In this document: piece after piece, positions 1 to 64,000 of the stretch
Layout of the letters: every line of letters begins with the position of its first letter
Position numbering within the stretch: position 1 is the first letter of the stretch
Virus record (IMG/VR): IMGVR_UViG_3300036713_000599
Strand: one strand, 5' to 3'
DNA from: a virus
Lineage: Duplodnaviria > Caudoviricetes
Length of the DNA: 64,000 nt
Notes under the pieces: model-generated
What the model was told of the DNA's origin: nothing
Database searches by the model: none
The model's input: only the letters and a program-made list of their open reading frames with translations
Program-made: the position numbers and the translations under genes

Positions 1-2
1 GT

Positions 3-386
3 GGCTTGCTCAACAAGCTCTTTGGTAAAGAAGGGCCCAGCAAGGGCAACAAAGCCATCTATGTCGCCAATTCTGTTCCGGAGGATCGGGTCGATCGTGA
101 TGGTAAGCTTATCCCCCCAGGTACGCCAGACTCCAAGGGGCACACACAGGCTGTGGTTGTACCTATTGAGGAGCCAGGCCTTTTCGACGATCCTAACGTG
201 ATCAAAATCACGCCTCCAGGAAAGAAAAAACCTGTAGAGGTCGTGCTCCCAGATGGTGTAAAATCCAAAGATGTGGAGAAGGTCGTGATAGTAAAGCCGG
301 ATGTCACGGTTGTGACTGTGACCGATAGCAGTGGTGTGACGGCCGAAAGCATCGACAATCTCTTGGAGAGATACGGTTCACGATAA
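3..386 (+). CDS. Hypothetical Pro/Val-rich protein, 5'-truncated by the window edge
   Basis: Frame is open from the window edge to TAA at 384-386, co-oriented with the next gene. No recognisable motif. Confidence 0.55.
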   Translation, partial: GLLNKLFGKEGPSKGNKAIYVANSVPEDRVDRDGKLIPPGTPDSKGHTQAVVVPIEEPGLFDDPNVIKITPPGKKKPVEVVLPDGVKSKDVEKVVIVKPDVTVVTVTDSSGVTAESIDNLLERYGSR

Positions 387-402
387 AAAGGATCGTTGGA
401 TA

Positions 403-1095
403 ATGTCTACGCCTATTGTAGCAAAAGTTGCGCTTATATCTCTCCTCTTCACTATTCCCGTTTGGGCGAAAGAACGGGTTGTGCTGCCCAGCGAAACTGG
501 TGAGATAGTCGGGATCGAGGAGAAGAAAGAGTCTGAAAAGGGCGTAATGTGCACAGCGCCCTCACAGTGTGTTGCTGGTAAGGACATGTACACGATGGTA
601 CAGGTGCTGAAGTCACGAAAGTGCCAGCTTTCGGAACTTCCTCGGTTTGAGCTTGATCCTATTCAAATTGTTGTCGACAAACAGGGCCGTATTTTCTCTT
701 CTGGTGCAGACCCCAAACCCTACTCTCTCAAGATGGCGTGGTGTGATATCACTGTGAAGGCCGAGGGGAGAGTCGAGGTAGTGACGGCTATGAAGAAGCC
801 GCCCATTTGGGGGTTCCGTTTCCGACCGAAGGCGTATATGGGATTACTGCCTTTGGAATCGTTTCACGAAGGCTTACGGGGATTCAGTGACCTGACAGAC
901 GCCGGATTTATGATCGATTTCCTATACTATGATTGGGCCAACCTCAACGCCGCTGTAGGCTATCGTAGCGTGGGAGGCGGGGTAGGGCTTGACCTGACTG
1001 AAAATTTCGGTCTATACGGCGGCTACGGGATCGCATGGGGCAGTTGGAATCACAACGTCAACCTCTCCCTGACTTTCAGTTTCTGGAACCCGTGA
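403..1095 (+). CDS. Secreted, outer-membrane-like protein (signal peptide, C-terminal amphipathic beta strands)
   Basis: N-terminal MSTPIVAKVALISLLFTIPVWA-KE signal peptide. C-terminal strands (SVGGGVGLDL, NFGLYGGYGI, NVNLSLTFSFW) alternate hydrophobic residues and end near an aromatic residue. Confidence 0.55.
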   Translation: MSTPIVAKVALISLLFTIPVWAKERVVLPSETGEIVGIEEKKESEKGVMCTAPSQCVAGKDMYTMVQVLKSRKCQLSELPRFELDPIQIVVDKQGRIFSSGADPKPYSLKMAWCDITVKAEGRVEVVTAMKKPPIWGFRFRPKAYMGLLPLESFHEGLRGFSDLTDAGFMIDFLYYDWANLNAAVGYRSVGGGVGLDLTENFGLYGGYGIAWGSWNHNVNLSLTFSFWNP

Positions 1096-1122
1096 TGGCA
1101 CCGTTAAGCTCGATATACGATC

Positions 1123-1341
1123 ATGAAGCATCAATTTAAAAAGGGCAAAATTATTTCTTTCCGCCCGTCCACCTGCTGGGGAGTTGTCGAAGTTAGTGGA
1201 GAGGAATACGACTTCTTCTCGACATGCTTCGCAGCTATCCAGAAGCCGCGGTTCCCAAGAGCTGGGGAAGAAGTCGGTGTGGTGCTAAATCCCAAGGGGA
1301 TGGGATTAACTGTCCAAATCATGGTTTCAAAAGCGCCATGA
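1123..1341 (+). CDS. Cold-shock-domain-like small OB-fold protein
   Basis: 72 aa. KGKIISF..STCWGVV..SGEEYDFF..GEEV aligns by eye with the CspA pattern G.VKWF...KGFGFI....DVFVH..G..V. Confidence 0.45.
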   Translation: MKHQFKKGKIISFRPSTCWGVVEVSGEEYDFFSTCFAAIQKPRFPRAGEEVGVVLNPKGMGLTVQIMVSKAP

Positions 1342-1498
1342 TATTTTCAGGACAATAGGCTGACACCGAAGAACTCCCGGCCATAACCCAAAAGATTCTA
1401 GGATTGCAGTGAAGATGGTGCCAACTTGGTTGTCGTTGGTTCCACTTCTCATCAATTCTATCCTTACCGCCAGAAAGTATAGTTGTCCTCCCTCCTTT

Positions 1499-1508
1499 GG
1501 TGTATGTC
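1499..1508 (+). promoter_or_regulatory. GGTG-TAnnnN promoter motif
   Basis: GGTGTATGTC; the GGTGTA hexamer ends 10 nt before ATG 1515. Confidence 0.6.
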
Positions 1509-1514
1509 ATCAGG

Positions 1515-3302
1515 ATGGCAGAAAAACCAAAAGTCAACCTGTCTCCACCAATGGCAAAGGCGTATGAGCGTCTCAAGCAGGTCAGAGCCTCCAAGACTGT
1601 GAGTCTTAAACCAAGCAGTCGACTTAAACAGGAGATCACGAGCATCGGGGGAGGGACGGAGAGATTTGATCTTCGGTACTACCAGGTACAAGGCGTGTAC
1701 CACATGATGACGCTCAAGAGGATGGTGCTCGGGGACGATTGTGGACTGGGCAAGACGGTCGAGACTTTGGCCGCAATGGCCTACCTGTGGGACTCGAAGG
1801 CGGAGGCGAACCACAAGGTCATTGTGGTTGCTCCTAAGAGTGCCATGAACCAATGGGCTGACGAGATCAAACGATTCCTCGTGGGAGTTGAACCCATTGT
1901 GGCTTCGGCTAAACCGAAGAAGGGTAAGTCTGCTCTCGAACTTCGGACGGAAAAGTACGAAAAGTGGCGGGACGCCAAAGGTCCGACCGTGCTCATCACG
2001 AACTACGCTCTGCTAGTGCGAGATTGGAACGAGGGAGGATTCCGCCCTCTCAAACCAAACGGTAAACCTGACCCTAACAAACCTGTAAAGCCTGGATTGT
2101 TGGATAAAATCACAGAGGACGTAGCAAAAGGAAATCTCACGATAATCTTCGACGAAGCGACTGCGTTTAAATCGAAGCGGACCAAGACGTGGGAGACTGC
2201 CTATTTCCTTAGTCAGCGGGCGAACAGGTGTTATGGCTTGACTGCGACTCTTCTGAAGAACCGCCTCTTTGAGGGTTATTGTATCTACGGTGTGGTCCGT
2301 CCTGGACTGTTCACCACACAGTCAAAGTTTTACGACCAGTACTGTTTCGTTGAGCTGAAAAAGGTGGGCAAAGCTCGCATACCTCTCATCAAGGGTTACA
2401 AAAATCTTGACCAATTCAGGGCAACCATCGACCCATTCTTTCTTGGTCGGAAGAAACACATGGTGGCTAAGGAATTGCCCACACTTACGACAAAGGAGAT
2501 TGTCGTTGAGCTGTCGAGGCCGGAGGAGATTAAGTACGCAGAGGCCCTCACTGGTATTTTCGAACTGGGTGATGGTGAACTGAAAGTCTATGAAGACAAC
2601 AAGGCGTTGGTAAGCCTTATCTATTGTCAGCAAGTGGTCAACTCACTCGCGACACTCAAATTCGATGAGGATTCCGGTGTGGACGATGACCTCATAAATG
2701 ACCCCAAGAGGTACAAGGTGGGTTCTTTGGGGTCGAAGGAGCAGGCGTTGGTTGACTTGCTCTCGGAACAACTCGAAGATCAGAAGGTAATTGTTTACAC
2801 CCGGTTCGCGTCCCTTGTGCCAAGACTCCAGGCTATCCTGAAAAAAGCAGGGGTGGCGTCGACTCGTATCACAGGTATGGAGACTGACGACAAGGTACGC
2901 CAAAAGAATCAAAAGATGTTCCAGGACCCTGAAGGGGACGTGAATGTCATCTTCATCACGGATGCAGGGTCGGAGGCGATCAATCTCCAGATGGCGGCAG
3001 CGACCGTCTTTTACGACGCTCCATGGTCGTGGGGAAATTACATCCAGATTCTCGGACGTATGATTCGCATCGGTTCGCCCCACAAGGGTGTGCTGGTGTT
3101 TCATCTCGTGGCTGCGAGGCCCGGCAAGAAAGAGGCTGCGGACAGTAAGACGATTGATCACCACGTGTTGAGTCTGCTTCGGAGCAAACGGGGTTTCATT
3201 GACAAGATTCTCGGTGAGGGTGCTGTGGGTGCCCTGACTTTTGACAAGAGCGGGAAAGACCTACACGAGCTTGTTCGATTATTGCAAGGCCCCTCCAAGT
3301 AA
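1515..3302 (+). CDS. SNF2-family (SF2) helicase/ATPase
   Basis: Motif I GDDCGLGKT, motif Ia VVAPKS, motif II IIFDEA, motif III LTAT, HELICc ITDAGSEAINL and QILGRMIRIG. Start moved to ATG 1515 on the promoter motif. Confidence 0.9.
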   Translation: MAEKPKVNLSPPMAKAYERLKQVRASKTVSLKPSSRLKQEITSIGGGTERFDLRYYQVQGVYHMMTLKRMVLGDDCGLGKTVETLAAMAYLWDSKAEANHKVIVVAPKSAMNQWADEIKRFLVGVEPIVASAKPKKGKSALELRTEKYEKWRDAKGPTVLITNYALLVRDWNEGGFRPLKPNGKPDPNKPVKPGLLDKITEDVAKGNLTIIFDEATAFKSKRTKTWETAYFLSQRANRCYGLTATLLKNRLFEGYCIYGVVRPGLFTTQSKFYDQYCFVELKKVGKARIPLIKGYKNLDQFRATIDPFFLGRKKHMVAKELPTLTTKEIVVELSRPEEIKYAEALTGIFELGDGELKVYEDNKALVSLIYCQQVVNSLATLKFDEDSGVDDDLINDPKRYKVGSLGSKEQALVDLLSEQLEDQKVIVYTRFASLVPRLQAILKKAGVASTRITGMETDDKVRQKNQKMFQDPEGDVNVIFITDAGSEAINLQMAAATVFYDAPWSWGNYIQILGRMIRIGSPHKGVLVFHLVAARPGKKEAADSKTIDHHVLSLLRSKRGFIDKILGEGAVGALTFDKSGKDLHELVRLLQGPSK

Positions 3303-3304
3303 TA

Positions 3305-3314
3305 GGTGTATCTA
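3305..3314 (+). promoter_or_regulatory. GGTG-TA promoter motif
   Basis: GGTGTATCTA, 9 nt before ATG 3320. Confidence 0.55.
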
Positions 3315-3319
3315 GAAAT

Positions 3320-4132
3320 ATGACGGATCAGCCTCTGTGTTCAAAATGTGGAATGCCTAAGATTCCCGGTTGCAATGGGAATGGGTCGATTCCAGTCAAC
3401 GAGTTCACCGTTCGACCTTGCAGGAACATGCTTTCTATACTCCTGAGACAAAAGCTCGGTCCGGAGATAAGTAGTTCTACTCATGTCAGCAAAAGCCCCC
3501 TTTTCCAGATGCAGAAGGGCTGCCCACCAACGGTGGACCTGACAAATAAGGACGTATTCATCGATTGCCCGTGGCCTAATCTCCTGCCCCACCTAAAGTG
3601 GGTTCTCGGCTGCAAAGGCCTGAACTTCAGCTTTCGAATCGTTACCGACCAGCAAATTAAAAATGTCTACGTCGGGAACGAGCAATACAAGAATAAGCCA
3701 AAGGGCTCTCGCGACTCCGAAGAGGTGTTTAATTCACTGACTGACCTCATGGAGGGACATGACTTAGTCATTCTTCGACTAGGTTTCATTGGTTATCCAA
3801 ACAAGGCAGCTGCAGGAGCCTTATTGGAAGCGCTGATGATCAGCGAGGCTGCTGGGTCCACCGTCTGGGTGGTGCATGACGAGAATCGACCTTGGTTTCA
3901 CTCCCGTGACGCCGAGGTAGAGGAGTACATTAGGGCAAGGTTCGAAGAAGTCGAGGTCGAGCCTATCGACCCAGGGGAAGACTATGAAAATCCAGACGAC
4001 CTGGATTTAGGTATGTCGGTTGTCGATTCTGATGAGCTAGAAGAAGAGTTCAACCAAGCAGAACCCGACCCAGACGACGACGACATAGAATTGTTGTCGA
4101 GACCCAAGAAAAACAAGAATGGAGGTCGTTGA
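3320..4132 (+). CDS. Putative helicase-loader-like protein (N-terminal Cys cluster, degenerate DnaC/IstB-like region, acidic tail)
   Basis: CSKC..C..C cluster, HDLVILRLG Walker-B-like strand, no Walker A. Overlaps the dnaB start. Function inferred mostly from position. Confidence 0.4.
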   Translation: MTDQPLCSKCGMPKIPGCNGNGSIPVNEFTVRPCRNMLSILLRQKLGPEISSSTHVSKSPLFQMQKGCPPTVDLTNKDVFIDCPWPNLLPHLKWVLGCKGLNFSFRIVTDQQIKNVYVGNEQYKNKPKGSRDSEEVFNSLTDLMEGHDLVILRLGFIGYPNKAAAGALLEALMISEAAGSTVWVVHDENRPWFHSRDAEVEEYIRARFEEVEVEPIDPGEDYENPDDLDLGMSVVDSDELEEEFNQAEPDPDDDDIELLSRPKKNKNGGR

Positions 4133-6147
4133 TGATTCGCCTTCTCCGATCAGTCATCGACTTCGAAGATGGCAAGATAGACCAAGAGACTCTCTCAATT
4201 AATTTTCGACACTTGTTGGGATCGAGCATCCAATGGAACCGACCCGACGACGAACGACTCTTCAAGTTTATCAAGACGTATTTTGAGCACAATCTCCCCA
4301 ACCTGCCTTCAGCCCAGACGGTAGAGGACTACTTCAACAAATCCAACGATATTGAGACGATCGAGCGACTTAAGGATATCGAGGGGCAGCCTGTCTACAC
4401 AGACGCAAATTTCACATTCTTGCTCCGCCAGCTCTTAGACGAGCAAAACAAGATTCGGATGCTGAAATTGCTCAAGGATACCCAAGAGGTGGTGAGCAAA
4501 GGCCTGGAGGTCAAAGAGGGAAGGGAAACGAAGATCTATAAAGGGACGACAGAGGCCCACCTTTTCTACAATGCGAGGGCTGTTGACCTTTTACCCACCG
4601 TGTCTAACACACGGACGAGGGGCGACCTCCGCACTCTCACGGAGGAATCATGGGAAGAATACTTGGCTGCCGAGCACGATTCCAGCAAAGCCTACGGCAA
4701 GCTTACCGGGATCAATGATATCGATAAAGTTTGCAAAGGAATCAAAAAAGGAGAGATGTGGGTCCACGCCGGCTTTGCAGGCGAACTGAAGTCCAGTTAT
4801 TCCATGAACTGGTGCTATAACCTAGTCACGAGATACAGGACAAATGTCTTCTACGTGTCGCTAGAGATGCCGCTTGAACAGGTTCAGCGGATCATCCATG
4901 TGCTCCACTCGGCAAACGGCAAATTCGCGGCCCAAGGTAAGGAGCCTTTGGATTATCGGAAGGTAAGGGACGGGGAACTTTCTCCAGAAGAGAAAGAGTT
5001 CTACAAAGAGGTCCTCCACGATTTCGCCAACAACCCGAACTACACACGTTTCGAAATTTGGTGCCCTGATCGAGACGTCACTATCGACGATATTCGGATC
5101 GAAGCCGAGCTAATGCATCGGCAGATGGAGGTCGGGCTCCTGGTTATTGACCATGGTGGGTTGGTTGAAGCTCAACGCAGAAACTCGAACTACACGGTGG
5201 AGTTGAACACTGTTCTCCGGGGCAGCAAGAAACTGGCTTTGCACTTCAATGGAGGCGAAGGTGTCCCCTTGCTCATGCTCTTTCAGATCAACCGTGACGG
5301 TAAGGATCAGGCTGACAAGAATGACGGAGCCTACAAGATGAGAGCCCTTAGCTACGCAAATGAGTGTCTTGCGGAAGGCACTCTTGTGCGAACCTCCATG
5401 GGACTCATTCCTATCGAGAAAGTTGAGCCAGGTTACTTAGTCCACAGCAGTACGGGCTGGAAGACAGTATCGCACCGATTCAACCAAGGTGTCCGGAAAA
5501 CGGTTGCGGTGATAACCGATGGAGGTATTAGGGTCACGTGTACGCCCGACCACCGATTCCAGACGATTGGGGAGGACGGTTTAAAGTGGGTCGAAGCAAA
5601 AGATTTGAAAGGCCTGTACGCCTTAGCAGATATGCCTCACTACGACACCCTGTGGCCTATCGGTTCTCTTTATTCTCGATTGTGCGAAAAGTACAGAGTT
5701 CCTCGCCAAAACCTCATCACATCAAGTGCATTAGACTCTCTTCTTAGTTTCGATAACACTGGTTTGATGTTAGAAGAAGACCTTGCGTTACTTCGCAGGC
5801 TTCTCAGCTGCCACCCGCAGCAAGTGGTCGCTGTCAAAGAAGGCCCCGAAGTGCCTGTATTCGATCTGGAAGTCTCTGGTGACCACGAGTACTCTACAGG
5901 TGGACTTCTGACTCATAACTGCGAACGCAGTGCCGACGTAATAACGACCACCTACCTCAACGATCAGCACCGGCAGGCGGGCACAACCGTATGCTGTAAC
6001 CTGAAAAATCGGGACAACCCTCTATTCGAGAAAATGCTAATTGGAGTCGACTTCAAATGCCGTCGACTCAAGAATTACGACATCTCGCAAGTCGAGGGAC
6101 ATGGTATGGGCTGCGAAGACCCTGACGACGTGTTAGGGATGGTGTGA
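4132..6147 (+). CDS. dnaB: DnaB-like replicative helicase containing a mini-intein
   Basis: GIKKGEMWVHAGFAGELKS (Walker A variant), FYVSLEM, LLVIDH, LLMLFQINR, and ALSYANE/CERSADVI (equivalent to ESG/SIEQDAD). SD GGAGG 6 nt before ATG 4132. Confidence 0.88.
   Translation: MIRLLRSVIDFEDGKIDQETLSINFRHLLGSSIQWNRPDDERLFKFIKTYFEHNLPNLPSAQTVEDYFNKSNDIETIERLKDIEGQPVYTDANFTFLLRQLLDEQNKIRMLKLLKDTQEVVSKGLEVKEGRETKIYKGTTEAHLFYNARAVDLLPTVSNTRTRGDLRTLTEESWEEYLAAEHDSSKAYGKLTGINDIDKVCKGIKKGEMWVHAGFAGELKSSYSMNWCYNLVTRYRTNVFYVSLEMPLEQVQRIIHVLHSANGKFAAQGKEPLDYRKVRDGELSPEEKEFYKEVLHDFANNPNYTRFEIWCPDRDVTIDDIRIEAELMHRQMEVGLLVIDHGGLVEAQRRNSNYTVELNTVLRGSKKLALHFNGGEGVPLLMLFQINRDGKDQADKNDGAYKMRALSYANECLAEGTLVRTSMGLIPIEKVEPGYLVHSSTGWKTVSHRFNQGVRKTVAVITDGGIRVTCTPDHRFQTIGEDGLKWVEAKDLKGLYALADMPHYDTLWPIGSLYSRLCEKYRVPRQNLITSSALDSLLSFDNTGLMLEEDLALLRRLLSCHPQQVVAVKEGPEVPVFDLEVSGDHEYSTGGLLTHNCERSADVITTTYLNDQHRQAGTTVCCNLKNRDNPLFEKMLIGVDFKCRRLKNYDISQVEGHGMGCEDPDDVLGMV
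5365..5919 (+). mobile_element. Mini-intein (185 aa, no homing endonuclease) in DnaB
   Basis: Starts CLAEGTLVRT, block B TCTPDHRF, ends FDLEVSGDHEYSTGGLLTHN followed by Cys. Position matches the classic DnaB ESG/SIEQD intein site. Confidence 0.92.
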
Positions 6148-6809
6148 CCATGGTTTCGGAACGAGACATCCGGAGAGAAAAAGAATCCAAAGAAGCGTGG
6201 TTTTCCTGGCTCATGCAAAGAGTGGAAACCATACATAATAAGGTCACCGCCCACGATGTCCTTCGAAACGGTGGTGTCGAACTCGGCTCTACAGACGGAG
6301 AAGAGCAATTCCAGTGTCCTTTTCACGGACAAGACAACAAACCCAGTGCTCGTGTATACCCTTCCAACGGGGAGAAGCGGTCCCATGCGTGGTGCTTCGT
6401 GTGCCAGGAGAGATGGGATATGTTGGCACTGTGGAAGAAGTTTAATTCAGCCGAGGAGATGTCTTTCAGTGCTGTGGTGACGAGCATTGAAAAAGAGTAC
6501 GGCATTACTCCGCCGGAAATGCCACAAGAAGCCACATATAGGGGGCCTAGGGAGGACCCTGCCCTTGACCGCTTCAATGCTCTTTACAAGGCATGTGAGA
6601 ACCGCCTGAGGTCATCCAGAGAAGCGTACTACAAGCTCAAGGACTTAAATGGGTTCCTTAGCGCAGGCTCAGTCCTCGACCGCCTCCATTACAGAGTGAG
6701 CAAGGGGAAAATGCCAGCGACGCAAGGGGAGAGAGTGCTCAAGGATTTGATCGGGCGTATCGGAGCTAAGGTGCGGTCCGTTCCGACAGAGGATTTACCT
6801 AATGGCTAG
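6144..6809 (+). CDS. Primase-type CHC2 zinc-finger protein without a TOPRIM domain
   Basis: CPFHGQDNKPSARVY...HAWCFVCQERWD matches the DnaG zinc-binding domain. The rest is helical with no DxD TOPRIM motif. Confidence 0.8.
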   Translation: MTMVSERDIRREKESKEAWFSWLMQRVETIHNKVTAHDVLRNGGVELGSTDGEEQFQCPFHGQDNKPSARVYPSNGEKRSHAWCFVCQERWDMLALWKKFNSAEEMSFSAVVTSIEKEYGITPPEMPQEATYRGPREDPALDRFNALYKACENRLRSSREAYYKLKDLNGFLSAGSVLDRLHYRVSKGKMPATQGERVLKDLIGRIGAKVRSVPTEDLPNG

Positions 6810-6975
6810 AACATACCTCGCACGCAGAGATATTGAGCCCGGTCTTATTAGGAAGATCGATGAGATTGATAGGTTGGTCAGGACCACACGGCGGATTGCC
6901 TGGACGAGTATTTTGTTCAGCATTGCCATCTTACTTCTGGGGCTATTCTTGATTTTCCAATGTCCCGTTCAATAA
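6802..6975 (+). CDS. Small single-pass membrane protein (57 aa, below the ORF-track cutoff)
   Basis: ATG 6802 to TAA 6975, translated by hand as MARTYLARRDIEPGLIRKIDEIDRLVRTTRRIAWTSILFSIAILLLGLFLIFQCPVQ. Fills the gap between neighbours with overlaps. Confidence 0.6.
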   Translation: MARTYLARRDIEPGLIRKIDEIDRLVRTTRRIAWTSILFSIAILLLGLFLIFQCPVQ

Positions 6976-7397
6976 AACTCATAACACGGGAAAAGGGCGA
7001 ATTACACCTCCTATTGCTGACCGGATGGGAAGGGGAGTGGGCTATCTTGAGAGGAACCGTCTACGGTGACCTACTGAGCGTGATCAGTAGGGACGTTGTC
7101 GACCACGCTTTGCACGGATGGTCGCGCCCTCTCGTGGATGCTCTCGGGATCCCTCCCGATGGTGCTTTACGAAAAGTACCGGTAGCGGCTCGTTGGTGCT
7201 GGCTAAAACATAAACGTCCCCCGCATCTGCGGTCCTGCCCCCTACAAGGTCCTGAATGCCACCATGTGGCGAAGAAGATGCCTTGGTGCTTTGAGCCCAC
7301 GGAAGCGGATGACAGTATTCGTCGAATGGCTGCGAAAGCTATCGAGCAATGGAGGGAAGGGGTGTATGTGGTGGTAGTGGAGGAAGCCTATGACTGA
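6960..7397 (+). CDS. Hypothetical protein with Cys cluster
   Basis: 145-aa ORF overlapping the pol start. C..CPL..C..CF pattern. Confidence 0.65.
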   Translation: MSRSIKLITREKGELHLLLLTGWEGEWAILRGTVYGDLLSVISRDVVDHALHGWSRPLVDALGIPPDGALRKVPVAARWCWLKHKRPPHLRSCPLQGPECHHVAKKMPWCFEPTEADDSIRRMAAKAIEQWREGVYVVVVEEAYD

Positions 7398-10300
7398 TGA
7401 CATGAACGTGGAAGACGTTGACTTTGAAGAAATGTTCAAAGAACCTCCCAAGAAGCCGAAAGCTAAGGTGACCCCTGTCGGAGATATCGGGGGTGATATA
7501 GACGAATTTCTGGCGGATGTGAAGCCAGCAGACGAACAAGAAGCCAAAATGCTGACTAAGCCGTGGATGAAATTCCACGAGTTTATTTTGGTTAAAACCA
7601 TTGAGGAAGTCAAGGCTCTTGTCGATGCAGCCATTAAACACGGTCGGTGTTCCCTCGATCTGGAGACAGAAGGGCTCGATAATCGCATCGACTACGACGG
7701 GGAGGGTAGACCTTACACGCGACATAAGATCGTGGGCTACTGTATCTCAGTCAAAGGTGTGGGACATTATCTCCCCCTTAGGCACAAGTACGATAAAACG
7801 TACAAACAAGCAAACCCCAACCTTCCTATAGAAGAGACGGACGCCGAAATCAAACGATTGTGTCTGGCAGCTCAACCCGTGATTGCGGAGGATGCTCCGG
7901 ATCAGTACGCTTCTCCAAAATTTGAGAAGCCCCCGCAGCTAGTCATCTACTTCTGGCATGCGAAATTTGATCAAGAGTTTCTGTACCCTGTGACAGGAAT
8001 TCACTTTTGGCATCCCGATTCCTTTGAGGATGGGATGCTTTCGACTTACGTGCTCTATACAGACGACGTGCTCAGCCTCAAGGTGAACGCCAAAGAGAGG
8101 TTGAAAGTCCAGGACCCAGAGACGGGGGAAGTGCACCCCTACGAGATGATCGAATTCACGGAACTCTTTCAAAAGGGGACCCCCAAGAGGTTCGCCAATC
8201 TATACCCTCGGGACGGGACAGGGATGGTGCTGTATGCCTGCTCAGACGCTATCTGTACTGAGCTGTTGTGTGAAGCCAAGAAGGTCGTGTGGAAGCATAC
8301 AGTCGAGGGACTCAAGTACGAGTACAAGAGTCCTGTGGGCCCTTCTCATGGGCCGAAGTTTCGAGGTATCCTTCGGATCGAAAAACAGGCTGCCCAGGCT
8401 GTACGAGAAATGGAGCGTTCTCGTACACTTGTAGACAAAGATGCAATTGAAGACCTTCTTGAAGAGGCGTATAAAGAAAAGCAAGAATTTGAGGAAAAGT
8501 TGGTAATGGCCGCGAAGGCTAAGGGATTTGAGGGTTTTAATCCATCCTCCACTGCACAACTCTCCGACTTCCTCTTCACGAAGCGTGGTTTGGATCTGCC
8601 AGGCAAGCCTGAGAAAAATGAGGCAAGCGGACAATACAAGACAGACGCGAAGACGCTGGAGGCCATCTACGAAAACAATCAGGATATCGAGGTCCTTCGA
8701 TGGGTCGTAATGTACCGACAAATTGATAAAACCATCGGGACGTATCTCACCAAGCTCAGTCACAACACGGACGAGTTTAATCAACTCCGGTTCAACTTTC
8801 AGCAAACAGGGGCTGGGACAGGTAGATTCACCGCCCCTCAGGGTAAAGCAGAGGAAGGCTTCGCAGCCGTTCCGATCCACGGTATCCCTGCCAGATCGGA
8901 TCCGAAACGACCGAAGGTCGCTAATTCCCTTCGCCGACTGTTTGTCGCCCATGAAGGATACGTGATCGTCAAGGTCGACTATGCAGGCCAAGAGCTTCGT
9001 GTAGTTACCTGTATCACCAAAGAGCCTAAGTGGAGGAAGGAGTTCCTAGAGGGGACAGGAGACTTACATACCCTCACGGCCCAAGCATTTTTTGGAGACC
9101 ACATTACAAAGAATCACAAGAAAGAACGTACTTGTGGAAAAATCGCGAACTTCGCTCTAATATACGGGGGCGGGGTAGGGGCCGTCCAACGAGCGGTCGG
9201 TTGCGACAAGGTTGAGGCAGCTCGAAAGAAAGAAGCTTTCGACGCCAGCGTCCCGACCTTTTCCTCGTGGGTTAAAAGTCAGCACAGGCTCGTCAAGAAA
9301 AACAAGTATGTTACGACAGGGTTTGGTCGGTACATTTCTGTTCCTGACGCAAATATCAAAGCAGGGGAATACACAGCACGGACGAAGAAGCACCCTCCAA
9401 AGCTCGTGGACGAAAAGACGGCGAGAAAGATCAGGGCCTCTTGTGAGAGGCAGTCAACCAACTTTCCTGTGCAAGGTTGCAATTTTTATGCCAGTTTGGT
9501 GAATACTCGAAAAGGTTGGGTAAAAATAGGGGAATTGTGTGGTTCGGGCGAAACTTTCTCGGTTTGGACGGGCACAAGGTGGGCAGACGCTACAGCCCAT
9601 GACATGGGTGGGTGTGAGCTTGCCAATGTTTACTTAACGGATGGTACTACCGTTAGGTGCGACACTCGACACAAGCTTTTGGTGGTCTCGGACCAGGGTT
9701 ACGACTGGGTGGACTACCAGGACTTAGAACCAGGGATGGCGGTTGCGACCTCTCTCTGTGAACAGGTAGAGTACACTCCCCCGCCTTTACCTCTCATAGA
9801 ACACCGACCCAATACCAAGGACATGGAGTCTCTTTGGTACTGGTTAGGTAGGTATGTAGGCGACAGCTGGTTTAGCGTGTTTAGTGGGACTACCTTACAA
9901 TACTCATTTGGAGATCACGAGAAAGAAGCTATAGAGGCGTGTCGAACTTTCTGGGAGAAAGTGGGCGTTAGTGCTGACGTTGGATCGAATACACACACTC
10001 CCTGTCGAGAAATGTCCACTCGTTGCACAGTTACTGTTCAGAGTCGAGAACTGCACGACTGGCTTAAGTTGATTGGGCTGAAGGAAGGCGCCACAACGCA
10101 CACCAAACGGGCCCCGTCCAGGGTCTTCAGTGAGACACTAGCTAATCGAAAGGCGTTTCTTCGAGGAGTCGTGGATTCTGGTGGGCATGAGCCCAAGCTT
10201 CCGAAGAAAATCAATGGAGTACGGGAAACCAGTAAAAAAGGGAATCCTTACAACATCCATCTGTGCCAGCGTCCTTTGCTGGAAGATTTGAAGCTGCTGT

Positions 10301-11565
10301 TTCGATCAGTTGGCGTAGAATCCGTCATCAGAGACAGAAACGGTTGTAGTAAAGCTACAACCAATTATCGTCTTGACCCTAATCGTAGGATGTATGAACG
10401 GAACGTCATGGGAAGAAAAGACGTCCATGGTCCCAAATTCCACGACATGGACGCCCCTCAATTCCTTGTGGACGACTTCCTATCCCACGGCCCGTTCCCC
10501 AGAAAAGCTTTCCAAGGAGACGAGTCCGCTTACACACTCCACAAAAGACTTCAGGTAGGTGGGAAAGTCACAGTGTATGCGCTGAAGAGGCTTTGCACGT
10601 TACTTGATGTGGTTTTAAACCACCCTATCTACGGGTTCAAGCGTATCGTCTCCAAAGAGAATCTTGGCACGGTCGAACATACCTACACGTTGTCTGTGCA
10701 GGACCCTCTTCATCGTTTTGAAGCTGACGGAGTCATCACCAAGAACTCTGGAGCAGACATGCTAAAGATCAGCTTCGTTAAGCTGATCAAAGTATTCCAT
10801 CGTAAGGGGTGGTTACGGGATGGCGGTGACGATTCTGTTCGAATGATCATGACAGTCCACGACGAGATTGTCTTTGAAGTCCGCAAGGACCGTCTCATGG
10901 AGGCTATCCCAGAAATTACTAGGTGCATGGAGAGTCCGCCCCGCCTTCGCAAGTGGGACATCCCTTTCTATGTTGAGCCCCTCATTGGTGAAAGCTGGGA
11001 CGCAAAATACGACTGGGAAGACTTGATGGCGGGTAAGACGACGTACTTCCATAGCAAAGAAGAGCCTGATAAACCAGTTCCCCAATGGCTTCTCGATCTC
11101 ATCGAACCACAAGGGAAGGATTGGCGTCTACCTTTTGAAGACGACCTTCCCCCGCCAAAGAGCGATGAGTCGGTCGCCCCTGTCGTTAAAGATGGCGCTC
11201 TTGTCGCTCAGAAGCCGGCTCAGGAAGTGCTTAAGCCTTCTACGAGGGCACCGGCCCCTAAACCGGTGCCTCAGCCCCCTGAGGTGGCCGTAGAGGGGTC
11301 ACAACAGATGGCCGTGTTCGCTATCTCCAGCTCTCAACTCACTCGACAGTCCATTCGGATCGTGTCTCAGGTGATAAAAGGAGCCGAACCATTCGAAAAC
11401 GAAAAGGACTTGAGCGGATACAAGATTCTTCAGGTGGTTGATGAGACTGGTTACGTTCTGATTTCTGCCAAATGGAGGGTGTTAGTAGACCCTGACATTG
11501 TCGGTAGGGAATTTGCACTAAGGAACCTTGGACCGGGGAACTACGACATAGTGACTTTGACGTAG
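7390..11565 (+). CDS. polA: Family A DNA polymerase with 3'-5' exonuclease, an intein and a C-terminal extension
   Basis: Exo I SLDLETEGL, Exo II WHAKFDQ, motif A KVDYAGQELRV, motif B RTCGKIANFALIYG, motif C MTVHDEIVFEV, and NFPVQG/SGAD split by the intein. Confidence 0.93.
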   Translation: MTDDMNVEDVDFEEMFKEPPKKPKAKVTPVGDIGGDIDEFLADVKPADEQEAKMLTKPWMKFHEFILVKTIEEVKALVDAAIKHGRCSLDLETEGLDNRIDYDGEGRPYTRHKIVGYCISVKGVGHYLPLRHKYDKTYKQANPNLPIEETDAEIKRLCLAAQPVIAEDAPDQYASPKFEKPPQLVIYFWHAKFDQEFLYPVTGIHFWHPDSFEDGMLSTYVLYTDDVLSLKVNAKERLKVQDPETGEVHPYEMIEFTELFQKGTPKRFANLYPRDGTGMVLYACSDAICTELLCEAKKVVWKHTVEGLKYEYKSPVGPSHGPKFRGILRIEKQAAQAVREMERSRTLVDKDAIEDLLEEAYKEKQEFEEKLVMAAKAKGFEGFNPSSTAQLSDFLFTKRGLDLPGKPEKNEASGQYKTDAKTLEAIYENNQDIEVLRWVVMYRQIDKTIGTYLTKLSHNTDEFNQLRFNFQQTGAGTGRFTAPQGKAEEGFAAVPIHGIPARSDPKRPKVANSLRRLFVAHEGYVIVKVDYAGQELRVVTCITKEPKWRKEFLEGTGDLHTLTAQAFFGDHITKNHKKERTCGKIANFALIYGGGVGAVQRAVGCDKVEAARKKEAFDASVPTFSSWVKSQHRLVKKNKYVTTGFGRYISVPDANIKAGEYTARTKKHPPKLVDEKTARKIRASCERQSTNFPVQGCNFYASLVNTRKGWVKIGELCGSGETFSVWTGTRWADATAHDMGGCELANVYLTDGTTVRCDTRHKLLVVSDQGYDWVDYQDLEPGMAVATSLCEQVEYTPPPLPLIEHRPNTKDMESLWYWLGRYVGDSWFSVFSGTTLQYSFGDHEKEAIEACRTFWEKVGVSADVGSNTHTPCREMSTRCTVTVQSRELHDWLKLIGLKEGATTHTKRAPSRVFSETLANRKAFLRGVVDSGGHEPKLPKKINGVRETSKKGNPYNIHLCQRPLLEDLKLLFRSVGVESVIRDRNGCSKATTNYRLDPNRRMYERNVMGRKDVHGPKFHDMDAPQFLVDDFLSHGPFPRKAFQGDESAYTLHKRLQVGGKVTVYALKRLCTLLDVVLNHPIYGFKRIVSKENLGTVEHTYTLSVQDPLHRFEADGVITKNSGADMLKISFVKLIKVFHRKGWLRDGGDDSVRMIMTVHDEIVFEVRKDRLMEAIPEITRCMESPPRLRKWDIPFYVEPLIGESWDAKYDWEDLMAGKTTYFHSKEEPDKPVPQWLLDLIEPQGKDWRLPFEDDLPPPKSDESVAPVVKDGALVAQKPAQEVLKPSTRAPAPKPVPQPPEVAVEGSQQMAVFAISSSQLTRQSIRIVSQVIKGAEPFENEKDLSGYKILQVVDETGYVLISAKWRVLVDPDIVGREFALRNLGPGNYDIVTLT
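9478..10746 (+). mobile_element. Intein (423 aa) with LAGLIDADG-type endonuclease in PolA
   Basis: Inserted in QG|SGAD. Starts CNFYASLV, block B RCDTRHKLL, LAGLIDADG-like WLGRYVGDS and FLRGVVDSGG, ends FEADGVITKN before Ser. Confidence 0.9.
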
Positions 11566-11585
11566 TTTTTGATAGGACCTTCACA

Positions 11586-12134
11586 ATGGCTGAAAAACTC
11601 GATCATATGAAAGAATGCAATGAGTTTAAAGTTCCCGTTGAAGAATTTGAAACTCAATTTTGCTCACGTTGCCTCCAATCTGAATGCGGGCGGAGTCAGC
11701 ATGGTAAAAGCCAGTTCGATTCCAGGGTCCAGGATTGGGAGCGTCGCTTGTTCCTAGAGGTGCCCCGTATGAGTCCTGATGACACAAGGTTCCATAGCTT
11801 CCAGGCCAAGAAGTTTTTGGACATCCACGACCTGGGACCCGTAGAGGTCAGGGGCTGGGTCGACCCCAACAACCTCTCGGAGCCCGAGCCTGAAGAGGAC
11901 GAAGGCCCTCCAACGGATCCTTCTCCTCCTCCTTCGAACATGCAAGAGGAACCTGCCCAGGCTTTCTCTGACGGCCGTATGAATACGCCGGCTCAACCGA
12001 AAATGATGGTAGGTGGTCAAAAAGCTCCCACTAAGCCAACCAAACCGGTGTTAGATCAATGGGAACCCAAAAAGACAGAAACTAGCGGTATCAAAATGGT
12101 CCAACCTGGGGCCAAAATAAAGTTAGGATCATAG
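11586..12134 (+). CDS. Hypothetical protein (N-terminal CxxC cluster, Pro-rich tail)
   Basis: 182-aa ORF; C..FCSRCLQSEC motif. Confidence 0.65.
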   Translation: MAEKLDHMKECNEFKVPVEEFETQFCSRCLQSECGRSQHGKSQFDSRVQDWERRLFLEVPRMSPDDTRFHSFQAKKFLDIHDLGPVEVRGWVDPNNLSEPEPEEDEGPPTDPSPPPSNMQEEPAQAFSDGRMNTPAQPKMMVGGQKAPTKPTKPVLDQWEPKKTETSGIKMVQPGAKIKLGS

Positions 12135-12142
12135 GAGACGTT

Positions 12143-12334
12143 ATGAGCGGCGAACAAATGAAGTGGGAACACATCATCTATGAGGATGGTAGGGTCGTTA
12201 CAAATGTCCTGGAAAGACAGGACAGCGCACAATGTGGTCAGATCCGTCAAATCACCAATGGTATTGGTGATGAGCTGAGTGACGAACAAACTGGCCCTGA
12301 ATGCGACGAAGTGTTTGAAAGGACCGTCGGTTAG
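12143..12334 (+). CDS. DUF2997-like small protein
   Basis: IIYEDGRV..V.....C pattern recalled from DUF2997 (I..DG.V...V.G..G..C). Adjacent to DUF1257, as in the known gene cluster. Confidence 0.55.
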   Translation: MSGEQMKWEHIIYEDGRVVTNVLERQDSAQCGQIRQITNGIGDELSDEQTGPECDEVFERTVG

Positions 12335-12364
12335 TCTAGCCTGACTAGACGCGAAAGGACTACC

Positions 12365-12694
12365 ATGAGCCATCGGATCACAACACAAACGTCGATCAAA
12401 AACAAGAAGCTTGCCATTCAGGCACTGAAAACTGCGGGTATGGACTACTCCGAGCAGGGGGATCGTATTCGCGTCGTCAGTGGCGCTATGCGTGGGGCCG
12501 AGATCAACCTCAATACAGGTCGGATTACCGGTGATACCGACTATCATTCACAGAAGGAACTAGGTGCCCTGCGGAAGTACTATTCCGAGGCTCAAATTCG
12601 CGAACGATGTCTGATGGAAGGCCATACGGTTGAAGAGCGGCAAGAGCAGAGAGATGGCACGATTCGCCTCGTATGTGTGGGGACGTTTGCGTAG
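12365..12694 (+). CDS. DUF1257-family protein
   Basis: MSHRITTQTSIKNKKLAIQALKTAG N-terminus and YSEAQI..C..EGHTVEE C-terminus, typical of DUF1257. Confidence 0.7.
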   Translation: MSHRITTQTSIKNKKLAIQALKTAGMDYSEQGDRIRVVSGAMRGAEINLNTGRITGDTDYHSQKELGALRKYYSEAQIRERCLMEGHTVEERQEQRDGTIRLVCVGTFA

Positions 12695-12798
12695 ACGCGC
12701 AGGTTAACAAATCCGAGCGTGGGAGCCCCACCCACTTCAATTGGGTGGGGTTTGAGAGCAGCTAAGGCAAACCTAACTATTTCTAACCAATGCTTTTC

Positions 12799-12808
12799 GG
12801 CGTAGAGT
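12799..12808 (+). promoter_or_regulatory. Variant promoter motif GGCG-TAGAGT in front of tnpB
   Basis: TTTTCGGCGTAGAGT, 7 nt before ATG 12816. Confidence 0.45.
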
Positions 12809-12815
12809 CTAAGTG

Positions 12816-13937
12816 ATGAAGCTGATTCGATCCACCAAAGTCTCCTTGAAAGAGACAAATCCAAGAAAGCTAAAAATCCTGGAAGAAGTATTCCAGGAAT
12901 ACGGTCGGATTGTAAACCTCTTCATCGAACTATTCTGGGAAAATCCCGTCAAAAAGTCAAAGCTTCTAAAGCCAATCGTCGACTCGGTTCTCCCTACTTG
13001 GCTTTCCGCTCGGCTTCGAAAGGTTGCCGCCCGGGAAGCCCTTGATCTGGTCCTTTCGGCCAAAAGGTCCGCGAAAGCTCTCGGAAAAGAAGCCAAAAAG
13101 CCGATTCATAGAGGGAATCGAATGTGTGTTTCGAGCACCATCGCTTCCCTTGACTTGGCTGGAAAAGCTACATCCTATGATCGCTGGCTCCACCTTCATT
13201 CCATCGGGCATCATCCCGAATTTGGAAGAGTTATCCTAGATCTCCCGATCAAATTACACAAGCATTATAATGAGTTAGCTTCTATTGGAAGACGACAAGA
13301 ATCCTACATTCTAACCTCCCGTTACGTTCAGCTCAGCTTTGAAATCGTCACCGAGGAAAAGCTCCCTTCTGACCAATGTATCGGAATCGATAGTGGAATC
13401 AAGGCTTTAGCTTCGACTTCTACTCGACATCAATTCGGGAAAGACATAGAAAAAGGGATTGAACGGATAAAACGTTGTAAACACGGTTCAAAGGGGCAAA
13501 AGAGGGCTAGAAGGGCTCTTCGCCAGAGGATGAATGAGGTGGTGAAGGAACTCTTTGACACTCTGGAGCCTACTTTGATCGTGGTAGAAAAGCTTCGTTC
13601 CTTGAATAAAGGGACAAGAGTCAAACGCCGATTGACTAAAAACGTTCGGCGCTCTATCGGTAGCTGGACATATCGTTATTGGTTGGAAAGACTAGAAAGA
13701 GAGTGTGAAGTGAGACGTTCTCGCTTTCGCTCGGTTAATCCATATAAAACCAGTCAACGATGTTCGGTATGTGGTCATATCGATAGGAGAAATCGGCGAG
13801 GAGAGGTATTCAAATGTCGGAGTTGTGATCACACTGACAATGCGGACATAAATGCCGCTTTGAATATCTTGGATCGATTTCTTACCGGACCTTACGGTGC
13901 CGGTTGCAAACCTTTAACCTTGATTGGAGCTACATGA
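12816..13937 (+). CDS. tnpB: TnpB RNA-guided endonuclease (copy 1)
   Basis: RuvC-I IGIDSG, RuvC-II VVEKL, zinc finger CSVCGH..CRSC, RuvC-III NADINAA; the catalytic D/E/D residues are intact. Confidence 0.9.
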   Translation: MKLIRSTKVSLKETNPRKLKILEEVFQEYGRIVNLFIELFWENPVKKSKLLKPIVDSVLPTWLSARLRKVAAREALDLVLSAKRSAKALGKEAKKPIHRGNRMCVSSTIASLDLAGKATSYDRWLHLHSIGHHPEFGRVILDLPIKLHKHYNELASIGRRQESYILTSRYVQLSFEIVTEEKLPSDQCIGIDSGIKALASTSTRHQFGKDIEKGIERIKRCKHGSKGQKRARRALRQRMNEVVKELFDTLEPTLIVVEKLRSLNKGTRVKRRLTKNVRRSIGSWTYRYWLERLERECEVRRSRFRSVNPYKTSQRCSVCGHIDRRNRRGEVFKCRSCDHTDNADINAALNILDRFLTGPYGAGCKPLTLIGAT

Positions 13938-13958
13938 GTAGTTTTGAACAAGTTTGCA

Positions 13959-14123
13959 GGAACGGTTTTCGCGTCCTGGTAAACTACCCCTCCCTAAAGG
14001 GAGGGGCTTTGTGCCCCTCTGGTCCTAGAGAGAGTTGAGCGGGGCTCACGCCCCGCTGTTTCTGCTTCATCGGGCCCCCAACGGGGTAACCTCCACAGAC
14101 TGCTATACCGTGGTCTCCACGGC
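13959..14123 (-). ncRNA. Putative TnpB omega/reRNA (145-nt scaffold + flank-derived guide) carried by the MITE
   Basis: Minus strand has hairpins GCCGTGG..CCACGG, GCGGGGCGTGAGCCCCGC and CCCCTCCCTTTAGGGAGGGG, ending TAGTTTAC. TnpB reRNAs are known to derive from the tnpB 3' end/right end. Expression not shown. Confidence 0.55.
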
Positions 14124-14296
14124 AAGCGAATTTACCTGAAGTCCACAAGGCTCTCTGGGGGCAGCACTTCTGGTCACCAAGCTATTTAGCGGTTTCTTGC
14201 GGCGGGGCTCCTCTGGAAACGATCAAGAAATACGTTCAGAGTCAAAAGGGCGATTCCGCCCCGCCCTGAAGGACGGAGCCACCTCGCCCTCTTTCG
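13979..14296 (-). mobile_element. 318-bp non-autonomous derivative (MITE/PATE) of the IS605 at 59028-60766
   Basis: 13979-14123 reads identical to 59028-59172 (right end); 14119-14296 is near-identical to 60589-60766 (tnpA 3' part + left end). The two parts are joined at a 5-bp ACGGC microhomology. Confidence 0.95.
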
Positions 14297-14305
14297 GTGT
14301 ATAGT
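14296..14305 (+). promoter_or_regulatory. GGTG-TATAGT promoter motif at the MITE left-end junction
   Basis: Upstream of the AAA gene; the first G is supplied by the element end. Confidence 0.6.
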
Positions 14306-14339
14306 CCCATAAGATCGGATGGTGGCTCCTTGAGGCGGC

Positions 14340-15947
14340 ATGAAAGGAAAACGAATGAATCCTGAGATGATCTTCCACTTGAAGTCGATGACTCGTTTCA
14401 TCTACTACGTCACGGAAGAAGAAGACGTCTTCTTGGCGAAGTTGGACAAGGGGCTCAAGCAGTACAAGGATCACACTTTCGTTTTCAATTACGCCTTTGG
14501 ACTTGTCCCCTTAGAACGTCTCGTAGCTGATTGGAAGAATCATGCTCATCAGGAGAGTGATGCCGAGAGTCGGGATATCCAGAGTGCTCTTGTTCAGGTG
14601 TACCGGGCAGAGCCCAGGGAAAAACAGAACTTCTACATCTTCACGGACCCTGATCGGATGTTGGCTGATCCTATGGTTCAGCGCCGCTTCCTGAATATTG
14701 CCCACCAACTCCATCAGGACGATAAAATAGTCAAGATCATCATCTTTGTTGGACCTAGGCCGGTCATCCCCCCTAAACTTCAGCGCTATATCCAGGTCAT
14801 AAAAGATACGGGCTTAGAAGAAAAGGCTGTGATCAACCTCATAAAGAAGTTCTGCTGTGAGTTGAAAGATATAACGGTGCCAGAAAATCCAAAGGCACTA
14901 GCTGAACATTTTCGAGGTCTGACTCATTTCGAAGCAACATCAGTGCTGTCTCAGAGCATCATTCAGACCAAAGGGGACAAGAACAATCCCTGTAGGATTG
15001 ATCCTCGTATCATTTCGGAGTTTAAACAGTCGCAGCTCGCCAAGACGGACTTACTCAGCTTCGTCGACACTAAAGATACGACCTTTAAAGACGTCGGAGG
15101 CAACAACCGTTTCAAACAATGGGCTCTTAAGACGAGAGCCGCATGGACGCCAGAGGGTCGAAAATTTGGGTTATTCCCTCCTAAGGGGGTGCTGCTTATG
15201 GGGGTCTGGGGATGCGGGAAATCACTCAGCGTCAAGGCCATGGCCAGCGAGTGGCGTCTTCCTGTCGTATTGCTCGAAATGGGTAAACTTCGTAGTTCTG
15301 CCGTAGGTCAGACCGAGGCCAACGTGTATCGTGCCATTAACCTGATCGAGTCCATAGGTAGCTGCATGGTGTGGGTGGATGAAGCCGAAAAGAGCTTATC
15401 TGGCGGCCAGTCCAGTGCCATGAGCGACGCAGGAACAACTAGTAGGACGATCGGAATTTTATCCAACTGGCTCCAGGAGACAAAATCTCCCGTGTGTCTT
15501 GCCATGACGGCCAACAGTCTCAGTACGATGCCGATCGAATTTATCAATCGGATGGATGAACGGTTCTTTTTCGACTTACCGTCTGAAGATGAGAGGATCG
15601 CAATTCTCAAGATCCATCTTGCGAAACGAGGCCGCAACCCTGACGACTACCAGCTCGCTGTCCTCGCTGAGCACGCCAAAAATATGGTGGGTCGAGAAAT
15701 CGAACAGGCCATAGGGGCGGCTCTCGTAGACTCATTCATCGAAGGCAAGAACGACCTTGATGGAGAAATCCTTGTCAAACAATTGAAGACAAAACCTCGC
15801 ATCTTTAAGACAATGGCAGAGGAATTAGCCGAGGTTCTGGAGTGGGTGGGGTACGATGAAGACGTTGATGACGGTATTCGTGCCCGGTTCGCCTCCGCGT
15901 CTCATAGCCAGAATTTCACTAATTTCCACAAAACATCCGAGGAATAG
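14340..15947 (+). CDS. Ycf46-like AAA+ ATPase
   Basis: Degenerate N-terminal ATPase-like domain (YYVTEEEDVF), then DVGGNNRFKQW, PPKGVLLMGVWGCGKS (Walker A), VWVDEAEK (Walker B), AMTAN. Start could be ATG 14355. Confidence 0.85.
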   Translation: MKGKRMNPEMIFHLKSMTRFIYYVTEEEDVFLAKLDKGLKQYKDHTFVFNYAFGLVPLERLVADWKNHAHQESDAESRDIQSALVQVYRAEPREKQNFYIFTDPDRMLADPMVQRRFLNIAHQLHQDDKIVKIIIFVGPRPVIPPKLQRYIQVIKDTGLEEKAVINLIKKFCCELKDITVPENPKALAEHFRGLTHFEATSVLSQSIIQTKGDKNNPCRIDPRIISEFKQSQLAKTDLLSFVDTKDTTFKDVGGNNRFKQWALKTRAAWTPEGRKFGLFPPKGVLLMGVWGCGKSLSVKAMASEWRLPVVLLEMGKLRSSAVGQTEANVYRAINLIESIGSCMVWVDEAEKSLSGGQSSAMSDAGTTSRTIGILSNWLQETKSPVCLAMTANSLSTMPIEFINRMDERFFFDLPSEDERIAILKIHLAKRGRNPDDYQLAVLAEHAKNMVGREIEQAIGAALVDSFIEGKNDLDGEILVKQLKTKPRIFKTMAEELAEVLEWVGYDEDVDDGIRARFASASHSQNFTNFHKTSEE

Positions 15948-15950
15948 CGT

Positions 15951-17153
15951 ATGGCCGGCAAGCTAGTTAAGCCACCTTCACCTCCCATTGGGGAACGCAG
16001 ACTGGCTCCTGTGGTCAAGACCAAAGCCAATACATCAGCCGAGGACTTGGTCTTGGCGAGGACAGTTATCTCCCGACATGACAGTTTACAAAAAATCTTT
16101 TTAGAGGCCAAGAAACAAGGTAAGTCTTCTGAAGAAATCGCTGATGTAGTGGGTTCCGCCCTTGCTAACTTCTGGGAAGGAGAAGATAAGGCAACCAGGG
16201 CGTATGGCGCCGCCCTGTACTTAGCGGACGAGCATGCCCAGCTCGATCCCGGGATGTTCCTTGTCTCACAGGAGACGGGCGAGGTTATCGCTATTTTGAA
16301 GCCGGAAGACATCGAGACTCCAGCTCCTGTAGCTCGGGAAGGGTCAAACAAGCTTGCCCAACCGCTCCCCCGCATTCGACCCGACATTGAAGCGTTCATT
16401 ACTTCCTGGCATTTTGACCAAGAAAGGGAAAAAAAGGCTTGTGAGGCTTTGGCTGCAAAGGGGCACCAAACAGCCTTCCTGAAAGAAATCGACGACCCTC
16501 GCCTCCTCATAGTGACAAAAAGGGGTCGCCGGGAGCTTGCTAGACAATACGCTTGCCACAATACACCTAGGAAGCTGCTAGAAGGCCTGAAAGGCTCTTC
16601 AAGAGACTTTCTCAGTTATTTGGGCATAAAGGACTTCGACGGGAACGATAAGGACATCGACGTAGCCAAAATGGCGGTGGCCAACGTTATTACTTCCGTT
16701 CAAGATATTCAAGCCTATAATCTAGGGTTTAACTTTTCCATGGTTATACGTCAGAGCCTGTCCAATGGCTGGGTTCAAGAGATTGCTCGAACGGTAATTC
16801 ATGCAGCCCAAAAGATGTACAAAGATGTCGAACCTGTGAAGTCCAGTGAGCTAGGTCCGAAGCATTTCGAGGATGCGTGTTTCTGGATCACGCCAGCCGA
16901 ACTTGTTCGTAATGTCCTCGAATGTAAACCAAAGGCTTCAATTTTCTTGGTCGAGAATGCTCCTTTGGTTGGCTTCAAGGAATCAAACATAGGGGACCTC
17001 TTGATTCCAAAAGAGTTCCTTGTAGAAAGCCACGAATTGTTCGACAAGTGGGCGATCAAGTCCCGCCTGTCGTACGCTCTCCGACTAAAATGGCAGAACA
17101 TTAAGTACGTTCCGGTAAGTGATGTTTCATATGACGGGCACCTTGTCAATTAG
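15951..17153 (+). CDS. Hypothetical protein (400 aa)
   Basis: Long ORF with SD GAGG; no confident motif. Confidence 0.75.
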   Translation: MAGKLVKPPSPPIGERRLAPVVKTKANTSAEDLVLARTVISRHDSLQKIFLEAKKQGKSSEEIADVVGSALANFWEGEDKATRAYGAALYLADEHAQLDPGMFLVSQETGEVIAILKPEDIETPAPVAREGSNKLAQPLPRIRPDIEAFITSWHFDQEREKKACEALAAKGHQTAFLKEIDDPRLLIVTKRGRRELARQYACHNTPRKLLEGLKGSSRDFLSYLGIKDFDGNDKDIDVAKMAVANVITSVQDIQAYNLGFNFSMVIRQSLSNGWVQEIARTVIHAAQKMYKDVEPVKSSELGPKHFEDACFWITPAELVRNVLECKPKASIFLVENAPLVGFKESNIGDLLIPKEFLVESHELFDKWAIKSRLSYALRLKWQNIKYVPVSDVSYDGHLVN

Positions 17154-17172
17154 TGCCTCCGCAAGGACAAGC

Positions 17173-17466
17173 ATGGGTTTCTATTCTTTCCAGGTTTTCA
17201 CCAAAGACATTATTCTCATCGACAGACCTATCGTGCAGCTAGGTCCCGGCATTAACGTCTTCTGCGCATCTGTCGACGATGTTGAGGTGTTCAAGCAGGT
17301 ATTGGCCGAGAGAGGCGCTGAGGTTCGCAAAGTAACACAGCTAGACGCCCATGAGCCCGTTGGGGAAGATAGCTTTTTACTACCAGAGGAACGGGCCTTG
17401 CTATTGGGGAACCATGAAAAAGATACGAAAATTGTCGAAGGCGGAAGCGAAGGCGAGGATTCTTAG
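17173..17466 (+). CDS. Hypothetical protein
   Basis: ATG 17173 with SD AAGGA; co-oriented in the operon. Confidence 0.55.
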   Translation: MGFYSFQVFTKDIILIDRPIVQLGPGINVFCASVDDVEVFKQVLAERGAEVRKVTQLDAHEPVGEDSFLLPEERALLLGNHEKDTKIVEGGSEGEDS

Positions 17467-17632
17467 TTTCGCGAGTAAAAAGCGTCGTGCCTTATGTGTT
17501 GGGGAGGTGAGCGTGGAGCTTGGTCTATGCTGGTCCCTCTCCGAAGCGGAAAGCCTTCTGGATGAGATGGTTGACGATGGACTACTAAGAGTCGTGGAGA
17601 AAAAGGAACGACGAGAGTTTGTGCGCAGTTAG
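17414..17632 (+). CDS. Small winged-HTH-like protein
   Basis: LCVGEVSVELG...EAESLLDEMVDDGLLRVV is a wHTH-like pattern. Confidence 0.45.
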   Translation: MKKIRKLSKAEAKARILSFASKKRRALCVGEVSVELGLCWSLSEAESLLDEMVDDGLLRVVEKKERREFVRS

Positions 17633-17739
17633 CAAAGTCGTTGCCTGGCTCTGGAATGCCGCCTGGTGTATGAAATGCCACAGGTCATTCAAATTCGGCT
17701 TTGTGGCCGACGAATCAACACAGAAGAGAGTAAACGAAA

Positions 17740-18291
17740 ATGACTGTGCCTGTAGTTTTGTTAGACGTAGACGACGTCTTGGTCGACTTTGAGACAGAGG
17801 CGGAAAAGCTTATTTCCGACATTCTAGGGCGAGAGTGGTCCTTGGCAGAAGGACCACAAAAATGGGACATCTTTACAGCTCTCACTGACCGCCAACGTCA
17901 CGTGGCGATAGATATCATTCATCGACCCGAGTGGAGTCTTCGATTAAAGCCTTTCCCGGAAGCTGTTACAGCCGTTTTCGCTTTGCACGAGATCGCGGAA
18001 GTATTCGCTGTAACATCTGCGATAAGCTGGGCTTCAGAAAGATCGGTTCACTTAAAGAATACTTTTGACATCGACAAAGAACACCAGGTATACACAAAGG
18101 CTAAATTCTTGGTCAATGGTGACTTTTTCGTCGATGACTGCCCACAGAATGTTCTTGACTGGAAATCGTTCCACCCCAACGGTGATGGCATGGTGTGGGA
18201 CACTCGTGGTAACCAAGGAATTACAAACTACGAGGATGTTCGAGTCTCCTCGTGGGACCAAGTTATCGGCAAGGTGAGGAGGGCGGTATGA
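17740..18291 (+). CDS. HAD-superfamily 5'(3')-deoxyribonucleotidase (NT5C-like)
   Basis: Motif I LLDVDDVLVDF, AVTS, KAKFLVNGDFFVDD. Confidence 0.8.
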   Translation: MTVPVVLLDVDDVLVDFETEAEKLISDILGREWSLAEGPQKWDIFTALTDRQRHVAIDIIHRPEWSLRLKPFPEAVTAVFALHEIAEVFAVTSAISWASERSVHLKNTFDIDKEHQVYTKAKFLVNGDFFVDDCPQNVLDWKSFHPNGDGMVWDTRGNQGITNYEDVRVSSWDQVIGKVRRAV

Positions 18292-19778
18292 AGGTCATTC
18301 TCGCGGGGCACAATGGTGATATTGAAGCTCAACAAACAGAGGAGTTCTCTCCTGAAACACTGTCCGCTGCTTACGCTCGCATCAGCAGATCATCTGACCC
18401 TGTCCCCACTCTCCGGAAAAAGGCCAGAGTACAGGTAGAATCAGCCAGGAGGTCGAACCAGACCATCGTATTCGGCCTCGGACATCACTCAGTTGCCGAA
18501 CATGCTGTCTTCAACTTCGACATTCTTGGAATATCCAGACTCGCAATCGAGGCCCTTGAGTGGCATCGCCTGTGTTCTTACACAGAGAAGTCCCAGAGGT
18601 ACATCACCCTTGACGATGACTGGGTCATGCCACCAGAATTCGATGCGCACGAAAGGAACCTCCTGAAAAGCATCATCGAGGTCCAAAACGCCTGCTACCA
18701 CAGTCTCCTTCCCAAGTTAATCGACGCTCAACGAGAAGCTAATCCTGACCTTCTCAAGCGCAAACAAGACATAGCAAAAGTCGAAGGTTGGGCAAAGGAG
18801 GATGCCCGTTATGTGGTGTCGTTAGCCACCGAAGGTCAACTAGGGTTTACGGCCAATGCGAGGAATTTGGAGTTAATCGTACGCCGGTTTCGGACATCGC
18901 CCTTAGAAGAAGTGCGGGAGTTGGGTCGCATGCTCTTTGAGCACGCAAAAAAAGTTGCCCCGTCTCTTATTATTCTGGCCGACAAGGAGGGTTTCGAAAA
19001 AGCTCACGGCACCTCTTTAGAGGATACCTACTTCCAGCTTGCAGCCAGCGATCTCCATGCCGCTGCGAAGTTGGTCCCTATGTCGTATGATCTGGTCCCT
19101 CTTGAGAGTGGAGACGTCAAGCTTATTCAGTACACGCCTAACCCAGATGCGGCGGTCATCTCCGCACTACTATTTGCCGATGGCCGGGGGTCACTTTCTT
19201 CCTGCCAATATGCTGCGGAGAGTACGGGCATCTCAGCGAGGGAACGGTTCATAGCAAGGACGTTGGAGAACATATCGAAGTTTGATTCCCCTCCTCGGGC
19301 TTTCGAAGAGGCTGTCTTCCGGTTCGAAGTCATAGCCGATGCAAGCGCATTTGCACAAATTAAACGACATCGTATGTCTACTCAACAATGGGGCCCATAT
19401 GACCCAGGTCTTGGGGTAACTGTCCCACCAATGATTGAGGAAATTGGAGAAAAACCGACATTTATGTCAATCATGGACCAAGCAGCTGAAGCGTGGTGGA
19501 GCCTGAAAGGGTCACTCGTTAGCCGTGGTGAGTCAAACCGAGCTGCTGACTACGTTCTTACCAACGCCCATTGTCGTCGTGTATCGATAACGATGAACTT
19601 GAGGGAAATATACCATTTCTCTCGGATGCGGGAAGATATCCACGCTCAGTGGGCCATTCGAAAGATTGCGAACGATGTGACTAAACTGGTCCGTCTAGTC
19701 GCACCCGGGGCGTCTATCCTACTGGCGGGGAAACATGATTTTGACAAGGTCGCCCAAAAAATTAAATCCAGAGCTTGA
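18288..19778 (+). CDS. thyX: FAD-dependent thymidylate synthase, two-domain form
   Basis: GHHSVAEHA, WHRLCSYTEKSQRY, EDARY, NARNL in the first half; second repeat has KRHRMS and MNLREIYHF..AQWAIR. Confidence 0.85.
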   Translation: MKVILAGHNGDIEAQQTEEFSPETLSAAYARISRSSDPVPTLRKKARVQVESARRSNQTIVFGLGHHSVAEHAVFNFDILGISRLAIEALEWHRLCSYTEKSQRYITLDDDWVMPPEFDAHERNLLKSIIEVQNACYHSLLPKLIDAQREANPDLLKRKQDIAKVEGWAKEDARYVVSLATEGQLGFTANARNLELIVRRFRTSPLEEVRELGRMLFEHAKKVAPSLIILADKEGFEKAHGTSLEDTYFQLAASDLHAAAKLVPMSYDLVPLESGDVKLIQYTPNPDAAVISALLFADGRGSLSSCQYAAESTGISARERFIARTLENISKFDSPPRAFEEAVFRFEVIADASAFAQIKRHRMSTQQWGPYDPGLGVTVPPMIEEIGEKPTFMSIMDQAAEAWWSLKGSLVSRGESNRAADYVLTNAHCRRVSITMNLREIYHFSRMREDIHAQWAIRKIANDVTKLVRLVAPGASILLAGKHDFDKVAQKIKSRA

Positions 19779-20173
19779 TCGAAAGGAAGCAAATGGCGGA
19801 GATATATGCAGCATTGCAAAGCCAAAAAGGTGAGCGGCCACATGAGACTGTCTGGGCCCTCATGCGTGCGTCACTTAACCAAGGAATCTTTTTTAAGACG
19901 TTGGAAGTTCTAGGTACACTGGAAATTGGAAATATGACTTTCGTTCGGTTTCGAACAGGTCACCCTGAGCTGGCAAATGCCTTTAGTGACCCCTCTTTGG
20001 AGGACAGGGCTGTTATAGCTTCCAACGGCCAAGGCTACAGCCTGGCCCTCCCTGGGGGCCGGCAAGGTAATATACCCACGGCCAAGATGCTCATGGTGGC
20101 GGATCCCAATGAACGTCGCTTGTACAGAGGCCCTGCCGTCAAGTTATGGGAGAGACAGTTTCTAGATATTTAG
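19775..20173 (+). CDS. Hypothetical protein
   Basis: 132-aa ORF overlapping the thyX stop. Confidence 0.6.
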   Translation: MIERKQMAEIYAALQSQKGERPHETVWALMRASLNQGIFFKTLEVLGTLEIGNMTFVRFRTGHPELANAFSDPSLEDRAVIASNGQGYSLALPGGRQGNIPTAKMLMVADPNERRLYRGPAVKLWERQFLDI

Positions 20174-20177
20174 TCTT

Positions 20178-20795
20178 TTGATGCTTCTCCTACGTTACAA
20201 CATGAGAACCCTGAAGCACATTTACCTGGACATTCAGGACACAGCTAAGAAAATAGCATCTCTTGGGGACTTTGAGACAGCGGCAAGAGCCATGCAGGTC
20301 ACGGAGGCTTTAGGTGCTCAAACGATAGTAGACAAAAAGGCTTCGACGATCGGGGGTCTTGAACCAATTGGAGTATCTGGATGGTGGTCAAAGCCACACA
20401 ACCTGGTCCTTGCGTCGTCGAAGATGGGGTGGAGTCTGTGGACTTTCACTATACTGCCTTATTTCCCAGCGAAGAGGGCTGCACGCTTGGACTTAAATGG
20501 AATCGTTATTCGGCCCGTGTGGAGGCTGTCACGGTTCGGTCCTAGCAGTTTGACGCCACAACAAATCGAAAACACGGTAGCTACCATCAAAGAGTTTCCA
20601 TCCATTGCATCTATAGTCTCCAAGGAACTGGACTGGGTCGAACGAGAATTTGAACTCGAAGTCCCAAAGGGAATCCGAGATACCCTCGTAGGAGCGAGCC
20701 CTCGTCAGGCGGTGGCACGTTGGGGGTCGCCACATTGGGAGACCATCGACAGACTTATCCCTCTCGACGGTGCCATGCCCAGAGACTTACCATGA
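20178..20795 (+). CDS. Hypothetical protein
   Basis: 205-aa ORF; stop overlaps the next start. Carries ASPRQAVARW near the C-terminus. Confidence 0.6.
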   Translation: MMLLLRYNMRTLKHIYLDIQDTAKKIASLGDFETAARAMQVTEALGAQTIVDKKASTIGGLEPIGVSGWWSKPHNLVLASSKMGWSLWTFTILPYFPAKRAARLDLNGIVIRPVWRLSRFGPSSLTPQQIENTVATIKEFPSIASIVSKELDWVEREFELEVPKGIRDTLVGASPRQAVARWGSPHWETIDRLIPLDGAMPRDLP

Positions 20796-21553
20796 GGATT
20801 GCCGCTGTACAATTCCGGCCTGAATTTAGTGGACCGGGCGATAGTTTCTCACCCAACAGCAAGAATCGAGAGAGGAACATTCAAACACTCGTCGAGCTTG
20901 GTACTGAGGCGGCCAGAGGCGGGGCTGAGCTAATTGTCTTCCCAGAGCTTGCCACTACCGGTTACAGCTTCATGTCGGTAGCAGAGGCCGAGTCTCAGGC
21001 GGAGATTGTCCAAGCGAGGCGCGGGAGCGTTGGAGCGATGCTTGCCTTGGCTAAGCGGTTAGGTGTTGGATTTGTTTGGGGACTCGTTGAAAAGTCACCC
21101 ATCGTCGGCAAGCTCCATAATTCTCAGGTTATGGCATTACCTGATGGGACCTTGGTTTCCTATGCCAAGGTGAACAGGTGGGGCCAGGACCTGATATGGG
21201 CCGACGAAGGTGTAGACAGTCCACCTATAGTAGCCTTCAGGGGATTTAACGTCGGTCTGCTCATATGTCGTGATATCAAGGACAGTGGGTCTGGTCTGGA
21301 TGATTTTTACGAACCAGGAGATGCAGACATTGTGGCTTTTTCGACCAACTGGGGGAACGGAGCTTTTCCGTCAAATCGATGGGTTAATTTTGCGAAGTCA
21401 AATAACACCTGGCTTGTAGTCGCCAACAGGTACGGTAAAGAAGCAAACAACGACTTCGGTGAGGGCGGGAGCTGTGTTGTTAGCCCGAACGGCAAGGTCC
21501 ACTGTGAAGGTCTTCGATGGTCTTCGCCTTGCATCGTCTACGCTGACATCTAG
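20792..21553 (+). CDS. Carbon-nitrogen hydrolase (nitrilase superfamily)
   Basis: MRIAAVQF start; Glu-Lys-Cys triad contexts IVFPELATTGY, YAKV, LLICRD; VANRYG and GGSCVVSPNG. Confidence 0.88.
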   Translation: MRIAAVQFRPEFSGPGDSFSPNSKNRERNIQTLVELGTEAARGGAELIVFPELATTGYSFMSVAEAESQAEIVQARRGSVGAMLALAKRLGVGFVWGLVEKSPIVGKLHNSQVMALPDGTLVSYAKVNRWGQDLIWADEGVDSPPIVAFRGFNVGLLICRDIKDSGSGLDDFYEPGDADIVAFSTNWGNGAFPSNRWVNFAKSNNTWLVVANRYGKEANNDFGEGGSCVVSPNGKVHCEGLRWSSPCIVYADI

Positions 21554-22023
21554 ACGCGCGCTAATAGGCTCTTAGTTAGCCGCAGTAGAGATAGCCCAGC
21601 CAGTTCAGGGTCGTCGACGCCTATGGACTCACTTACTACTTTTGTCCACTCCGGCCGCCCTTTCAGATCGTACGGAACCCAGCCCATATTGAGGATCACT
21701 TTCCCATTCTTCAGCCCAATTCGTAGTGAGATTCCATCTACAGGGTGACGGGTGGAGAAGAAGTAGTACACGTCGGTACCTCGCTGGCTGACGTTCAGGT
21801 AGTACTTGTCCATGAATTTTTGCCGTAGGAGTTTGAGCAGACGAGGCATCAGTATGTTCACAGACTCCTTAGCCAACTGGATAGCTTCTTGGTCCTCTTT
21901 CGATGCAACAGCAATGGAGGAACCAAGCTTCGCGAACACCCACTCTGGAATAGGCGGGTTCCAGCCTTCCATCGACGTTTGAATGGCCCAGCGAGCTACG
22001 ACTCTACGAATTATACGTTCCAT
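21550..22023 (-). CDS. Hypothetical protein with N-terminal RRVVARW tag
   Basis: 157-aa ORF filling the gap between plus-strand operons. Confidence 0.65.
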   Translation of the reverse strand: MERIIRRVVARWAIQTSMEGWNPPIPEWVFAKLGSSIAVASKEDQEAIQLAKESVNILMPRLLKLLRQKFMDKYYLNVSQRGTDVYYFFSTRHPVDGISLRIGLKNGKVILNMGWVPYDLKGRPEWTKVVSESIGVDDPELAGLSLLRLTKSLLARV

Positions 22024-22055
22024 ATCTCTCCGAAGCCATCAATAGATCTCAAATC

Positions 22056-22065
22056 GGTGTAACTT
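22056..22065 (+). promoter_or_regulatory. GGTG-TAACTT promoter motif
   Basis: Hexamer ends 10 nt before GTG 22072. Confidence 0.6.
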
Positions 22066-22071
22066 AACCAG

Positions 22072-22470
22072 GTGAAACGAGTCAAACAGACGAAGTTTGG
22101 GTCGCCTGACGGCAATTGCTTTGAGGCATGCTTGGCGGCCATCCTTGAAATCCAATTAGACACGATCCCACACTTTCGAGAAGACGACTGGTTTCAGCAG
22201 ATTAATCGATGGCTCAAATGGCACCATGGAATGCAAATGCTCATGATCGAGCAGGACCTGACCGACATACTGTCGCCTGTCACCTATTCCATAGCGTCAG
22301 GGCCAGGCCCTCGTGGATTGCTGCATAGCGTAGTTTACCGTGGAACTGAACTTGCCCACGATCCCCATCCTGATAACAAAGGCCTTCAATCAGTGGACTT
22401 TTGGATCATTTTCGTTGCCCTAAATCCCTCGAAGATGCCTCGACGTAAGCCGCGCCGGTGTAGGAGTTAA
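22072..22470 (+). CDS. Papain/C39-like small peptidase-fold protein
   Basis: Q....GNCFEACLAAIL, HSVV and HDP give a Cys-His-Asp-like arrangement. Confidence 0.45.
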   Translation: MKRVKQTKFGSPDGNCFEACLAAILEIQLDTIPHFREDDWFQQINRWLKWHHGMQMLMIEQDLTDILSPVTYSIASGPGPRGLLHSVVYRGTELAHDPHPDNKGLQSVDFWIIFVALNPSKMPRRKPRRCRS

Positions 22471-22472
22471 CC

Positions 22473-23735
22473 ATGCCGACCAAACGACGGTGCAGCTTTT
22501 GCAGAAAAGCCGAAAATGAAGTCAAGTCTCTCGTAGGTGTCGACACCAAGGGCCCGTTCATTTGCAACAAATGCAGTACTTCGGTGAACGAGGCGCTGAA
22601 CCAAGACACGAAGGAGCGTATCCACGAGAACGCCGAGAAGCCTCTTCTGCCCCCGAAGGCCATCAAGGCCCACCTGGACGAACACGTTATCGGGCAAGAA
22701 AAGCTTAAGCGAGACCTCGCGGTAGGCGTTTACCGCCACTACCTGCGACGGGAGTACACTCGACAGGGTAGAGCTGACGATGTCCGGATCGACAAAAGCA
22801 ACATGCTCATTTTAGGGCCGTCCGGCAGTGGCAAGACTGAATGTGTCCGAGCCTTCACTGACCTGCTTGGAGTCCCGATGCACGTTGCGGATGCAAATAA
22901 GCTCACTCAGACGGGCTATGTCGGCGACGACGTGGAATCCATCCTCCAAGGACTATTAGCCGCGGCCGGAGGTGATCTCGAAAAAGCCCAATGGGGTGTA
23001 TGCGTCATTGACGAAATCGATAAAATTGCCAGCAAATCCGGAAGGGGAGCTACGGGCTTTCGCGACGTCACCGGTGAGGGTGTTCAACAAGCGTTGCTCA
23101 AATTAACCGAAGGTTGCAAGATCAACCTACCCCTTGGGACCTCTCGTATGATCTCCCTTGATCAGCCGACCACAATGTTCGACACAACGAACGTTTTATT
23201 CATATGTCTTGGCTCCTTTGAGGGTGGTCTAGGTGAAATCGTCCAACGTCGGGTGAACAAGGGCAATAGACTAGGTTTTGGTGCGTCCCAGTCGAAGAGG
23301 GAGCTTACAAAAAAGGACATATACGAATTAGCTGAAGAAGACGATATTCTTGAGTTCGGCATCATCCCTGAACTGAAAGGTCGTCTACCTATCATGACCA
23401 CGACCCTTCCTCTCACGGAGGAACAGCTTGTCCGTATCCTGACAGAACCAAAGCACGCCCTCATCAAGCAATTGGTCACTCTATTTTCTCTGGACAGCAT
23501 CCAGCTCATATTCGAGGACGCCGCACTTCGGGCCATTGCCCGTAAGGTGCGGAGTAAGCCCACTGGAGCCAGGGCTTTGAGAAGTGTGGTAGAAGATATC
23601 ACTATTCCCCTCACATATGAATACTCGGGCAGAGATTCTGATGTCGAGATCATAACCGTAACAGAGGCTGTGGTCACAGAAGGCCGCCCCCCGATTATCA
23701 GACCTAGATCCAGCAGAGTCGTTAAGCAAGGCTGA
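22473..23735 (+). CDS. clpX: ATP-dependent Clp protease ATP-binding subunit ClpX
   Basis: CSFC..ICNKC zinc domain, VIGQ, KSNMLILGPSGSGKT, DANKLTQTGYVGDDVE, IDEIDKI, DVTGEGVQQALLK, LGFG loop, PELKGRLP, TGARALRS. Confidence 0.93.
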   Translation: MPTKRRCSFCRKAENEVKSLVGVDTKGPFICNKCSTSVNEALNQDTKERIHENAEKPLLPPKAIKAHLDEHVIGQEKLKRDLAVGVYRHYLRREYTRQGRADDVRIDKSNMLILGPSGSGKTECVRAFTDLLGVPMHVADANKLTQTGYVGDDVESILQGLLAAAGGDLEKAQWGVCVIDEIDKIASKSGRGATGFRDVTGEGVQQALLKLTEGCKINLPLGTSRMISLDQPTTMFDTTNVLFICLGSFEGGLGEIVQRRVNKGNRLGFGASQSKRELTKKDIYELAEEDDILEFGIIPELKGRLPIMTTTLPLTEEQLVRILTEPKHALIKQLVTLFSLDSIQLIFEDAALRAIARKVRSKPTGARALRSVVEDITIPLTYEYSGRDSDVEIITVTEAVVTEGRPPIIRPRSSRVVKQG

Positions 23736-23753
23736 GGAAGTCTGATACCAGAG

Positions 23754-23766
23754 TCGCCCTCCTTCG
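23754..23766 (-). mobile_element. Possible IS605 left-end tip remnant
   Basis: TCGCCCTCCTTCG-GTGTA matches the element left end TCGCCCTCTTTCG-GTGTA at 17 of 18 nt. Confidence 0.45.
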
Positions 23767-23775
23767 GTGTAAGGT
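23766..23775 (+). promoter_or_regulatory. GGTG-TAAGGT promoter motif
   Basis: Hexamer ends 10 nt before ATG 23782. Confidence 0.65.
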
Positions 23776-23781
23776 CGACCT

Positions 23782-24603
23782 ATGAGTCGAATTCGCAGTG
23801 GAAGATCTGAAGGGCTACCTTACTCTCTCTCCAGGTGGACTGATTTACCCGCATCCAAGTGGCGTTGGTTTCAGGCTCAGCTACGTCAGGGGTGGATGGT
23901 TGCTTTCGATCCTCGTACCGCGGTTCCCAGCAAGTGGTCACTTGCTCCAGAAGACGTCCTCGGCCTTGTTTTTTGGACCCGTAAACCCACAACCCTGATC
24001 AAAAACTCTGGATCGCTCAAACCTTTTCCCTTAGTCATTCACATGACTATCACTGGCTGGGAAGAGGTTGAGATTGGTGCTCCCGATATGCACCGGAGCC
24101 TAGATCTTATGGCAAAGGCTGTGGATGTGTTCGGAGCCGAAAATGTCACGTGGAGGTTCAGTCCTATTCCGGCAGTCGAAGACATGGTCGAGAGGTTCGA
24201 TAGGATTGCTCGTTCGGTCGAATCTTTGGGGATTAGGAGCGTCTATGTAGCTTTCCTCCAGAACAATGACCTGATACCGGAACAAAGGTCACTGGTAACC
24301 CGCCAGGAGCTTCTACTTCAAATGTCAAGACAAGCTAAGGGGATGCAAGTACTTGTATGTAATGAAGATCGCGTGTTAGACGACCTTGCCTGTCCCGACA
24401 ATTTAGGGTACGGTGTCTGTGAGGATGGCCGTAGGTTCAAAAGGCAAGGTATGTCGCATGAGGCGTGCGGTTGCGCTCATTCGGTAGACCCGTTCACCAT
24501 AACCGAAGCTTGTTCGATTGGTTGCCAATACTGTTACGCAGCAGACAAGTCATTGGCCGCAACCAAGAAAAATACGACCAAGGGACTGTGGATACTTCCA
24601 TGA
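23782..24603 (+). CDS. DUF1848-family protein
   Basis: SLSRWTDLPA (cf. SASRRTDIPA), VFWTR, WRFSPI, CGC..SVD and C..GCQYCYA. Confidence 0.75.
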   Translation: MSRIRSGRSEGLPYSLSRWTDLPASKWRWFQAQLRQGWMVAFDPRTAVPSKWSLAPEDVLGLVFWTRKPTTLIKNSGSLKPFPLVIHMTITGWEEVEIGAPDMHRSLDLMAKAVDVFGAENVTWRFSPIPAVEDMVERFDRIARSVESLGIRSVYVAFLQNNDLIPEQRSLVTRQELLLQMSRQAKGMQVLVCNEDRVLDDLACPDNLGYGVCEDGRRFKRQGMSHEACGCAHSVDPFTITEACSIGCQYCYAADKSLAATKKNTTKGLWILP

Positions 24604-24842
24604 ATAATGTACTGGCAATGCTTGAGAACATAGAGGATTCAGAGGACTTTACCGAACAGGAGGCCGAGGAAGCCGTCCTAACCACTAGCTCCAATGATTT
24701 CGTCCAGAAGGTTGTGCGCTATGTACGGGCGGGTAATGTCGTGAGGGGATACGAGGTTCGTCGCTTCGTGAATCATCTTTACGTCCGTGTTAGTTTAACG
24801 GAAACAAAGTTGGTATTCAGAACCGATTGGATAGGGTCATGA
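24600..24842 (+). CDS. Hypothetical protein
   Basis: ATG 24600 overlaps the previous stop; 80 aa. Confidence 0.55.
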   Translation: MNNVLAMLENIEDSEDFTEQEAEEAVLTTSSNDFVQKVVRYVRAGNVVRGYEVRRFVNHLYVRVSLTETKLVFRTDWIGS

Positions 24843-25192
24843 CGACTTGCGACAACGAAGAAACTGCGGAAGAAACTCGGACCACGTATTGCGACCGGAA
24901 TCGAGTTGACAACGTGTGGGTTGAGGGTGCTGATGAGAACGGGGACGGTGGGATATGCCTCCTCGACACGTTGACGGAGGATCAAGTGGTCTACTCGGTC
25001 CAACGTAGTGAGAGGGCACGTGTGGACTTATGTAAGGTCACTAGCGACCCCGGCCTACTGAACATCGCGGCCAAGACTCCTAGGCTCCCGACCGGGCAAA
25101 AGGGAGATAAACTCCAAACTGAGATTAACCGTAACGCGGACAGCATTCCGTACTACTCTCAATTTAAAGGCAAACCACCGTGGAGCGGATGA
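24839..25192 (+). CDS. Hypothetical protein
   Basis: ATGA overlaps on both sides. Confidence 0.55.
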   Translation: MTTCDNEETAEETRTTYCDRNRVDNVWVEGADENGDGGICLLDTLTEDQVVYSVQRSERARVDLCKVTSDPGLLNIAAKTPRLPTGQKGDKLQTEINRNADSIPYYSQFKGKPPWSG

Positions 25193-25533
25193 ATCGTCAC
25201 ACACGAAGGGCTTTGAAGAAGAAGCAAAAAAAGAGCGGACTAACCAAGCTCACTGACGCTGATCAGAAGCTAAGTGCGGCCCTTCAGGCATTGCAACAAA
25301 TCCAAGGCCTGGAAGGGGTGGCCAAGACACTGGAAGCCATCCAAGAGGACCTTCAAGGAGCGCATGCGTTGATGACGGCTCTTGTGTGCGACATGGAGGG
25401 GCTCAACTCAGAAATGGCGGAGCTTCGCTTGAGACAGCAACAACAATATGACCACCTCCATCGCTTGCTTCTACAGGTTATGCCAGGTGCTGAAATGTTA
25501 ACTGAGTCGAGTAAGGGCAATGGAGGGACCTAA
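25189..25533 (+). CDS. Hypothetical coiled-coil protein
   Basis: MNRHTRRALKK start, heptad-like middle. Confidence 0.6.
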   Translation: MNRHTRRALKKKQKKSGLTKLTDADQKLSAALQALQQIQGLEGVAKTLEAIQEDLQGAHALMTALVCDMEGLNSEMAELRLRQQQQYDHLHRLLLQVMPGAEMLTESSKGNGGT

Positions 25534-26086
25534 GTATGACAAGGACAAGGTTGGCGGTACAGAAGCAAACCGCCAAGGGGCGAACAGCGAAGACTCCAGT
25601 GGATTGGCACAAATTAGCCGAAAAAGTGTTGGCTCGGGCCAAGAATCGAGGAGATGTGAAGCTCGTCCGAGCAGTCGAAGCAGCGATCAAGAGCAACCAG
25701 GTGGCACGATACCTCAAGAAGCGGAGCATCGTATCCGAAGTCGATCTGGACCGAGAGTTACCACCCTAGAAGACATCGACGACTTGGACACACAATTGAC
25801 CCAAGCCTTTCGTGTTTCCGACCCTGCTAAAATTTGGACCTTGGTACGAGACTTGCTGAAATTGACACGGTCCTTGGTTCAGGAGGCAGCCGAGACCAGA
25901 TTCCAGGTAAATTTTGGTTCCGAAAGGTGTGGTTCCTGCGATGGGTTAAAGGCCGGTCCTGGTGTGGTTGCTACCTGTTTTCAGCTACGAAAGTGTTTCT
26001 ACCGCAATATAAGGTCGGATGACACCTCGAAGAAACAGAAGGCTGTCCTTGATTCTTTCCGAACTATATCAAAGGGGCGATCGTAG
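25520..26086 (+). CDS. Hypothetical protein with Cys cluster
   Basis: CGSCDG..CF..KCFY; the true start is uncertain. Confidence 0.5.
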   Translation: MEGPKYDKDKVGGTEANRQGANSEDSSGLAQISRKSVGSGQESRRCEARPSSRSSDQEQPGGTIPQEAEHRIRSRSGPRVTTLEDIDDLDTQLTQAFRVSDPAKIWTLVRDLLKLTRSLVQEAAETRFQVNFGSERCGSCDGLKAGPGVVATCFQLRKCFYRNIRSDDTSKKQKAVLDSFRTISKGRS

Positions 26087-26165
26087 TAGAGGCATATATT
26101 AGTACTTGCACGGAAACCTAGAAGAGCTACTCTGTAAACCTACCCAGCATACATGGAGATGAAAA

Positions 26166-27227
26166 ATGACTGAAACACTATCATTCCAAGAAGCACTGGA
26201 AAAGCGCGACTCTCTGAAGGAAGAAGCCGAAGAGGCCCGTAAATTGGCCGATCGCATCCTAAAGGACGCGATCGAGAAGGAAGCAGCGGTTGCCGCCATT
26301 GAAGAAGCACTGAGAGAAATCAGGGTCAGTATTTCTCTTCCGACAAGGGCAGGAAAGGCTGAAGAAAAGGCTGAAGAAAAGGCCGAAGAGAAAGCCGAAG
26401 AGAAAGCCGAAGAGAAAGCCGAAGAGAAAGCCGAAGAGAAAGCCGAGGCTAGCGACAAATCGGAAGTTCTGGAAGAAAAAGCAGCTCCGAAGGCTAAACC
26501 GTCAAGGAAGGGGGGCAAAAAGACCTTCGTGCAGAAGATTGCCCAGGTGATGGGCCAAGATTCCCTCAGAGCCGTTGAGGTCGCAGAACGGATCGAAGCT
26601 GCAGGGTTTACTCCAAATAGCAAGAATGTGGCGAGATATGTTGGAATGGTGCTTTGGCAAAATGAAGGAACTGTGTTTCAACGTGTAGCCACAGGGTTGT
26701 ACCGTGTGGTCCAAGACGGGCCAAAGGGGACCGAGCCCTCGAAGACCAAGAAGACTGAGGCTGCTCCAAAAAGTCCCGCTACGGAAAGTCCTGCTACGGA
26801 GAGGGTTGTCAACGATAAGGGTCGTGTAGAAACGGCCAGTGAGAAAAGACCACCTCTTCGTATCGCGCTGATCAAGGTGATGGGCAGGGGGACTTACACA
26901 GCAGAAGAAGCCCTTAGTCTCCTGGATGAGAGGAAATGGGCCCCGTGCGGGTCTGACCCTCGCAAATACGTTTCAAGCGTACTGTCCTCCTCACCTTCTG
27001 CTTTCGAGAGGGCGCCAGGTCGCGGCCAATACAGAGTAGTGAAAAGTGTCCTGGAGTCGTCTGGCGTGGAAGAAGCCACGGAAGAAACTGTGAAAGAGAA
27101 CGAGGCGGAGCCTGACCCCGGTACCAACGAGAAGATTGAAGACATCTGGGGACTCTCTCCTGAGAACCGAGACTTGGATCCTGATGTGAAAAGTAATCCT
27201 TTCGTTGAAGACACTGCCGGCGCGTAG
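26166..27227 (+). CDS. Coiled-coil + KAEE repeats + two HARE-HTH-like winged-helix domains
   Basis: Two similar modules (IAQVMGQDSLRAVEVAERI...FQRVATGLYRV and LIKVMGRGTYTAEEALSLL...FERAPGRGQYRV) resembling HB1/ASXL-type wHTH. Confidence 0.6.
   Translation: MTETLSFQEALEKRDSLKEEAEEARKLADRILKDAIEKEAAVAAIEEALREIRVSISLPTRAGKAEEKAEEKAEEKAEEKAEEKAEEKAEEKAEASDKSEVLEEKAAPKAKPSRKGGKKTFVQKIAQVMGQDSLRAVEVAERIEAAGFTPNSKNVARYVGMVLWQNEGTVFQRVATGLYRVVQDGPKGTEPSKTKKTEAAPKSPATESPATERVVNDKGRVETASEKRPPLRIALIKVMGRGTYTAEEALSLLDERKWAPCGSDPRKYVSSVLSSSPSAFERAPGRGQYRVVKSVLESSGVEEATEETVKENEAEPDPGTNEKIEDIWGLSPENRDLDPDVKSNPFVEDTAGA
26355..26447 (+). repeat. Coding 12-bp tandem repeat, (KAEE)x7 + KAE
   Basis: AA(G/A)GC(T/C)GAAGA(A/G) units read directly from the sequence. 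Confidence 0.95.
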
Positions 27228-27229
27228 CT

Positions 27230-27239
27230 GGTGTATGCT
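27230..27239 (+). promoter_or_regulatory. GGTG-TATGCT promoter motif
   Basis: Hexamer ends 10 nt before ATG 27246. Confidence 0.65.
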
Positions 27240-27245
27240 GGTAAT

Positions 27246-27749
27246 ATGAAGCTGGGTGATATTGTCCGAACACAAGATGAGTTGTGGAAAGTCACGCTCC
27301 ACAGCTCTGAACATCGAACCTTCACTTTAGTGAACTGGTCAGGGACCAAGACGGAAGTCCCGGATACCCCGACCCCTGAGGTGCAGGTCGTACGCTCCCC
27401 CCAAGACTGGCCCTTCATAGCCCTTCCTATGCGACATGCAAAAGGCCGCATTCTGAGTATATCTCGAATGGGGAAGCAACTGACCCCTCTAAGAGATTGG
27501 GTGCCCAGTGGAATGCTCAGTTCCGGTGGCTCGGTCTTTTTCAGCCCTTCCTTGCGTCTTCGGATAGGAGAGACCCTAATCCTCCACCACAAACAAGGCA
27601 CGAGTAAAGCAAACATCAAGCCCTCTTTCATGAGTGTCAAGAATAGGATTCAGCTCGCGAATAAGCCTTTCAGACCACGCCGCCCGAAGACGACCTTCGA
27701 TCGTCTTGTCGACAATAACTTTGACGACCTCTTTGATCTGGAGGACTAA
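27246..27749 (+). CDS. Hypothetical protein (SH3/KOW-like N-terminus)
   Basis: MKLGDIVRT start; ATG placed by the promoter motif. Confidence 0.6.
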   Translation: MKLGDIVRTQDELWKVTLHSSEHRTFTLVNWSGTKTEVPDTPTPEVQVVRSPQDWPFIALPMRHAKGRILSISRMGKQLTPLRDWVPSGMLSSGGSVFFSPSLRLRIGETLILHHKQGTSKANIKPSFMSVKNRIQLANKPFRPRRPKTTFDRLVDNNFDDLFDLED

Positions 27750-27751
27750 AC

Positions 27752-28330
27752 ATGGACGAAGTTCTGGCTCAGGCTGTCCGACAGCTCCGGGCCGCTAGGG
27801 CCAAGATCACAGTAGATTTCCGCCTCAAAGTTTTAAAAGAGGGCAGAGTCAGCTGTAGAAAAGGCTGTAGTAATTGTTGCCATTATCCGGTGTACGTCTC
27901 TCTGTTGGAAGGAATCCTCATTTACCAAGGGTTACACGATGATCGTCTCTGGACAAACAAGCTAAAGGCAAAGTTCCAAGAGGCCGCAAGAAATACCTGG
28001 GGACAGAGTATAGCTGTGTGGATGTTGAGCAACCGTCCTTGTCCTCTTCTTGGGGACGACGGGTTATGTCGTTCTTACGATAATCGGCCCGTTCATTGCA
28101 GGGTCACCTTTTCCAGAGGGAGTCCCCATGACTGCCACCCGCACCGCTTTCAGGCGAACACGCTTGTTCCCCGACCAGAGACATCAGAGGTCTCAGTCGT
28201 TGAAAGAAGACTCCTAAAGCAGCTCGGGGCGTCCAACGTTTTACTGCCGTTAGCCGCTGCCGTCCTTTTAGGAGAAAGGGTATCGGACGGAGTCCATGTG
28301 AAGGACTTAGTTCAGGAGTTGCCGTGGTAA
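27752..28330 (+). CDS. YkgJ/FliB-family CxxxCxxCC metal-binding protein
   Basis: CRKGCSNCC, CPLL...LCRSYDNRPVHCR. Confidence 0.8.
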   Translation: MDEVLAQAVRQLRAARAKITVDFRLKVLKEGRVSCRKGCSNCCHYPVYVSLLEGILIYQGLHDDRLWTNKLKAKFQEAARNTWGQSIAVWMLSNRPCPLLGDDGLCRSYDNRPVHCRVTFSRGSPHDCHPHRFQANTLVPRPETSEVSVVERRLLKQLGASNVLLPLAAAVLLGERVSDGVHVKDLVQELPW

Positions 28331-28614
28331 TGTGCTGTGTGTGCCATCGGGATTTTGACATAAACACTGGCCGTGAGGTGATACTCACAGCGAAAGAGAA
28401 GCAGGTCATAGCGAGTCAAGGGCAGGAGCCACCTGAGAAGCTCTTGTATTGTACTCCTTGCTGGAAGACTATCTCGGACCCTATTGCTGGGCCAGCCCTC
28501 TTTCGTGGGATTTTTGAGGGGGGACTCCGTAGACTCGGTGTACTTGATGCTGAAGAGCGAGCTAACAAGTATCATGCATGGTTGTCCAAAAAGGCCAGCA
28601 AACCGAGGTCCTGA
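28330..28614 (+). CDS. Small zinc-finger protein
   Basis: CCVCH..YCTPCW; overlapping start/stop codons. Confidence 0.55.
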   Translation: MCCVCHRDFDINTGREVILTAKEKQVIASQGQEPPEKLLYCTPCWKTISDPIAGPALFRGIFEGGLRRLGVLDAEERANKYHAWLSKKASKPRS

Positions 28615-29309
28615 TGAAAAATGATGTTTTGGGAGCGGTCAAAGAACTTCTCAAGATCAAACGAGAGAGAGGCAAGGAGGGGGAAGAGGAATACATCCAA
28701 GCCGTCCAAGAGGTCGCCCAGCGGTTTATGGGGTCACCAGAAGGAGAAGCTGCCTTACGTACATTACTCCCAGACTTTGACTTCGATGCGATAAAGGGGA
28801 GTGGTAAAGCGGACACTCCGCCCATGCCTGAGTTCGGTCAGACTTCACAAGAGCGTATAATGCTCCAAATGCTCGGCCAGCAGATACCCAACATGAAGAC
28901 GCAAGCACAATTGACTGTCTTCATGGCGGCGTTTGATGCTCTCCGCCTCACTCTTAATGGATACTTCGGGAACAGCTTTGTTGCGGCTGAGCAGGCTCGT
29001 ATCGCCCTCGATCAGGCTCTAGATATGAGCAAACAAACAACAGGCATCACTTCAAAAATCCGGGAGGTTGAGAACAAGAGCGACACAGCGAAGAACTTCG
29101 AGGTAGAGACTCTGCCGCCCAGTAACGTCCATGAGTACGACAACGTCAAGGCTCTCATGGCAGGGCTAGGAGCGATCTCTAGTCTCAACGATCTCAACAA
29201 GTGGTATGCACAGAATCGCTCTGCCTTAGACAAAATCGTCGATTCAAAACTCCGTGACCAAGTGTTTGACGCAGTGCGGACAAAAAAACAACAGTTGGAG
29301 GTAAGCTAG
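28614..29309 (+). CDS. Hypothetical helical protein
   Basis: TGATG overlap at 28612-28616; 231 aa. Confidence 0.65.
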   Translation: MKNDVLGAVKELLKIKRERGKEGEEEYIQAVQEVAQRFMGSPEGEAALRTLLPDFDFDAIKGSGKADTPPMPEFGQTSQERIMLQMLGQQIPNMKTQAQLTVFMAAFDALRLTLNGYFGNSFVAAEQARIALDQALDMSKQTTGITSKIREVENKSDTAKNFEVETLPPSNVHEYDNVKALMAGLGAISSLNDLNKWYAQNRSALDKIVDSKLRDQVFDAVRTKKQQLEVS

Positions 29310-30313
29310 TGGCACTCTCTCTGAGTAACATCAAAAATCTCAAACACATCGTGACCCACGCCTATTGTCCTGACGGTACTGCCAGCGCCTTGCTGCTCAA
29401 ACAATGCCTGCCTTGGGCAGACGTGACTTTCGTACAATACAATACAGAGGAACATAAGACCCTTCCCGTGCGAGAGGGGACCATCTTTGCAGACTTTTCA
29501 CCACATGATGATCAAGTCGAAGACTTCGTGAGAGTTGGTGCAGTCGTACTTGACCACCACATAACGAAAAAAGAAGTGGTCGAGAAATTTGGTAAAAATG
29601 GAGTCTTTGGTGACGAAAAAACAGAACCTGGAATAAGTGGAGCTTCCCTCGTCTTCCGTGAGGTATACAAACCGTTGATGGAGAGCCACAGAGTTAGCTC
29701 ACAAGATATACGCAAAGTCCAAGATTTCGCTTATCTTGTTGGCATCAGGGACACATGGCAAAACAAACATAAAAGGTGGAACGAAGCCTGTGCTGTATCA
29801 GAAGCACTGAACTTCTGGCCCTGGAACACCTACAAGTCCCTCAAGGACTTAGAGAGCAAGTTGGAAATTGGTCCAATTCTATTGGAACGCAAGCTCAATG
29901 CTGCCAAAAAGGCGGGAGACGACGCTTGGAGATTCACTACTTCAAGGAAGACGAAGGTCGCAGTCATTGAGGGCGTCAGAATGTCCAGTGACACGGCTGA
30001 ATACCTGGATGACGAAGTTGACCTCGTCATAGGATTCAACGTACGCGCAATAGACGGCAAATCGACCCTGATTTTTTCAAATCGTAGCCATACCTTCTTC
30101 GACTGTGCAGCTTTTGCCACCAAACATGGTGGCGGTGGTCATACACGTGCTGCCGGGTTTGCTTGGCAGCTCGGCCCCAACGATCCTCAGCCCCACACAC
30201 TAATTCGAAGAATCGTCGAACATTACGAACTCACCGGCGAAAGATACAACAGTAAGGTCCCGCTATGGGACCGGCTCCGCTACCTCAAGTGGCTTCACCT
30301 TCAGAGTACCTAA
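29309..30313 (+). CDS. DHH/DHHA1-family phosphoesterase
   Basis: HAYCPDG, FADFS, VLDHH, IRDTW, GGGGHTRAAGF. Confidence 0.85.
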   Translation: MALSLSNIKNLKHIVTHAYCPDGTASALLLKQCLPWADVTFVQYNTEEHKTLPVREGTIFADFSPHDDQVEDFVRVGAVVLDHHITKKEVVEKFGKNGVFGDEKTEPGISGASLVFREVYKPLMESHRVSSQDIRKVQDFAYLVGIRDTWQNKHKRWNEACAVSEALNFWPWNTYKSLKDLESKLEIGPILLERKLNAAKKAGDDAWRFTTSRKTKVAVIEGVRMSSDTAEYLDDEVDLVIGFNVRAIDGKSTLIFSNRSHTFFDCAAFATKHGGGGHTRAAGFAWQLGPNDPQPHTLIRRIVEHYELTGERYNSKVPLWDRLRYLKWLHLQST

Positions 30314-30863
30314 GAGACCTCGTTTCCCATAAGACGTCTAGACTAGACATCTCCGCTCGAATGAACTGGAGTGTCACTTTAGCTCGCTCAATCCCGTTCT
30401 GAATAAGAGTCTCCCGTACATCCAGTCCTGGTTGGCCCACAGAAGCAACTGAGACTCGACTGTAGGCATCATTGGGTAAGTAGTACCAGGCGAGCTGCCG
30501 GGCCGTTCTAGGCCCCTTTCTGAGCCCGTATCGGTCAACTACGTACTGTTTAAATTCCTCAGGTATCTTTATCCAGTCGTCCGACAAGAGAACAGGTACA
30601 GCTTCCCCTCCTACAGTGTAGTAGGGAGCGGGTTCAGGTAATCTGCCTGCAGAAAAATTACGTCGCCTTCGCCCGACCTGGAGGGCCATCCACCGAATGG
30701 TGGAAAGCAGGTACTCCCATTCAGATCCGCCTTCCAATTCACTCTCGAAGCCGATCTGACAGCGACGCGTAAGTAGACAGACAAGGTTATCGTCGGAGGA
30801 GTCAGTGAAGTCGGACCAGGGACGAAAGGCTTCGTCCAAGAAGGTCTCCATCTTGGACTTCAT
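30285..30863 (-). CDS. Hypothetical protein
   Basis: Minus-strand ORF between DHH and the polyvalent gene; start taken at MKSKMETF. Confidence 0.55.
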   Translation of the reverse strand: MKSKMETFLDEAFRPWSDFTDSSDDNLVCLLTRRCQIGFESELEGGSEWEYLLSTIRWMALQVGRRRRNFSAGRLPEPAPYYTVGGEAVPVLLSDDWIKIPEEFKQYVVDRYGLRKGPRTARQLAWYYLPNDAYSRVSVASVGQPGLDVRETLIQNGIERAKVTLQFIRAEMSSLDVLWETRSLRYSEGEAT

Positions 30864-30975
30864 ACGCTGACCTCTGACGGATATTAAAGCTGTTTGGGTC
30901 ATATTTTGGTAAATATTAACATTTCTTGACAGGAGATGCACGACGATAATTGTACTATATGACGGGGATAGTGAA

Positions 30976-33900
30976 ATGGTACAAGCTGCAGCAATGATCA
31001 TTCAGAGAAGCGGGTCTGTCCTCATGTTGAAACGAGGCTCAACAGCCTCATGGATGCCCGGAAAATGGAATTTTCCCACAGGCCGTGTTGAGGATGACGA
31101 GTCCGTTGTTGAAGCCGCAATTCGGGAAACAGCGGAAGAGTCTGGAATAAGTGCGAATTTCCCTCAAAAGGTCATCACTTTGAATTTTCCTGAGGCAACC
31201 GTCACGTACTTCCACACCTTTGATAGCAGTGACACCGAACCAGTTCTCAACTTCGAATCTTCTGAGTATAGGTGGGTTCCTGTTCCCGAGGTGGTGAAAC
31301 TGGACACCATTCCTGGTGTGGACCAGGCTCTCAAGGCGTTGAGTGGGGTGACGAGGGTTGTGGCAAAGCAACAAGCCCTCGCCGTATCGGGGCTCTATGG
31401 TAGGCCTGTTGGCCGATTCGCGTCGTCTTTCAACCTGACTGAATTCAATGCGTTGGCCAGGGATATGCCAACCCTTGATGAGTGGTTTCATGGAGCTTCC
31501 ACATATCTTGAGGACAGAGGGGCCAAGCTCCTAGGCTTTGGTATGGGTCGAAGTGTTTACGCTCTTCCTGGGGACAGAGTTATCAAACTAGCTAAAAGTC
31601 AGTTTGGAAGGGAACAGAACCAACAAGAAGAGTTCTCCTACGACTCATTTCAAAGCCTGAAAATTTTGTTACCTGTCTTGGACGCAGCTGACGACGGAAG
31701 GTGGTTGATCTCACCCCTGGCAAAGTTAGCTAGTAGTAGGGACCTGGTTGCGTGGTCCGGAGTACCACGTGAAGTACTTCACGGTTTATTGGAGGGGGAT
31801 GAATCGCTACCCACATCAGATCTAACTCAGAAAGGCAAGAATCTGATCCGCTTTGCTCAAAAAGAAGACATGGTTGCAGCAGACCTGGTCAAGCTGGACT
31901 CGTGGGGCAAGTGGAGGGGTGAGCTTTGGTTGTTGGACTACGGGTTGAGCAAAGACGTAGCCCGACGCATGAAGAGAACCCTATACAGAGCCGCAGCCAC
32001 TCAACGAGTGGTGGCTCTGTACAAGAACAAGAAACAGGTCAAGAAACAAGACGGCAAAGGAACGACGACCGTCTACGAGTACAGTAAGAGGCAAGTCCAG
32101 CATCGAAATAGGGAAAAGGCCAAAAGAATCGAAAAACTCCGCCAAAGTATTTCGAATCTCCGTGCCCAGGTTGGAAAAGATCTCAAGTCATCGGACCCTG
32201 ACAAGTTCCTCACAGCACTTGCTGTGGGCCTCATAGACGAGACGTATGAGAGGGTCGGTAACGATGTGTCTGCGAAGGGCGGGCACTTCGGCGTCACTGG
32301 GTGGCGAAAGAATCATGTGAGTTTCAACCGAAATAAGGCGATTGTGAGCTACGTCGGCAAGTCGGGAGTAAAGCAGAAAAAGATGGTAAGCAACGCTCCC
32401 CTGGTGCGTGCCTTACGGGACGCTTGTGAGGCCGTTGAGGGAGAAGATTGCCTGTTCTGCCATGACACAGGTAAAGTCGATGCCAACAAGATCAACGCCT
32501 ACCTCCGGAAGTTCGACGTCACAGCAAAAGACATCCGTGGCTTGCACGCCAACGAAGAGATGAAGCAGCGGCTGAGAGCTGTCCGTAAAGGCAAGTTGCC
32601 TGAGGATCCGAAAGAGCGGAAAGCAGTTCTCAAGGATGAGTTTAAAAAGGCCCTGGAAGAAACAGCCAAGATTGTTGGGCACGAGGCGTCAACACTCAAG
32701 GGCCAGTACCTGGTTCCTGGCCTCGAAGACGAGTACGTCTCTAGTGGAGAAATCGTGCAAAAGTTGGACAAGTCGGCAGCCGTCGTAACACGTTATCTTG
32801 AGGCTGCCAAGGTCGTCCGGATTGATGGGCCTTGGGTTGACAAGATGCGCAAAGACTTCTTGATGCTCATGAAGAACATCCCGAGAGCCAAGGACTACGA
32901 TGCGGCGATCCAACTCAAGGAAGGGTTTGACCGGTGGCGACGGCAATCAGCGGAGTTTTTCTTCAAGAGATTCCTGGACAATTCTCTCAAATACGACGAT
33001 CGGATCGTGGAAAAAGTTCGGAAAGAGATAGAACGTAACCTCCGCAAACCTGCCAAAGACTTCTTCGACGAAGCCTACCTTCCCATTGAGCGAGCCAGCG
33101 ACTATACTCCAGCCTCAGTCCAATTCGAACGGTACCTTGAAGACGTAAAGAAGTGGGAGAAAAAGACTCGACGTAAGGCTCAGGTGTTCTGGAAGGCGTT
33201 GAAGGAAGCTCTCTCGATATATGAGAAGGGTTGGTACAAAGGGCCGGACGCACCGTCCACCCTACAAGCCGAGGTTCCCGTCTACGAAAAAACGGTCATC
33301 GAGGGCTTCCAAATTGAAGTTCGCGGCTACGAGCAGAGTGACGATATTGACAGAGAAGCGATGCCAATGATCCGAGAGGCTCTCAAGAGGTATAGGGAGA
33401 GGGCGGCTAAGCGTATACCTTGGGTGCTGAAAAACCAACTCCCGTTAGTACTGGAATTTGAAGCTACTCTGGACGTAGCAGGACGGTACAACCACGACGG
33501 GACAATCACGATTTTTGCATCGGCAGCAATCAACAGCACTCCCGACGCATTGACCAAGACGATGGCTCATGAGATGGGGCACCACTTATGGAGGTTGTTG
33601 AGCGGGGACGCTAGAGAATACTGGTCCACGGCCATTAGCGGAGACTATGGCAAGATTGACGTTCGAGAGCTGCTATCCGGATGGCCTGAAGGCATGTGGG
33701 CTTATGAATATGCTGACTACTTGGCGGACAAGGACCCGATTCTATCCCTTCAGCTAGAAACTGTATGGCCTGGGTATGGTGGACGGCAGGAGATGGTCGA
33801 GAAGCAGGACTTCGAGGATCGCTTGGAGGAAGGCTACACAACACTATCTGTTCCAAAGAACCCAATCTCTGGCTATGCAAGCAAGAACCCCGAAGAGGCA

Positions 33901-34047
33901 TTCTGTGAGGCCGTTGGGATGACAGTAGCTTACGGGAATCGAGCGGTGCTCCCACAGGTCCGCAAATGGCTCAACACTGTAATCCCAGGCCAGGTCAAGA
34001 TAGCAAACATCGTTAGTCGTTATCTTTCGACCCAAGAAGGACTCTGA
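30976..34047 (+). CDS. Polyvalent protein: Nudix + protein-kinase-like + type IB topoisomerase + helical + zincin metallopeptidase
   Basis: Nudix box GRVEDDESVVEAAIRETAEESGI. Kinase GFGMGRSVY..VIKLA..NQQE..DLVKLDSWG..LLDYG. Topo IB pentad ERVGN, VGKSG, KDIRG, VGHE, GQY. Zincin AHEMGH and YASKNPEEAFCEA. Confidence 0.85.
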   Translation: MVQAAAMIIQRSGSVLMLKRGSTASWMPGKWNFPTGRVEDDESVVEAAIRETAEESGISANFPQKVITLNFPEATVTYFHTFDSSDTEPVLNFESSEYRWVPVPEVVKLDTIPGVDQALKALSGVTRVVAKQQALAVSGLYGRPVGRFASSFNLTEFNALARDMPTLDEWFHGASTYLEDRGAKLLGFGMGRSVYALPGDRVIKLAKSQFGREQNQQEEFSYDSFQSLKILLPVLDAADDGRWLISPLAKLASSRDLVAWSGVPREVLHGLLEGDESLPTSDLTQKGKNLIRFAQKEDMVAADLVKLDSWGKWRGELWLLDYGLSKDVARRMKRTLYRAAATQRVVALYKNKKQVKKQDGKGTTTVYEYSKRQVQHRNREKAKRIEKLRQSISNLRAQVGKDLKSSDPDKFLTALAVGLIDETYERVGNDVSAKGGHFGVTGWRKNHVSFNRNKAIVSYVGKSGVKQKKMVSNAPLVRALRDACEAVEGEDCLFCHDTGKVDANKINAYLRKFDVTAKDIRGLHANEEMKQRLRAVRKGKLPEDPKERKAVLKDEFKKALEETAKIVGHEASTLKGQYLVPGLEDEYVSSGEIVQKLDKSAAVVTRYLEAAKVVRIDGPWVDKMRKDFLMLMKNIPRAKDYDAAIQLKEGFDRWRRQSAEFFFKRFLDNSLKYDDRIVEKVRKEIERNLRKPAKDFFDEAYLPIERASDYTPASVQFERYLEDVKKWEKKTRRKAQVFWKALKEALSIYEKGWYKGPDAPSTLQAEVPVYEKTVIEGFQIEVRGYEQSDDIDREAMPMIREALKRYRERAAKRIPWVLKNQLPLVLEFEATLDVAGRYNHDGTITIFASAAINSTPDALTKTMAHEMGHHLWRLLSGDAREYWSTAISGDYGKIDVRELLSGWPEGMWAYEYADYLADKDPILSLQLETVWPGYGGRQEMVEKQDFEDRLEEGYTTLSVPKNPISGYASKNPEEAFCEAVGMTVAYGNRAVLPQVRKWLNTVIPGQVKIANIVSRYLSTQEGL

Positions 34048-34103
34048 GCGGCAGAAGCCTAGGCGGGGGCCTCCGACCTCCCTTGAGCCCTTGTCGGTGC
34101 CTT

Positions 34104-34274
34104 CTAGTCGCCTCTTTGGTCTCTCTGCCAATCTTCCGGAAGAAAACCTCCACTTTCGATCCACTGGTCAAGAGCGTCGAACAACATAACCAAGCGATGA
34201 GCCGTCTCTTGGTCAGGGGTATCGTTTGTAGCGACGATTCTCCGTATTTCTTTGAGGCATTCGTTTGGATCCAT
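34104..34274 (-). CDS. Small phage protein (56 aa)
   Basis: Hand-translated MDPNECLKEIRR...LFDALDQWIESGGFLPEDW. SD GGAGG and a promoter motif lie upstream. Confidence 0.7.
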   Translation of the reverse strand: MDPNECLKEIRRIVATNDTPDQETAHRLVMLFDALDQWIESGGFLPEDWQRDQRGD

Positions 34275-34279
34275 AGCTC

Positions 34280-34289
34280 CTCCTACACC
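34280..34289 (-). promoter_or_regulatory. GGTG-TA promoter motif
   Basis: TACACC 34284-34289, 9 nt from the start codon at 34274. Confidence 0.5.
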
Positions 34290-34324
34290 GAAAGAGGGCG
34301 GCCCTTTAGGGACGGATAGTTTAC
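34289..34324 (+). mobile_element. 36-bp minimal IS605 derivative (left-end tip + hybrid hairpin + right-end tip)
   Basis: TACAC|CGAAAGAGGGCG-GCCCTTTAGGGACGGA-TAGTTTAC|CA matches both termini of the 59028-60766 element. Confidence 0.8.
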
Positions 34325-34352
34325 CAGAATTTATCTATTCAGCCGCCCTCAC

Positions 34353-34679
34353 GTGACTGACGAACTCGACATCCGATGGCAACGAAACTTCGAGGCAACC
34401 CAGCGGAGGCTTGAGGCCAAAGAAAGGGCCATTGCCTACCTTGGAGGTAAATGTCGTATCTGCGGCTACGACAAGTGCCCCGCTGCCATGGCTTTCCACC
34501 ACCTGGACCCGAGGGAGAAGGACTTTGAGGTCAGCTCTCGCCTCTCTTGGGGAGCGGTTAAGCCTGAGTTGGATAAATGTGTGTTATTGTGTTCCAACTG
34601 CCATCAAGAGGTGCATGCTGGATGGCATCCAGAGTATTTGAGCGACGAGGAGCTTGGTGTGCGGGGCGACGACACCTGA
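34353..34679 (+). CDS. HNH endonuclease
   Basis: GGKCRICGY..FHHLDP..KCVLLCSNCHQEVH. Confidence 0.85.
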   Translation: MTDELDIRWQRNFEATQRRLEAKERAIAYLGGKCRICGYDKCPAAMAFHHLDPREKDFEVSSRLSWGAVKPELDKCVLLCSNCHQEVHAGWHPEYLSDEELGVRGDDT

Positions 34680-34693
34680 CGCTTGTTGACCGG

Positions 34694-35566
34694 CTAGTCT
34701 TCTTGTTTGGACCATTCAATTTCTGGCACATCTCTCTCTCGCCGTCCAATAATGACAAGTTCCTTGACCGGCCCTCTCTTGTCGCCCCTAGAGTTGATGC
34801 ACCGCCTTGCCGCAACCTCATGAGTCTCAAAGCCGTTGTACAAGTCGCGGATATGGGCCGTATTGGAGTTTGAGAGCACGACCTTCACCCCTCGGTCGAC
34901 CAGGGTCCGGAAAGTTTCGGCTAACCTCTTTTGGTCCTCGTAAGTGAACCCGTCTTTGGTGTAACTGGTGAAGTTCGAAGTGGCGTTAAGGGGAGCATAA
35001 GGCGGATCAAAGTAGACGAGATCGTCTTCAACGGCAGGAGCTACCACCTTGGCGAAGTCGTCACAGTAGAGGGCAGCGTACTGATTAAGAGCCTCAGAGC
35101 ATTTGAGAAGGTTGGGAGCATCGAGCGTCTTTGGTGTCTTGGCCCACCTGCCGTAAGAGACGTTGAACTTTCCCTTTTTGTTGACGCGGTAGAGTCCGTT
35201 GAAACACAGCTTGTTGAGATAGATCGTTCGAGCGGCACGTCGGGCTGGGCTTATGTCGTTAGGGTCCAACTCCCTGAGTTGCATGAACGTTTCCCTGTTA
35301 ACCTCCCAACACTTCAGCTGATCAATGAGGTCGTTGGGAAAACTACGGACCGCGCGGTAGCAGTCGATCAGTTCTTGGTTGGCATCGTTGAGGATCGCTC
35401 TACCAAAGTGAAAGTTCTTGCGAGAAGCCATGCCAAAAAAGGCCGCCCCTCCCCCAACAAAGGGCTCATAATAAGTGCCACATTGTTTGGGGAAGATGTC
35501 TAAGAGGAGGGGCAGAATCCCACGTTTGCCTCCAGCCCATTTGAGGAAGGGGCGTACCACTGTCAT
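34694..35566 (-). CDS. dam: Dam-family (D12 class) N6-adenine DNA methyltransferase
   Basis: PFLKWAGGK, YYEPFVGGGA, FNGLYRVNKKGKFNV, VYFDPPY, FTSY, LSNS. Confidence 0.92.
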   Translation of the reverse strand: MTVVRPFLKWAGGKRGILPLLLDIFPKQCGTYYEPFVGGGAAFFGMASRKNFHFGRAILNDANQELIDCYRAVRSFPNDLIDQLKCWEVNRETFMQLRELDPNDISPARRAARTIYLNKLCFNGLYRVNKKGKFNVSYGRWAKTPKTLDAPNLLKCSEALNQYAALYCDDFAKVVAPAVEDDLVYFDPPYAPLNATSNFTSYTKDGFTYEDQKRLAETFRTLVDRGVKVVLSNSNTAHIRDLYNGFETHEVAARRCINSRGDKRGPVKELVIIGRRERDVPEIEWSKQED

Positions 35567-36771
35567 TGGGATTTCCTCTCCTTAGCCCTATCGTACATCT
35601 TCTTCTTAGCCCTATCGTACATCGCCACTGAAACTTCCCTCGTACCATCAGGCGTCACGAGGTAGTACGTGTTAGCTAAATCGAGCCTCCGAGAGGAATG
35701 AGCCTCTGGACACTTCTCTGTGTTAGAGTTCACCCAAGTGCGAGCAATAACATTTCCCTCATCAGGAAATTTGAAAACATAAGTTCTGCGAAAACCCCAT
35801 TCCAAGAAACCTAGGCATAGGGGGTGCCCGCTTGTGATTTCCTGTTCGTCGACCTTACCCATGATATCCAAGTAACCAAAAGCTCGACTTATTCTAGGAA
35901 TCCTAGAGAACTTAGTGTTGCACCGGTACATCAGGAGGCAAGGAGTGAGTCGACCGTTTAGCCGGAGCTTGACGACCTCGGGCCGAGAAGGGAATGCGGA
36001 TATATCATACTCCTTCATGCCAGGGTACGTGAAGTTTATGTAGGCGAGCACGGCTTCCAGCTCGCCCATAGTGAGCCCTTTTTGTTTGAAGAAGGACTCC
36101 ACTGGAGGAAGGCACTCATCGTACGGGACTCCCTCCAGTGCTTCGACCACGATGGATTTCACTGGCTCTTTCAGCTGTGAGAACCAAGAGACGCAGAGGT
36201 TTGGTTCAATAATGGCTCTTTCGTCGGGTGCCGGCCATTTCCTCTTAGGCACTGTGATAGACTCGATTTGGCCTAAAATGTCAGATTCCGTAGTCCGATC
36301 CCAACCCAAGGACCAGCTCCTGCTCCCACAATCCCGCGCGAACCTAACCAGCCGCGTCCGAATGTTGCCTTTATCCTCACAGTCCGGAACCTTGAGGTGC
36401 CACAGCTCCAAATGCAGCCGGAGGAGGTCCCTGTACCATGGAGGGGAGTGGTTCTGGAACCACACCACCCATTCGTCAGGGCAGTCCCCCCGAACTTTTG
36501 ACTCCCTCGGATCCATTTCGTAGCTCCGGCCTCCTATTTCGACTTTTCCGTCTTTCTCCGAAGGATCTTCGAGAATGAAGAGTATGTTCGTCAGCGTCTG
36601 AGTCATCTTCTCTTTCTGAGCGGCCAACATGAAGTCGCACAGAGTTTGCCAGTCTTGTCTGGGAGCGTGATCCCTGAATAGATCGACGGCCCTACGAATG
36701 GGCCTTGTGTCGTTTCTGCCAGGTAGCATGACGACGGGGAACTTGTAGTCCTTGGGTGTCTTAAATTCCAC
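35563..36771 (-). CDS. Hypothetical protein (402 aa)
   Basis: Long ORF overlapping the dam start; C-terminal MYDRAK duplicated by a 24-bp direct repeat at about 35581-35623. Confidence 0.7.
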   Translation of the reverse strand: MEFKTPKDYKFPVVMLPGRNDTRPIRRAVDLFRDHAPRQDWQTLCDFMLAAQKEKMTQTLTNILFILEDPSEKDGKVEIGGRSYEMDPRESKVRGDCPDEWVVWFQNHSPPWYRDLLRLHLELWHLKVPDCEDKGNIRTRLVRFARDCGSRSWSLGWDRTTESDILGQIESITVPKRKWPAPDERAIIEPNLCVSWFSQLKEPVKSIVVEALEGVPYDECLPPVESFFKQKGLTMGELEAVLAYINFTYPGMKEYDISAFPSRPEVVKLRLNGRLTPCLLMYRCNTKFSRIPRISRAFGYLDIMGKVDEQEITSGHPLCLGFLEWGFRRTYVFKFPDEGNVIARTWVNSNTEKCPEAHSSRRLDLANTYYLVTPDGTREVSVAMYDRAKKKMYDRAKERKSQ

Positions 36772-36806
36772 GGATAGCCTCCAGGGTCATGGCGAGTAGG
36801 GCTTGT

Positions 36807-37478
36807 TTATTCGTCTGGCAGCTCCCACGACCTTTTTGGAAATTGAGCTTCGGCGAGAATCTTTCGGATTGGGCCAAAACTTCTACGATGGATCTCACAT
36901 ACACCAAATTTCTCAAGAGCCTGTCGATGTTTTTTGCTTCCTCCGTAACCCGCGTTGTTTTTGAAGTCGTACTCCGGGTACTTCTTGTCGAACTCCGCCA
37001 TGAACCTGAGCTGAGTCGCTTTAGCGAAGACGGAGGCAAGGGACACGGCTGGAATAAGAGCATCCGCCTTAGGGACAAGCATAAGCCTCTCTATGGCGTT
37101 TTCTCTAACGGTAGGAGGTACGATGCCATCAACCACCACAAACAGCTTCTGGCCGCTAAAGAGGGCCTCAACGGCCTTACCTTGAGCGAGTGCCTGGGCA
37201 GTGTTGAGCCCTATACGATCGATTTCGTCAGCATGCACGACACCGATGCTGTGCTTCACGTGTTGATTCTCACGAAAGAGCTTCTGTATCGTCTTGCGGG
37301 TGAGCTTCTTGGAGTCGTCCAATGAAGGCGGGGGCTTCCAGTCAGGAGGTACAGCGACCGCAGCGGCGACAATTGGCCCTGCCCATGGTCCGCGTCCAGC
37401 TTCGTCCACGCCAACAATGACGGCGGGAGCGTTTTCCTGGACATACTCTTCGACTTGCTCTTTTGAGTTGATCTTCAT
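36807..37478 (-). CDS. rnhB: Ribonuclease HII
   Basis: GVDEAGRGPWAGP, DDSKKL, VVDG, KADA..VSLASVFAK, NAGYG, HRRSF. Confidence 0.92.
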   Translation of the reverse strand: MKINSKEQVEEYVQENAPAVIVGVDEAGRGPWAGPIVAAAVAVPPDWKPPPSLDDSKKLTRKTIQKLFRENQHVKHSIGVVHADEIDRIGLNTAQALAQGKAVEALFSGQKLFVVVDGIVPPTVRENAIERLMLVPKADALIPAVSLASVFAKATQLRFMAEFDKKYPEYDFKNNAGYGGSKKHRQALEKFGVCEIHRRSFGPIRKILAEAQFPKRSWELPDE

Positions 37479-37537
37479 ATTGTACCAATTTTTCGAAAAC
37501 GGTCCCGATCAAGCGAGGGCCATTTGCCGTCTTTCCA

Positions 37538-37858
37538 CTATCGTGGCCCCTTGGACGGTTCCTTTACATCCCAACACATAGTAAACCGCATCTTGGGTGT
37601 GATGGTGACAGGATCAAGCATTTGAACCGTCCATCCGAGTTCAAGAGAGGACATGGCCGCTCTAGAAACCCAGATGGTCCTAGAGGGCTGGACTGTGATC
37701 TCTAACTTACTGCCCCACCAGAGCTTGGCAGGCAGGGGCTTAGTGACAGGAGCGCCCCCACTGTAGAGAATGAATTGAGCCTCTCCTTGCCCCCGAAATG
37801 CAACACCGTCGAGAGGCTGTGCTGTTACACATAACACTGTAAGAGTTGCCCGTCTCAT
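37538..37858 (-). CDS. Hypothetical protein
   Basis: 106 aa from MRRATL; start overlaps the stop of an 11-codon mini-ORF (37855-37890). Confidence 0.5.
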   Translation of the reverse strand: MRRATLTVLCVTAQPLDGVAFRGQGEAQFILYSGGAPVTKPLPAKLWWGSKLEITVQPSRTIWVSRAAMSSLELGWTVQMLDPVTITPKMRFTMCWDVKEPSKGPR

Positions 37859-37896
37859 GTGTTCAACTCGCTTACTTGAGTGAGGTACATGGTAAC

Positions 37897-37906
37897 ATTT
37901 TACACC
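37897..37906 (-). promoter_or_regulatory. GGTG-TAAAAT promoter motif (divergent pair with 37925)
   Basis: TACACC 37901-37906, 10 nt from ATG at 37890. Confidence 0.6.
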
Positions 37907-37924
37907 AAAGAAGGTTACCAAGAT

Positions 37925-37934
37925 GGTGTATTCT
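37925..37934 (+). promoter_or_regulatory. GGTG-TATTCT promoter motif
   Basis: Hexamer ends 10 nt before ATG 37941. Confidence 0.65.
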
Positions 37935-37940
37935 TGTTCC

Positions 37941-38564
37941 ATGCCTGCTGACAAAAAAGACGATACGATGAAAATGTTCTGGGATGATGCTAGCGTGTCT
38001 CCCCACAGGCGTTTCATCACGAACGAAATGAGCATGTCCGACAAGGTACAGCCTGGAGACATGGTCATCGGGACCTCGAAAAATCGCATCCTTGTGGTCA
38101 TACACGCAGATGGGACCTTGGAGTACGGCCCAGAGTACCGACCCAACGAAGCCGCCATAGTTTTTTGGGAGGAAATGGGGCGCCGTCGACTTCAGATGGA
38201 AGACCGATTACTGACCATCCACCACATGGATGCTGTGTTAACTCGTCTTGGAGATGCAGATCTTCGGGCTGAGAGCGCTCGTCGTATTGCAGCCAACAAC
38301 CCAACGGACATGGAGATGGAACGCCAAGCTATCGAAGCTGTGAATAGGGTGGAAATGGTAGCAGGTGAAGCCATCGAGCTTGGAAGGGCCCTAGTTCGTC
38401 GTCCTGGTATACCAATGCCGGCCTTCCCTGATGAAATACCAACCTCAGTACAAGAACAAGAACACAGTGAGTACAGAGGCAAGGAGGGGGTTGGGGCGGA
38501 CATCGACGAACCACTACCAGAAGATGACGACGACAACGAAGGAGGAGACGTTGGCCTCAACTGA
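37941..38564 (+). CDS. Hypothetical protein
   Basis: 207 aa with acidic tail; start placed by the promoter motif. Confidence 0.7.
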   Translation: MPADKKDDTMKMFWDDASVSPHRRFITNEMSMSDKVQPGDMVIGTSKNRILVVIHADGTLEYGPEYRPNEAAIVFWEEMGRRRLQMEDRLLTIHHMDAVLTRLGDADLRAESARRIAANNPTDMEMERQAIEAVNRVEMVAGEAIELGRALVRRPGIPMPAFPDEIPTSVQEQEHSEYRGKEGVGADIDEPLPEDDDDNEGGDVGLN

Positions 38565-38895
38565 ATTTGTCCTACTGGTCTGCTGCGTTCTTCTTGCAGG
38601 GCTTGCTATTACAGCATTCTTTCTTCCAAGGAGGGCGTGCGCCCATACTTGGAGCATTATGTGGGTTTTGAAGAAAAACAGGTATCAGCTAGGCGTCGTG
38701 TGTTCTAAATGCTCGGAAGTGGGCTATATAACACACAGCCCCTTCCGAATGGACGAACCTGTCTCTAACGAGCCTAGCACCGCACCTATCATGTACCAGA
38801 TGCGTGTCAGAGGTTCAGTACCCACTGCTGAACCCCCCGTGAAATCTGAAGTGGTTCTGTCTAAGACATTCAGAAACACAGACAGACTCGGCTAA
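38551..38895 (+). CDS. Membrane-anchored protein with HxxxCxxC motif
   Basis: TTG start after SD GGAGGAG; hydrophobic FVLLVCCVLLAGLAITAFFL. Confidence 0.55.
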   Translation: MASTEFVLLVCCVLLAGLAITAFFLPRRACAHTWSIMWVLKKNRYQLGVVCSKCSEVGYITHSPFRMDEPVSNEPSTAPIMYQMRVRGSVPTAEPPVKSEVVLSKTFRNTDRLG

Positions 38896-38962
38896 AACTT
38901 GGTTGCAGGAAGTCGTCAATACGGTTAGACGCACTGTAGGTCGCCCACTACGAGTAGACCGG

Positions 38963-39484
38963 TCACAATGTTGTTTGTATGGAGATGTACCCGCCAGTAA
39001 GGTCAGAAGGCTTTTGGACTACAAACCCCACAGAATCTGCATTAGGGGCACGAGGGTCACCGGACAGAGCCCACTCGTCTTCCGAAGTGAAGTACCCTCG
39101 GAGCGACCAATACAGCTTATCGGCTGGGCTGTAGTTAATCTCCACGAGAGGGCCAGCAATGCGGCTAGCGTAGGTGTATCTCTCAAAGGTCGTAGTAGAC
39201 ATGATGCAGGACCCTGCCATGAGGGTTGCAAAACCGTAGGCTACTTGTTGACCGGTGATAGCTGTGAACAGGTCAGAGGGTTCATCGCTCCCCCATAGGA
39301 CGAAGCCGGCCCCTCTCCCGCCGTCGGCAATCCCGACCATGAGTTCACTACCGGAAGAGTCAACCCAAGAGACACCTTGGCCCCCCAGCCACCCTTGGGA
39401 GCGCATATTTTCGTCTACAGCAATAGTCATCGTCGGACCTTTCGTAAAAAGTACGACGTCCCGAGTTCTTATAATTTCTGGCAT
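38963..39484 (-). CDS. Hypothetical beta-rich protein, possibly capsid decoration/structural
   Basis: 173 aa, Gly-rich beta pattern; the functional guess is weak. Confidence 0.5.
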   Translation of the reverse strand: MPEIIRTRDVVLFTKGPTMTIAVDENMRSQGWLGGQGVSWVDSSGSELMVGIADGGRGAGFVLWGSDEPSDLFTAITGQQVAYGFATLMAGSCIMSTTTFERYTYASRIAGPLVEINYSPADKLYWSLRGYFTSEDEWALSGDPRAPNADSVGFVVQKPSDLTGGYISIQTTL

Positions 39485-40050
39485 GTCACTGCTTCCATGG
39501 GATCTATTTCAAAAGAATCATCGAGAAAAAACTGGAGTTTTTTGTCGTCAGAAGTACGCACGGTGACTTGGACACGACTCCCTACTCTGCGAATCGTGAA
39601 ATCTTTGGCAATACCGGCTCGCCGACTGTACTCCACCGATAACAAGGCGTGTATACCTGAGGCTCCGGTGAAGGCTGATTTCGCGGCATTGTTGAGAAAG
39701 GACAAGGGCAGGGATCGGACGAAGCCCCGCATCTCAGAAGGGCTCAGGTTTTGTTCGTCTATGATGACCTCTATGAGGCCAGCCCTGTCTTGGGCTCGTA
39801 GTGCCTTGAACCACTCATCAATGAAAACTTGAACACTCCGCCCGATGGAGTCTACAAGGGCTTCTACAGTTAGGGCTCTATCTGTGAATTCCCCACGAAG
39901 TTTTTCGACAGCGACCTCGTTCGCCTCATTGAGGATCCGTTCAAGAAATGTTTCGCGAGTTTCCGCCTCGAATTCCGGCCGGAGAGTTTGCCAGTCGGGC
40001 TCAAGATCAAACTTGTCGTCGTTTTCAGACGAGCGTTGTTTCATCGACAA
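39469..40050 (-). CDS. Hypothetical protein
   Basis: 193-aa ORF overlapping its neighbours in the operon. Confidence 0.65.
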   Translation of the reverse strand: MSMKQRSSENDDKFDLEPDWQTLRPEFEAETRETFLERILNEANEVAVEKLRGEFTDRALTVEALVDSIGRSVQVFIDEWFKALRAQDRAGLIEVIIDEQNLSPSEMRGFVRSLPLSFLNNAAKSAFTGASGIHALLSVEYSRRAGIAKDFTIRRVGSRVQVTVRTSDDKKLQFFLDDSFEIDPMEAVTCQKL

Positions 40051-40489
40051 GTCCTTTGGAAAGCCAAGGAGGGAGGAGCCCGCTGCGCTCTACGCCAAAA
40101 GCTGCCCAATAGTCAGGTTCTTTTTGGGCTTGGATAAAGCGATGGTCGAGAGAGATTTGACTGAAGGCGTCCTTGAGAACCTGCAGACCATCTCTATTCC
40201 CTTTCCGGCAACGAACAGCGTACCGGAAAATCTCTTGGATCCGTTGGACAACCCATGGCCGCATTTGTTTAGGGGTGAACAAAGACACTTGTCGGGACTT
40301 CTGGTGGTCTGTTTGAGCCAGAGCTATAACAAGCGTTGCGAGAAATAGTTCAGGGTCCGACTGTTTTTGGGAAATCCCTTTTGAGTTGCAGCTATAGATC
40401 TGTTTTTGGCGAGGAGTGACGCGAAAACCTATCGGTGTACGCTGGGGGTCCCGACCCAGTAGACCTTGATGCAAGGAAAGAGGATGCAT
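40025..40489 (-). CDS. Hypothetical protein
   Basis: Start MHPLSL placed 10 nt from the promoter motif at 40500-40505. Confidence 0.6.
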   Translation of the reverse strand: MHPLSLHQGLLGRDPQRTPIGFRVTPRQKQIYSCNSKGISQKQSDPELFLATLVIALAQTDHQKSRQVSLFTPKQMRPWVVQRIQEIFRYAVRCRKGNRDGLQVLKDAFSQISLDHRFIQAQKEPDYWAAFGVERSGLLPPWLSKGLVDETTLV

Positions 40490-40495
40490 GTCTAC

Positions 40496-40505
40496 ACCAT
40501 ACACC
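40496..40505 (-). promoter_or_regulatory. GGTG-TATGGT promoter motif
   Basis: TACACC 40500-40505, 10 nt from ATG at 40489. Confidence 0.65.
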
Positions 40506-40569
40506 AAAAACTTGAAATAGTGTAGATTTTACTTATACATAACTGCTGGTAAATAGATAGGAGACTCAC

Positions 40570-40992
40570 ATGAAAAAGTTCACAACCGCTGAACTCAAAG
40601 CTCTCAAGGATCGTTGCATTAGGGCCATGCGGAAGAACTTTCGAATCGCCCATGTGGACGTTCTGATCAATATGCTCGGAGCGGAAACAAATGTCCTTGA
40701 CGTCCCTCCCAACACCTGTAAAGGATCCACGAAGCACCTCTATTTCCTGGTAGAAGAGGCTCTCGCCCAAAAAGCGGGAAAGGCAAAGCCTGCCAACCCA
40801 GCTAAGACAGCCATCGTGAATGTCATAGAAATTGAGCTTCCTGGGGGTCCCGTCGATGAAATTCCATACGATGAGTGGGAGGTCAAGGAACTGTATTCAG
40901 AAGCAAGGGCTCGGAACATTTACGGTCGATCTAATATGGGCAAGGATGAATTAATTAAGGCGTTGTACAAGTACGACGAGGAACTTAATTAA
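40570..40992 (+). CDS. Protein with C-terminal Rho_N-like (HeH) nucleic-acid-binding domain
   Basis: WEVKELYSEARARNIYGRSNMGKDELIKAL. Confidence 0.7.
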   Translation: MKKFTTAELKALKDRCIRAMRKNFRIAHVDVLINMLGAETNVLDVPPNTCKGSTKHLYFLVEEALAQKAGKAKPANPAKTAIVNVIEIELPGGPVDEIPYDEWEVKELYSEARARNIYGRSNMGKDELIKALYKYDEELN

Positions 40993-40999
40993 AGTTTTT

Positions 41000-41009
41000 G
41001 GTGTATGCT
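41000..41009 (+). promoter_or_regulatory. GGTG-TATGCT promoter motif
   Basis: Hexamer ends 10 nt before ATG 41016. Confidence 0.65.
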
Positions 41010-41015
41010 GGAGGC

Positions 41016-41567
41016 ATGAACACCTCCATACGCATCGCATTTACCGGAGCCAGCGGCACTGGTAAGACTACAGTCGCTAAACAAATCTCAACTATCCTCG
41101 GGATCCCCTTCAATCCAATAGGAAGCCGATCCGTTGCTCAAAGTATGGGCTTTGGTAACCCATATGATGTTGATAAGGCAGGTAAACGAGCCGAATTCCA
41201 GCGAAGGCTCGTAACCGAGAAGCAGGCATGGGAAGACAGCCACGAAGACTTCGTGTCTGATCGCACTACTGTAGACAACTTGTGCTACACGGCCCTACAC
41301 GACGTCTCTGCTGTGGACAAGAATCTACTTGACCAAGTAGAGACAGGAATGAGACGATACACACACGTCGTACTTTTCCCCGTAAAGGGTTTCTGTAAGT
41401 TGAGCGGGGACGCAGCCCGTGTCCAGGATATGGTATATCAAAGGTTGTTTGAGTCGGCATTGACGGGATTCCTGGGCACCTATGGGGCCGGTTATCGCGT
41501 TTTACCTTTGGATTGTGTGGGTGTGAATGTCAGAGTACAAGCTATTTTGGAGATGGTGAGAAAATAG
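41016..41567 (+). CDS. P-loop nucleotide kinase/ATPase (AAA_28/NadR-like)
   Basis: IAFTGASGTGKTT and FVSDRT. Confidence 0.7.
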   Translation: MNTSIRIAFTGASGTGKTTVAKQISTILGIPFNPIGSRSVAQSMGFGNPYDVDKAGKRAEFQRRLVTEKQAWEDSHEDFVSDRTTVDNLCYTALHDVSAVDKNLLDQVETGMRRYTHVVLFPVKGFCKLSGDAARVQDMVYQRLFESALTGFLGTYGAGYRVLPLDCVGVNVRVQAILEMVRK

Positions 41568-41578
41568 CCCACGTTTCT

Positions 41579-42718
41579 TCATATACAAATCCCATCTCGC
41601 CACGCCATCACCATCGCCTCCCTCGTCTTTGGCCCTATCAAACCATCGGCTTTGAGCCCAACATTCCCTTGAAAGACTAAAAGGGCTTCTTTCGTCTTGC
41701 GGCCCATGGCCCCATCTACACCAGTTGGCCCGAGATCGTAGCCCATATCGCTCAGGAGTTGTTGGACTTCTTTCACGGTCGTGAATGTTGGTTCCCCTGA
41801 AGGTTCCTCGCTCATAACCTCGTCGTCGTGGACGTTATCCAGACCCTGAACACCCTTCCACATCTTCAACTCTCCAGCCATGTCGGGAAGGTCCACTCCG
41901 TAGAGCTTCTCCACGACGGGGCGAATTGAGTTATACCGGTGAGGGTAGATGGTGATGCCTGGTCCAAAGGTGAGGCGACGGGCGATATGGATGCACCACT
42001 CCTTACTCCACTTGGCTGCCCCTGTCTCCTCTAGGGCGGCCTTTAGTTGCTTCGATGCAACTGCGGGCAGGTTGGCAGCGAAGGACAGGTAGATGGCTCG
42101 TGTAGCCCCCACCCAGCCAGTGGAAGGGACGTTGTCGAAAAGGTTTGTGCGAGCAAACTCCGTGGCAAACATTCGAACGCGTGCTGCCGTGTAATTCGTC
42201 TGAATCTCTATGGCCTTATCTTGAGCAAGGACATTGGCGATAGACGCTGCCCACAGTTTGGCGTGGGCCTTCGATTCGTCGTCCCAACTCCCCTGATGTC
42301 CTGAGGAATTCAACATGAAGAGTTTTTTCTGCTCATTTGCACCATTGACCTGATCTTTAGAATGGCGCCAGAAAAACCTCCACTTGCCGGGACTCTTTTC
42401 AAGGAAGTCTGCATCGGAAGCATCAAGGGCCGGTTGGAGAGGAGCGAGAAGGGACTGGTCTTTGCTCGCGATGGCTCCGAGAAGCTTTGAGGTGAGAAAG
42501 TATGGGATTTCACACCATTGAAGTAAACCCGCGCTTATTCCGCACCTGTCATAACCATTATATGCGTCGAAAGAGCCTCCTTCAGTGCTCGTAATGACCG
42601 CCAAGAGGCGATGTTCTTCGGAGGGTTTGGCGGGAAGCTGGAACTTACGGCTCCCTCGGAAGTAAACTCCTTCGTACCATTTGTACTTACCCCAGCCCAT
42701 ATCTTCAGGTTTTACCAT
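41579..42718 (-). CDS. Putative endolysin: lysozyme-like N-domain + C-terminal peptidoglycan-binding domain
   Basis: TEGGSFDAYNGYD..ISAGLLQW; C-terminal VQQLLSDMGY..VDGAMGRKTKEALLVFQ..LKADGLIGPKT (PG_binding_1). Confidence 0.7.
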   Translation of the reverse strand: MVKPEDMGWGKYKWYEGVYFRGSRKFQLPAKPSEEHRLLAVITSTEGGSFDAYNGYDRCGISAGLLQWCEIPYFLTSKLLGAIASKDQSLLAPLQPALDASDADFLEKSPGKWRFFWRHSKDQVNGANEQKKLFMLNSSGHQGSWDDESKAHAKLWAASIANVLAQDKAIEIQTNYTAARVRMFATEFARTNLFDNVPSTGWVGATRAIYLSFAANLPAVASKQLKAALEETGAAKWSKEWCIHIARRLTFGPGITIYPHRYNSIRPVVEKLYGVDLPDMAGELKMWKGVQGLDNVHDDEVMSEEPSGEPTFTTVKEVQQLLSDMGYDLGPTGVDGAMGRKTKEALLVFQGNVGLKADGLIGPKTREAMVMAWRDGICI

Positions 42719-42809
42719 TTGCTGTTCCTTCTAGTACATGTCGGACAACTGGTGCGAAGCCGGTAGAGTCCTCACCAACACCAGTACTTTGTTTTAGCGA
42801 CGTGTTAGT

Positions 42810-43661
42810 TTACACCGCACCTTTTGGCACATCACCAGAAATAATGACCTCAGGTAGGACAAAAGGCGCACATCTCTCAAGAGGTTTTTCTTCTGGCACA
42901 CCAGCTTGCCGGAGATACGTTAGTGGCTTGCCATCATGTGTGAGCAGGGGACAGAGCCGATCATTTTGTAGGATATCCAGCACATCTACATTCTCCTCGT
43001 AGCCACCGGGGTGTATAAGGACGGCATGTCTGCCCATGAGTCGAACCGTCTGAGAAGGATCCAAGTGCAGCTTGTTGTGCCGGTACCCGGGCCGCTGCCA
43101 GCACTGGGTACCGAAGGTGAGCCCTGGTCCGCTAGCTCTTTTGGCAAACCACCCATAGTTACAAGCGGCGTAATCTCCATGAACCCTGCCCTTGTGGGCT
43201 AACTGTTCGATGAGACACCAATACTTACCGACACAGGAAACGATCCCAGTTCCATTGTCACCTCCGGCCTCTTGGATGGCCTTTTGAATGGCTGTGTGAA
43301 CGTCATGGATGTTGCTTGTGGCGACAATCTGCCCTTTTATGTTGACGACAGAATCAAACTTGACGCGGGCGTTGAGCCACACGAGATCGATAACCTTTGG
43401 GGTCAGAAAAACACAGTTGAGCAAGTCCGCAATCTGTTGCATCTCATGAGCTGTGGCAGGAAGACGAACACCGTCAAAGGTGCGGCTATCCCCTCGGAGA
43501 GGGATTCTTTTAAAGTTCATGGCAGGGACACCATCAAACTTCAAAGCATCGCGCATGACGTTGACGTGTAACTGAAAGCCTTGGTGGTCGCTGGTCAATG
43601 TGACCCATTCAAAGAACCCCTGACCTTCTCTAACCATTTGCACTATATCGATCATACTCAA
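42810..43661 (-). CDS. Hypothetical protein, possibly cell-wall related
   Basis: 283 aa next to the endolysin-like gene; GKYW, NYGW, H..DPSQ motifs; family not assigned. Confidence 0.65.
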   Translation of the reverse strand: MSMIDIVQMVREGQGFFEWVTLTSDHQGFQLHVNVMRDALKFDGVPAMNFKRIPLRGDSRTFDGVRLPATAHEMQQIADLLNCVFLTPKVIDLVWLNARVKFDSVVNIKGQIVATSNIHDVHTAIQKAIQEAGGDNGTGIVSCVGKYWCLIEQLAHKGRVHGDYAACNYGWFAKRASGPGLTFGTQCWQRPGYRHNKLHLDPSQTVRLMGRHAVLIHPGGYEENVDVLDILQNDRLCPLLTHDGKPLTYLRQAGVPEEKPLERCAPFVLPEVIISGDVPKGAV

Positions 43662-43673
43662 CGAGGTCTAGCA

Positions 43674-44096
43674 ATGAAATACTACTCCGTAAGACAACGT
43701 AAAGATCTCCGATGGGAGTCCACGTGCAAAGAAGGCGGCCGCAGTTATCCTGTGGGGTATTGTGCGGGGAAAGAGGCACAGGGGCACACAAATCATGCCG
43801 ATAAGTACCATGTTGACGGACATGAGACGGCAGAAGAAGCCTTCGAGTGCTGTCGTCAATATCAGCTCGACCATTTTCTAGGATTTCATGACGGAGAAGG
43901 GGAGAGGACTCTCAGAGTGTGTGACCACTCCGACTGCGACGAATTCACGAGCGGCAGAGCGACCATCCAGTGTAAGGTCATCGCACACCTGTGCCCTAAA
44001 CATCGGACCAGAGAGATCGTCGAAGAGATCTACCTCAATCTGGCCAACTCCTGTCCTTCTCTGTCTCCTCTACCTTTCCTCAGACTTCGAGTTTAA
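43674..44096 (+). CDS. Cys/His-rich hypothetical protein
   Basis: GYCA, H.T.EEA.EC, CDHSDC, CPKH. Confidence 0.6.
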   Translation: MKYYSVRQRKDLRWESTCKEGGRSYPVGYCAGKEAQGHTNHADKYHVDGHETAEEAFECCRQYQLDHFLGFHDGEGERTLRVCDHSDCDEFTSGRATIQCKVIAHLCPKHRTREIVEEIYLNLANSCPSLSPLPFLRLRV

Positions 44097-44427
44097 TCTC
44101 GATAGGAACGGAAGCAGGCCAAAATACCGCCAGAGTCACTGACAAAACTATACGTAGACCTTTGGCTATGCGGATCAAGATCAATTGCTCAAATCTGTGG
44201 TTCTTGTAGAGGGAGTGGCTAATCTTCTTGATTTCCGACTCATATGTGGACAAAGAAATCGACAAGTGGTTGCGTACCGGAGGCCTCAAAGGCGAACCTG
44301 TAGAAATCGCGCAAGAGCTTCCTGATGGAAGCGTGACCGTCCGAAAGAAGTCGGGAAAGGTAGTACATATCCCAAAACTTTTCCTGGACCTTGCCAAGGC
44401 CCGAAATCGGGGGAAAGATTAAGTGTT

Positions 44428-45816
44428 ATGGGAAAGTACGATCATATCGACTTTAGGCCTCCTGAGAATGTCGCTAAGGCCGCGGAGAAGGGGCTAGAGT
44501 ACAGAAGGCGGCAAGGGAAGGATAAGGCCGGCCTGACCCCCGAAGAAGCGTCAAAAGAGGGGATCGGCAGCGGTGTGCAAAGGGCGGTAAATTTAAAGAA
44601 TCGGACGAACATTAGCCCTAAGGTCATCAAGCAAATGGTGGCATTTTTCTCAAGGCACGAGAAGAATGCCAAAATCGACCAGAAGCACAAGAATGAACCT
44701 TGGAAAGACAAGGGCTACGTGGCTTGGTTAATCTGGGGTGGTGACCCTGGCAGGACGTGGGCCGGGAAAGTTTTGCGGCAAATGGAAGACGCTGACAAGA
44801 AAAAGGACGCCTCCGACCGATACATCAAGATCCTTCGCTCCGGTGGGGTGGTTTCGACGACGGAAACCACCGACCCTACCATGAAAGGGTTGGAGTCAAA
44901 AGGACTTGCTCACAGAGCAGGAACCTCTGGAGGGTACCATCTCTGGGTAGGTGGTGTCAGGCTCCAAGACACAAGGTCGGTCACTCACAAAGGTAGACTC
45001 GCTACTCGTCTCAAGGACCATCTCACTGCAAGACTGGACCACCTACTGAACAGCCTCCAGGGATGGAGGACAGGAGCCCTCAAAGGGGACTTGAAGATTG
45101 TCCTTGTCGGCTCCCAGGAAGCCCCAGACGCTGTTTACCAAGAGTCCGACGACACTCTCTACATTAAGGCGTCCGCTCGGCTCCTAGGGGCCAACAGATA
45201 CGGTTCTGCTGCCTATCACGTGCTTCGAGAGCTAGGACGCAGGTACGCCGCATTACACAATTGTAGGGCTGACTTCAGTGATTCCAAGTGGGAGGTGACT
45301 AAGTATGCCGCTAACCACGACCCGAAAAGCGTGTTTGCGGAATTGTTCGCCCTCAGCCACCTAGACCAAGAAGGGAGCTGGGATACCGCCATCGTGGGCG
45401 CTTTTGAGGCGATGATGGTGTCCGGTGGGAAGGACGCGAGTACCGGTCTTGATCCGGCCTCTTTACGGGATATCCTCCAAAACCTGACTAAACAGAAAAT
45501 AAAGGACTTTCCAGTCAAACTTGGGAAGTATCGAGCAAAGGCAGGGCGAAACGAGACATGGGACGCCGAGGCATGGATTGAATATGGCTTCCCAAAGACC
45601 ATCCCTATCCAAAGGGGCAAGGAACCAACCCTGCCCTCTCTACAACTGGTTTTCAAGTACAATCCTGCGAAGGGGCTGAGCCTTACAGCTTACGCTAAAA
45701 GTCCGGCCATGGGTATCAAGCGAAAAATCTACGAGAACCACAAGATCGCGGGTAATTACGAGCGCACCCTCCAAACGATGCTTCTAGGATACCAGCCCGA
45801 GATTGCGTGGAAGTGA
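44428..45816 (+). CDS. Multidomain protein: phage-head-associated N-domain + degenerate zincin-like region
   Basis: PPENVAKAAEKGL..RAVNL..MVAFFSRH..YVAWLIWGGDPGRTWA recalled from phage head proteins. Later RELGR replaces HExxH, followed by YAANHDPKSVFAELF. Confidence 0.6.
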   Translation: MGKYDHIDFRPPENVAKAAEKGLEYRRRQGKDKAGLTPEEASKEGIGSGVQRAVNLKNRTNISPKVIKQMVAFFSRHEKNAKIDQKHKNEPWKDKGYVAWLIWGGDPGRTWAGKVLRQMEDADKKKDASDRYIKILRSGGVVSTTETTDPTMKGLESKGLAHRAGTSGGYHLWVGGVRLQDTRSVTHKGRLATRLKDHLTARLDHLLNSLQGWRTGALKGDLKIVLVGSQEAPDAVYQESDDTLYIKASARLLGANRYGSAAYHVLRELGRRYAALHNCRADFSDSKWEVTKYAANHDPKSVFAELFALSHLDQEGSWDTAIVGAFEAMMVSGGKDASTGLDPASLRDILQNLTKQKIKDFPVKLGKYRAKAGRNETWDAEAWIEYGFPKTIPIQRGKEPTLPSLQLVFKYNPAKGLSLTAYAKSPAMGIKRKIYENHKIAGNYERTLQTMLLGYQPEIAWK

Positions 45817-45822
45817 AAGAAT

Positions 45823-46065
45823 TTGGTAATTGACGGAAGGTTTGCCGCGTCGATTTTTTCCAGTGATACAGGATATCGTCCGCAACTATCCGTAAAGGAC
45901 AATCATGAAGCACTTAAAGAGGCAAAGGAATTCAAGGCAAAAGTCCAGGCGTCGAAGAATCTTGTTGGGGATGTGGACGATCTCCGTCGTATGGTTCCTT
46001 CGATCTCTGATCCCTTCTACTGGATTCGACGGTTATTGGATGATTTGAAAAAGGCCGGCGGCTGA
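45823..46065 (+). CDS. Hypothetical protein
   Basis: 80-aa ORF directly after 45816. Confidence 0.45.
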   Translation: MVIDGRFAASIFSSDTGYRPQLSVKDNHEALKEAKEFKAKVQASKNLVGDVDDLRRMVPSISDPFYWIRRLLDDLKKAGG

Positions 46066-46075
46066 GGTCTTATCT

Positions 46076-46720
46076 TCACTCGCCGTAAATTACCCTCTCG
46101 CAAAATTTGCACGTGACTTCTTCCATCCTTCTCGTTACGAGCGGGTAAGTACTGCGAACGAGGCGAGACCCTGTGCACAAGATCTGGCCATCACAATCTT
46201 GGTAGTGTACCTTTTTCCAGGATTTCCTCTTCCCTTTTATTCGAGCCGAGGCTATTCGCATACATATTATGCAGTTAACCTCTTCGAGGTTTTTTGTGGT
46301 GATTCTCTTCTCGTCCCTTGCCCCTGGCTCTAGACCACACCCTCCTTCGAAGTGAACCTTCCTAGGAGTCATAACAGGGTCTTCGAAGAGAGGTATGTCG
46401 TAGCGAGGCGTGAGCAGAACTTTGGAGGGCTTTTTCCCCTGTGTCTTAAAGTGGGTTAGCGCGAGCTGTCTTTTTCCCTCCAGTATTGCTTCCTTCGGAT
46501 TGTCGATGGCGAAAGTCGTATCGAAGATCCAGGCGGGGATGTCTGCCCGTAAGACAATGGCTGCGCAGATGGGACACCGACGGAATATGATTTGAGACCA
46601 TCGATGATTTTGGTACAATGCGTGACCGCACTCTAACAGGTCGAAGACTCTTCCTCTGTCGTCGTACAGCCTTTGCTCTATTTTTCGCATAGGGCCACGT
46701 ATGCGTTGTCTAGGTGGCAT
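46076..46720 (-). CDS. Multi-zinc-finger protein
   Basis: LECGH..CPIC plus two KVH[FY]..C..EEV[NT]CxxC repeats. Confidence 0.65.
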   Translation of the reverse strand: MPPRQRIRGPMRKIEQRLYDDRGRVFDLLECGHALYQNHRWSQIIFRRCPICAAIVLRADIPAWIFDTTFAIDNPKEAILEGKRQLALTHFKTQGKKPSKVLLTPRYDIPLFEDPVMTPRKVHFEGGCGLEPGARDEKRITTKNLEEVNCIICMRIASARIKGKRKSWKKVHYQDCDGQILCTGSRLVRSTYPLVTRRMEEVTCKFCERVIYGE

Positions 46721-46735
46721 GCTAACCTTCCATGC

Positions 46736-46924
46736 TTATGTTGGGAGACGTTGTTTGGAGTCTCCTCGTAAGGAGCCGTCGTTATGTTTTTTGTACTCCA
46801 CCCCCCTCTGGTTTTTCTTGGCTTCTTCGGCACAACAAGAGCACAGGGGGAGGGTTCCGTTGGAGTTGGCTGCAAGTTGTGACCCGCAACCGAAGCATAA
46901 TTGTCCGTTCTCTGTCATATTCAT
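46736..46924 (-). CDS. Small CxxC zinc-ribbon protein
   Basis: CFGCG..LCSCC, 62 aa. Confidence 0.5.
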   Translation of the reverse strand: MNMTENGQLCFGCGSQLAANSNGTLPLCSCCAEEAKKNQRGVEYKKHNDGSLRGDSKQRLPT

Positions 46925-46930
46925 AGATCT

Positions 46931-47503
46931 CTACAAGAAGATGGAGGGATCTTCACACAGTTTGGAGAGTCGTTCTACTTTCTGAGGATCCACTTTATCC
47001 GCGACCGGAAGGGGTGGCATCAGGAAAGGGCCTTTCGCTCTAGCGACATTGACTTCTTGAACAGCATCGCCCTTATCCGAGGGAGGGAATACCAGGGTGT
47101 TTTTTAATCCTGATGCTTCCATCATATGTTGGAGGTGCTCCTCGTCCATGGGGCTACCTGTGGGCCAACCATCGTCTTTGGGCCATACCCGGCCATCCCA
47201 CCCATATCTTCCTAGAGCGGCCACAGTGTTCTCCAGTGTTTCATCGAAGACGGGCATTTCAACCTGCAGAGTGCCCGCAGGCCGAGACGAGAGCTTACTC
47301 TGAGGCAAGAGCAGGAGCGTAACCATCACAAGAGGCGTCTCAGTCTTTTCTCGAATACCTACCCAACTGAAGAGGGGGAGGGAAAGAAACTTGCCCTTGA
47401 TTGGGTCCGACAGAACTTTTCCCACCGGCAACATCCGATGATCGATTTTTTTAGCGCCGTCGGGTCTACTGTTTTTGCTCTTTCGTTTGTCTTTGATCCG
47501 CAT
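46931..47503 (-). CDS. Hypothetical protein
   Basis: Start MRIKDK 9 nt from TACACC at 47513-47518. Confidence 0.65.
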   Translation of the reverse strand: MRIKDKRKSKNSRPDGAKKIDHRMLPVGKVLSDPIKGKFLSLPLFSWVGIREKTETPLVMVTLLLLPQSKLSSRPAGTLQVEMPVFDETLENTVAALGRYGWDGRVWPKDDGWPTGSPMDEEHLQHMMEASGLKNTLVFPPSDKGDAVQEVNVARAKGPFLMPPLPVADKVDPQKVERLSKLCEDPSIFL

Positions 47504-47508
47504 GGTTG

Positions 47509-47518
47509 TATTTACACC
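47509..47518 (-). promoter_or_regulatory. GGTG-TA promoter motif
   Basis: TACACC 47513-47518. Confidence 0.55.
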
Positions 47519-47570
47519 AATCATTCAAAGTCGAAGCCATCTTTACCGTTGCTGGCAAATCTTTGACATT

Positions 47571-47708
47571 ATGTCATCGGTCTCTCCGCCTTCGACTGAA
47601 CAAGCCACTGTTCTCGTCGAAACAGTGATGAGGTACACGGAATCTTTTAACCGAGTTTGTGAGGCCGGATGGGACGCCGAAAGAATCAACGGTCACCAAG
47701 CTATTTAG
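47571..47708 (+). pseudogene. Possible tnpB N-terminal fragment fused to the tnpA remnant
   Basis: PSTEQATVLVETVMRYTESFNRVCEAGW resembles an IS605 OrfB N-terminus (P..EQ..L.ET..Y..AFN.V...GW); it runs directly into the IS remnant. Confidence 0.4.
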
Positions 47709-47792
47709 CGGTTTCTTGCGGCGGGGCTCCTCTGGAAACGACCAAGAAGTACGTTCAGAGTCAGAGGGGCGATTCCACCCCGCCCTCCTTTG
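47691..47792 (-). mobile_element. IS605 remnant: tnpA 3' end + left end with deleted hairpin
   Basis: Near-identical to 60642 onward. The left-end hairpin was lost between two CGCCCT direct repeats; the remnant abuts GTGTA. Confidence 0.9.
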
Positions 47793-47801
47793 GTGTAAGC
47801 C
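47792..47801 (+). promoter_or_regulatory. GGTG-TA promoter motif
   Basis: Hexamer ends 10 nt before ATG 47808. Confidence 0.6.
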
Positions 47802-47807
47802 TAAAGC

Positions 47808-48233
47808 ATGATCGTACGTAAGATCAGTGTATCCTTGTATTGCCGTCATGAACAAGCCGTTCTCATCGTACGTGGCTGCGACCCTGATCTGTGGGAGCCT
47901 GTAGGAGGGGAAGCTTTTGACAATGAGACTCCTCTCGAAGCTGCGAGGAGGATTATCGTCGAGGACTATGGCTGTGTCAGTGCGTCCTTTCCCTTCATCC
48001 ATAAGGTCACAGGTGCCCCTCCTGGGCTCTTGTTGTACGAAGAGCACGTGGTGAAAAATACCCTTCGTCTTAACTTCGCTTTTATTGTCGACATCCCTAG
48101 TAAAATTCTTTCGTTTAAGAGAGGATTGACAGGAATGCTGTGGTTGACTAGTGTCTCAGAACTTCCTACTGAAAAAGTACCTATTTATGTCCAAGAAGCA
48201 ATCCCATACGCCCTGCGGGCAGGAATCCACTGA
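47808..48233 (+). CDS. Nudix-fold protein with degenerate Nudix box
   Basis: LWEPVGGEAFDNETPLEAARRIIVEDYG lacks the REUXEE glutamates. Confidence 0.6.
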   Translation: MIVRKISVSLYCRHEQAVLIVRGCDPDLWEPVGGEAFDNETPLEAARRIIVEDYGCVSASFPFIHKVTGAPPGLLLYEEHVVKNTLRLNFAFIVDIPSKILSFKRGLTGMLWLTSVSELPTEKVPIYVQEAIPYALRAGIH

Positions 48234-48555
48234 CGTCGGTGTAAGTAGAACCATGTGTATTGATTGCGTTTTCAGTGGGCATGTGTGCCGGCGAGGCCTG
48301 TGTGAGGGAGCGGCTCAATCATTTTTTCGCAGTGCCAAAGGCACTGTCTGGCCTCTATGTTCTGCCTGTGCCGAGCAGCACAAGCGAGTGAGTGTGAGGC
48401 TTGCCAAAAAGGGCAAACTGGCTGTAATGCCCCTCGCTGGTGCGATGTTTGACATTCCTTTAGATGACCTTGAGACCTTAGCTACTTGGCGGGACCAAGA
48501 TCCCGAAACAGTTTCAAGCATCGTCCAGGCTGTGGACGACTCGGTGAAAGATTAG
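48151..48555 (+). CDS. Cys-rich hypothetical protein
   Basis: CIDC..C..C..LCSAC; start uncertain. Confidence 0.45.
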   Translation: MSQNFLLKKYLFMSKKQSHTPCGQESTDVGVSRTMCIDCVFSGHVCRRGLCEGAAQSFFRSAKGTVWPLCSACAEQHKRVSVRLAKKGKLAVMPLAGAMFDIPLDDLETLATWRDQDPETVSSIVQAVDDSVKD

Positions 48556-48866
48556 CCGTGAATAGCCGCAGCTGCCATCTTGAGCAGCGTCTTGTTTTCG
48601 GCCGCCTCTCGGTCGACTTCCTCTACTTTGTCACGAAGAGCCCGGCCGGCCTTACCAATGGTAGCTAGCTCATTTCCTGCCATCCCTCGGCTCCTGCCAC
48701 GAAGAGCTTTGTTGGCCGCCTTCTTTGCGGCATAGGCCTTGCGGAGAGCCCCTAGCTCATTCTTCGCCTTAGCAAGCTCTTTGGCTCCAACGGTTGTCCC
48801 CCAGCAATGGGGGCAAAGGACCATTCCGATTTTCCCGTTGTTGCAATGTCCGCATGTATTACGCAT
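48552..48866 (-). CDS. DnaJ-type CxxCxG zinc finger + coiled coil
   Basis: CGHCNNG..CPHCWGT followed by an Ala/Lys-rich helix. Confidence 0.6.
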   Translation of the reverse strand: MRNTCGHCNNGKIGMVLCPHCWGTTVGAKELAKAKNELGALRKAYAAKKAANKALRGRSRGMAGNELATIGKAGRALRDKVEEVDREAAENKTLLKMAAAAIHG

Positions 48867-49037
48867 GATGCCCGTACTACGATCGCCACAGACAACAGTT
48901 CGGAAAAAATTTCAAAATAGACCTGGTTGCAGGCTCCCGCATGGTACGGGCGGAGAGATGGCGGCCGTGCTGGTGGTGATATCAGCTAACTCGGGATAGA
49001 GCCCGGTAAGAAATCGATCCAAGATATTCCCGCTTTT

Positions 49038-49637
49038 CTAAATAAAGTCGTGACGTGCGAACAATGACCGCACCCCTACCCCTGTCTCTAGTTTGATTTC
49101 CCGCACACCACCCTCTTCACGGTCTACGACGACACATATCCCGACAACTTTGTGGCCCGCCTCTTGAAGGGCTCTGACGGCTCGAATAGTGGAGCCTCCT
49201 GTTGTAACGACATCCTCTACGAGTACGACGTTCGCAGGTTTTTTGCCGTTATGGTGAGGGAAAGACGCCTCCACCAATTTGCTCGTGCCGTGGTTTTTTG
49301 GCTTCTTTCTTACATATATAGCAGATAGCGGCGGAGGTGTTTTTTTCTTCCCACTCACAGGTGCTAGCACCCTTTCAAGGTACGACGCGTACGCCACCGC
49401 ACTGGCGAGAGGGCAGCCCCCAAGTTCGACACCTGCTACAGCATCGACACCATCGAATTCATGGACTGCCTCAAAGAGCAATTGGCCTAGCTTCCAGTGA
49501 CCTTCTGCTGACAGTGCCACAGGCCGAACATCGATGTAGAAATCGCTTGTTTTGCCCGAGGCGAGCTGGAACTCACCCTTTTTAAAACTCCATCGTTTGA
49601 ACAACGACAGAAGATCCTTTTTCATGTCTTTTGTCAT
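49038..49637 (-). CDS. pyrE: Orotate phosphoribosyltransferase
   Basis: GEFQLASGKTSDFYID, VRKKPKNHG, PRPP-binding VVLVEDVVTTGGS, VVDREEGG. Confidence 0.92.
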   Translation of the reverse strand: MTKDMKKDLLSLFKRWSFKKGEFQLASGKTSDFYIDVRPVALSAEGHWKLGQLLFEAVHEFDGVDAVAGVELGGCPLASAVAYASYLERVLAPVSGKKKTPPPLSAIYVRKKPKNHGTSKLVEASFPHHNGKKPANVVLVEDVVTTGGSTIRAVRALQEAGHKVVGICVVVDREEGGVREIKLETGVGVRSLFARHDFI

Positions 49638-49794
49638 TTCATCTCCTTGTATTGCCCGAGAGAGCGGGTAGATCGAAGAAAGGTACCAACTTTTCAAGTT
49701 CTTAGAGTCGGTTCGGTCGATCTTCCGTCTCGATGACCAAAGGAACCGGCAGATCATCAATTATCGTGGGAAACTCACTGTCATTCATGGCACC

Positions 49795-50100
49795 TCACCT
49801 CGAAGGGAAGAGTTGTTCCTGGTATGCATGGAAGGTTGCCAAGACTTCGTCGAGAGTGAAGTTCTCGTCGACTTCGAAACTCACAGACTTGGTGGCGACA
49901 ACCACAGCGTATCCCTTCCCCACCCATACCCCAGGGGATGCTTCAGAGCCTAATCGGTCACGATGAAGTTCTTGAGCTGTGAACCCCGTGTAGTACAGCT
50001 CTAGTTCGAACCTCACGCGAAACGCATGGTATTCTTGGATCCACTCGACCAGAGGTAGGCGATCCGAAATGGGTACAGTAGCCATTATTTCGTTGGTCAT
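49795..50100 (-). CDS. Hypothetical protein
   Basis: Start taken at MTNEIM. Confidence 0.5.
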   Translation of the reverse strand: MTNEIMATVPISDRLPLVEWIQEYHAFRVRFELELYYTGFTAQELHRDRLGSEASPGVWVGKGYAVVVATKSVSFEVDENFTLDEVLATFHAYQEQLFPSR

Positions 50101-50265
50101 ATTCCATCTTGTCCATGGTGAAGCCCCTGTCGTCGGATGTCTTGGGCAGCGATCCATTCTTTGCGAGACTGCACTACGTGTCCTTCCACGCCTCGGTTAT
50201 TGTCTCCTGTGTCCAGGACCTGGCGTAAAACGGGTCCCGGTCCTCTTCTAACATGCCGTGAGAGG

Positions 50266-50472
50266 CTACTTGCGAGAGAGAAAGAGAGCTACAGCCCGTT
50301 CGACGATCGACGCCTTCTTCGGCTTCCCTCCTTCTGTCTTGAACTCGTAGTCTGGCCTCATACGTTTGTAGATCCCCATGACATAGTCCCACTCTTCGGC
50401 GTGGCCTTGCTCCTTGGCGATCTCTTTTGCCTTGTCCCACTTATGCTCGTCTCGTTTCGTTTTCGTCGGCAT
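50266..50472 (-). CDS. Small helical (ChaB-like) protein with C-terminal VERAVALF tag
   Basis: KWDKAKEIAKEQG..EWDYVMGIYKRM. Confidence 0.6.
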   Translation of the reverse strand: MPTKTKRDEHKWDKAKEIAKEQGHAEEWDYVMGIYKRMRPDYEFKTEGGKPKKASIVERAVALFLSRK

Positions 50473-50494
50473 ACTACCAAGAGTGAAAAGGAAA

Positions 50495-50770
50495 CTAAAA
50501 CGAGTCTTTCAAGGCGATCTTGGCAATCTCAGCCTTTGCCCGGCCAGGGTCTGCCCCGATGATAACGGTCGCCAAACACACATGGCGGCCGTACTCATCT
50601 ACGTCATCCTGTAACTTCGGAGGCATGAGAGTGCATACAGGCAACACTTCCATGAGGTGGGCTCCTAGGTTATTTGCCAGCTTCAAAGCTGCTTCCTCGG
50701 TGGGCCCTGCGACTTTTATGTGCGCACGATGAAAGGCCGTCTGGTAACTAACACCGACGATAGTCCGCAT
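50495..50770 (-). CDS. Hypothetical protein
   Basis: 91-aa ORF in the minus-strand run. Confidence 0.5.
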   Translation of the reverse strand: MRTIVGVSYQTAFHRAHIKVAGPTEEAALKLANNLGAHLMEVLPVCTLMPPKLQDDVDEYGRHVCLATVIIGADPGRAKAEIAKIALKDSF

Positions 50771-51127
50771 GTTTCCGTTCCCCGAGGTGGTAAGAATCAG
50801 TAAGATGCCTCACCTCGTGAGGGGGCGCCATTTGACTTAAACTAGGATTTCTAAGTCGTCTGCTCTCTAACCAGAACTTTTTGGGGGACTGACCATCTCG
50901 ACGGTTCATGGTTGCAGGGACTCCTACGCCCTCTTCTCTTCTTCTCGGCATCGACTGCCTTCGATAGGGCTTTCAAGTCCTGTGACGACAGTTTGCTGAA
51001 ATCTAGCTTCAAGTTTCTCTCTCCTATGTTGGGCCCAGGTGGGGTTACTCACTATTTCTACTCAAGTGGTAAAAATAGATTCAGTAAAATACAACGTTTC
51101 CGTGAGGAATCAAGTTCATTTTGTAAG

Positions 51128-52000
51128 TCAGTGCGTATTTAAAGCCAAAGCACAATCAAGAGCCTCCTCGACCTCCCTGTCAGTAAGAATTTTGGCTACC
51201 TCGAAATGCATTCCGTCCAACCGGTCGTATCTGGGGGGCCATCCATGACCTCCCCAATAAAAACCAAATTTGTTCGCGAGGGGGACAAGTTCTCTCACAC
51301 AGTTCGCCTCGCCCACGAGAGCCGGTTGTCTTCCTAAGTAGTTGCCTGCGACATTTATGTCAAAAGCTGTTCCCCAAGAATGGTTGGACAGAATCGTTCT
51401 CGAACCTCGTACGAAACGAGGGACCCAACTACCAGCCCAGCTATTAATTTGGCAGATGTGCCCCGCGTCATCCCACGCTTGGAATAACCCCAATAACTGC
51501 GCTTTAGCTTTCTTGTTCCATAAAATGCGACAACTTTTTGGAAGCCCTGCAACACCCATCCCCTTAAGTTGCGGGATCACCATGTCTGTCAGGTTGGCTT
51601 TTTTCCATTTAGAAGGTATGATGACCCTTTCGGGGTTGTTCTTCGTGGGGGCGGGAGTGTATGGTATCTCTCCGAACAAGGTCACCCTCCGTCTCCAGTT
51701 AGCAGGTTTGAGATCCTTGGGATAAGGAGGCCACCCAGGGCCTTCTATGTTTTCTCGGTCCGGCTCAATGACCTCAAACCCCCCTTCCATTGCGACGCCC
51801 CATGTGCGGTTACCTACTACACCGTCATCATTCAAGTAGGACGCACGTTGGTATTTTTTGGTCGCCTCTTCCGTTGCTGGGCCAAAAGAACCGTCGACTT
51901 CCCCAATATAGTGGCCGGCCCCCAACAAGAAATTCTGCCACTTGCGAACCAGAGGCCCTCTGGACCCTTTTCTGAGATATGTCAGCATTATTGATGCCAC
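51128..52000 (-). CDS. Modular endolysin: peptidoglycan-binding domain + M15-family peptidase
   Basis: LRKGSRGPLVRKWQ..VDGSFGPATEEATKKYQ..DDGVVGNRTW; R..LSNHSWGTAFDIN; GFYWGG..DGMHFE. Confidence 0.9.
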   Translation of the reverse strand: MASIMLTYLRKGSRGPLVRKWQNFLLGAGHYIGEVDGSFGPATEEATKKYQRASYLNDDGVVGNRTWGVAMEGGFEVIEPDRENIEGPGWPPYPKDLKPANWRRRVTLFGEIPYTPAPTKNNPERVIIPSKWKKANLTDMVIPQLKGMGVAGLPKSCRILWNKKAKAQLLGLFQAWDDAGHICQINSWAGSWVPRFVRGSRTILSNHSWGTAFDINVAGNYLGRQPALVGEANCVRELVPLANKFGFYWGGHGWPPRYDRLDGMHFEVAKILTDREVEEALDCALALNTH

Positions 52001-52018
52001 CTTTCTGTGCGTCGTCTG

Positions 52019-52058
52019 GTGAACCAGCCCTCCCTAAAGGGGGGCTTGTGTCTCTCTG
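52019..52058 (-). mobile_element. Degenerate IS605 right-end remnant
   Basis: GTGAACCAGCCCTCCCTAAAGG vs element GTAAACTACCCCTCCCTAAAGG (3 mismatches in 22); flanked by TG and GTGTA. Confidence 0.7.
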
Positions 52059-52080
52059 GTGTACTTATCGATCATACACC
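52058..52080. promoter_or_regulatory. Palindromic pair of promoter motifs GGTGTA-N11-TACACC between divergent genes
   Basis: Minus-strand copy reads GGTG-TATGAT toward the endolysin; plus-strand copy faces the gene at 52093. Confidence 0.5.
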
Positions 52081-52092
52081 ACGAGGAGCCAC

Positions 52093-52413
52093 ATGATAGA
52101 AAACAAGACCTCAAAATTGGTGATATCCAAAACCTTGCTGAGACTACGGCAAGGACTGAAAGCTGCCAGCACCAAAAAAGAAAAAGTAGGTATGATGTTA
52201 TCCATTGCGACTCAATTCAATCGAGAGCATGACATCTTCAACGGAGACTTCAACGAAGGATACCATGCCCACTTCGAGGAATTCGAGCAAGCACGTATAG
52301 TTTTCCAGCAAGCGGCTATGCGTCTCGCTCGTCTGGCTGTAAGCGTCATCGATGACGAGTTTTCGGAACCGCTCGAAACGGACAACTCTCCACCTGAACA
52401 GGCCCCAAACTAG
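52093..52413 (+). CDS. Hypothetical protein
   Basis: ATG with SD GAGGAG. Confidence 0.6.
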   Translation: MIENKTSKLVISKTLLRLRQGLKAASTKKEKVGMMLSIATQFNREHDIFNGDFNEGYHAHFEEFEQARIVFQQAAMRLARLAVSVIDDEFSEPLETDNSPPEQAPN

Positions 52414-52492
52414 ATCACCGAAAATTCTCCCCAACTGAGAGGGAGCTGTTAGGGCAAAGTCCGACATGTAAAGAAGATCGCGAATTTTGTTC

Positions 52493-53002
52493 TCACTCTA
52501 ATTCTTCTTTCAAACATTGAACCACTCCTTCTAATCTTCGACGCTGGATGTCCGAGATCCTCACTAGCACATCTCCTTTGCCGCCACGGAATCCTAGCGC
52601 CCTGTGGCTTTCGACGACATAGATATGCGTGGGCACCCCAATGCCCAGAAGGACCTCACAGACCTCTTTCCACTGGATACGGCCCGTTCTGAATTTCAGC
52701 ACGCGAGCTTCGTCCGGGCACAGGGCCAGAATCCCGAGGGATTCCAGTCCCATCGTATGAGCATGCTCCTTGACAAGAGGACCGATATCGCCCACTGATG
52801 CCATGAGGCCGTGAAAGATTTCTAGGGAGGATACGAAGGCTTGCTTAACCTTCTGCCTTTCTGGGTTCATCTTATCTCCAGGGCGGGGAGGAGGTCCCGC
52901 GTCGTGAGGCACAGAACTCGGTCTGATCGAGATCTTGACTCCTACAAAGCCTCGGCCTTCAGGTCGAGGTAGTTGACTCACAAGGTAGACTACACCGATC
53001 AA
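52493..53002 (-). CDS. Hypothetical protein
   Basis: 169-aa ORF overlapping the upstream stop. Confidence 0.55.
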   Translation of the reverse strand: MIGVVYLVSQLPRPEGRGFVGVKISIRPSSVPHDAGPPPRPGDKMNPERQKVKQAFVSSLEIFHGLMASVGDIGPLVKEHAHTMGLESLGILALCPDEARVLKFRTGRIQWKEVCEVLLGIGVPTHIYVVESHRALGFRGGKGDVLVRISDIQRRRLEGVVQCLKEELE

Positions 53003-53379
53003 ACGCCCTGCTGTTCTTTGATGTTGCTGAGCCAGTGAGCTGCGAACACGGCCTGTTCACGCTGGGCTCTCGGATAGTAGCCTTCTACCGCTCCGCCTTG
53101 ACCAAAGTCGATAGCTCGCTGGTAGTAGCCAGTATTCATCTGAATCGCGACGGGATAGAACTTCCCGTCGGGGCCGCGCCAGAATTCCATATCAGGATCG
53201 GGAACAAGGTCGCCGCACTGACTGTAATAATGGGCCATCGAGAACCGGTCCTCACTGAGACGCTCAACGCTCAAAGGCATATATACATCACTGTTGGCAA
53301 TCTTCCTGCTGGTGCCAGGTGCCATGCCTTCAATGAGCTTGGTGAGAATCTTGGTGGCTTTTTTGTTGATAGCACGCAT
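52999..53379 (-). CDS. DUF6908/DUF1249-like protein
   Basis: YMPLSVE..SMAHYYSQCGDLVPDPDMEF signature recalled from this family. Confidence 0.6.
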   Translation of the reverse strand: MRAINKKATKILTKLIEGMAPGTSRKIANSDVYMPLSVERLSEDRFSMAHYYSQCGDLVPDPDMEFWRGPDGKFYPVAIQMNTGYYQRAIDFGQGGAVEGYYPRAQREQAVFAAHWLSNIKEQQGV

Positions 53380-53762
53380 TGTGCTGGTACTACGAGGGAA
53401 GAGACGACGAGTTCGGAAAAAGATCAAACTTTTTTCGTCAGAACAGATGTCGAACCAAGGATAGCCTTGATGCTCATAGGTGGCAGCTATGACCACGACA
53501 GGAAGAGGCTGCTCGCCCGTGACAGTAGGCCCTGCCATCGAATTGACGATATGTACAAAGCAACAACGAACTCCATCCGACTTACAGAAGACTTCCCAAA
53601 TCGACATGGCGGGCGAACTATTCTGCAGAAGTTCCGAATATCTCAGCCAGTTCTTCATCGGTCACCTCTACTGGCTTTTTGTCGGTCACCTGTTCAGGTA
53701 GAGGGCGCTTCGGACTCAGCGGAGTAACAAGAGCCCATTTCTCTTCTTCAACCACACACTGT

Positions 53763-54053
53763 TTAGGATTGCTTTTCTGTCCACTCGGGATCTAGTTGCC
53801 CGCTCAGGACATCAGCCATTTGCCTAGCCCTCTTACGAGCTACAGCTAGATTCATGTAGACTTCCGGCCCAAGCCTGACACCTGGAATGACAACCTCACC
53901 TTGGGGGCGGTCTTCCGATAGCATGACAGCTTCGACCACAAAGTCTTTGTAGCTCTCGTGCTGCTGTTCCTTCACTGTAATCTCCCAAGTCTCGCCGAAT
54001 CTATAGGAGCTGTCACCAAGCCCACCGGAAAAACCTGGAGGGCGCTTAATCAT
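53763..54053 (-). CDS. Hypothetical protein
   Basis: Start taken at MIKRPPG. Confidence 0.4.
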   Translation of the reverse strand: MIKRPPGFSGGLGDSSYRFGETWEITVKEQQHESYKDFVVEAVMLSEDRPQGEVVIPGVRLGPEVYMNLAVARKRARQMADVLSGQLDPEWTEKQS

Positions 54054-54135
54054 TATGGATGTTCGGACCATGCTCGTACTACGGATCGAAGACGCACAAG
54101 TTCGGTGAAAAATCATCTTATGCTCAGCACAGATT

Positions 54136-55617
54136 ATGAGCCTATCTGAACTTGTTAAAAGGGACCCTAAGAGAGCCTTTGGCCTTATTTTACAAGAAAA
54201 GATTGCAGGTGGTATTGACGTGTCGGAACCCGTCCAGCCCCTGTTGCCAGGTATGTCGGGCATGTTGGGCTCCATGTCCTCGTGGGATATAGCACATGGA
54301 GCCTACGCCTTTGACTATATCGCGGGTTATGACAAGGATCCACGAGTCAAGAAGTTTGCAAACGACCTCGCCACAGAATACGCTCGTCGGTTTGCTGACT
54401 GGCTTGGCTATGTCTTCCTGAACCGAGCAAACATGACGAAGCACAGCAAGCCTATGAAGGCGTTGCAGGCGTCGCTCGGTGACTGGGTCGAGGCTATTCC
54501 TGAAATGCTCATGCAAGGCAAGCCCAAGGTCCTCAGTGAGTTCGTTCCAAGCGACGCTCGCAAGTTTCTAGACATGAAGGTCGTCGATGCCATTGGCCGA
54601 AAAATCTTAAAAGTCGTACAACAAGACTGGGCCAAATCCTCCCGGACCGCACGGGGAGGGCTCAGGGACCTACCCATTACTTACAATCCTAGGTACAAGC
54701 GGTACGAAATCCCCAAGTCCAAGTTAACATATCCTCATCGGAACAAGCTCCGCGACCTCGGTTTCGACACAAATCGTAATCTCGACGTATGGTGGACGGA
54801 GATACTAGAATCCGCCGCCATTCGAGCCCTGCCACAAGCAGCAGACATAAAAAGACAGAGCGAGCCAGCTCCAGCTCCAAAAGGGGACCCCTCCGACTGG
54901 TTCTTTGATGACTGGCTTCCTGGTAACATCCAACGCTTCTCGAAGGTGTTCAATGCCTTCGGGCGAGGCGCGGGCATCCCGTACGAGTTCGACTTCACCG
55001 TCTCGGGCAAAGATGTTGAGGTGAGCTTCAGGCGAAACGTCAAGACGATAAAGGACGCTGTGGCCGAACTGACGGCTCGGTACGGGGGAGCAAACGACCG
55101 AGACGGTTGGATGACGGCCATTGCGGCATGGAAACAGCTCATGTCAGCCTCGGGCAAGGCAGCTATACATGCGGTAGACATGGCTAACAATCTCGAACAC
55201 ACCCACGGTGCAATGATGGAGCACTTCCCTCCAGGTGTGCGCCGATGGTACCCTAGTTTCCTCGACTACAAATACACTGCAAGTGCCATCCAGATGATCA
55301 AGCGAATCAAAGACGAGGACCTTCGAGTTGTAGCAATGGAACTTCTGCCTCTACGTGACCGTAAAGAAAGACTCGTCATTGAAGATAAGAGCCACAGGAC
55401 GCCAAAAGGACTTGCTTTGGAGATTAGTTCGCAGGCAGGCAAAGCGAACAAGAAAAAAATGCTCAGGGGCGTAAAGGACCGTTATCCTGACATGTACGAT
55501 GACGTGGTAAAGAACCTGGAGGAGAAGGGGTTGTTCCTGACGGCGTCCCTCACTCCCCGACGCATTGTGTCAAGGTACCTGCACGAGGCCAAGCTGTCTC
55601 CACAGCAACGCGGCTAA
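54136..55617 (+). CDS. Hypothetical multidomain protein with C-terminal TASLTPRRIVSRYL tag
   Basis: 493-aa ORF; no catalytic motif recognised. Confidence 0.75.
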   Translation: MSLSELVKRDPKRAFGLILQEKIAGGIDVSEPVQPLLPGMSGMLGSMSSWDIAHGAYAFDYIAGYDKDPRVKKFANDLATEYARRFADWLGYVFLNRANMTKHSKPMKALQASLGDWVEAIPEMLMQGKPKVLSEFVPSDARKFLDMKVVDAIGRKILKVVQQDWAKSSRTARGGLRDLPITYNPRYKRYEIPKSKLTYPHRNKLRDLGFDTNRNLDVWWTEILESAAIRALPQAADIKRQSEPAPAPKGDPSDWFFDDWLPGNIQRFSKVFNAFGRGAGIPYEFDFTVSGKDVEVSFRRNVKTIKDAVAELTARYGGANDRDGWMTAIAAWKQLMSASGKAAIHAVDMANNLEHTHGAMMEHFPPGVRRWYPSFLDYKYTASAIQMIKRIKDEDLRVVAMELLPLRDRKERLVIEDKSHRTPKGLALEISSQAGKANKKKMLRGVKDRYPDMYDDVVKNLEEKGLFLTASLTPRRIVSRYLHEAKLSPQQRG

Positions 55618-55920
55618 GAAAGTAGACAGGAGAGGGGCGGGCAGGCGAGGAACAGTATTCCGCCCGAGTTTCAGCGTGCCGAACAAGGCTTCTCCGCTTC
55701 GAGAAACATAAGAATAGAAGTGAGCCTCTGCTTACCGTGACAACTCCCCTACCTGTCTCAGACGGCTAGGAAGGGGCTTCTCAGATCGTCGGCGAGCCTG
55801 ACGGCTGCACCTCCCTGAAGGCGCTGCCCGCGCCAGGAAGTAAAGACAACGGAGCTGGAGGAGCACGCGGCGGAGTAATAAATTTCACCTATGACGTATT
55901 TACCACCAAATGTACGGTAG

Positions 55921-56127
55921 TTACCTACAAGGAGGGTGTCGACCTATTTTGGCCCACGGGCTTGGGCTGTATAATAGTCTCCCAGTGTCGTATTCCCGGA
56001 TGGCTTGAAGTACTTCACACACTGCGTCCCAGGTAGCCCTTCGAAGGTTAACATTTTCTGGGATCCGCGCACTAGTGACAATGTATCTGATGGTAACTTC
56101 AGTAGGTGCGGTGATTGAGGTAGTCAT
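55921..56127 (-). CDS. Hypothetical protein
   Basis: 68-aa ORF. Confidence 0.45.
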   Translation of the reverse strand: MTTSITAPTEVTIRYIVTSARIPENVNLRRATWDAVCEVLQAIREYDTGRLLYSPSPWAKIGRHPPCR

Positions 56128-56160
56128 GTCTTTGCAAAAACCGTTACTGATGGCTACAAC

Positions 56161-56325
56161 TTAGCATTTTTTGGGGGGACGAACAGTCTCGGCGTCGGAG
56201 GGAGCAATGCCTGTACTAGAAGTGCCTTCGTCATACTTAGCTTGTAGTTCTTTTTCTGCCAAAATAGCGGAAAAAGGCATTCGGGGCGGAAGGGGGAGTT
56301 TGTTGATGTGGGTTTCGTTTGCCAT
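56161..56325 (-). CDS. Hypothetical protein (54 aa)
   Basis: Hand-translated MANETHINKLPLPP...RPPKKC; TACACC motif at 56340. Confidence 0.4.
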   Translation of the reverse strand: MANETHINKLPLPPRMPFSAILAEKELQAKYDEGTSSTGIAPSDAETVRPPKKC

Positions 56326-56551
56326 AGTCGTACTACGTATACACCAATTAAGAGTTCGGACAAAAAGATTGGTGGTGTACCATTTTGTGGTAACCGGTAT
56401 CTGAGCACAAGACCGTTCGAACCTCCTGACACCGACATCCCTCTCTGTCGCGAATGCCGCAAGAGTTAGAGCAGTACCAGCCTGGGAGGACGGTGCGAGT
56501 TTCTCCTGGGGCGGCTTGGGCCTACAAGGGATTTTAGTTCAATTTAGCCAA

Positions 56552-57055
56552 TTAGTCCTTCTTGACTCTCTCGTGCCAAGAAGTGTCTAGCTGTGAAGAT
56601 TGAGAGACGGGGCGTAGATCCATGCTATGCTTGAATATCCGTTGGCAGGTCAATGGGAAACATTCATTGAACCATTGCCCGCAGCTAGCACATTGGAAAT
56701 TCGTGGCGAGGCCTCCACTCGGGCCCTTGAATAATCTCGTGTGGCCACAGTCGGGGCAAATTCCGCTAGAAAGCAAAGAACCTTCCTGCTGACTCAAGTC
56801 CTCACAAATCTTCCCATCGGATTTCACGGTCTTATCGGGTCGAGGAGCCACATCACTCTCCGTGTCAACCCAATTGAGAGCCATAGCACCTCCCTCTAAC
56901 GTGTGTATGAGATCCAGAAAAGTCTCGTGGAAGCTCACTGAATTTTTGCTTCGGAGGGCGACGCTCCCGTCAGTAAAAACAATTCCCTCAGCAACCGTCT
57001 CCCACGTGTCTTTGAGCCGACCAAGACGAAACCGTCGCATTCTATGTCGTTCCAT
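56552..57055 (-). CDS. Hypothetical protein with zinc ribbon
   Basis: CPDCG..FKGPSGG..CASCG; start 10 nt from the promoter motif. Confidence 0.7.
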   Translation of the reverse strand: MERHRMRRFRLGRLKDTWETVAEGIVFTDGSVALRSKNSVSFHETFLDLIHTLEGGAMALNWVDTESDVAPRPDKTVKSDGKICEDLSQQEGSLLSSGICPDCGHTRLFKGPSGGLATNFQCASCGQWFNECFPLTCQRIFKHSMDLRPVSQSSQLDTSWHERVKKD

Positions 57056-57266
57056 AATAGGATCCTACACCAGAAATTTCGCTCGCAGTCGCCATTCGAA
57101 CCATTCCCTCAGGGCCTTCCCATAGGACCACCGTATTGGGTAAATCGGTGACGGCGGGAGCTTCTTGTAGCCTGACAATCATAAACTCGTGGCCTTCAGC
57201 TTCGCATGTATATGCAGCCCCGATCAGAGTCATACCTTCCAACCGTTCTAGGAATTCTGGCTTCAT
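57042..57266 (-). CDS. Hypothetical protein
   Basis: MKPEFL start 10 nt from TACACC 57277-57282. Confidence 0.55.
   Translation of the reverse strand: MKPEFLERLEGMTLIGAAYTCEAEGHEFMIVRLQEAPAVTDLPNTVVLWEGPEGMVRMATASEISGVGSYYGTT
57062..57071 (-). promoter_or_regulatory. GGTG-TAGGAT promoter motif
   Basis: TACACC 57066-57071, 10 nt from ATG at 57055. Confidence 0.65.
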
Positions 57267-57272
57267 TTTTTC

Positions 57273-57282
57273 TCCATACACC
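57273..57282 (-). promoter_or_regulatory. CCTCCTTT-GGTG-TA promoter motif
   Basis: 10 nt from ATG at 57266. Confidence 0.6.
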
Positions 57283-57355
57283 AAAGGAGGTGCATAAAAA
57301 TACCGAACTCCTGTTGACTGCAGCCGTAGTAACAACACGACCAAAAAGGAGAGCC

Positions 57356-57628
57356 ATGAACCCCAACGACGATGCATATTTTCGAAGCAGACGCCCACCA
57401 GAACCTCTTAAAGCTCAGGTAGGCGATGAGGTTGCCTACACACGTTATTTCCTCAAATGTATCGGGGTCGTTGCCACGGATCCCATGTGGAGAAAACGAG
57501 GCATCGTGACCGAGATCAGTGGGAGGATCGCATACATCCAATGGGACGATGACGGCGAGGACGAGGTTACGCCTGTCCAGCTCACCAACCTCGCCCACCC
57601 TGGGCCTAACCTAGCCTTTAATGAGTAG
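57356..57628 (+). CDS. SH3/KOW-like small protein
   Basis: QVGDEVAY..RGIVTEI..AYIQWDD; SD AGGAG. Confidence 0.55.
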   Translation: MNPNDDAYFRSRRPPEPLKAQVGDEVAYTRYFLKCIGVVATDPMWRKRGIVTEISGRIAYIQWDDDGEDEVTPVQLTNLAHPGPNLAFNE

Positions 57629-57689
57629 ATCCGATGTAGGTGCTGCCACAGAACAGCACTTTGTTCGTTAGGATCTAGGTCGATCGGCT

Positions 57690-58361
57690 TTATTTAGAGA
57701 AGCGGAGGTATCTCCGGCCTTGTGCCGGAGGATGGGCCCGACCGATCGTCTCAACAACAATCTTCCAAGTCCCCTGAAAAGTTAGCTGGGAGAGCAACAC
57801 ACATTCACTGTGTGAAACAGTCTTACCATGATCGTCGAGGTATTGGCGTGTTTTCAAACACTTCTGGTAGGTCGCTTTTTTGACCATACCAGGAAGCTTC
57901 TCGATTTCAAACAAGGATGTCCGGTTATCGAGAGCAGTATGGTATCCTGCATCAAAAGACGCCATGGAGGTAGACTTAAGCCTGTTCTGGCTTTCGTGCC
58001 GCCCTTCTTTCTCTAACTCTGTGTCTAAAAATGACGGTACGGGACAAGAGGGGCAGTACTCACGAACCAAGAGGGTGCATGCTCCGTCCGATGATGCTGA
58101 CACAGCATTTCGAAACAGGGTGTGGGCATCCCTCACACCAGAGACGAAACCATTATTAAAATCCCTGGACCGTGTCCTTACCAAGTTAGACGGGACCTGT
58201 TCGAGGAACTTCTTCAGACCGTTCCTGTATATAGGACTCTGAGTTGAGAGAAGCTCCGGTTTGGTCGTGTCTACCTTAAGAGGGCACGCACGAGGCGGGG
58301 CTTTTTCAACAGGAGCCTGGCAACAGAAGGTGAGGGGGAGGACAAGGGCGATAGCTTTCAT
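57690..58361 (-). CDS. Putative secreted or lipoprotein
   Basis: MKAIALVLPLTFCC signal-like start, 11 nt from TACACC 58373-58378. Confidence 0.55.
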   Translation of the reverse strand: MKAIALVLPLTFCCQAPVEKAPPRACPLKVDTTKPELLSTQSPIYRNGLKKFLEQVPSNLVRTRSRDFNNGFVSGVRDAHTLFRNAVSASSDGACTLLVREYCPSCPVPSFLDTELEKEGRHESQNRLKSTSMASFDAGYHTALDNRTSLFEIEKLPGMVKKATYQKCLKTRQYLDDHGKTVSHSECVLLSQLTFQGTWKIVVETIGRAHPPAQGRRYLRFSK

Positions 58362-58450
58362 TGTTATCTGCCTACACCGAAAATGGTGGCAGGTTGCCAA
58401 AGGGACGAAAGATTTTCCGAACTTCTGTAACCTCGTCACGTAGTACGGGC

Positions 58451-58690
58451 ATGACGACCAAGACCAAAGTCAAAAACTTCATGAAGAAGAACAACATCCC
58501 CGGAACCGTTTCCGGTCGCGGGCGGGACTGGGAAGTCGAACTCCCGAACGACGAGGCCCATGATCGGTGGAACGAACTCACAACATTCCCGAACGGCGGC
58601 TACCGCAGCGGGTATGGATCCTGGGTCCTGTCGCCCTCATATAAGAGCAAGGGCGACTTCAACAACCGTTCGAGCGCTTGGCACTACTAG
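58451..58690 (+). CDS. Hypothetical protein
   Basis: 79 aa from MTTKTK. Confidence 0.6.
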   Translation: MTTKTKVKNFMKKNNIPGTVSGRGRDWEVELPNDEAHDRWNELTTFPNGGYRSGYGSWVLSPSYKSKGDFNNRSSAWHY

Positions 58691-58780
58691 GAGGCCATCA
58701 AAGGCGATTTTTGAGGAAACAAGGTCAGGGCGCAAGCCCGCCTCACAGCCTATTGGATGGCCGAATCCCTGAGAGGAAAA

Positions 58781-59077
58781 ATGAACAAATTCAGCACCAC
58801 CGAAGCATACCGCGAAGCGAAAGAACTACACAAGCAGGCGGAAGAGACCTTCAACAAAGCGAAAGACGCCTTGAAGGCGGCCCAGGATATCCTAGAAGAC
58901 GCTAAAACGGTCCGTGATGCAGCACACTCCGTTCAAGACATCGAGGACTACGAAGAGGCGTTATCGACGCTCTACGACCTTCTTGATTACTACGGCCTCG
59001 CTAAAGCCATTCTTGCCCACGATCGTGGTAAACTACCCCTCCCTAAAGGGAGGGGCTTTGTGCCCCTCTGGTCCTAG
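58781..59077 (+). CDS. Coiled-coil protein whose C-terminus is supplied by the IS right end
   Basis: SD GAGG/GGAAA before ATG 58781; the frame reads into the element after HDRG. Confidence 0.65.
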   Translation: MNKFSTTEAYREAKELHKQAEETFNKAKDALKAAQDILEDAKTVRDAAHSVQDIEDYEEALSTLYDLLDYYGLAKAILAHDRGKLPLPKGRGFVPLWS

Positions 59078-59172
59078 AGAGAGTTGAGCGGGGCTCACGC
59101 CCCGCTGTTTCTGCTTCATCGGGCCCCCAACGGGGTAACCTCCACAGACTGCTATACCGTGGTCTCCACGGC
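59008..59172 (-). ncRNA. Putative TnpB omega/reRNA with guide CACGATCGTGGGCAAGAATG
   Basis: Scaffold overlaps the tnpB 3' end and right end; guide inferred from the flank, as in ISDra2. Confidence 0.6.
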
Positions 59173-60295
59173 TGAGAATCACCTTGGCAGCATTGACGTC
59201 GGCGTTATCTGCATGGCCACAGGCCGTGCAGATAAACTCTGACTGTGAGATCCGTGACGCTGCGTCCACGGTCTCACAGCAACTACAGGTTTGCGATGTA
59301 TAGTGCGGAGGTACCTTGATCAAGGTACCTCCCGCCCAATCCAGCTTGTACTGGATCATCCACGCAAGAAGGCCCCATCCCGAGTTCAAGATACTGCGGT
59401 TGAGGCCAGCTTTCTGTCTTACATTCCGGCCAGGTAATTCAGATGTGCCGGACGCGGACTTCGTCATGTTCTTCACCTGGAGATCCTCGATCACCACTGT
59501 GCCGTGGCTTTTAGCGTAGTGGAGAGCGATCTGATGCAGCAGATGATTGCGTTGTCGCCGCACCTTTCGATGCAAGCGAGCTACTCTAAGTTGAGCCTTT
59601 CTGTGATTGTTTGAGCCTTTCTTTTTCTTTGACAGGGCTCGCTGAGCCCTGGTTAGTCTTTGCGTCGACGTCCTCATTCCCTCTGGACCGTCAAATACGT
59701 TCCTGTCTGAATCTGCAACGAGATGTTTGACTCCACGATCCAAACCTACTCTGCCGGGTTTGCGGAGCCGTTCCTCTATCTCGACTTCGCAGGAGATTGA
59801 AACGAACCATTGGTCTGCTTCGCGCACCAATGCACACGTTTTACCTTTACCTTCTAGTGGGCGGTGCATCTTGGTTTTTAGCACACCAAGTTTAGGGAAT
59901 CTCACATCTCCTTCTTCTGTGACCCGCCAGTACCTAGGGTGTGGCTCAATCAAAGAGACATTGTCTCTCCCCTTGCGCTTAAAGTGTGGAGGCTTTGAAA
60001 TTTTCTTAAAACCCCGCTCCCAAGCCTTAGCGAGTTCCTTCAGAAGTTGATCGAGGACATTTCGAGGAACATCTGCAAGCCACTCAAACTCAGGGTCCTT
60101 GAGAACTTCGGTCAGTTCCTTCATTTGGTCGAAGGCCGACAGGTACTCCTTAGGGACACGACTTAGGCCAGACCGTCTGTGCTCATGAGCACAGTTCCAC
60201 AGAAATCGTAAGGATCCTTCCCATCGAGCAAGCCGCTCGGCTTGCTCGGGCGTTGGGTAGACGCGGTAGCGAAAAGACTTGCGGACGATTCTCAT
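59033..60295 (-). CDS. tnpB: TnpB RNA-guided endonuclease (copy 2)
   Basis: FRYRVYPT N-terminus, VGLDRG, VIEDL, TSQTCSCC..ICTACG, NADVNAA; RuvC D/E/D intact. Confidence 0.95.
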   Translation of the reverse strand: MRIVRKSFRYRVYPTPEQAERLARWEGSLRFLWNCAHEHRRSGLSRVPKEYLSAFDQMKELTEVLKDPEFEWLADVPRNVLDQLLKELAKAWERGFKKISKPPHFKRKGRDNVSLIEPHPRYWRVTEEGDVRFPKLGVLKTKMHRPLEGKGKTCALVREADQWFVSISCEVEIEERLRKPGRVGLDRGVKHLVADSDRNVFDGPEGMRTSTQRLTRAQRALSKKKKGSNNHRKAQLRVARLHRKVRRQRNHLLHQIALHYAKSHGTVVIEDLQVKNMTKSASGTSELPGRNVRQKAGLNRSILNSGWGLLAWMIQYKLDWAGGTLIKVPPHYTSQTCSCCETVDAASRISQSEFICTACGHADNADVNAAKVILSRGDHGIAVCGGYPVGGPMKQKQRGVSPAQLSLGPEGHKAPPFREG

Positions 60296-60313
60296 CTCAC
60301 CTATAGTTGGTAT

Positions 60314-60739
60314 ATGACACAAAATGATTCATACCGCAAGGGGAGACATGTGGTTTTTGAGTTACACGTTCACTTGGTCTTCGTGCCAAAGTACCGTAGG
60401 GGCGTAATCACTCAGCGAGTCTACGACATCCTCCATGGGGCTTGGCAGAAAGTCTGTAAAGACTTCGAGGTTGTCTTGGAAGAGGCAAACTTCGAAGACG
60501 ACCATGTTCACCTCTTGGTCAACTATCCTCCAAAGGTCTCATTGTCGAAGCTTGTTAATTCGCTCAAGGGGGTGTCCGCTCGCCGAGTACGGCAAGCGAA
60601 TTTACCTGAAGTCCGCAAGGCTCTCTGGGGGCAGCACTTCTGGTCACCAAGCTATTTAGCGGTTTCTTGCGGCGGGGCTCCTCTGGAAACGATCAAGAAG
60701 TACGTTCAGAGTCAAAAGGGCGAGGTGGCCCCGCCCTGA
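60314..60739 (+). CDS. tnpA: IS200/IS605 Y1 (HUH) transposase
   Basis: HLVFVPKYRR, HUH DHVHLL, LKGVSAR, WSPSY..catalytic IKKYVQSQ. Confidence 0.95.
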   Translation: MTQNDSYRKGRHVVFELHVHLVFVPKYRRGVITQRVYDILHGAWQKVCKDFEVVLEEANFEDDHVHLLVNYPPKVSLSKLVNSLKGVSARRVRQANLPEVRKALWGQHFWSPSYLAVSCGGAPLETIKKYVQSQKGEVAPP

Positions 60740-60765
60740 AGGACGGAGCCACCTCGCCCTCTTTC

Positions 60766-60775
60766 GGTGTAGAGT
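60766..60775 (+). promoter_or_regulatory. GGTG-TAGAGT promoter motif at the IS left-end junction
   Basis: Hexamer ends 10 nt before ATG 60782; the first G is from the element. Confidence 0.65.
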
Positions 60776-60781
60776 GAGAGC

Positions 60782-61090
60782 ATGGAAAAAGTTATCCTAA
60801 AAAGGCACAGCGTCCTCTTGGAAAGGTTCGAGCACGAAAGCAAGAAGGTGGCTGGGTACCTTCTTGCTTACGCTGACACAAAGGGGACGGTATCTGAAAA
60901 AGCGATGAAACTCCATGTCCAAAACCAACTCGGCTCCCTCTACGCCACCCTCACGGAATGGGAAAACCTCATGGCTTTCTGCGAGGCCCATGATCTTCCT
61001 TTCAAGTGTGAAGAAGCCGTCCAAGAATGCCGTCGTTACACCAATAGGCTCAAGAGGAGCTTTAAAAAGCTTCCCCAACCCACTTACTGA
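60782..61090 (+). CDS. Hypothetical helical protein
   Basis: 102-aa ORF. Confidence 0.6.
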   Translation: MEKVILKRHSVLLERFEHESKKVAGYLLAYADTKGTVSEKAMKLHVQNQLGSLYATLTEWENLMAFCEAHDLPFKCEEAVQECRRYTNRLKRSFKKLPQPTY

Positions 61091-61159
61091 GAAGCCTCGT
61101 TGAGACAGGGCAGTCCATTCTCTTCCGAACATACCCACACGAGGAATCGTAACACGAAC

Positions 61160-61717
61160 ATGACAAGTCCGATCAAAGCCTGGCACTTCATCTGTGACGA
61201 TTCAACGATCAAAACGTCCTCAATGAAAAGACCCTTAAAGGTTCATCAAGGGCAGATCTTAAGGCATCGAGGCCCTCTAGAACTTTGCAAAAAAGGACTT
61301 CACGCAAGTGTGAAGCCCCTTGACGCTCTCAATTATGCCCCAGGATCTGTGGTTTGTCGAGTTGAGTGTAGCGGTGAGGTGATCCGTGGTGACGGCAAAC
61401 TGGTCTGCTCCAGGAGGAAGGTTCTTTGGGCCAAAGATGCTTCAAGGGTTCTTCATGAATTTGCCATTTGGTGCGCAGAGAGAGCTTTAGAAAAAGTTGA
61501 AAATCCCGATCCGAGAAGTCTAGAAGCTCTCAAGGTCAAAAAGTTGTGGCTCGATGGGAAGGTCACTAATGAAGAACTAGAGGCTGCTAGGGAGGCTGCC
61601 AGGAATGCTGCCAGGGATGCTGCCAGGGAGGCTGCCGATGAGGCTGCCGATGAGGCTATCAGGGATGCCCAAAACGAAGAACTCGAAAGAAGACTCTTAG
61701 CTCTGCAGCCTCATTGA
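61160..61717 (+). CDS. Array paralog 1 (DUF7666-like N-domain + Imm5-like helical domain, AAxx repeats)
   Basis: KAWHF..LCKKGLHAS..PLDAL.YAPG..CRVECSG..KLVCSRR; LHEFAIWCAERAL..DPRS..LWLDG; 185 aa. Confidence 0.8.
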   Translation: MTSPIKAWHFICDDSTIKTSSMKRPLKVHQGQILRHRGPLELCKKGLHASVKPLDALNYAPGSVVCRVECSGEVIRGDGKLVCSRRKVLWAKDASRVLHEFAIWCAERALEKVENPDPRSLEALKVKKLWLDGKVTNEELEAAREAARNAARDAAREAADEAADEAIRDAQNEELERRLLALQPH

Positions 61718-61769
61718 AACCAGGTACCCAATTTGTTCCGAACCTTCTCACACGAGGAATCACAGCACA

Positions 61770-62363
61770 ATGACAAATCCAATCAAGGCGTGGCACTTCA
61801 TCTGTGATGATTCCACAATCTTCACGGATTCAATGAAAAGACCCCTCAAGGTCCACAGGGGGCAGATCTTGAGACATCGAGGCCCTTTGAAACTCTGCAA
61901 GAAAGGTCTTCATGCAAGTGTGAGGCCTCTTGACGCCCTCGGTTATGCTCCAGGAACTATGATCTGTAGGGTAGAGTGTAGCGGCGAGGTAGTCCATGGT
62001 GGCGACAAACTGGTGTGTTCTAGAAGGAGAGTTCTTTGGGCCAAAGATGCTTCAAGGGTTCTTCATGAATTTGCCATTTGGTGCGCCGAAGAAGCATTGG
62101 AAAAGGTCAAGGACCCTGACCCGAAAAGTTTGAGGGCCATCGAGATCAAAAAGTTGTGGCTCGATGGAAAGGCCACTGATGAGGAGCTAAAGGCTGCTAG
62201 GATCGCTGCCGGGGACGATGCCTGGGGTGCTGCCAAGCACACGGCCAGGGAGGCTGCCTGGCACGCTGCCTGGTACGCTGCCAGTGAGGCTGCCATGAAG
62301 GTTACCAGGGAGAGTCAAAATGAAGAACTCGAAAGAAGACTCCTAGCCTTACATCCTCTCTGA
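61770..62363 (+). CDS. Array paralog 2
   Basis: Same architecture, 197 aa. Confidence 0.8.
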   Translation: MTNPIKAWHFICDDSTIFTDSMKRPLKVHRGQILRHRGPLKLCKKGLHASVRPLDALGYAPGTMICRVECSGEVVHGGDKLVCSRRRVLWAKDASRVLHEFAIWCAEEALEKVKDPDPKSLRAIEIKKLWLDGKATDEELKAARIAAGDDAWGAAKHTAREAAWHAAWYAASEAAMKVTRESQNEELERRLLALHPL

Positions 62364-62418
62364 AACCAGGTACCCAATTTGTTCCGAACATACCCACACG
62401 AGGAATCGTAACACGAAC

Positions 62419-63081
62419 ATGACAAGTCCGATCAAAGCCTGGCACTTCATCTGTGACGATTCAACGATCAAAACGTCCTCAATGAAAAGACCTCTCAAGG
62501 TCCACAAAGGGCAAACATTGAGGCATCGAGGCCCTTTGAAACTTTGCAGAAAAGGCCTTCATGCAAGCATAAAATCTCTTGATGCCCTCAAGTATGCCCC
62601 AGGATCTGTGGTTTGTAGGGTAGAATGTAGCGGCGATGTGATCCACGGAGAAGACAAATTAGTGTGTTCCAGGAGGAGAGTTCTTTGGACTAAAAACGTT
62701 GGAAGATCTCTTCATGAATTCGCTATTTGGTGCGCTGAAGAAGCATTGGGAAAAGCCAGAAACCCTGACCCGAGAAGCCTAAAGGCTGTCGAAATCAAAA
62801 AACTTTGGCTCGAAGGGAAAGCCACTGATGAGGGGCTAAAGGTTGCCAGGGACGCGGCCAGGGACGCGGCCAGGGAGGCTGCCAGTGAGGTTGCCAGTGC
62901 CGCCAACGAGGCTGCCAGGGAGGCTGCCAGTGAGGTTGCCTGGGATGCTGCCAGGGAGGCTGCCTGGTACGCTACCTGGGATGCTGCCGGGTACGCTGCC
63001 TGGGATGCTGTCGACGAGGCTATCAGGGAGAGTCAAAATGAAGAACTTGAGAGAAGACTCCTAGCCCTATGTCCTCTCTGA
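62419..63081 (+). CDS. Array paralog 3
   Basis: Same architecture, longest AAxx tract, 220 aa. Confidence 0.8.
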   Translation: MTSPIKAWHFICDDSTIKTSSMKRPLKVHKGQTLRHRGPLKLCRKGLHASIKSLDALKYAPGSVVCRVECSGDVIHGEDKLVCSRRRVLWTKNVGRSLHEFAIWCAEEALGKARNPDPRSLKAVEIKKLWLEGKATDEGLKVARDAARDAAREAASEVASAANEAAREAASEVAWDAAREAAWYATWDAAGYAAWDAVDEAIRESQNEELERRLLALCPL

Positions 63082-63146
63082 GAGGCTTCATTAAGACCAA
63101 GTACCCAATTTGTTCCGAACATACCCACACGAGGAATCGTAGTACG

Positions 63147-63800
63147 ATGGCAAATACAACCAAGGCGTGGCACTTCGTCTGTGATGATTCCACAATCTTC
63201 ACGGATTCGATGAGAAGACCCCTCAAGGTCCACAAAGGGCAGATCTTGAGACATCGAGGTCCTTTGAAGCTTTGCAAAAAAGGCCTTCATGCAAGCATAA
63301 AATCTCTTGATGCCCTCAAGTATGCCCCAGGATCTGTGGTTTGTAGGGTAGAATGTAGCGGCGATGTGATCCACGGGGAAGACAAACTGGTCTGTTCCAG
63401 GAGGAAGGTCCTTTGGATGGCTGATGCTTCAAGAACCCTTCATGAATTTACGATTTGGTGCACCGAAACTGCCTTGAGCGAAATCAAAAACCCGGATCCA
63501 AGAAGCCTAAAAGCCATTGAGGTCAAAAAATTGTGGATCGACGAGAAGGCCACTGATGAGAAACTAAAGGCTGCTGAGATTGCTGCCTGGGACGCTGCCA
63601 TAGTGGCTGCCAGGGACACGACCCGGAGTGTTTCCAGGGACGCTGCTTGGAATGCTGCCAGGTGCGCTGCCAGGGACGCTGCCTGGTACGCGGCCCGGGA
63701 GATCGCCAGGGCAGCGTGCCGATTCGCGGCCCAGGACATTGTCAGGGAGAGTCGAAACGAAGAACTCGAAAAAAGGCTCCTAGCCTTACATCCTCATTGA
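63147..63800 (+). CDS. Array paralog 4
   Basis: Same architecture, 217 aa. Confidence 0.8.
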   Translation: MANTTKAWHFVCDDSTIFTDSMRRPLKVHKGQILRHRGPLKLCKKGLHASIKSLDALKYAPGSVVCRVECSGDVIHGEDKLVCSRRKVLWMADASRTLHEFTIWCTETALSEIKNPDPRSLKAIEVKKLWIDEKATDEKLKAAEIAAWDAAIVAARDTTRSVSRDAAWNAARCAARDAAWYAAREIARAACRFAAQDIVRESRNEELEKRLLALHPH

Positions 63801-63852
63801 AACCAGGTACCCAATTTGTTCCGAACATGTCCACACAAGAAATCACAGCACA

Positions 63853-64000
63853 ATGACAAATCCAGTCAAAGCATGGCACTTCATCCGTGATGATTCAACG
63901 ATCAAAACGTCCTCAATGAAAAGACCCCTCAAGGTCCATCAAGGACAAATTCTGAGGCATCGAGGTCCTCTGGAACTTTGCAGAAAGGGTCTTCACGCAA
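63853..64000 (+). CDS. Array paralog 5, truncated by the window edge
   Basis: MTNPVKAWHFIRDDSTIKTSSMKRPLKVHQGQILRHRGPLELCRKGLHA, open at the edge. Confidence 0.8.
   Translation, partial: MTNPVKAWHFIRDDSTIKTSSMKRPLKVHQGQILRHRGPLELCRKGLHA

Follow-up and report, generated by a model that had tools for sequence, protein, structure and literature searches.

A short helical peptide at protein ends and module borders in an uncultivated huge phage and its relatives: a candidate address tag

The question raised by this locus is why proteins with nothing else in common should carry the same short peptide. The window analysed here, a stretch of 64,000 nucleotides from an uncultivated huge phage (Caudoviricetes), and the genomes of related phages encode unrelated proteins that share a short helical peptide, …A-x-R-V-V-A-R-Y-L…, placed either at a protein end or between enzyme modules. 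A preliminary description had cited nine such peptides from the window as one recurrent motif, and had proposed a portable capsid-loading or proteolysis signal that marks cargo and allows modules to fuse. No published description of the motif was found in the searchable literature.

Tagged proteins of the window

All nine cited peptides exist at their reported positions and seven hold as a single motif, one of them (VTRVVAK) in decayed form. The other two were rejected: ASPRQAVARW, in the gene at 20178, sits in a conserved globular stretch where an orthologue reads MRQAQSRW, and DASDRY, in the gene at 44428, is not conserved. The consensus reads [K/L]-[L/T]-A-x-R-[V/I]-[V/A/L]-[A/S/x]-R-[Y/F/W]-[L/x]-x-A-K and corresponds to an amphipathic helix about 14 residues long, whose helical hydrophobic moment is 0.4-0.6 and whose conserved residues share one helix face. 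In AlphaFold2 models the tags appear as short helices, either within linkers of low confidence that join confident domains or past a flexible C-terminal linker, and their distance from the protein end is variable. One large protein carries them at its module borders and C-terminal end:

30976..34047, plus strand: polyvalent protein of 1023 aa with NUDIX, a kinase-like segment, topoisomerase IB and zincin (HExxH); tags at module borders and at the C-terminal end
31348..31368, plus strand: VTRVVAK, residues 125-131, decayed tag directly C-terminal of the NUDIX domain
31996..32031, plus strand: TQRVVALYK (R344), tag directly ahead of the topoisomerase IB module, 6.2 bits
32770..32811, plus strand: KSAAVVTRYLEAAK, residues 599-612, tag between the topoisomerase IB and zincin modules, 15.4 bits
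33997..34044, plus strand: KIANIVSRYLSTQEGL, residues 1008-1023, C-terminal tag of the polyvalent protein, 7.9 bits

Pfam places the NUDIX domain at residues 4-110 and Topoisom_I at 375-575, and H865, E866 and H869 of the zincin module are invariant across 32 homologues. Low-confidence linkers separate the confident domains in the model of this protein. As in the polyvalent proteins described by Iyer et al. 2017 (PMC5512222), several unrelated enzyme domains are combined with a C-terminal zincin in a phage of the portal-terminase kind, portal and terminase both being present in the syntenic relative G001; a term search of that paper returned no shared peptide at module borders or termini.

VTRVVAK opens a stretch of low pLDDT (125-253); G001 keeps TRVVA at the same position, the R-Y half is missing and the score falls below threshold. 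The R344 tag forms the end of a helix (326-347), with pLDDT below 50 at 341-350, and at this site the family consensus is RVAARYKxKK and the G001 counterpart KRTAARY. The tag in KSAAVVTRYLEAAK (AVVTRYL, residues 602-608) corresponds to NRVVARYATEL in G001, and was modelled as an isolated helix (599-608) in a linker whose pLDDT is below 50 at 599-611. That in KIANIVSRYLSTQEGL (NIVSRYL, residues 1011-1017) lies in a terminal helix (1010-1022) where the last residues have a mean pLDDT of 56-59; its G001 counterpart is the terminal ARVIARYLANRGQR (RVIARYL), and the stand-alone zincins in L004 and L005 end in RVLERFL and RVLGRFL, respectively. The same junctions are tagged in fused and in split versions of the polyvalent protein, the split version in G005 consisting of four separate genes with tags at their ends. 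No evidence was found that the tag allows modules to fuse, as had been suggested; it is simply retained at fusion junctions.

Further matches lie elsewhere in the window, and one of the rejected peptides is listed with them:

20706..20723, plus strand: QAVARW in the gene at 20178, rejected as a tag; scores below threshold
21982..22020, minus strand: ERIIRRVVARWAI (RRVVARW), N-terminal tag of a 157-aa protein (21550-22023), 14.5 bits
50269..50319, minus strand: KKASIVERAVALFLSRK (ERAVALFL), C-terminal tag of a 68-aa protein (50266-50472), 7.7 bits
55549..55593, plus strand: LTPRRIVSRYLHEAK, residues 472-486 (RRIVSRYL), C-terminal tag of a 493-aa protein of unknown fold (54136-55617)

The top match of the window, LTPRRIVSRYLHEAK (23 bits), ends a protein modelled with a confident fold to about residue 463, then a flexible linker, then a helix (475-486). 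The tagged extension is missing from the L001 and L002 orthologues, and most members of the orthologous family have no tag at all, the others bearing it at either the N- or the C-terminal end. Such placement at either end within one family, together with the junctions tagged alike in fused and split proteins, bears out the earlier view of a portable signal that marks unrelated proteins at termini and module borders. The small gene at 50266 is real, its G001 orthologue being 83% identical and keeping the tag as ERVVALFLRE. The layout of ERIIRRVVARWAI matches the G001 N-terminal leaders MNKLTARVVARYL and MNLTERVVARYL, and its gene is divergent from a peptidase-ClpX pair. Tagged genes of the window are mostly found among replication and accessory genes, not among late genes.

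Enrichment and conservation of the motif

The matrix used to score the window was trained solely on sequences of relatives, with a threshold of 6 bits. It returned seven matches at or above this threshold against 0.88 in shuffled proteomes (none of 500 shuffles reached seven), and three against 0.03 at 14 bits or more. One of the seven, in the gene at 25536, is probably a false positive because orthologues do not keep the peptide. Seven related genomes held 66 tags where about 6 were expected: 19 were N-terminal, 16 C-terminal and the remainder internal, which puts 35 of the 66 no more than 25 residues from a terminus (expectation about 21%; P about 1e-8). Among 118 independent metagenome polyvalent proteins with topoisomerase IB, 48 tags were counted against 1 expected, and strong matches reached densities of 6.6-12.6 per 100,000 residues in called genes versus 0-1.1 in other frames. 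Synonymous codons differ among copies of the tag, and the repeat therefore exists at the protein level rather than the DNA level. These data show a real, conserved and portable motif that prefers protein ends and linkers and is selected at the protein level.

Chance or compositional likeness, or a peptide integral to each fold and without shared function, would be an extremely improbable account of the motif. Likenesses of that kind do occur, as two of the nine cited peptides and those in the major head protein, scaffold and protease illustrate. However, enrichment over shuffles is 10- to 50-fold in every data set, orthologues keep the tag through synonymous change, its position shifts within the 54136 family, and the tags lie outside confident folds.

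Candidate readers of the tag

Gene context makes capsid loading by the tag plausible. The motif may be a portable docking helix on flexible linkers, read by one common partner, that recruits cargo to the assembling prohead, where it would be packaged and later injected with the DNA. Putative cargo comprises NUDIX, topoisomerase IB, zincin peptidases, a 2H/Acb1-like phosphodiesterase and small head-module proteins, and the enzymes could act in counter-defence and host takeover. On the same grounds of gene context, we consider this the leading reading, at not quite an even chance: by docking through the tag, counter-defence enzymes and small proteins of the head module would be brought to the head during its assembly.

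Three tagged proteins are encoded between terminase and major head protein in G001: one of 129 aa starting with MNKLTARVVARYL, one of 407 aa, and one of 965 aa directly after the portal. The tags of the 129-aa and 965-aa proteins are kept in G005 and G002, and that of the 129-aa protein also in G004 and G003; in the 129-aa family, at least 90% of sequences have R-V in the N-terminal tag (47 aligned members of 138 homologues found). In G004 the slot between terminase and portal is taken by a tagged topoisomerase IB gene, and the G003 orthologue stands in that slot with no tag scored at 9 bits. G006 has a tagged HAD-topoisomerase IB protein between portal and protease, adjoining an untagged zincin-PolyA_pol protein. 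This head-module evidence does not form a set of independent events, because it rests on few orthologous genes. Phage polyvalent proteins are predicted to be packaged (PMC5512222), and loading through a short signal at the terminus is known for P1 DarB and for the internal proteins of T4 (PMC9024508). In the polyvalent protein each module keeps its own tag, and fused and split versions would therefore be loaded alike. Tunturi_5 and Bacillus phage G, the closest relatives in culture, carry no tag. A head receptor was sought among the scaffold, the protease and the C-terminal end of the major head protein and none was found, since their tag likenesses failed orthologue comparison.

As a counterpoint to head loading, a ClpX encoded in the window is an equally concrete candidate reader, an option that the preliminary description had left out:

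22473..23735, plus strand: phage ClpX, candidate tag reader and no part of the tag; Pfam zf-C4_ClpX, AAA_2 and ClpB_D2-small

It is rather unlikely, if worth serious consideration as the main rival reading, that the tag is a private recognition signal for this unfoldase, either as a tether to its zinc-binding N-domain or as a degron at a protein end. In that case, early enzymes with a tag would be eliminated, remodelled or passed on at a defined moment, probably with host ClpP as partner. ClpX can recognise proteins by a short peptide at either terminus. LRVVK closes the SspB tail, and TNTAKI is the degron of lambda O. The phage protein aligns to solved ClpX with E = 5e-95 and keeps GYVG, with a ClpP-docking loop LGF at the IGF position, whereas its specificity loops are rewired (RKH to RMI, and F at the residue aligned to T199). 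In the E. coli and human enzymes, changes at the RKH and T199 positions shift which degrons are chosen (PMC7652416), and the ClpX N-domain binds basic-hydrophobic, SspB-like tails of the LKxh type (PMC7226468). ClpX with a zinc-finger N-domain occurs in five tag-bearing genomes (the window, G001, G002, G004 and G005), and two tag-less genomes, Tunturi_5 and G009, have no ClpX. Tags without ClpX were seen, however, in the incomplete G006 (13 tags, 67% complete) and G003 (7 tags, 49% complete), and Bacillus phage G has ClpX alone. Tagged genes lie within five genes of clpX five times against 1.2 expected, but this may merely reflect clustering of accessory genes. The variable distance from tag to protein end is a poor fit to a carboxylate-anchored degron, and a degron is hard to square with conserved tags in the head module or with several tags per polyprotein.

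Docking of the bearers on some other hub, such as a DnaK-type host or phage chaperone, a replication or transcription factory, another phage scaffold or the membrane, is rather unlikely as well. The motif is a generic amphipathic basic helix, and DnaK-type chaperone sites are basic-hydrophobic-basic. Conservation across phages of 51-64% G+C would fit a very conserved partner, two tagged proteins have borderline DnaJ-family matches below Pfam's own cut-offs, and replication and accessory genes are where most of the window's tags occur. Nevertheless, the strict R-x3-R-[Y/F] spacing and the small helix-face residues point to one specific protein pocket more than to a membrane or to chaperone binding of a promiscuous kind. 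Nor did any candidate hub emerge, and the placement of tagged genes in head modules is left unexplained. A cleavage site at which the prohead protease or the polyvalent protein's own zincin would set modules free is very improbable, even though tags stand at module borders, zincins of polyvalent proteins are predicted to be self-processing like P1 DdrB (PMC5512222) and [K]-x-A-[S/A/N] often occurs just upstream of the tag in the window. The proteolysis signal suggested earlier found no backing: the conserved residues describe a helix face and not a scissile pair; in many cases the tag is 4-8 residues short of a terminus, or at the very N-terminus, where a cut would free nothing useful; and the complete genome G002 is tagged while no homologue of the zincin module was found in it. 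Upstream of strong tags in general, [KR]-x-A-[SATGN] was seen in 4 of 39 cases against a background of 2.5%.

Comparison with known systems and significance

The T4 capsid targeting sequence (Mullaney and Black 1996, cited in PMC9024508) is likewise a portable short peptide common to unrelated internal proteins, which are packaged and injected and include anti-restriction and host-modifying proteins (PMC9024508). Packaging would be the putative role of the tagged cargo here. In T4 the signal stands strictly at the N-terminus and the prohead protease takes it off, as known capsid-targeting peptides are N-terminal and cut off, whereas the present tag differs in sequence, stands at either end or between modules, sometimes several times per protein, and is followed by no conserved prohead-protease site where it is N-terminal, nor does it contain a conserved cleavage site. 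P1 DarB, a very large multi-enzyme anti-restriction protein with an N-terminal packaging signal of at most 30 residues (PMC9024508), resembles the bearer studied here, a multi-enzyme protein of the polyvalent kind with a terminal signal. However, the signal of DarB is N-terminal only and the P1 authors found no consensus among Dar protein N-termini (PMC9024508), while the present tag has one clear consensus across dozens of protein families and many phages. ClpX recognition peptides (SspB tail, degrons) are also short, basic-hydrophobic and placed at either end or as an internal tether (PMC7226468, PMC7652416), but their motifs are shorter (LKxh) and bind as extended strands, in contrast to the conserved helix of about 14 residues known here from sequence.

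The tag shares with encapsulin cargo peptides its shortness, its flexible linker and its position outside the cargo fold, as judged from the AlphaFold2 models. Encapsulin cargo-loading peptides are short and terminal, sit on flexible linkers at either end of unrelated enzymes and dock inside an HK97-fold shell, and such cargo can be read from sequence by its Gly-Ser-Leu-type motifs. The tag consensus is different, and encapsulins form protein compartments inside cells rather than virions filled with DNA.

Tentatively, and as somewhat less than an even prospect, a large clade of huge phages may use a single address code readable from sequence: proteins or modules bearing the helix A-x-R-V-V-A-R-Y-L on a flexible linker, whether terminal or at a fusion joint, would all be led to one reader. 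In a bolder variant, this reader would be the phage's own ClpX with its rewired specificity loops, forming a private channel for protein handling, and would give a first example of degrons or tethers private to a phage. The identity of the reader has become a concrete question that can be tested with peptides, whether the tag serves head loading or ClpX.

Huge phages possess hundreds of genes without known role. With no need of homology to known proteins, a shared address tag assigns to one functional class a defined subset of them (NUDIX, topoisomerase IB, zincin peptidases, Acb1-like phosphodiesterase and many unknowns), and flags those most likely to act first in the infected cell. It also offers a simple account of how polyvalent proteins are assembled and rearranged: every module brings along a tag of its own, and fusion or fission would therefore leave delivery unchanged. 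If the tag loads heads, foreign proteins could be packaged in large capsids with the 14-residue peptide as a tool. If the address code is true, about 14 appended residues could create new cargo, and the set of packaged and injected effectors would be readable from genome sequence.

Definition of the tag and its occurrence in the window

A short helical peptide of the approximate form A-x-R-V-V-A-R-Y-L, carried at the ends and module borders of unrelated proteins, is a real, conserved and portable tag. Its general kind is known, whereas its consensus is previously undescribed, as is its layout: it occurs at either end of a protein and at module joints, and one protein can carry several copies. 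A search of 8.4 million papers and preprints with six motif forms returned only an unrelated epitope list, and a term search of the polyvalent-protein paper (PMC5512222) found no such peptide and not a single use of the word 'linker'.

The window is a portion of an uncultivated huge phage and encodes helicases, a DNA polymerase, a thymidylate synthase, ClpX, methyltransferases and TnpB-type transposases. Its relatives were IMG/VR contigs of 200-530 kb, and six were taken whole (G001 to G006, with G002 complete by CheckV) and subjected to gene calling with a purpose-made codon-usage scorer. The 372-kb contig G001 was syntenic with the window over about 70 kb, gene for gene. The major head protein of this clade showed 49% identity to that of Tunturiibacter phage Tunturi_5 and 39% to that of Bacillus phage G. 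Two transposase genes broke the gene order otherwise kept with G001, and several enzymes had unusually long frames:

12813-13937 (+), TnpB/IS605-type transposase
59033-60322 (-), TnpB/IS605-type transposase
7390-11565, DNA polymerase of 1391 aa, versus 981 aa in G001
4129-6147, DnaB-like helicase of 672 aa, versus 486 aa in its orthologue
215735-218077 of G004, ClpX in a 780-aa frame, the ClpX match split in two pieces

The long polymerase, helicase and ClpX frame look like cases of intein-type insertion. A recurrent element GCCCTC(T/C)TT(C/T)GGTGTA was located about 10-25 bases upstream of the window starts 14340, 23782, 34274 (-), 47808 and 60782, and preceded none of the tagged genes. A putative sigma-70-like promoter before the polyvalent gene was seen by eye and was absent from the promoter scan output.

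The motif was defined from the relatives alone, so that the pattern was not tested on the data that had prompted it. The polyvalent protein of G001 contained two copies of RVVARY, both at module borders, and an RVIARY eight residues short of its C-terminal end. Stand-alone zincin proteins carried a C-terminal RVLERFL or RVLGRFL, and other proteins of the relatives an N-terminal MNKLTARVVARYL or MNLTERVVARYL. A profile of 22 such sites was scanned over the window proteins and gave seven matches of at least 6 bits versus 0.88 in shuffled proteomes, none of 500 shuffles reaching seven; at 14 bits or more, three matches were observed versus 0.03. Enrichment over shuffled proteomes was thus obtained, and a chance resemblance is scarcely credible.

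All nine peptides cited in the preliminary description were present in the window, and six of the seven matches were among them. The seventh, in the 25536 gene (window genes are named here by coordinate), was probably a false positive, as orthologues do not keep the peptide. Orthologue alignment also ruled out ASPRQAVARW of the 20178 gene and DASDRY of the 44428 gene, left VTRVVAK as a related but decayed copy, and established the 68-aa 50266 ORF as a real gene with a conserved C-terminal tag. Tag copies differed at synonymous codon positions, and strong matches were about ten times commoner in called genes than in other frames, which places the repeat at the protein level.

Spread, position and portability

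Tags observed and expected from shuffles. Genome counts used a threshold of 12 bits over eight core columns. The DNA-pattern count misses R-V-A-A-R forms and undercounts G004, whose tags were taken from the protein scan.
Window: 3 observed, 0.25 expected
G001: 17 observed, 1.1 expected
G005: 11 observed, 0.65 expected
G002: 10 observed, 1.9 expected
G004: 5 observed, 0.8 expected
G006: 13 observed, 0.7 expected
G003: 7 observed, 0.5 expected
118 metagenomic topoisomerase-IB polyvalent proteins (those of the window and G001 left out): 48 observed, 1.0 expected (shuffle maximum 4)

Enrichment at termini was confirmed: of the 66 tags in the seven genomes, 35 lay within 25 residues of an end, versus about 21% expected. 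In the metagenomic set, 11 of the 48 tags were found within this distance of the N-end and eight of the C-end (about one expected each); this set also yielded a wider consensus, K-L-A-x-R-V-[V/A]-A-R-[Y/F]-L-[A/E]-A-K. No cultured phage with the tag was found, Tunturi_5 and phage G being tag-less.

The window's polyvalent protein (30976-34047 (+), 1023 aa) was modelled with AlphaFold2 from a 32-sequence alignment (mean pLDDT 72). Its NUDIX, topoisomerase and zincin parts were confident, and its tags (residues 341-350, 599-611 and 1007-1022) were modelled as short helices coinciding with low-confidence joints. For the 54136 protein (mean pLDDT 84), the model was confident to about residue 463; beyond this came a flexible linker and then the tag itself, as a separate helix at 475-486. 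The consensus displayed a high helical and a low strand hydrophobic moment, with hydrophobic residues at i, i+1, i+4 and i+5 and both arginines on the opposite face.

Split, fused and shifted versions showed that the peptide is portable among the termini and module junctions of unrelated proteins, as had been proposed. The segment between two tags was swapped between the window, where it is kinase-like, and G001, where it is different and shorter. A tag separated the HAD and topoisomerase domains in G006, and the stand-alone topoisomerase of G002 had tags close to both ends. In G005, the polyvalent protein was split into four adjacent genes with tags at their ends:

335-aa protein: C-end tag
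625-aa protein: tags at both ends
587-aa protein: internal tag at R426 after the topoisomerase IB domain, weak tag at R143 before it
Zincin: N-end tag

The clearest case of portability was the family of the 54136 protein (41 homologues), most members of which stop directly after the core. The window copy ended with a C-terminal tag, others had C-terminal variants such as RRIASRWMRKHL, and several carried an N-end tag instead, e.g. MIRKVVARFLAK or MDRLAQAVAARYL. This conserved family (window 54136-55617 (+)) has a length of about 455 aa and 34 invariant positions, an HxHGxxxEHFP-like block among them; its fold was confidently predicted, yet Foldseek found no match in PDB or viral models at E values up to 0.001. 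Many of its orthologues open with a second short motif, Y-[S/D]-Y-D-R, in the slot where others have the RVVARY tag. Unrelated proteins carried this second motif at their N- or C-terminal end, with five copies in G001 (about 0.2 estimated by chance), three in G005 and none in the window; sites included L033:16634-18021 and L029:9380-10018 of G001, L043:12625-12957 of G005 and the N-termini of P0122-P0158.

Tag bearers and the head module

Pfam matches among tag bearers comprised NUDIX, topoisomerase IB, HAD_SAK_1, DUF5661 and a 2H phosphoesterase with an Acb1-like match, as well as zincin-like (Peptidase_Mx, ATLF) and DnaJ-like matches, all of the latter under Pfam's own cut-offs; many bearers had no Pfam match.

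The head module of G001 was ordered terminase, portal, 965-aa protein, protease, scaffold and major head protein, and held three tagged proteins. A 129-aa protein, encoded two genes upstream of the terminase, had an N-terminal tag kept in G005, G002, G004 and G003, and the 965-aa protein after the portal had a tag around residue 65-80 kept in G005, G002 and G003; such conserved tags represent a few orthologous genes, not independent events. Of the 138 homologues found for the 129-aa protein, 47 were aligned, and in these the R and V of the tag were at least 90% conserved. This family of about 130-aa proteins (G001 copy L031:13224-13613 (-), upstream of the large terminase; P0164 in the window's own genome) is without annotation and combines its N-terminal tag with an invariant NLSQYLIRTEGGG-like C-terminal block. 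It had no PHROGs match, no named ESM Atlas cluster and no relative among deposited phage genomes.

A tagged topoisomerase IB gene lay between terminase and portal in G004, whereas its orthologue in the same slot of G003 scored no tag at 9 bits or above. Between portal and protease, G006 encoded a tagged HAD-topoisomerase protein adjoining a zincin-PolyA_pol protein in which no tag was scored. These multi-enzyme proteins of the G006 head operon (L104:9068-18583; HAD_SAK_1 with topoisomerase IB, zincin with PolyA_pol head domain) occupy the slot of the 965-aa tagged protein of G001.

Other candidates in the module were rejected. LTRMVITRF, at the C-end of the major head protein in three genomes, belongs to the fold, since the alternating strand is also present at or near the end in tag-less Tunturi_5 and phage G. 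Orthologues do not keep the scaffold stretch LRVARHML, nor RAVVAKL and RRVLGREL of the protease.

Possible functions of the tag

The main rival to head loading, recognition by ClpX, is somewhat improbable. ClpX recognises peptides at either end of a protein and, through its N-domain, binds short tails of basic-hydrophobic character (PMC7226468); the window ClpX is full-length with a zinc-finger N-domain, and five tagged genes were near clpX versus 1.2 expected. Across genomes the pattern was mixed: tags and ClpX occurred together in five, tags without ClpX in two incomplete genomes, neither in two others, and ClpX without tags in phage G. Aligned to solved ClpX, the phage protein (22473-23735 (+), next to the tagged 22023 gene) kept the GYVG pore loop and the LGF ClpP-docking loop, with RKH replaced by RMI and an F where E. 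coli has T199. Since degron choice is set at these positions (PMC7652416), the phage enzyme is expected to select substrates differently from host ClpX. A complex model of two copies of the ClpX zinc-binding domain (residues 1-62) with the last 42 residues of the 54136 protein scored 0.02 against a mark of 0.34, a result that speaks neither for nor against binding. Docking to another hub is unlikely.

Cleavage at the tag, the proteolysis signal of the preliminary description, agrees with placement at module borders; however, it does not suit tags a few residues from protein ends, and no scissile pair is conserved. The complete G002 genome has tags but lacks any zincin-module homologue, which also removes zincin as the protease, and this reading is very doubtful. 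A composite [KR]-x-A-S cleavage site plus helix held for only four of 39 tags, and the L/K-x-A upstream makes better sense as the beginning of the helix. A twin-arginine export signal was discarded, since the tag is not followed by a hydrophobic stretch and also occurs at C-ends.

In their mix, the bearers resemble the enzyme kits found in polyvalent proteins, whose packaging and delivery together with the DNA has been predicted (PMC5512222). Short terminal capsid-targeting signals are borne by comparable cargo in T4 and P1 (PMC9024508). By guilt by association, from its gene context, the tag quite possibly serves the loading of the head, the other role proposed in the preliminary description.

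What the first reader, a model, noticed from the sequence alone, without database searches (positions are those of the whole stretch)
30976..34047. 1023-aa polyvalent protein fusing Nudix, kinase, topoisomerase IB and metallopeptidase
Seen: four catalytic signatures, each apparently intact, including all five Topo IB residues (R in ERVGN, K in GKSG, R in KDIR, H in VGHE, Y in GQY). Known: phage polyvalent proteins (Iyer/Aravind) combine unrelated conflict domains with zincin peptidases thought to release them. I do not recall this specific combination, especially with Topo IB. Inference: a virion-packaged, self-processing early-takeover protein that relaxes incoming DNA, degrades nucleotide signals and phosphorylates host targets.
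Basis: partly seen in the sequence, partly recalled or inferred. Interest (0 to 1): 0.75.

Follow-up and report, generated by a model that had tools for sequence, protein, structure and literature searches.

The report
Huge-phage multi-enzyme protein with topoisomerase IB
A ~280-kb uncultured sediment phage encodes one real 1023-residue protein that strings together a Nudix hydrolase, a small kinase-like domain, a complete type IB DNA topoisomerase and an anthrax-lethal-factor-like zinc peptidase. The parts are separated by a short recurring peptide tag, and the protein belongs to a large family of modular phage proteins that I did not find described in the papers I could search.

Summary
The ORF is real, at 30976..34047 (+), 1023 aa. 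Identical contigs from two sediment studies carry it.

**Domains**
- Pfam confirms the Nudix domain (aa 4-110, Nudix box intact) and Topo IB (aa 375-575).
- The Topo IB pentad R426/K462/R521/H569/Y578 is essentially invariant in about 197 relatives.
- The C-terminal 410 aa form a conserved module: a four-helix bundle plus a gluzincin. HExxH and E974 are invariant. The AF2 model has pLDDT 94 and is closest to anthrax LF and PPEP peptidases.
- The "kinase" (aa ~150-336) rests only on motifs and weak fold and language-model hits.

**Family**
- It has about 770 clusters.
- Topo IB cassettes occur alone, with the zincin module in either order, or in proteins up to 3196 aa.
- Partner domains are mostly RNA-end or nucleotide enzymes, plus LPD1.
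- A peptide tag (consensus A-x-R-V-A-A-R-Y-L) marks cassette borders. It also marks the termini of separate proteins: 289 tags against 1.8 expected.

**Verdict**
This is a new variant of the known polyvalent phage proteins. Packaging, self-cleavage, signal degradation and host phosphorylation are not shown. The locus lies among replication genes in three syntenic phages.

Earlier notes of this scan reported the same cassette family on other DNA.

The parts
30976..34047 (+). Whole gene, 1023 aa (P0001)
   Evidence: ORF list and translation. The same gene call appears on ENA and Logan contigs. Logan contigs cover it in one piece.
30976..31350 (+). Nudix hydrolase cassette (aa 1-125), MutT/NudG-like, Nudix box at aa 36-58
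   Evidence: PF00293 E 8e-16. phrog_1198. NCBIfam MutT-type hits are below the equivalog cut-offs. PDB 3grn E 7e-10.
31351..31425 (+). Junction 1 (aa 126-150): a weak tag TRVVAKQ followed by the linker ALAVSGLYGRPVGRFAS
   Evidence: A linker HMM finds the same ~35-aa motif in 8 other family proteins, E 1e-17 to 1e-21.
31426..31983 (+). Kinase-like cassette (aa ~151-336), truncated protein-kinase-like fold (tentative)
   Evidence: phrog_4301. Stand-alone homologues P0227 and P0228. A copy at the C-end of P0139. Weak kinase-family fold and feature hits. The AF2 model has only pLDDT 61.
32002..32775 (+). Minimal type IB topoisomerase cassette (aa 343-600). It opens with the tag QRVVALYKNKK. Pentad: R426, K462, R521, H569, Y578.
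   Evidence: PF01028 E 6e-22. Alignment to 2f4q and 2h7f. Pentad conservation. A 76-sequence alignment has 64% mean column identity.
32770..32805 (+). Tag at the Topo/zincin-module border (aa 599-610, KSAAVVTRYLEA)
   Evidence: PSSM score 19.6. The same position carries the tag in many relatives.
32806..33249 (+). Four-helix bundle, the first half of the conserved C module (aa 611-758)
   Evidence: AF2 model pLDDT 94. It matches only generic helical bundles.
33283..33999 (+). Gluzincin peptidase-like domain (aa 770-1008): HEMGH 865-869, third ligand E974
   Evidence: Invariant H/E/H/E in 85 homologues. VIA Z 10.9 to anthrax LF 1yqy_A, and 9.3-9.5 to PPEP-2/3. Atlas M90/ATLF/M1 clusters. BFVD matches to the phage PaBG putative peptidase and to an M34-annotated phage protein, E 1e-6 to 1e-8.
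33997..34044 (+). C-terminal tag (aa 1008-1023, VKIANIVSRYLSTQEGL)
   Evidence: PSSM score 19.1. By regex, 41 tag instances follow the zincin-module ends of the ~85 homologues.
21973..22014 (-). The same tag at the N-terminus of a separate 157-aa protein (MERIIRRVVARWAIQ)
   Evidence: PSSM score 15.7. The window total is 7 hits against 0.38 expected from shuffles.
55552..55593 (+). The same tag near the C-terminus of a separate 493-aa protein (TASLTPRRIVSRYLHEA)
   Evidence: PSSM score 14.3. This protein has no family assignment.

Best explanation
P0001 is a modular, polyvalent-type multi-enzyme protein of a huge phage. It is built from four autonomous cassettes:
- a MutT/NudG-like Nudix hydrolase;
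- a small kinase-like domain;
- a minimal Topo IB;
- a four-helix bundle fused to an LF-like gluzincin.

**Shown**
- The domain identities, with the kinase only tentative.
- Intact catalytic residues under strong conservation.
- Each cassette type also exists as a stand-alone gene or in other combinations.
- Cassette borders and many protein termini carry a short basic amphipathic tag (A-x-R-V-A-A-R-Y-L). It is often preceded by [KR]-x-A-[SA].
- The ancestral core at this syntenic locus is Topo IB plus the zincin module. The Nudix and kinase-like cassettes were added at the N-terminus.

**Inferred**
- The Topo IB relaxes supercoils in phage, and perhaps host, DNA through a Y578 phosphotyrosyl intermediate.
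- The Nudix domain hydrolyses a (d)NTP-like or capped substrate.
- The tags are address or processing signals, and at them the chain is handled as separate enzymes. My preferred reading, at about 40%, is that they load the cassettes into the capsid and mark where a protease cuts. The protease would be the phage maturation protease or the built-in zincin. An active topoisomerase and its companions would then enter the next cell with the DNA, as in poxviruses.

The overall confidence applies to the modular, tag-delimited polyvalent reading including cargo loading. The domain-level statements alone are above 0.9.
For: **Domains and residues:**

**Modularity**
- About 770 clusters at E < 1e-30.
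- Architecture census: Topo only 136, Topo plus C module about 53, C only 28, and Nudix-Topo-C in 5.
- The C module lies before or after Topo.
- Partner domains include PolyA_pol, 2H, HAD_SAK_1, RNA ligase, PAP2, HD, cREC, GNAT, ParB_N and LPD1.
- The kinase-like cassette is also found stand-alone and at the end of P0139.

**Tags**
- Stand-alone Topo proteins begin M-x5-RVAARYK.
- Stand-alone C modules begin and end with the tag.
- The family has 289 tags against 1.8 in shuffles: 74 N-terminal and 19 C-terminal.
- [KR]xA[SAGNT] lies just upstream of 27% of tags, against a 5.6% background.
- The window has 7 hits against 0.38 expected, and relatives' loci have 4 against 0.18 and 7 against 0.18, mostly at termini.
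- The tag segments are the least confident parts of the model, which fits exposed peptides.

**Hints of head association elsewhere**
- P0035 lies 6 kb from a weak capsid hit, with DUF5661, PolyA_pol and HD as separate neighbouring genes.
- A PHROG portal family carries a homologous Nudix domain.
- The distant Topo I of phage PaBG lies between the tail-sheath and major-head genes.
Against: - In this phage and two syntenic relatives the gene sits among replication, repair and nucleotide-metabolism genes: SNF2 and DnaB helicases, a Pol III alpha-like polymerase, ThyX-like, DHH, Dam methylase and RNase HII. No head gene was identified among the window ORFs I scanned.
- None of the roughly 125 family members with Pfam data (listing) is fused to a portal or MuF domain.
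- No cleavage, packaging or enzyme activity has been observed.
- The tag PSSM was derived from this same family. Its family-wide count is therefore partly circular. The hits at Topo starts and in neighbouring genes are independent of how it was built.
- Terminal peptides shared by many proteins could equally be docking motifs for an intracellular hub.
Confidence: 0.45

Rival explanations
1. An intracellular replication and repair multi-enzyme that is not packaged. It would be expressed with the replisome genes. The Topo IB would relieve supercoiling during replication and transcription of the ~280-kb genome. The Nudix domain would sanitise or channel the dNTP pool. The tags would dock many DNA-metabolism proteins onto a common intracellular hub, or serve as degrons for the phage ClpX.
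For: - Synteny is conserved inside a replication and nucleotide-metabolism block in three phages.
- The Nudix domain matches MutT/NudG types best.
- The Topo module is unusually conserved for a conflict effector, at 64% mean column identity.
- A phage ClpX gene lies next to a tagged ORF.
Against: - A replication role does not explain why cassettes are shuffled so freely, or why they are fused to RNA-end enzymes and LPD1.
- The tag does not resemble known clamp-binding motifs (my own knowledge).
- Some family members lie near capsid genes.
Confidence: 0.3
2. A nucleic-acid end-repair kit. In this reading the family is a phage 'Swiss-army-knife' repair system in which Topo IB works beside enzymes that heal RNA or DNA ends, countering host nucleases that cut tRNA or DNA. 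In P0001 the Nudix and kinase-like domains would play the end-modifying roles.
For: - The Pfam-recognised partners of the Topo cassette are mostly RNA-end enzymes. In the listing these are PolyA_pol/CCA-type NTase in 8 proteins, PAP2 in 11, HAD_SAK_1 in 7, 2H phosphoesterase in 5-6, RNA ligase in 3, HD in 2 and cREC in 1 (names confirmed).
- Topo IB chemistry yields and reseals 5'-OH ends (established biochemistry, recalled).
Against: - P0001 itself has no ligase, 2H or HAD domain.
- The same enzyme types are also typical counter-signal effectors.
- No RNA substrate evidence exists.
- The key comparative paper (Burroughs and Aravind 2016) could not be read here.
Confidence: 0.15
3. A topoisomerase with its own crosslink protease. 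The conserved zincin module would remove trapped Topo IB-DNA covalent complexes, much as SPRTN/Wss1 does for eukaryotic Top1.
For: - About two thirds of proteins with the C module also carry Topo IB, in either order. Minimal 654-aa proteins consist of just the two.
- In PaBG a SprT-like gene lies four genes from the distant Topo I.
- The C module of P0004 has a sub-threshold SprT-like hit around its HExxH motif.
Against: - Stand-alone C modules occur with no Pfam-annotated Topo gene within 6 kb.
- Most Topo cassettes lack the C module.
- The fold is closest to LF, PPEP and MtfA, not to SprT or Wss1.
Confidence: 0.1
4. An artefact: an assembly chimera of separate genes, or a decaying pseudogene with inactive domains.
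For: None was found. Metagenomic origin is the only reason to ask.
Against: - The same contig sequence appears in runs of two studies with no differences or joints.
- The protein is on 3 contigs.
- Nudix-Topo-C relatives at 42-72% identity lie on independent contigs.
- All catalytic residues are intact.
- GC content is even across the ORF.
Confidence: 0.01

Closest known systems
Polyvalent proteins of phages and conjugative elements (Iyer, Burroughs, Anand, de Souza, Aravind 2017, PMC5512222)
   Same: - Several unrelated enzyme domains sit in one phage polypeptide.
- A zincin peptidase is a recurrent hub.
- A truncated kinase lacking the C-lobe is one of the described domain types.
- LPD1 is present in relatives.
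- Cassettes are shuffled extensively.
   Different: - Topo IB is the commonest cassette here, and that paper does not mention it.
- The zincin is an LF/PPEP-like gluzincin with a four-helix bundle, and no Pfam MPTase model hits it.
- The partners are mostly RNA-end enzymes.
- This locus is not next to head or MuF genes.
- The borders carry a conserved tag.
Poxvirus and bacterial type IB topoisomerases (variola 2h7f, Deinococcus 2f4q)
   Same: PF01028, the same R-K-R-H-Y pentad, and alignment over the catalytic domain. Poxvirus Topo IB is carried in the virion (recalled).
   Different: - The cassette is only ~258 aa. The alignment starts at about residue 62 of the solved enzymes, so most of the N-terminal DNA-clamping domain is missing.
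- It is embedded in a polyprotein behind a basic RVAARYK-x-KK tag.
- It shares only 26-32% identity with the Topo I of cultured jumbo phages (PaBG, NCTB, Rhizobium and Xanthomonas phages). Iyer et al. 2021 (PMC7824862) note such a phage-specific enzyme in PaBG, NCTB, phiRSL1 and others.
Anthrax lethal factor / Pro-Pro endopeptidase (M34) and MtfA (M90) gluzincins
   Same: HExxH with a downstream Glu on a later helix. This is the best structural match (Z 10.9 and 9.3-9.5). The Atlas cluster carries M90/ATLF.
   Different: - No sequence-level family membership.
- About 100 residues are inserted between HExxH and the Glu ligand.
- It is fused to a four-helix bundle.
- The substrate is unknown.
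Capsid-targeting sequences of T4 internal proteins and encapsulin cargo-loading peptides (recalled, not tested)
   Same: A short peptide shared by otherwise unrelated proteins, at a terminus and sometimes next to a protease site.
   Different: Here the tag also lies between cassettes inside one chain, and at either terminus. Nothing shows that it binds a capsid or scaffold.

Membership tests
Type IB topoisomerase (PF01028) | Sequence match above the Pfam gathering score | tested here: met
   78.6 bits against a cut-off of 23.7.
Type IB topoisomerase (PF01028) | Catalytic pentad Arg-Lys-Arg-His/Asn-Tyr in register | tested here: met
   R426, K462, R521, H569 and Y578 align with the FRVGSD, KGKHGV, TAKDFR, GN and SY motifs of 2f4q. 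They are conserved in 196-198 of about 198 relatives.
Type IB topoisomerase (PF01028) | N-terminal DNA-binding (clamp) domain | tested here: inconclusive
   The alignment begins at residue ~62 of 2f4q and ~63 of 2h7f. Only a short basic segment and a hairpin precede the core, and no structure of this cassette was predicted.
Type IB topoisomerase (PF01028) | DNA relaxation through a 3'-phosphotyrosyl intermediate | not testable with these tools
   Needs a relaxation assay with a Y578F control.
Nudix hydrolases (PF00293) | Pfam match plus an intact Nudix box GX5EX7REUXEEXGU | tested here: met
   58.7 bits against 21.1. The box is complete at aa 36-58.
Nudix hydrolases (PF00293) | Substrate class (MutT/NudG, RppH or ADPR type) | tested here: inconclusive
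   The best NCBIfam and PDB matches are MutT/NudG-like, but all fall far below the equivalog cut-offs.
Protein-kinase-like fold (including Kinase-PolyVal PF18762) | Sequence match to a kinase family model | tested here: inconclusive
   No Pfam family apart from YrbL at E 0.09. phrog_4301 has no known function.
Protein-kinase-like fold (including Kinase-PolyVal PF18762) | Gly-rich loop, beta3 Lys, catalytic Asp and DxG metal-binding Asp | tested here: met
   GFGMGRSVY, K204, D303/K306 and D321-Y-G are invariant, but in only three homologues.
Protein-kinase-like fold (including Kinase-PolyVal PF18762) | Bilobal kinase fold | tested here: inconclusive
   - The AF2 model has pLDDT 61.
- VIA found nothing above Z 4.7.
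- AFDB clusters give many kinase-named hits at E 6e-3 to 0.09.
- Named Atlas neighbours are all kinase families at 0.89-0.92.
Gluzincin metallopeptidases (clan MA; M34/M90-like) | HExxH plus a downstream Glu ligand on a later helix | tested here: met
   H865, E866, H869 and E974 are invariant in 85 sequences. Both motifs lie on helices of the pLDDT-94 model.
Gluzincin metallopeptidases (clan MA; M34/M90-like) | Zincin fold similarity to solved members | tested here: met
   - VIA: Z 10.9 to LF (160 aa, rmsd 3.6), Z 9.5 to PPEP-3, Z 9.3 to PPEP-2 and Z 8.9 to 4l7a.
- Foldseek gives only weak matches to M1, LF and collagenase.
Gluzincin metallopeptidases (clan MA; M34/M90-like) | Sequence membership in M34 or M90 | tested here: inconclusive
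   No Pfam, PHROG or PDB sequence hit to the module.
Polyvalent proteins (Iyer et al. 2017) | Two or more unrelated, mostly enzymatic domains in one polypeptide of a phage or plasmid | tested here: met
   Four cassettes. Huge-phage context.
Polyvalent proteins (Iyer et al. 2017) | Hallmark domains (zincin MPTase, LPDs) and combinatorial architectures | tested here: met
   Zincin module in P0001. LPD1 above the cut-off in P0034 and listed for P0055. Dozens of architectures.
Polyvalent proteins (Iyer et al. 2017) | Link to virion or transfer machinery (head-gene neighbourhood, MuF or portal fusion) | tested here: inconclusive
   This was not seen at this locus or in two syntenic relatives. There is a weak capsid neighbour for P0035. 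The rest of this genome could not be examined.

The most novel reading that the evidence does not exclude
Huge phages may use a peptide-addressed cargo system. A short tag (A-x-R-V-A-A-R-Y-L, often behind a [KR]-x-A|[SA] site) would load many unrelated enzymes into the capsid, either singly or strung together as polyproteins, and would mark where they are cut apart. An active type IB topoisomerase, a lethal-factor-like protease and nucleotide or RNA-end enzymes would then be injected with the DNA. That would be a bacterial-virus parallel to the virion topoisomerase of poxviruses.
Probability: 0.3. Interest if true: 0.8.

Novelty: new variant of a known kind. Interest (0 to 1): 0.55.

Why it matters
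- Type IB topoisomerases are thought of as eukaryotic, poxviral and sporadically bacterial enzymes. Here a minimal, highly conserved Topo IB is the commonest cassette of a very large family of modular huge-phage proteins (hundreds of 50%-identity clusters).
- The family is a natural experiment in domain shuffling with clearly marked joints.
- If the border tag proves to be an address or cleavage signal, it would give a way to predict the packaged or processed proteome of uncultured huge phages from sequence alone. It could also serve as a handle for loading foreign proteins into capsids.
- The conserved pairing of Topo IB with an LF-like zincin poses a concrete, testable biochemical question.

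Tried and rejected
- **Complex prediction, Topo cassette against the zincin module:** no answer (score 0.00). This is not evidence either way.
- **Nucleotide search against phages:** no match. tblastn of the stand-alone kinase-like homologue P0227 against phages also found nothing.
- **Kinase cassette in viral contigs (search for related loci):** nothing.
- **PDB profile search with the kinase-like alignment:** chance-level only.
- **VIA search with the low-confidence kinase model:** best Z 4.7, uninformative.
- **Whole-genome search and search via locus L009:** the genome is not held. I therefore could not test whether the tag is enriched on head proteins of this phage.
- **Sigma-70 promoter scan upstream of the gene:** an exact TTGACA lies at 30926, but no -10 box at canonical spacing. 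Expression class is unresolved.
- **Sequencing runs:** no RNA holder listed.
- **Neighbours of stand-alone C modules:** no Pfam-annotated Topo gene within 6 kb. I therefore dropped the idea that the two modules are obligate partners.
- **Neighbours of stand-alone kinase-like genes:** no clear split version of the polyprotein.
- **Atlas look-up of the tagged 493-aa protein:** nothing usable.
- **Burroughs and Aravind 2016 (RNA-repair 'Swiss army knife'):** could not be read.
- **PaBG virion proteomics paper (PMC7412058):** the passages I searched do not mention Topo I among the virion proteins.


Full report
**Observation**

The window has one uninterrupted ORF at 30976..34047 on the + strand, 1023 aa. 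GC content is even across it. The identical protein is called on ENA and Logan contigs. Logan contigs from sediment-metagenome runs of two studies cover 30500-34500 in one piece with no differences, joints or loose ends. These runs may be the source samples. Independent relatives with the same Nudix-Topo-zincin order (P0002-P0005, 42-72% identity per domain) sit on other contigs. It is a real gene, not an assembly fusion.

**Domains**

- **Nudix (aa 4-110).** Pfam places a NUDIX domain here (E 8e-16). The Nudix box is complete at aa 36-58. The closest solved and curated relatives are MutT/NudG-type nucleoside-triphosphate pyrophosphohydrolases, all far below equivalog thresholds. The substrate is therefore open.
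- **Topo IB (aa 375-575; cassette aa 343-600).** Pfam places the Topoisom_I catalytic core here (E 6e-22). They align with the catalytic residues of Deinococcus TopIB 2f4q. They are conserved in 196-198 of about 198 family members. The cassette is about 258 aa, and the alignment starts near residue 62 of the solved enzymes, so most of the N-terminal clamp domain is missing.
- **C-terminal module (aa ~600-1023).** Sequence libraries find nothing here, yet it is a conserved module with 75 homologous pieces. H865, E866, H869 and E974 are invariant. An AlphaFold2 model built on that alignment is confident (pLDDT 94, pTM 0.87). It shows a four-helix bundle (aa ~611-758) followed by a zincin domain (aa ~770-1008).
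  - The best structural matches of the zincin domain are the anthrax lethal factor catalytic domain (Z 10.9, 160 residues, rmsd 3.6) and Pro-Pro endopeptidases (Z 9.3-9.5).
  - Weaker agreeing matches are M1, LF and collagenase chains and an M90/ATLF-labelled Atlas cluster.
  - Phage matches are the PaBG putative peptidase, an M34-annotated Erwinia phage protein and an uncharacterised Motura protein.
- **Middle segment (aa ~150-336), the weak point.**
  - It matches only phrog_4301, of unknown function.
  - It has two stand-alone homologues of ~200 aa, and a copy at the C-end of another family protein.
  - Its model is poor (pLDDT 61).
  - Kinase-like motifs are invariant in the three sequences: a Gly-rich loop, K204, D303-x2-K306 and D321-Y-G.
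  - AFDB clusters and Atlas named clusters (Phage_T7_kinase, Kinase-PolyVal, Pkinase, YrbL, APH) all point to the protein-kinase-like fold.
  - The domain ends right after the DxG strand. That matches the C-lobe-less kinases described for polyvalent proteins (PMC5512222).
  - I rate "kinase-like" at about 0.7 and "active protein kinase" at much less.

**Family**

An exhaustive phmmer search of 1.84 billion representatives found 770 clusters at E < 1e-30. Among the 226 retrieved proteins:
- the Topo cassette occurs without the C module in 136;
- it occurs together with the C module in about 53;
- the C module occurs alone in 28;
- the C module can lie before or after Topo.

Proteins reach 3196 aa. 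The Pfam-recognised partners are mostly RNA-end or nucleotide enzymes: PolyA_pol/CCA-type nucleotidyltransferase, 2H phosphoesterase, HAD_SAK_1, RNA ligase, PAP2, HD, cREC and Nudix. Others are GNAT, ParB_N, AIG2/GGACT, DUF5661 and LPD1, a polyvalent-protein hallmark domain. The Topo cassette is very conserved, with 64% mean column identity over 76 sequences.

**Context**

The window is the replication and nucleotide-metabolism region of a huge phage. It encodes SNF2-like and DnaB-like helicases, a Pol III alpha-like polymerase, a ThyX-like enzyme, ClpX, a DHH phosphoesterase, Dam methylase and RNase HII.

The same neighbourhood surrounds P0002 on a 372-kb contig. It also surrounds P0020 on a 239-kb contig. 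P0020 is only Topo plus C module, 654 aa. The ancestral gene at this locus was therefore Topo plus zincin, and the Nudix and kinase-like cassettes are later N-terminal additions. P0002 carries a different insert where P0001 has the kinase-like cassette.

Elsewhere the picture differs. P0035, on a 531-kb contig, lies 6 kb from a weak capsid hit, beside separately encoded DUF5661, PolyA_pol and HD genes. The distant Topo I of cultured phage PaBG lies between the tail-sheath and major-head genes.

**Border tag**

I followed a lead from another first-stage note. Each cassette border in P0001 carries a related peptide:
- TRVVAKQ at aa ~127;
- QRVVALYKNKK at aa 343;
- AAVVTRYLEA at aa 601;
- ANIVSRYLST at aa 1010.

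Across the family:
- the Topo cassette opens with RVAARYK-x-KK, and stand-alone Topo proteins begin M-x5-RVAARYK;
- stand-alone C modules begin with the tag, and many end with it;
- a PSSM built from C-module borders (consensus IAQRVAARYLAA) finds 289 tags in the 228 proteins against 1.8 in shuffles, with 74 within the first 15 residues and 19 at C-termini;
- [KR]-x-A-[SAGNT] lies just upstream in 27% of cases, against a 5.6% background.

In the window the PSSM gives 7 hits against 0.38 expected. These include the N-terminus of the 157-aa ORF 21550-22023(-) and the C-terminal end of the 493-aa ORF 54136-55617(+). The relatives' loci give 4 against 0.18 and 7 against 0.18, again mostly at termini of separate small proteins.

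A second linker...ALSLSGLYGKPVMR..., follows a paralogous zincin in eight family proteins and follows the Nudix domain in P0001.

The tags coincide with the least confident ends of the C-module model. The cassettes are therefore autonomous units delimited by a conserved, probably exposed signal.

**Mechanism**

- **Shown:** domain identities, intact and conserved catalytic residues, modularity, and the tag.
- **Inferred:** the Topo IB relaxes DNA, the Nudix domain hydrolyses a nucleotide-type substrate, and the tags are address or processing signals.
- **Preferred reading (about 0.4-0.45):** cassettes are loaded and cut apart as capsid cargo.
- **Main rival (0.3):** an intracellular replication-associated enzyme whose tags dock onto a cellular or phage hub.
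- **Other rivals:** the RNA-end partner set suggests a nucleic-acid end-repair kit (0.15). The Topo-zincin pairing suggests a built-in crosslink protease (0.1), although stand-alone zincin modules have no Pfam-annotated Topo gene within 6 kb.
- A complex prediction for Topo against the zincin module gave no answer.

**Known versus new**

The class is known: polyvalent proteins (PMC5512222). That paper does not mention Topo IB. The jumbo-phage survey PMC7824862 notes only a phage-specific stand-alone topoisomerase I in PaBG, phiRSL1, Lu11 and others. The Topo genes that tblastn finds in PaBG, NCTB and other cultured jumbo phages are 26-32% identical to this cassette. I found no paper describing Topo IB-centred polyproteins, the LF-like module or the tag. 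My search was limited to open-access texts.

Earlier notes of this same scan report the same cassette family, and similar tags, in other genomes. Some of those sit next to portal genes. I treat these notes as leads, not evidence.

**Verdict:** a new variant of a known kind. Interest is moderate to high.

Noticed in passing
window 21973-22014 (-) and 55552-55593 (+); possibly 53035-53727 (+): The border tag of the polyprotein also sits at the N-terminus of a 157-aa ORF next to the phage ClpX gene, and near the C-terminus of a 493-aa ORF with no known family. A third, weaker hit lies in an ORF that overlaps minus-strand ORFs.
   Followed up: partly
P0001 aa 132-150 (window 31369-31425), and P0072, P0076, P0121, P0122, P0016, P0163, P0177, P0187: A second conserved junction peptide, ...YRMQRALSLSGLYGKPVMR.... 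In eight relatives it follows a paralogous HExxH...NEKEDFAESF zincin. In P0001 it follows the Nudix domain.
   Followed up: partly
window, 45 sites (for example 3305, 7361, 22457, 23766): The hexamer GGTGTA occurs 45 times against 18 expected, often 15-30 nt before start codons. It could be a ribosome-binding or promoter element of this phage.
   Followed up: no
window 30926-30958: An exact TTGACA lies upstream of the gene in the divergent intergenic region, but no -10 hexamer sits at canonical spacing. The expression class of the gene is unresolved.
   Followed up: partly
L010 (Pseudomonas phage PaBG, NC_022096.1 47530-65955): The distant Topo I of PaBG (gp084) lies between the tail-sheath and major-head genes. 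It is four genes from a SprT-like (Spartan-like) protein and five from a HAD-like protein.
   Followed up: no
L002, L009 and window 22473-37478: A conserved gene order recurs in three huge-phage contigs of 239-372 kb: DUF1848, a CxxCxxCC protein, the Topo-zincin gene, then Dam methylase and RNase HII or AAA_28. ClpX precedes it in the window and in L002, and the DHH-sized gene is also seen there. The cassette content of the Topo gene differs between the three.
   Followed up: partly
L011 (LR745208.1 392432-417130) and LR745208.1 463002-464270: In a 485-kb uncultured phage the Topo cassette sits in a 508-aa ORF behind a 170-aa N-terminal domain and a tag. The zincin module is a separate gene 58 kb away.
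   Followed up: partly
ENA contig of P0035 (531 kb; no DNA held): Next to the 1620-aa family member lie separate DUF5661, HD and PolyA_pol genes. The PolyA_pol gene is interrupted by an intein with a LAGLIDADG endonuclease. A weak capsid-family hit lies 6 kb downstream.
   Followed up: no
window 12813-13937 (+): The TnpB-like ORF gives a weak tag match near its C-terminus (score 11.2). This is probably chance.
   Followed up: no
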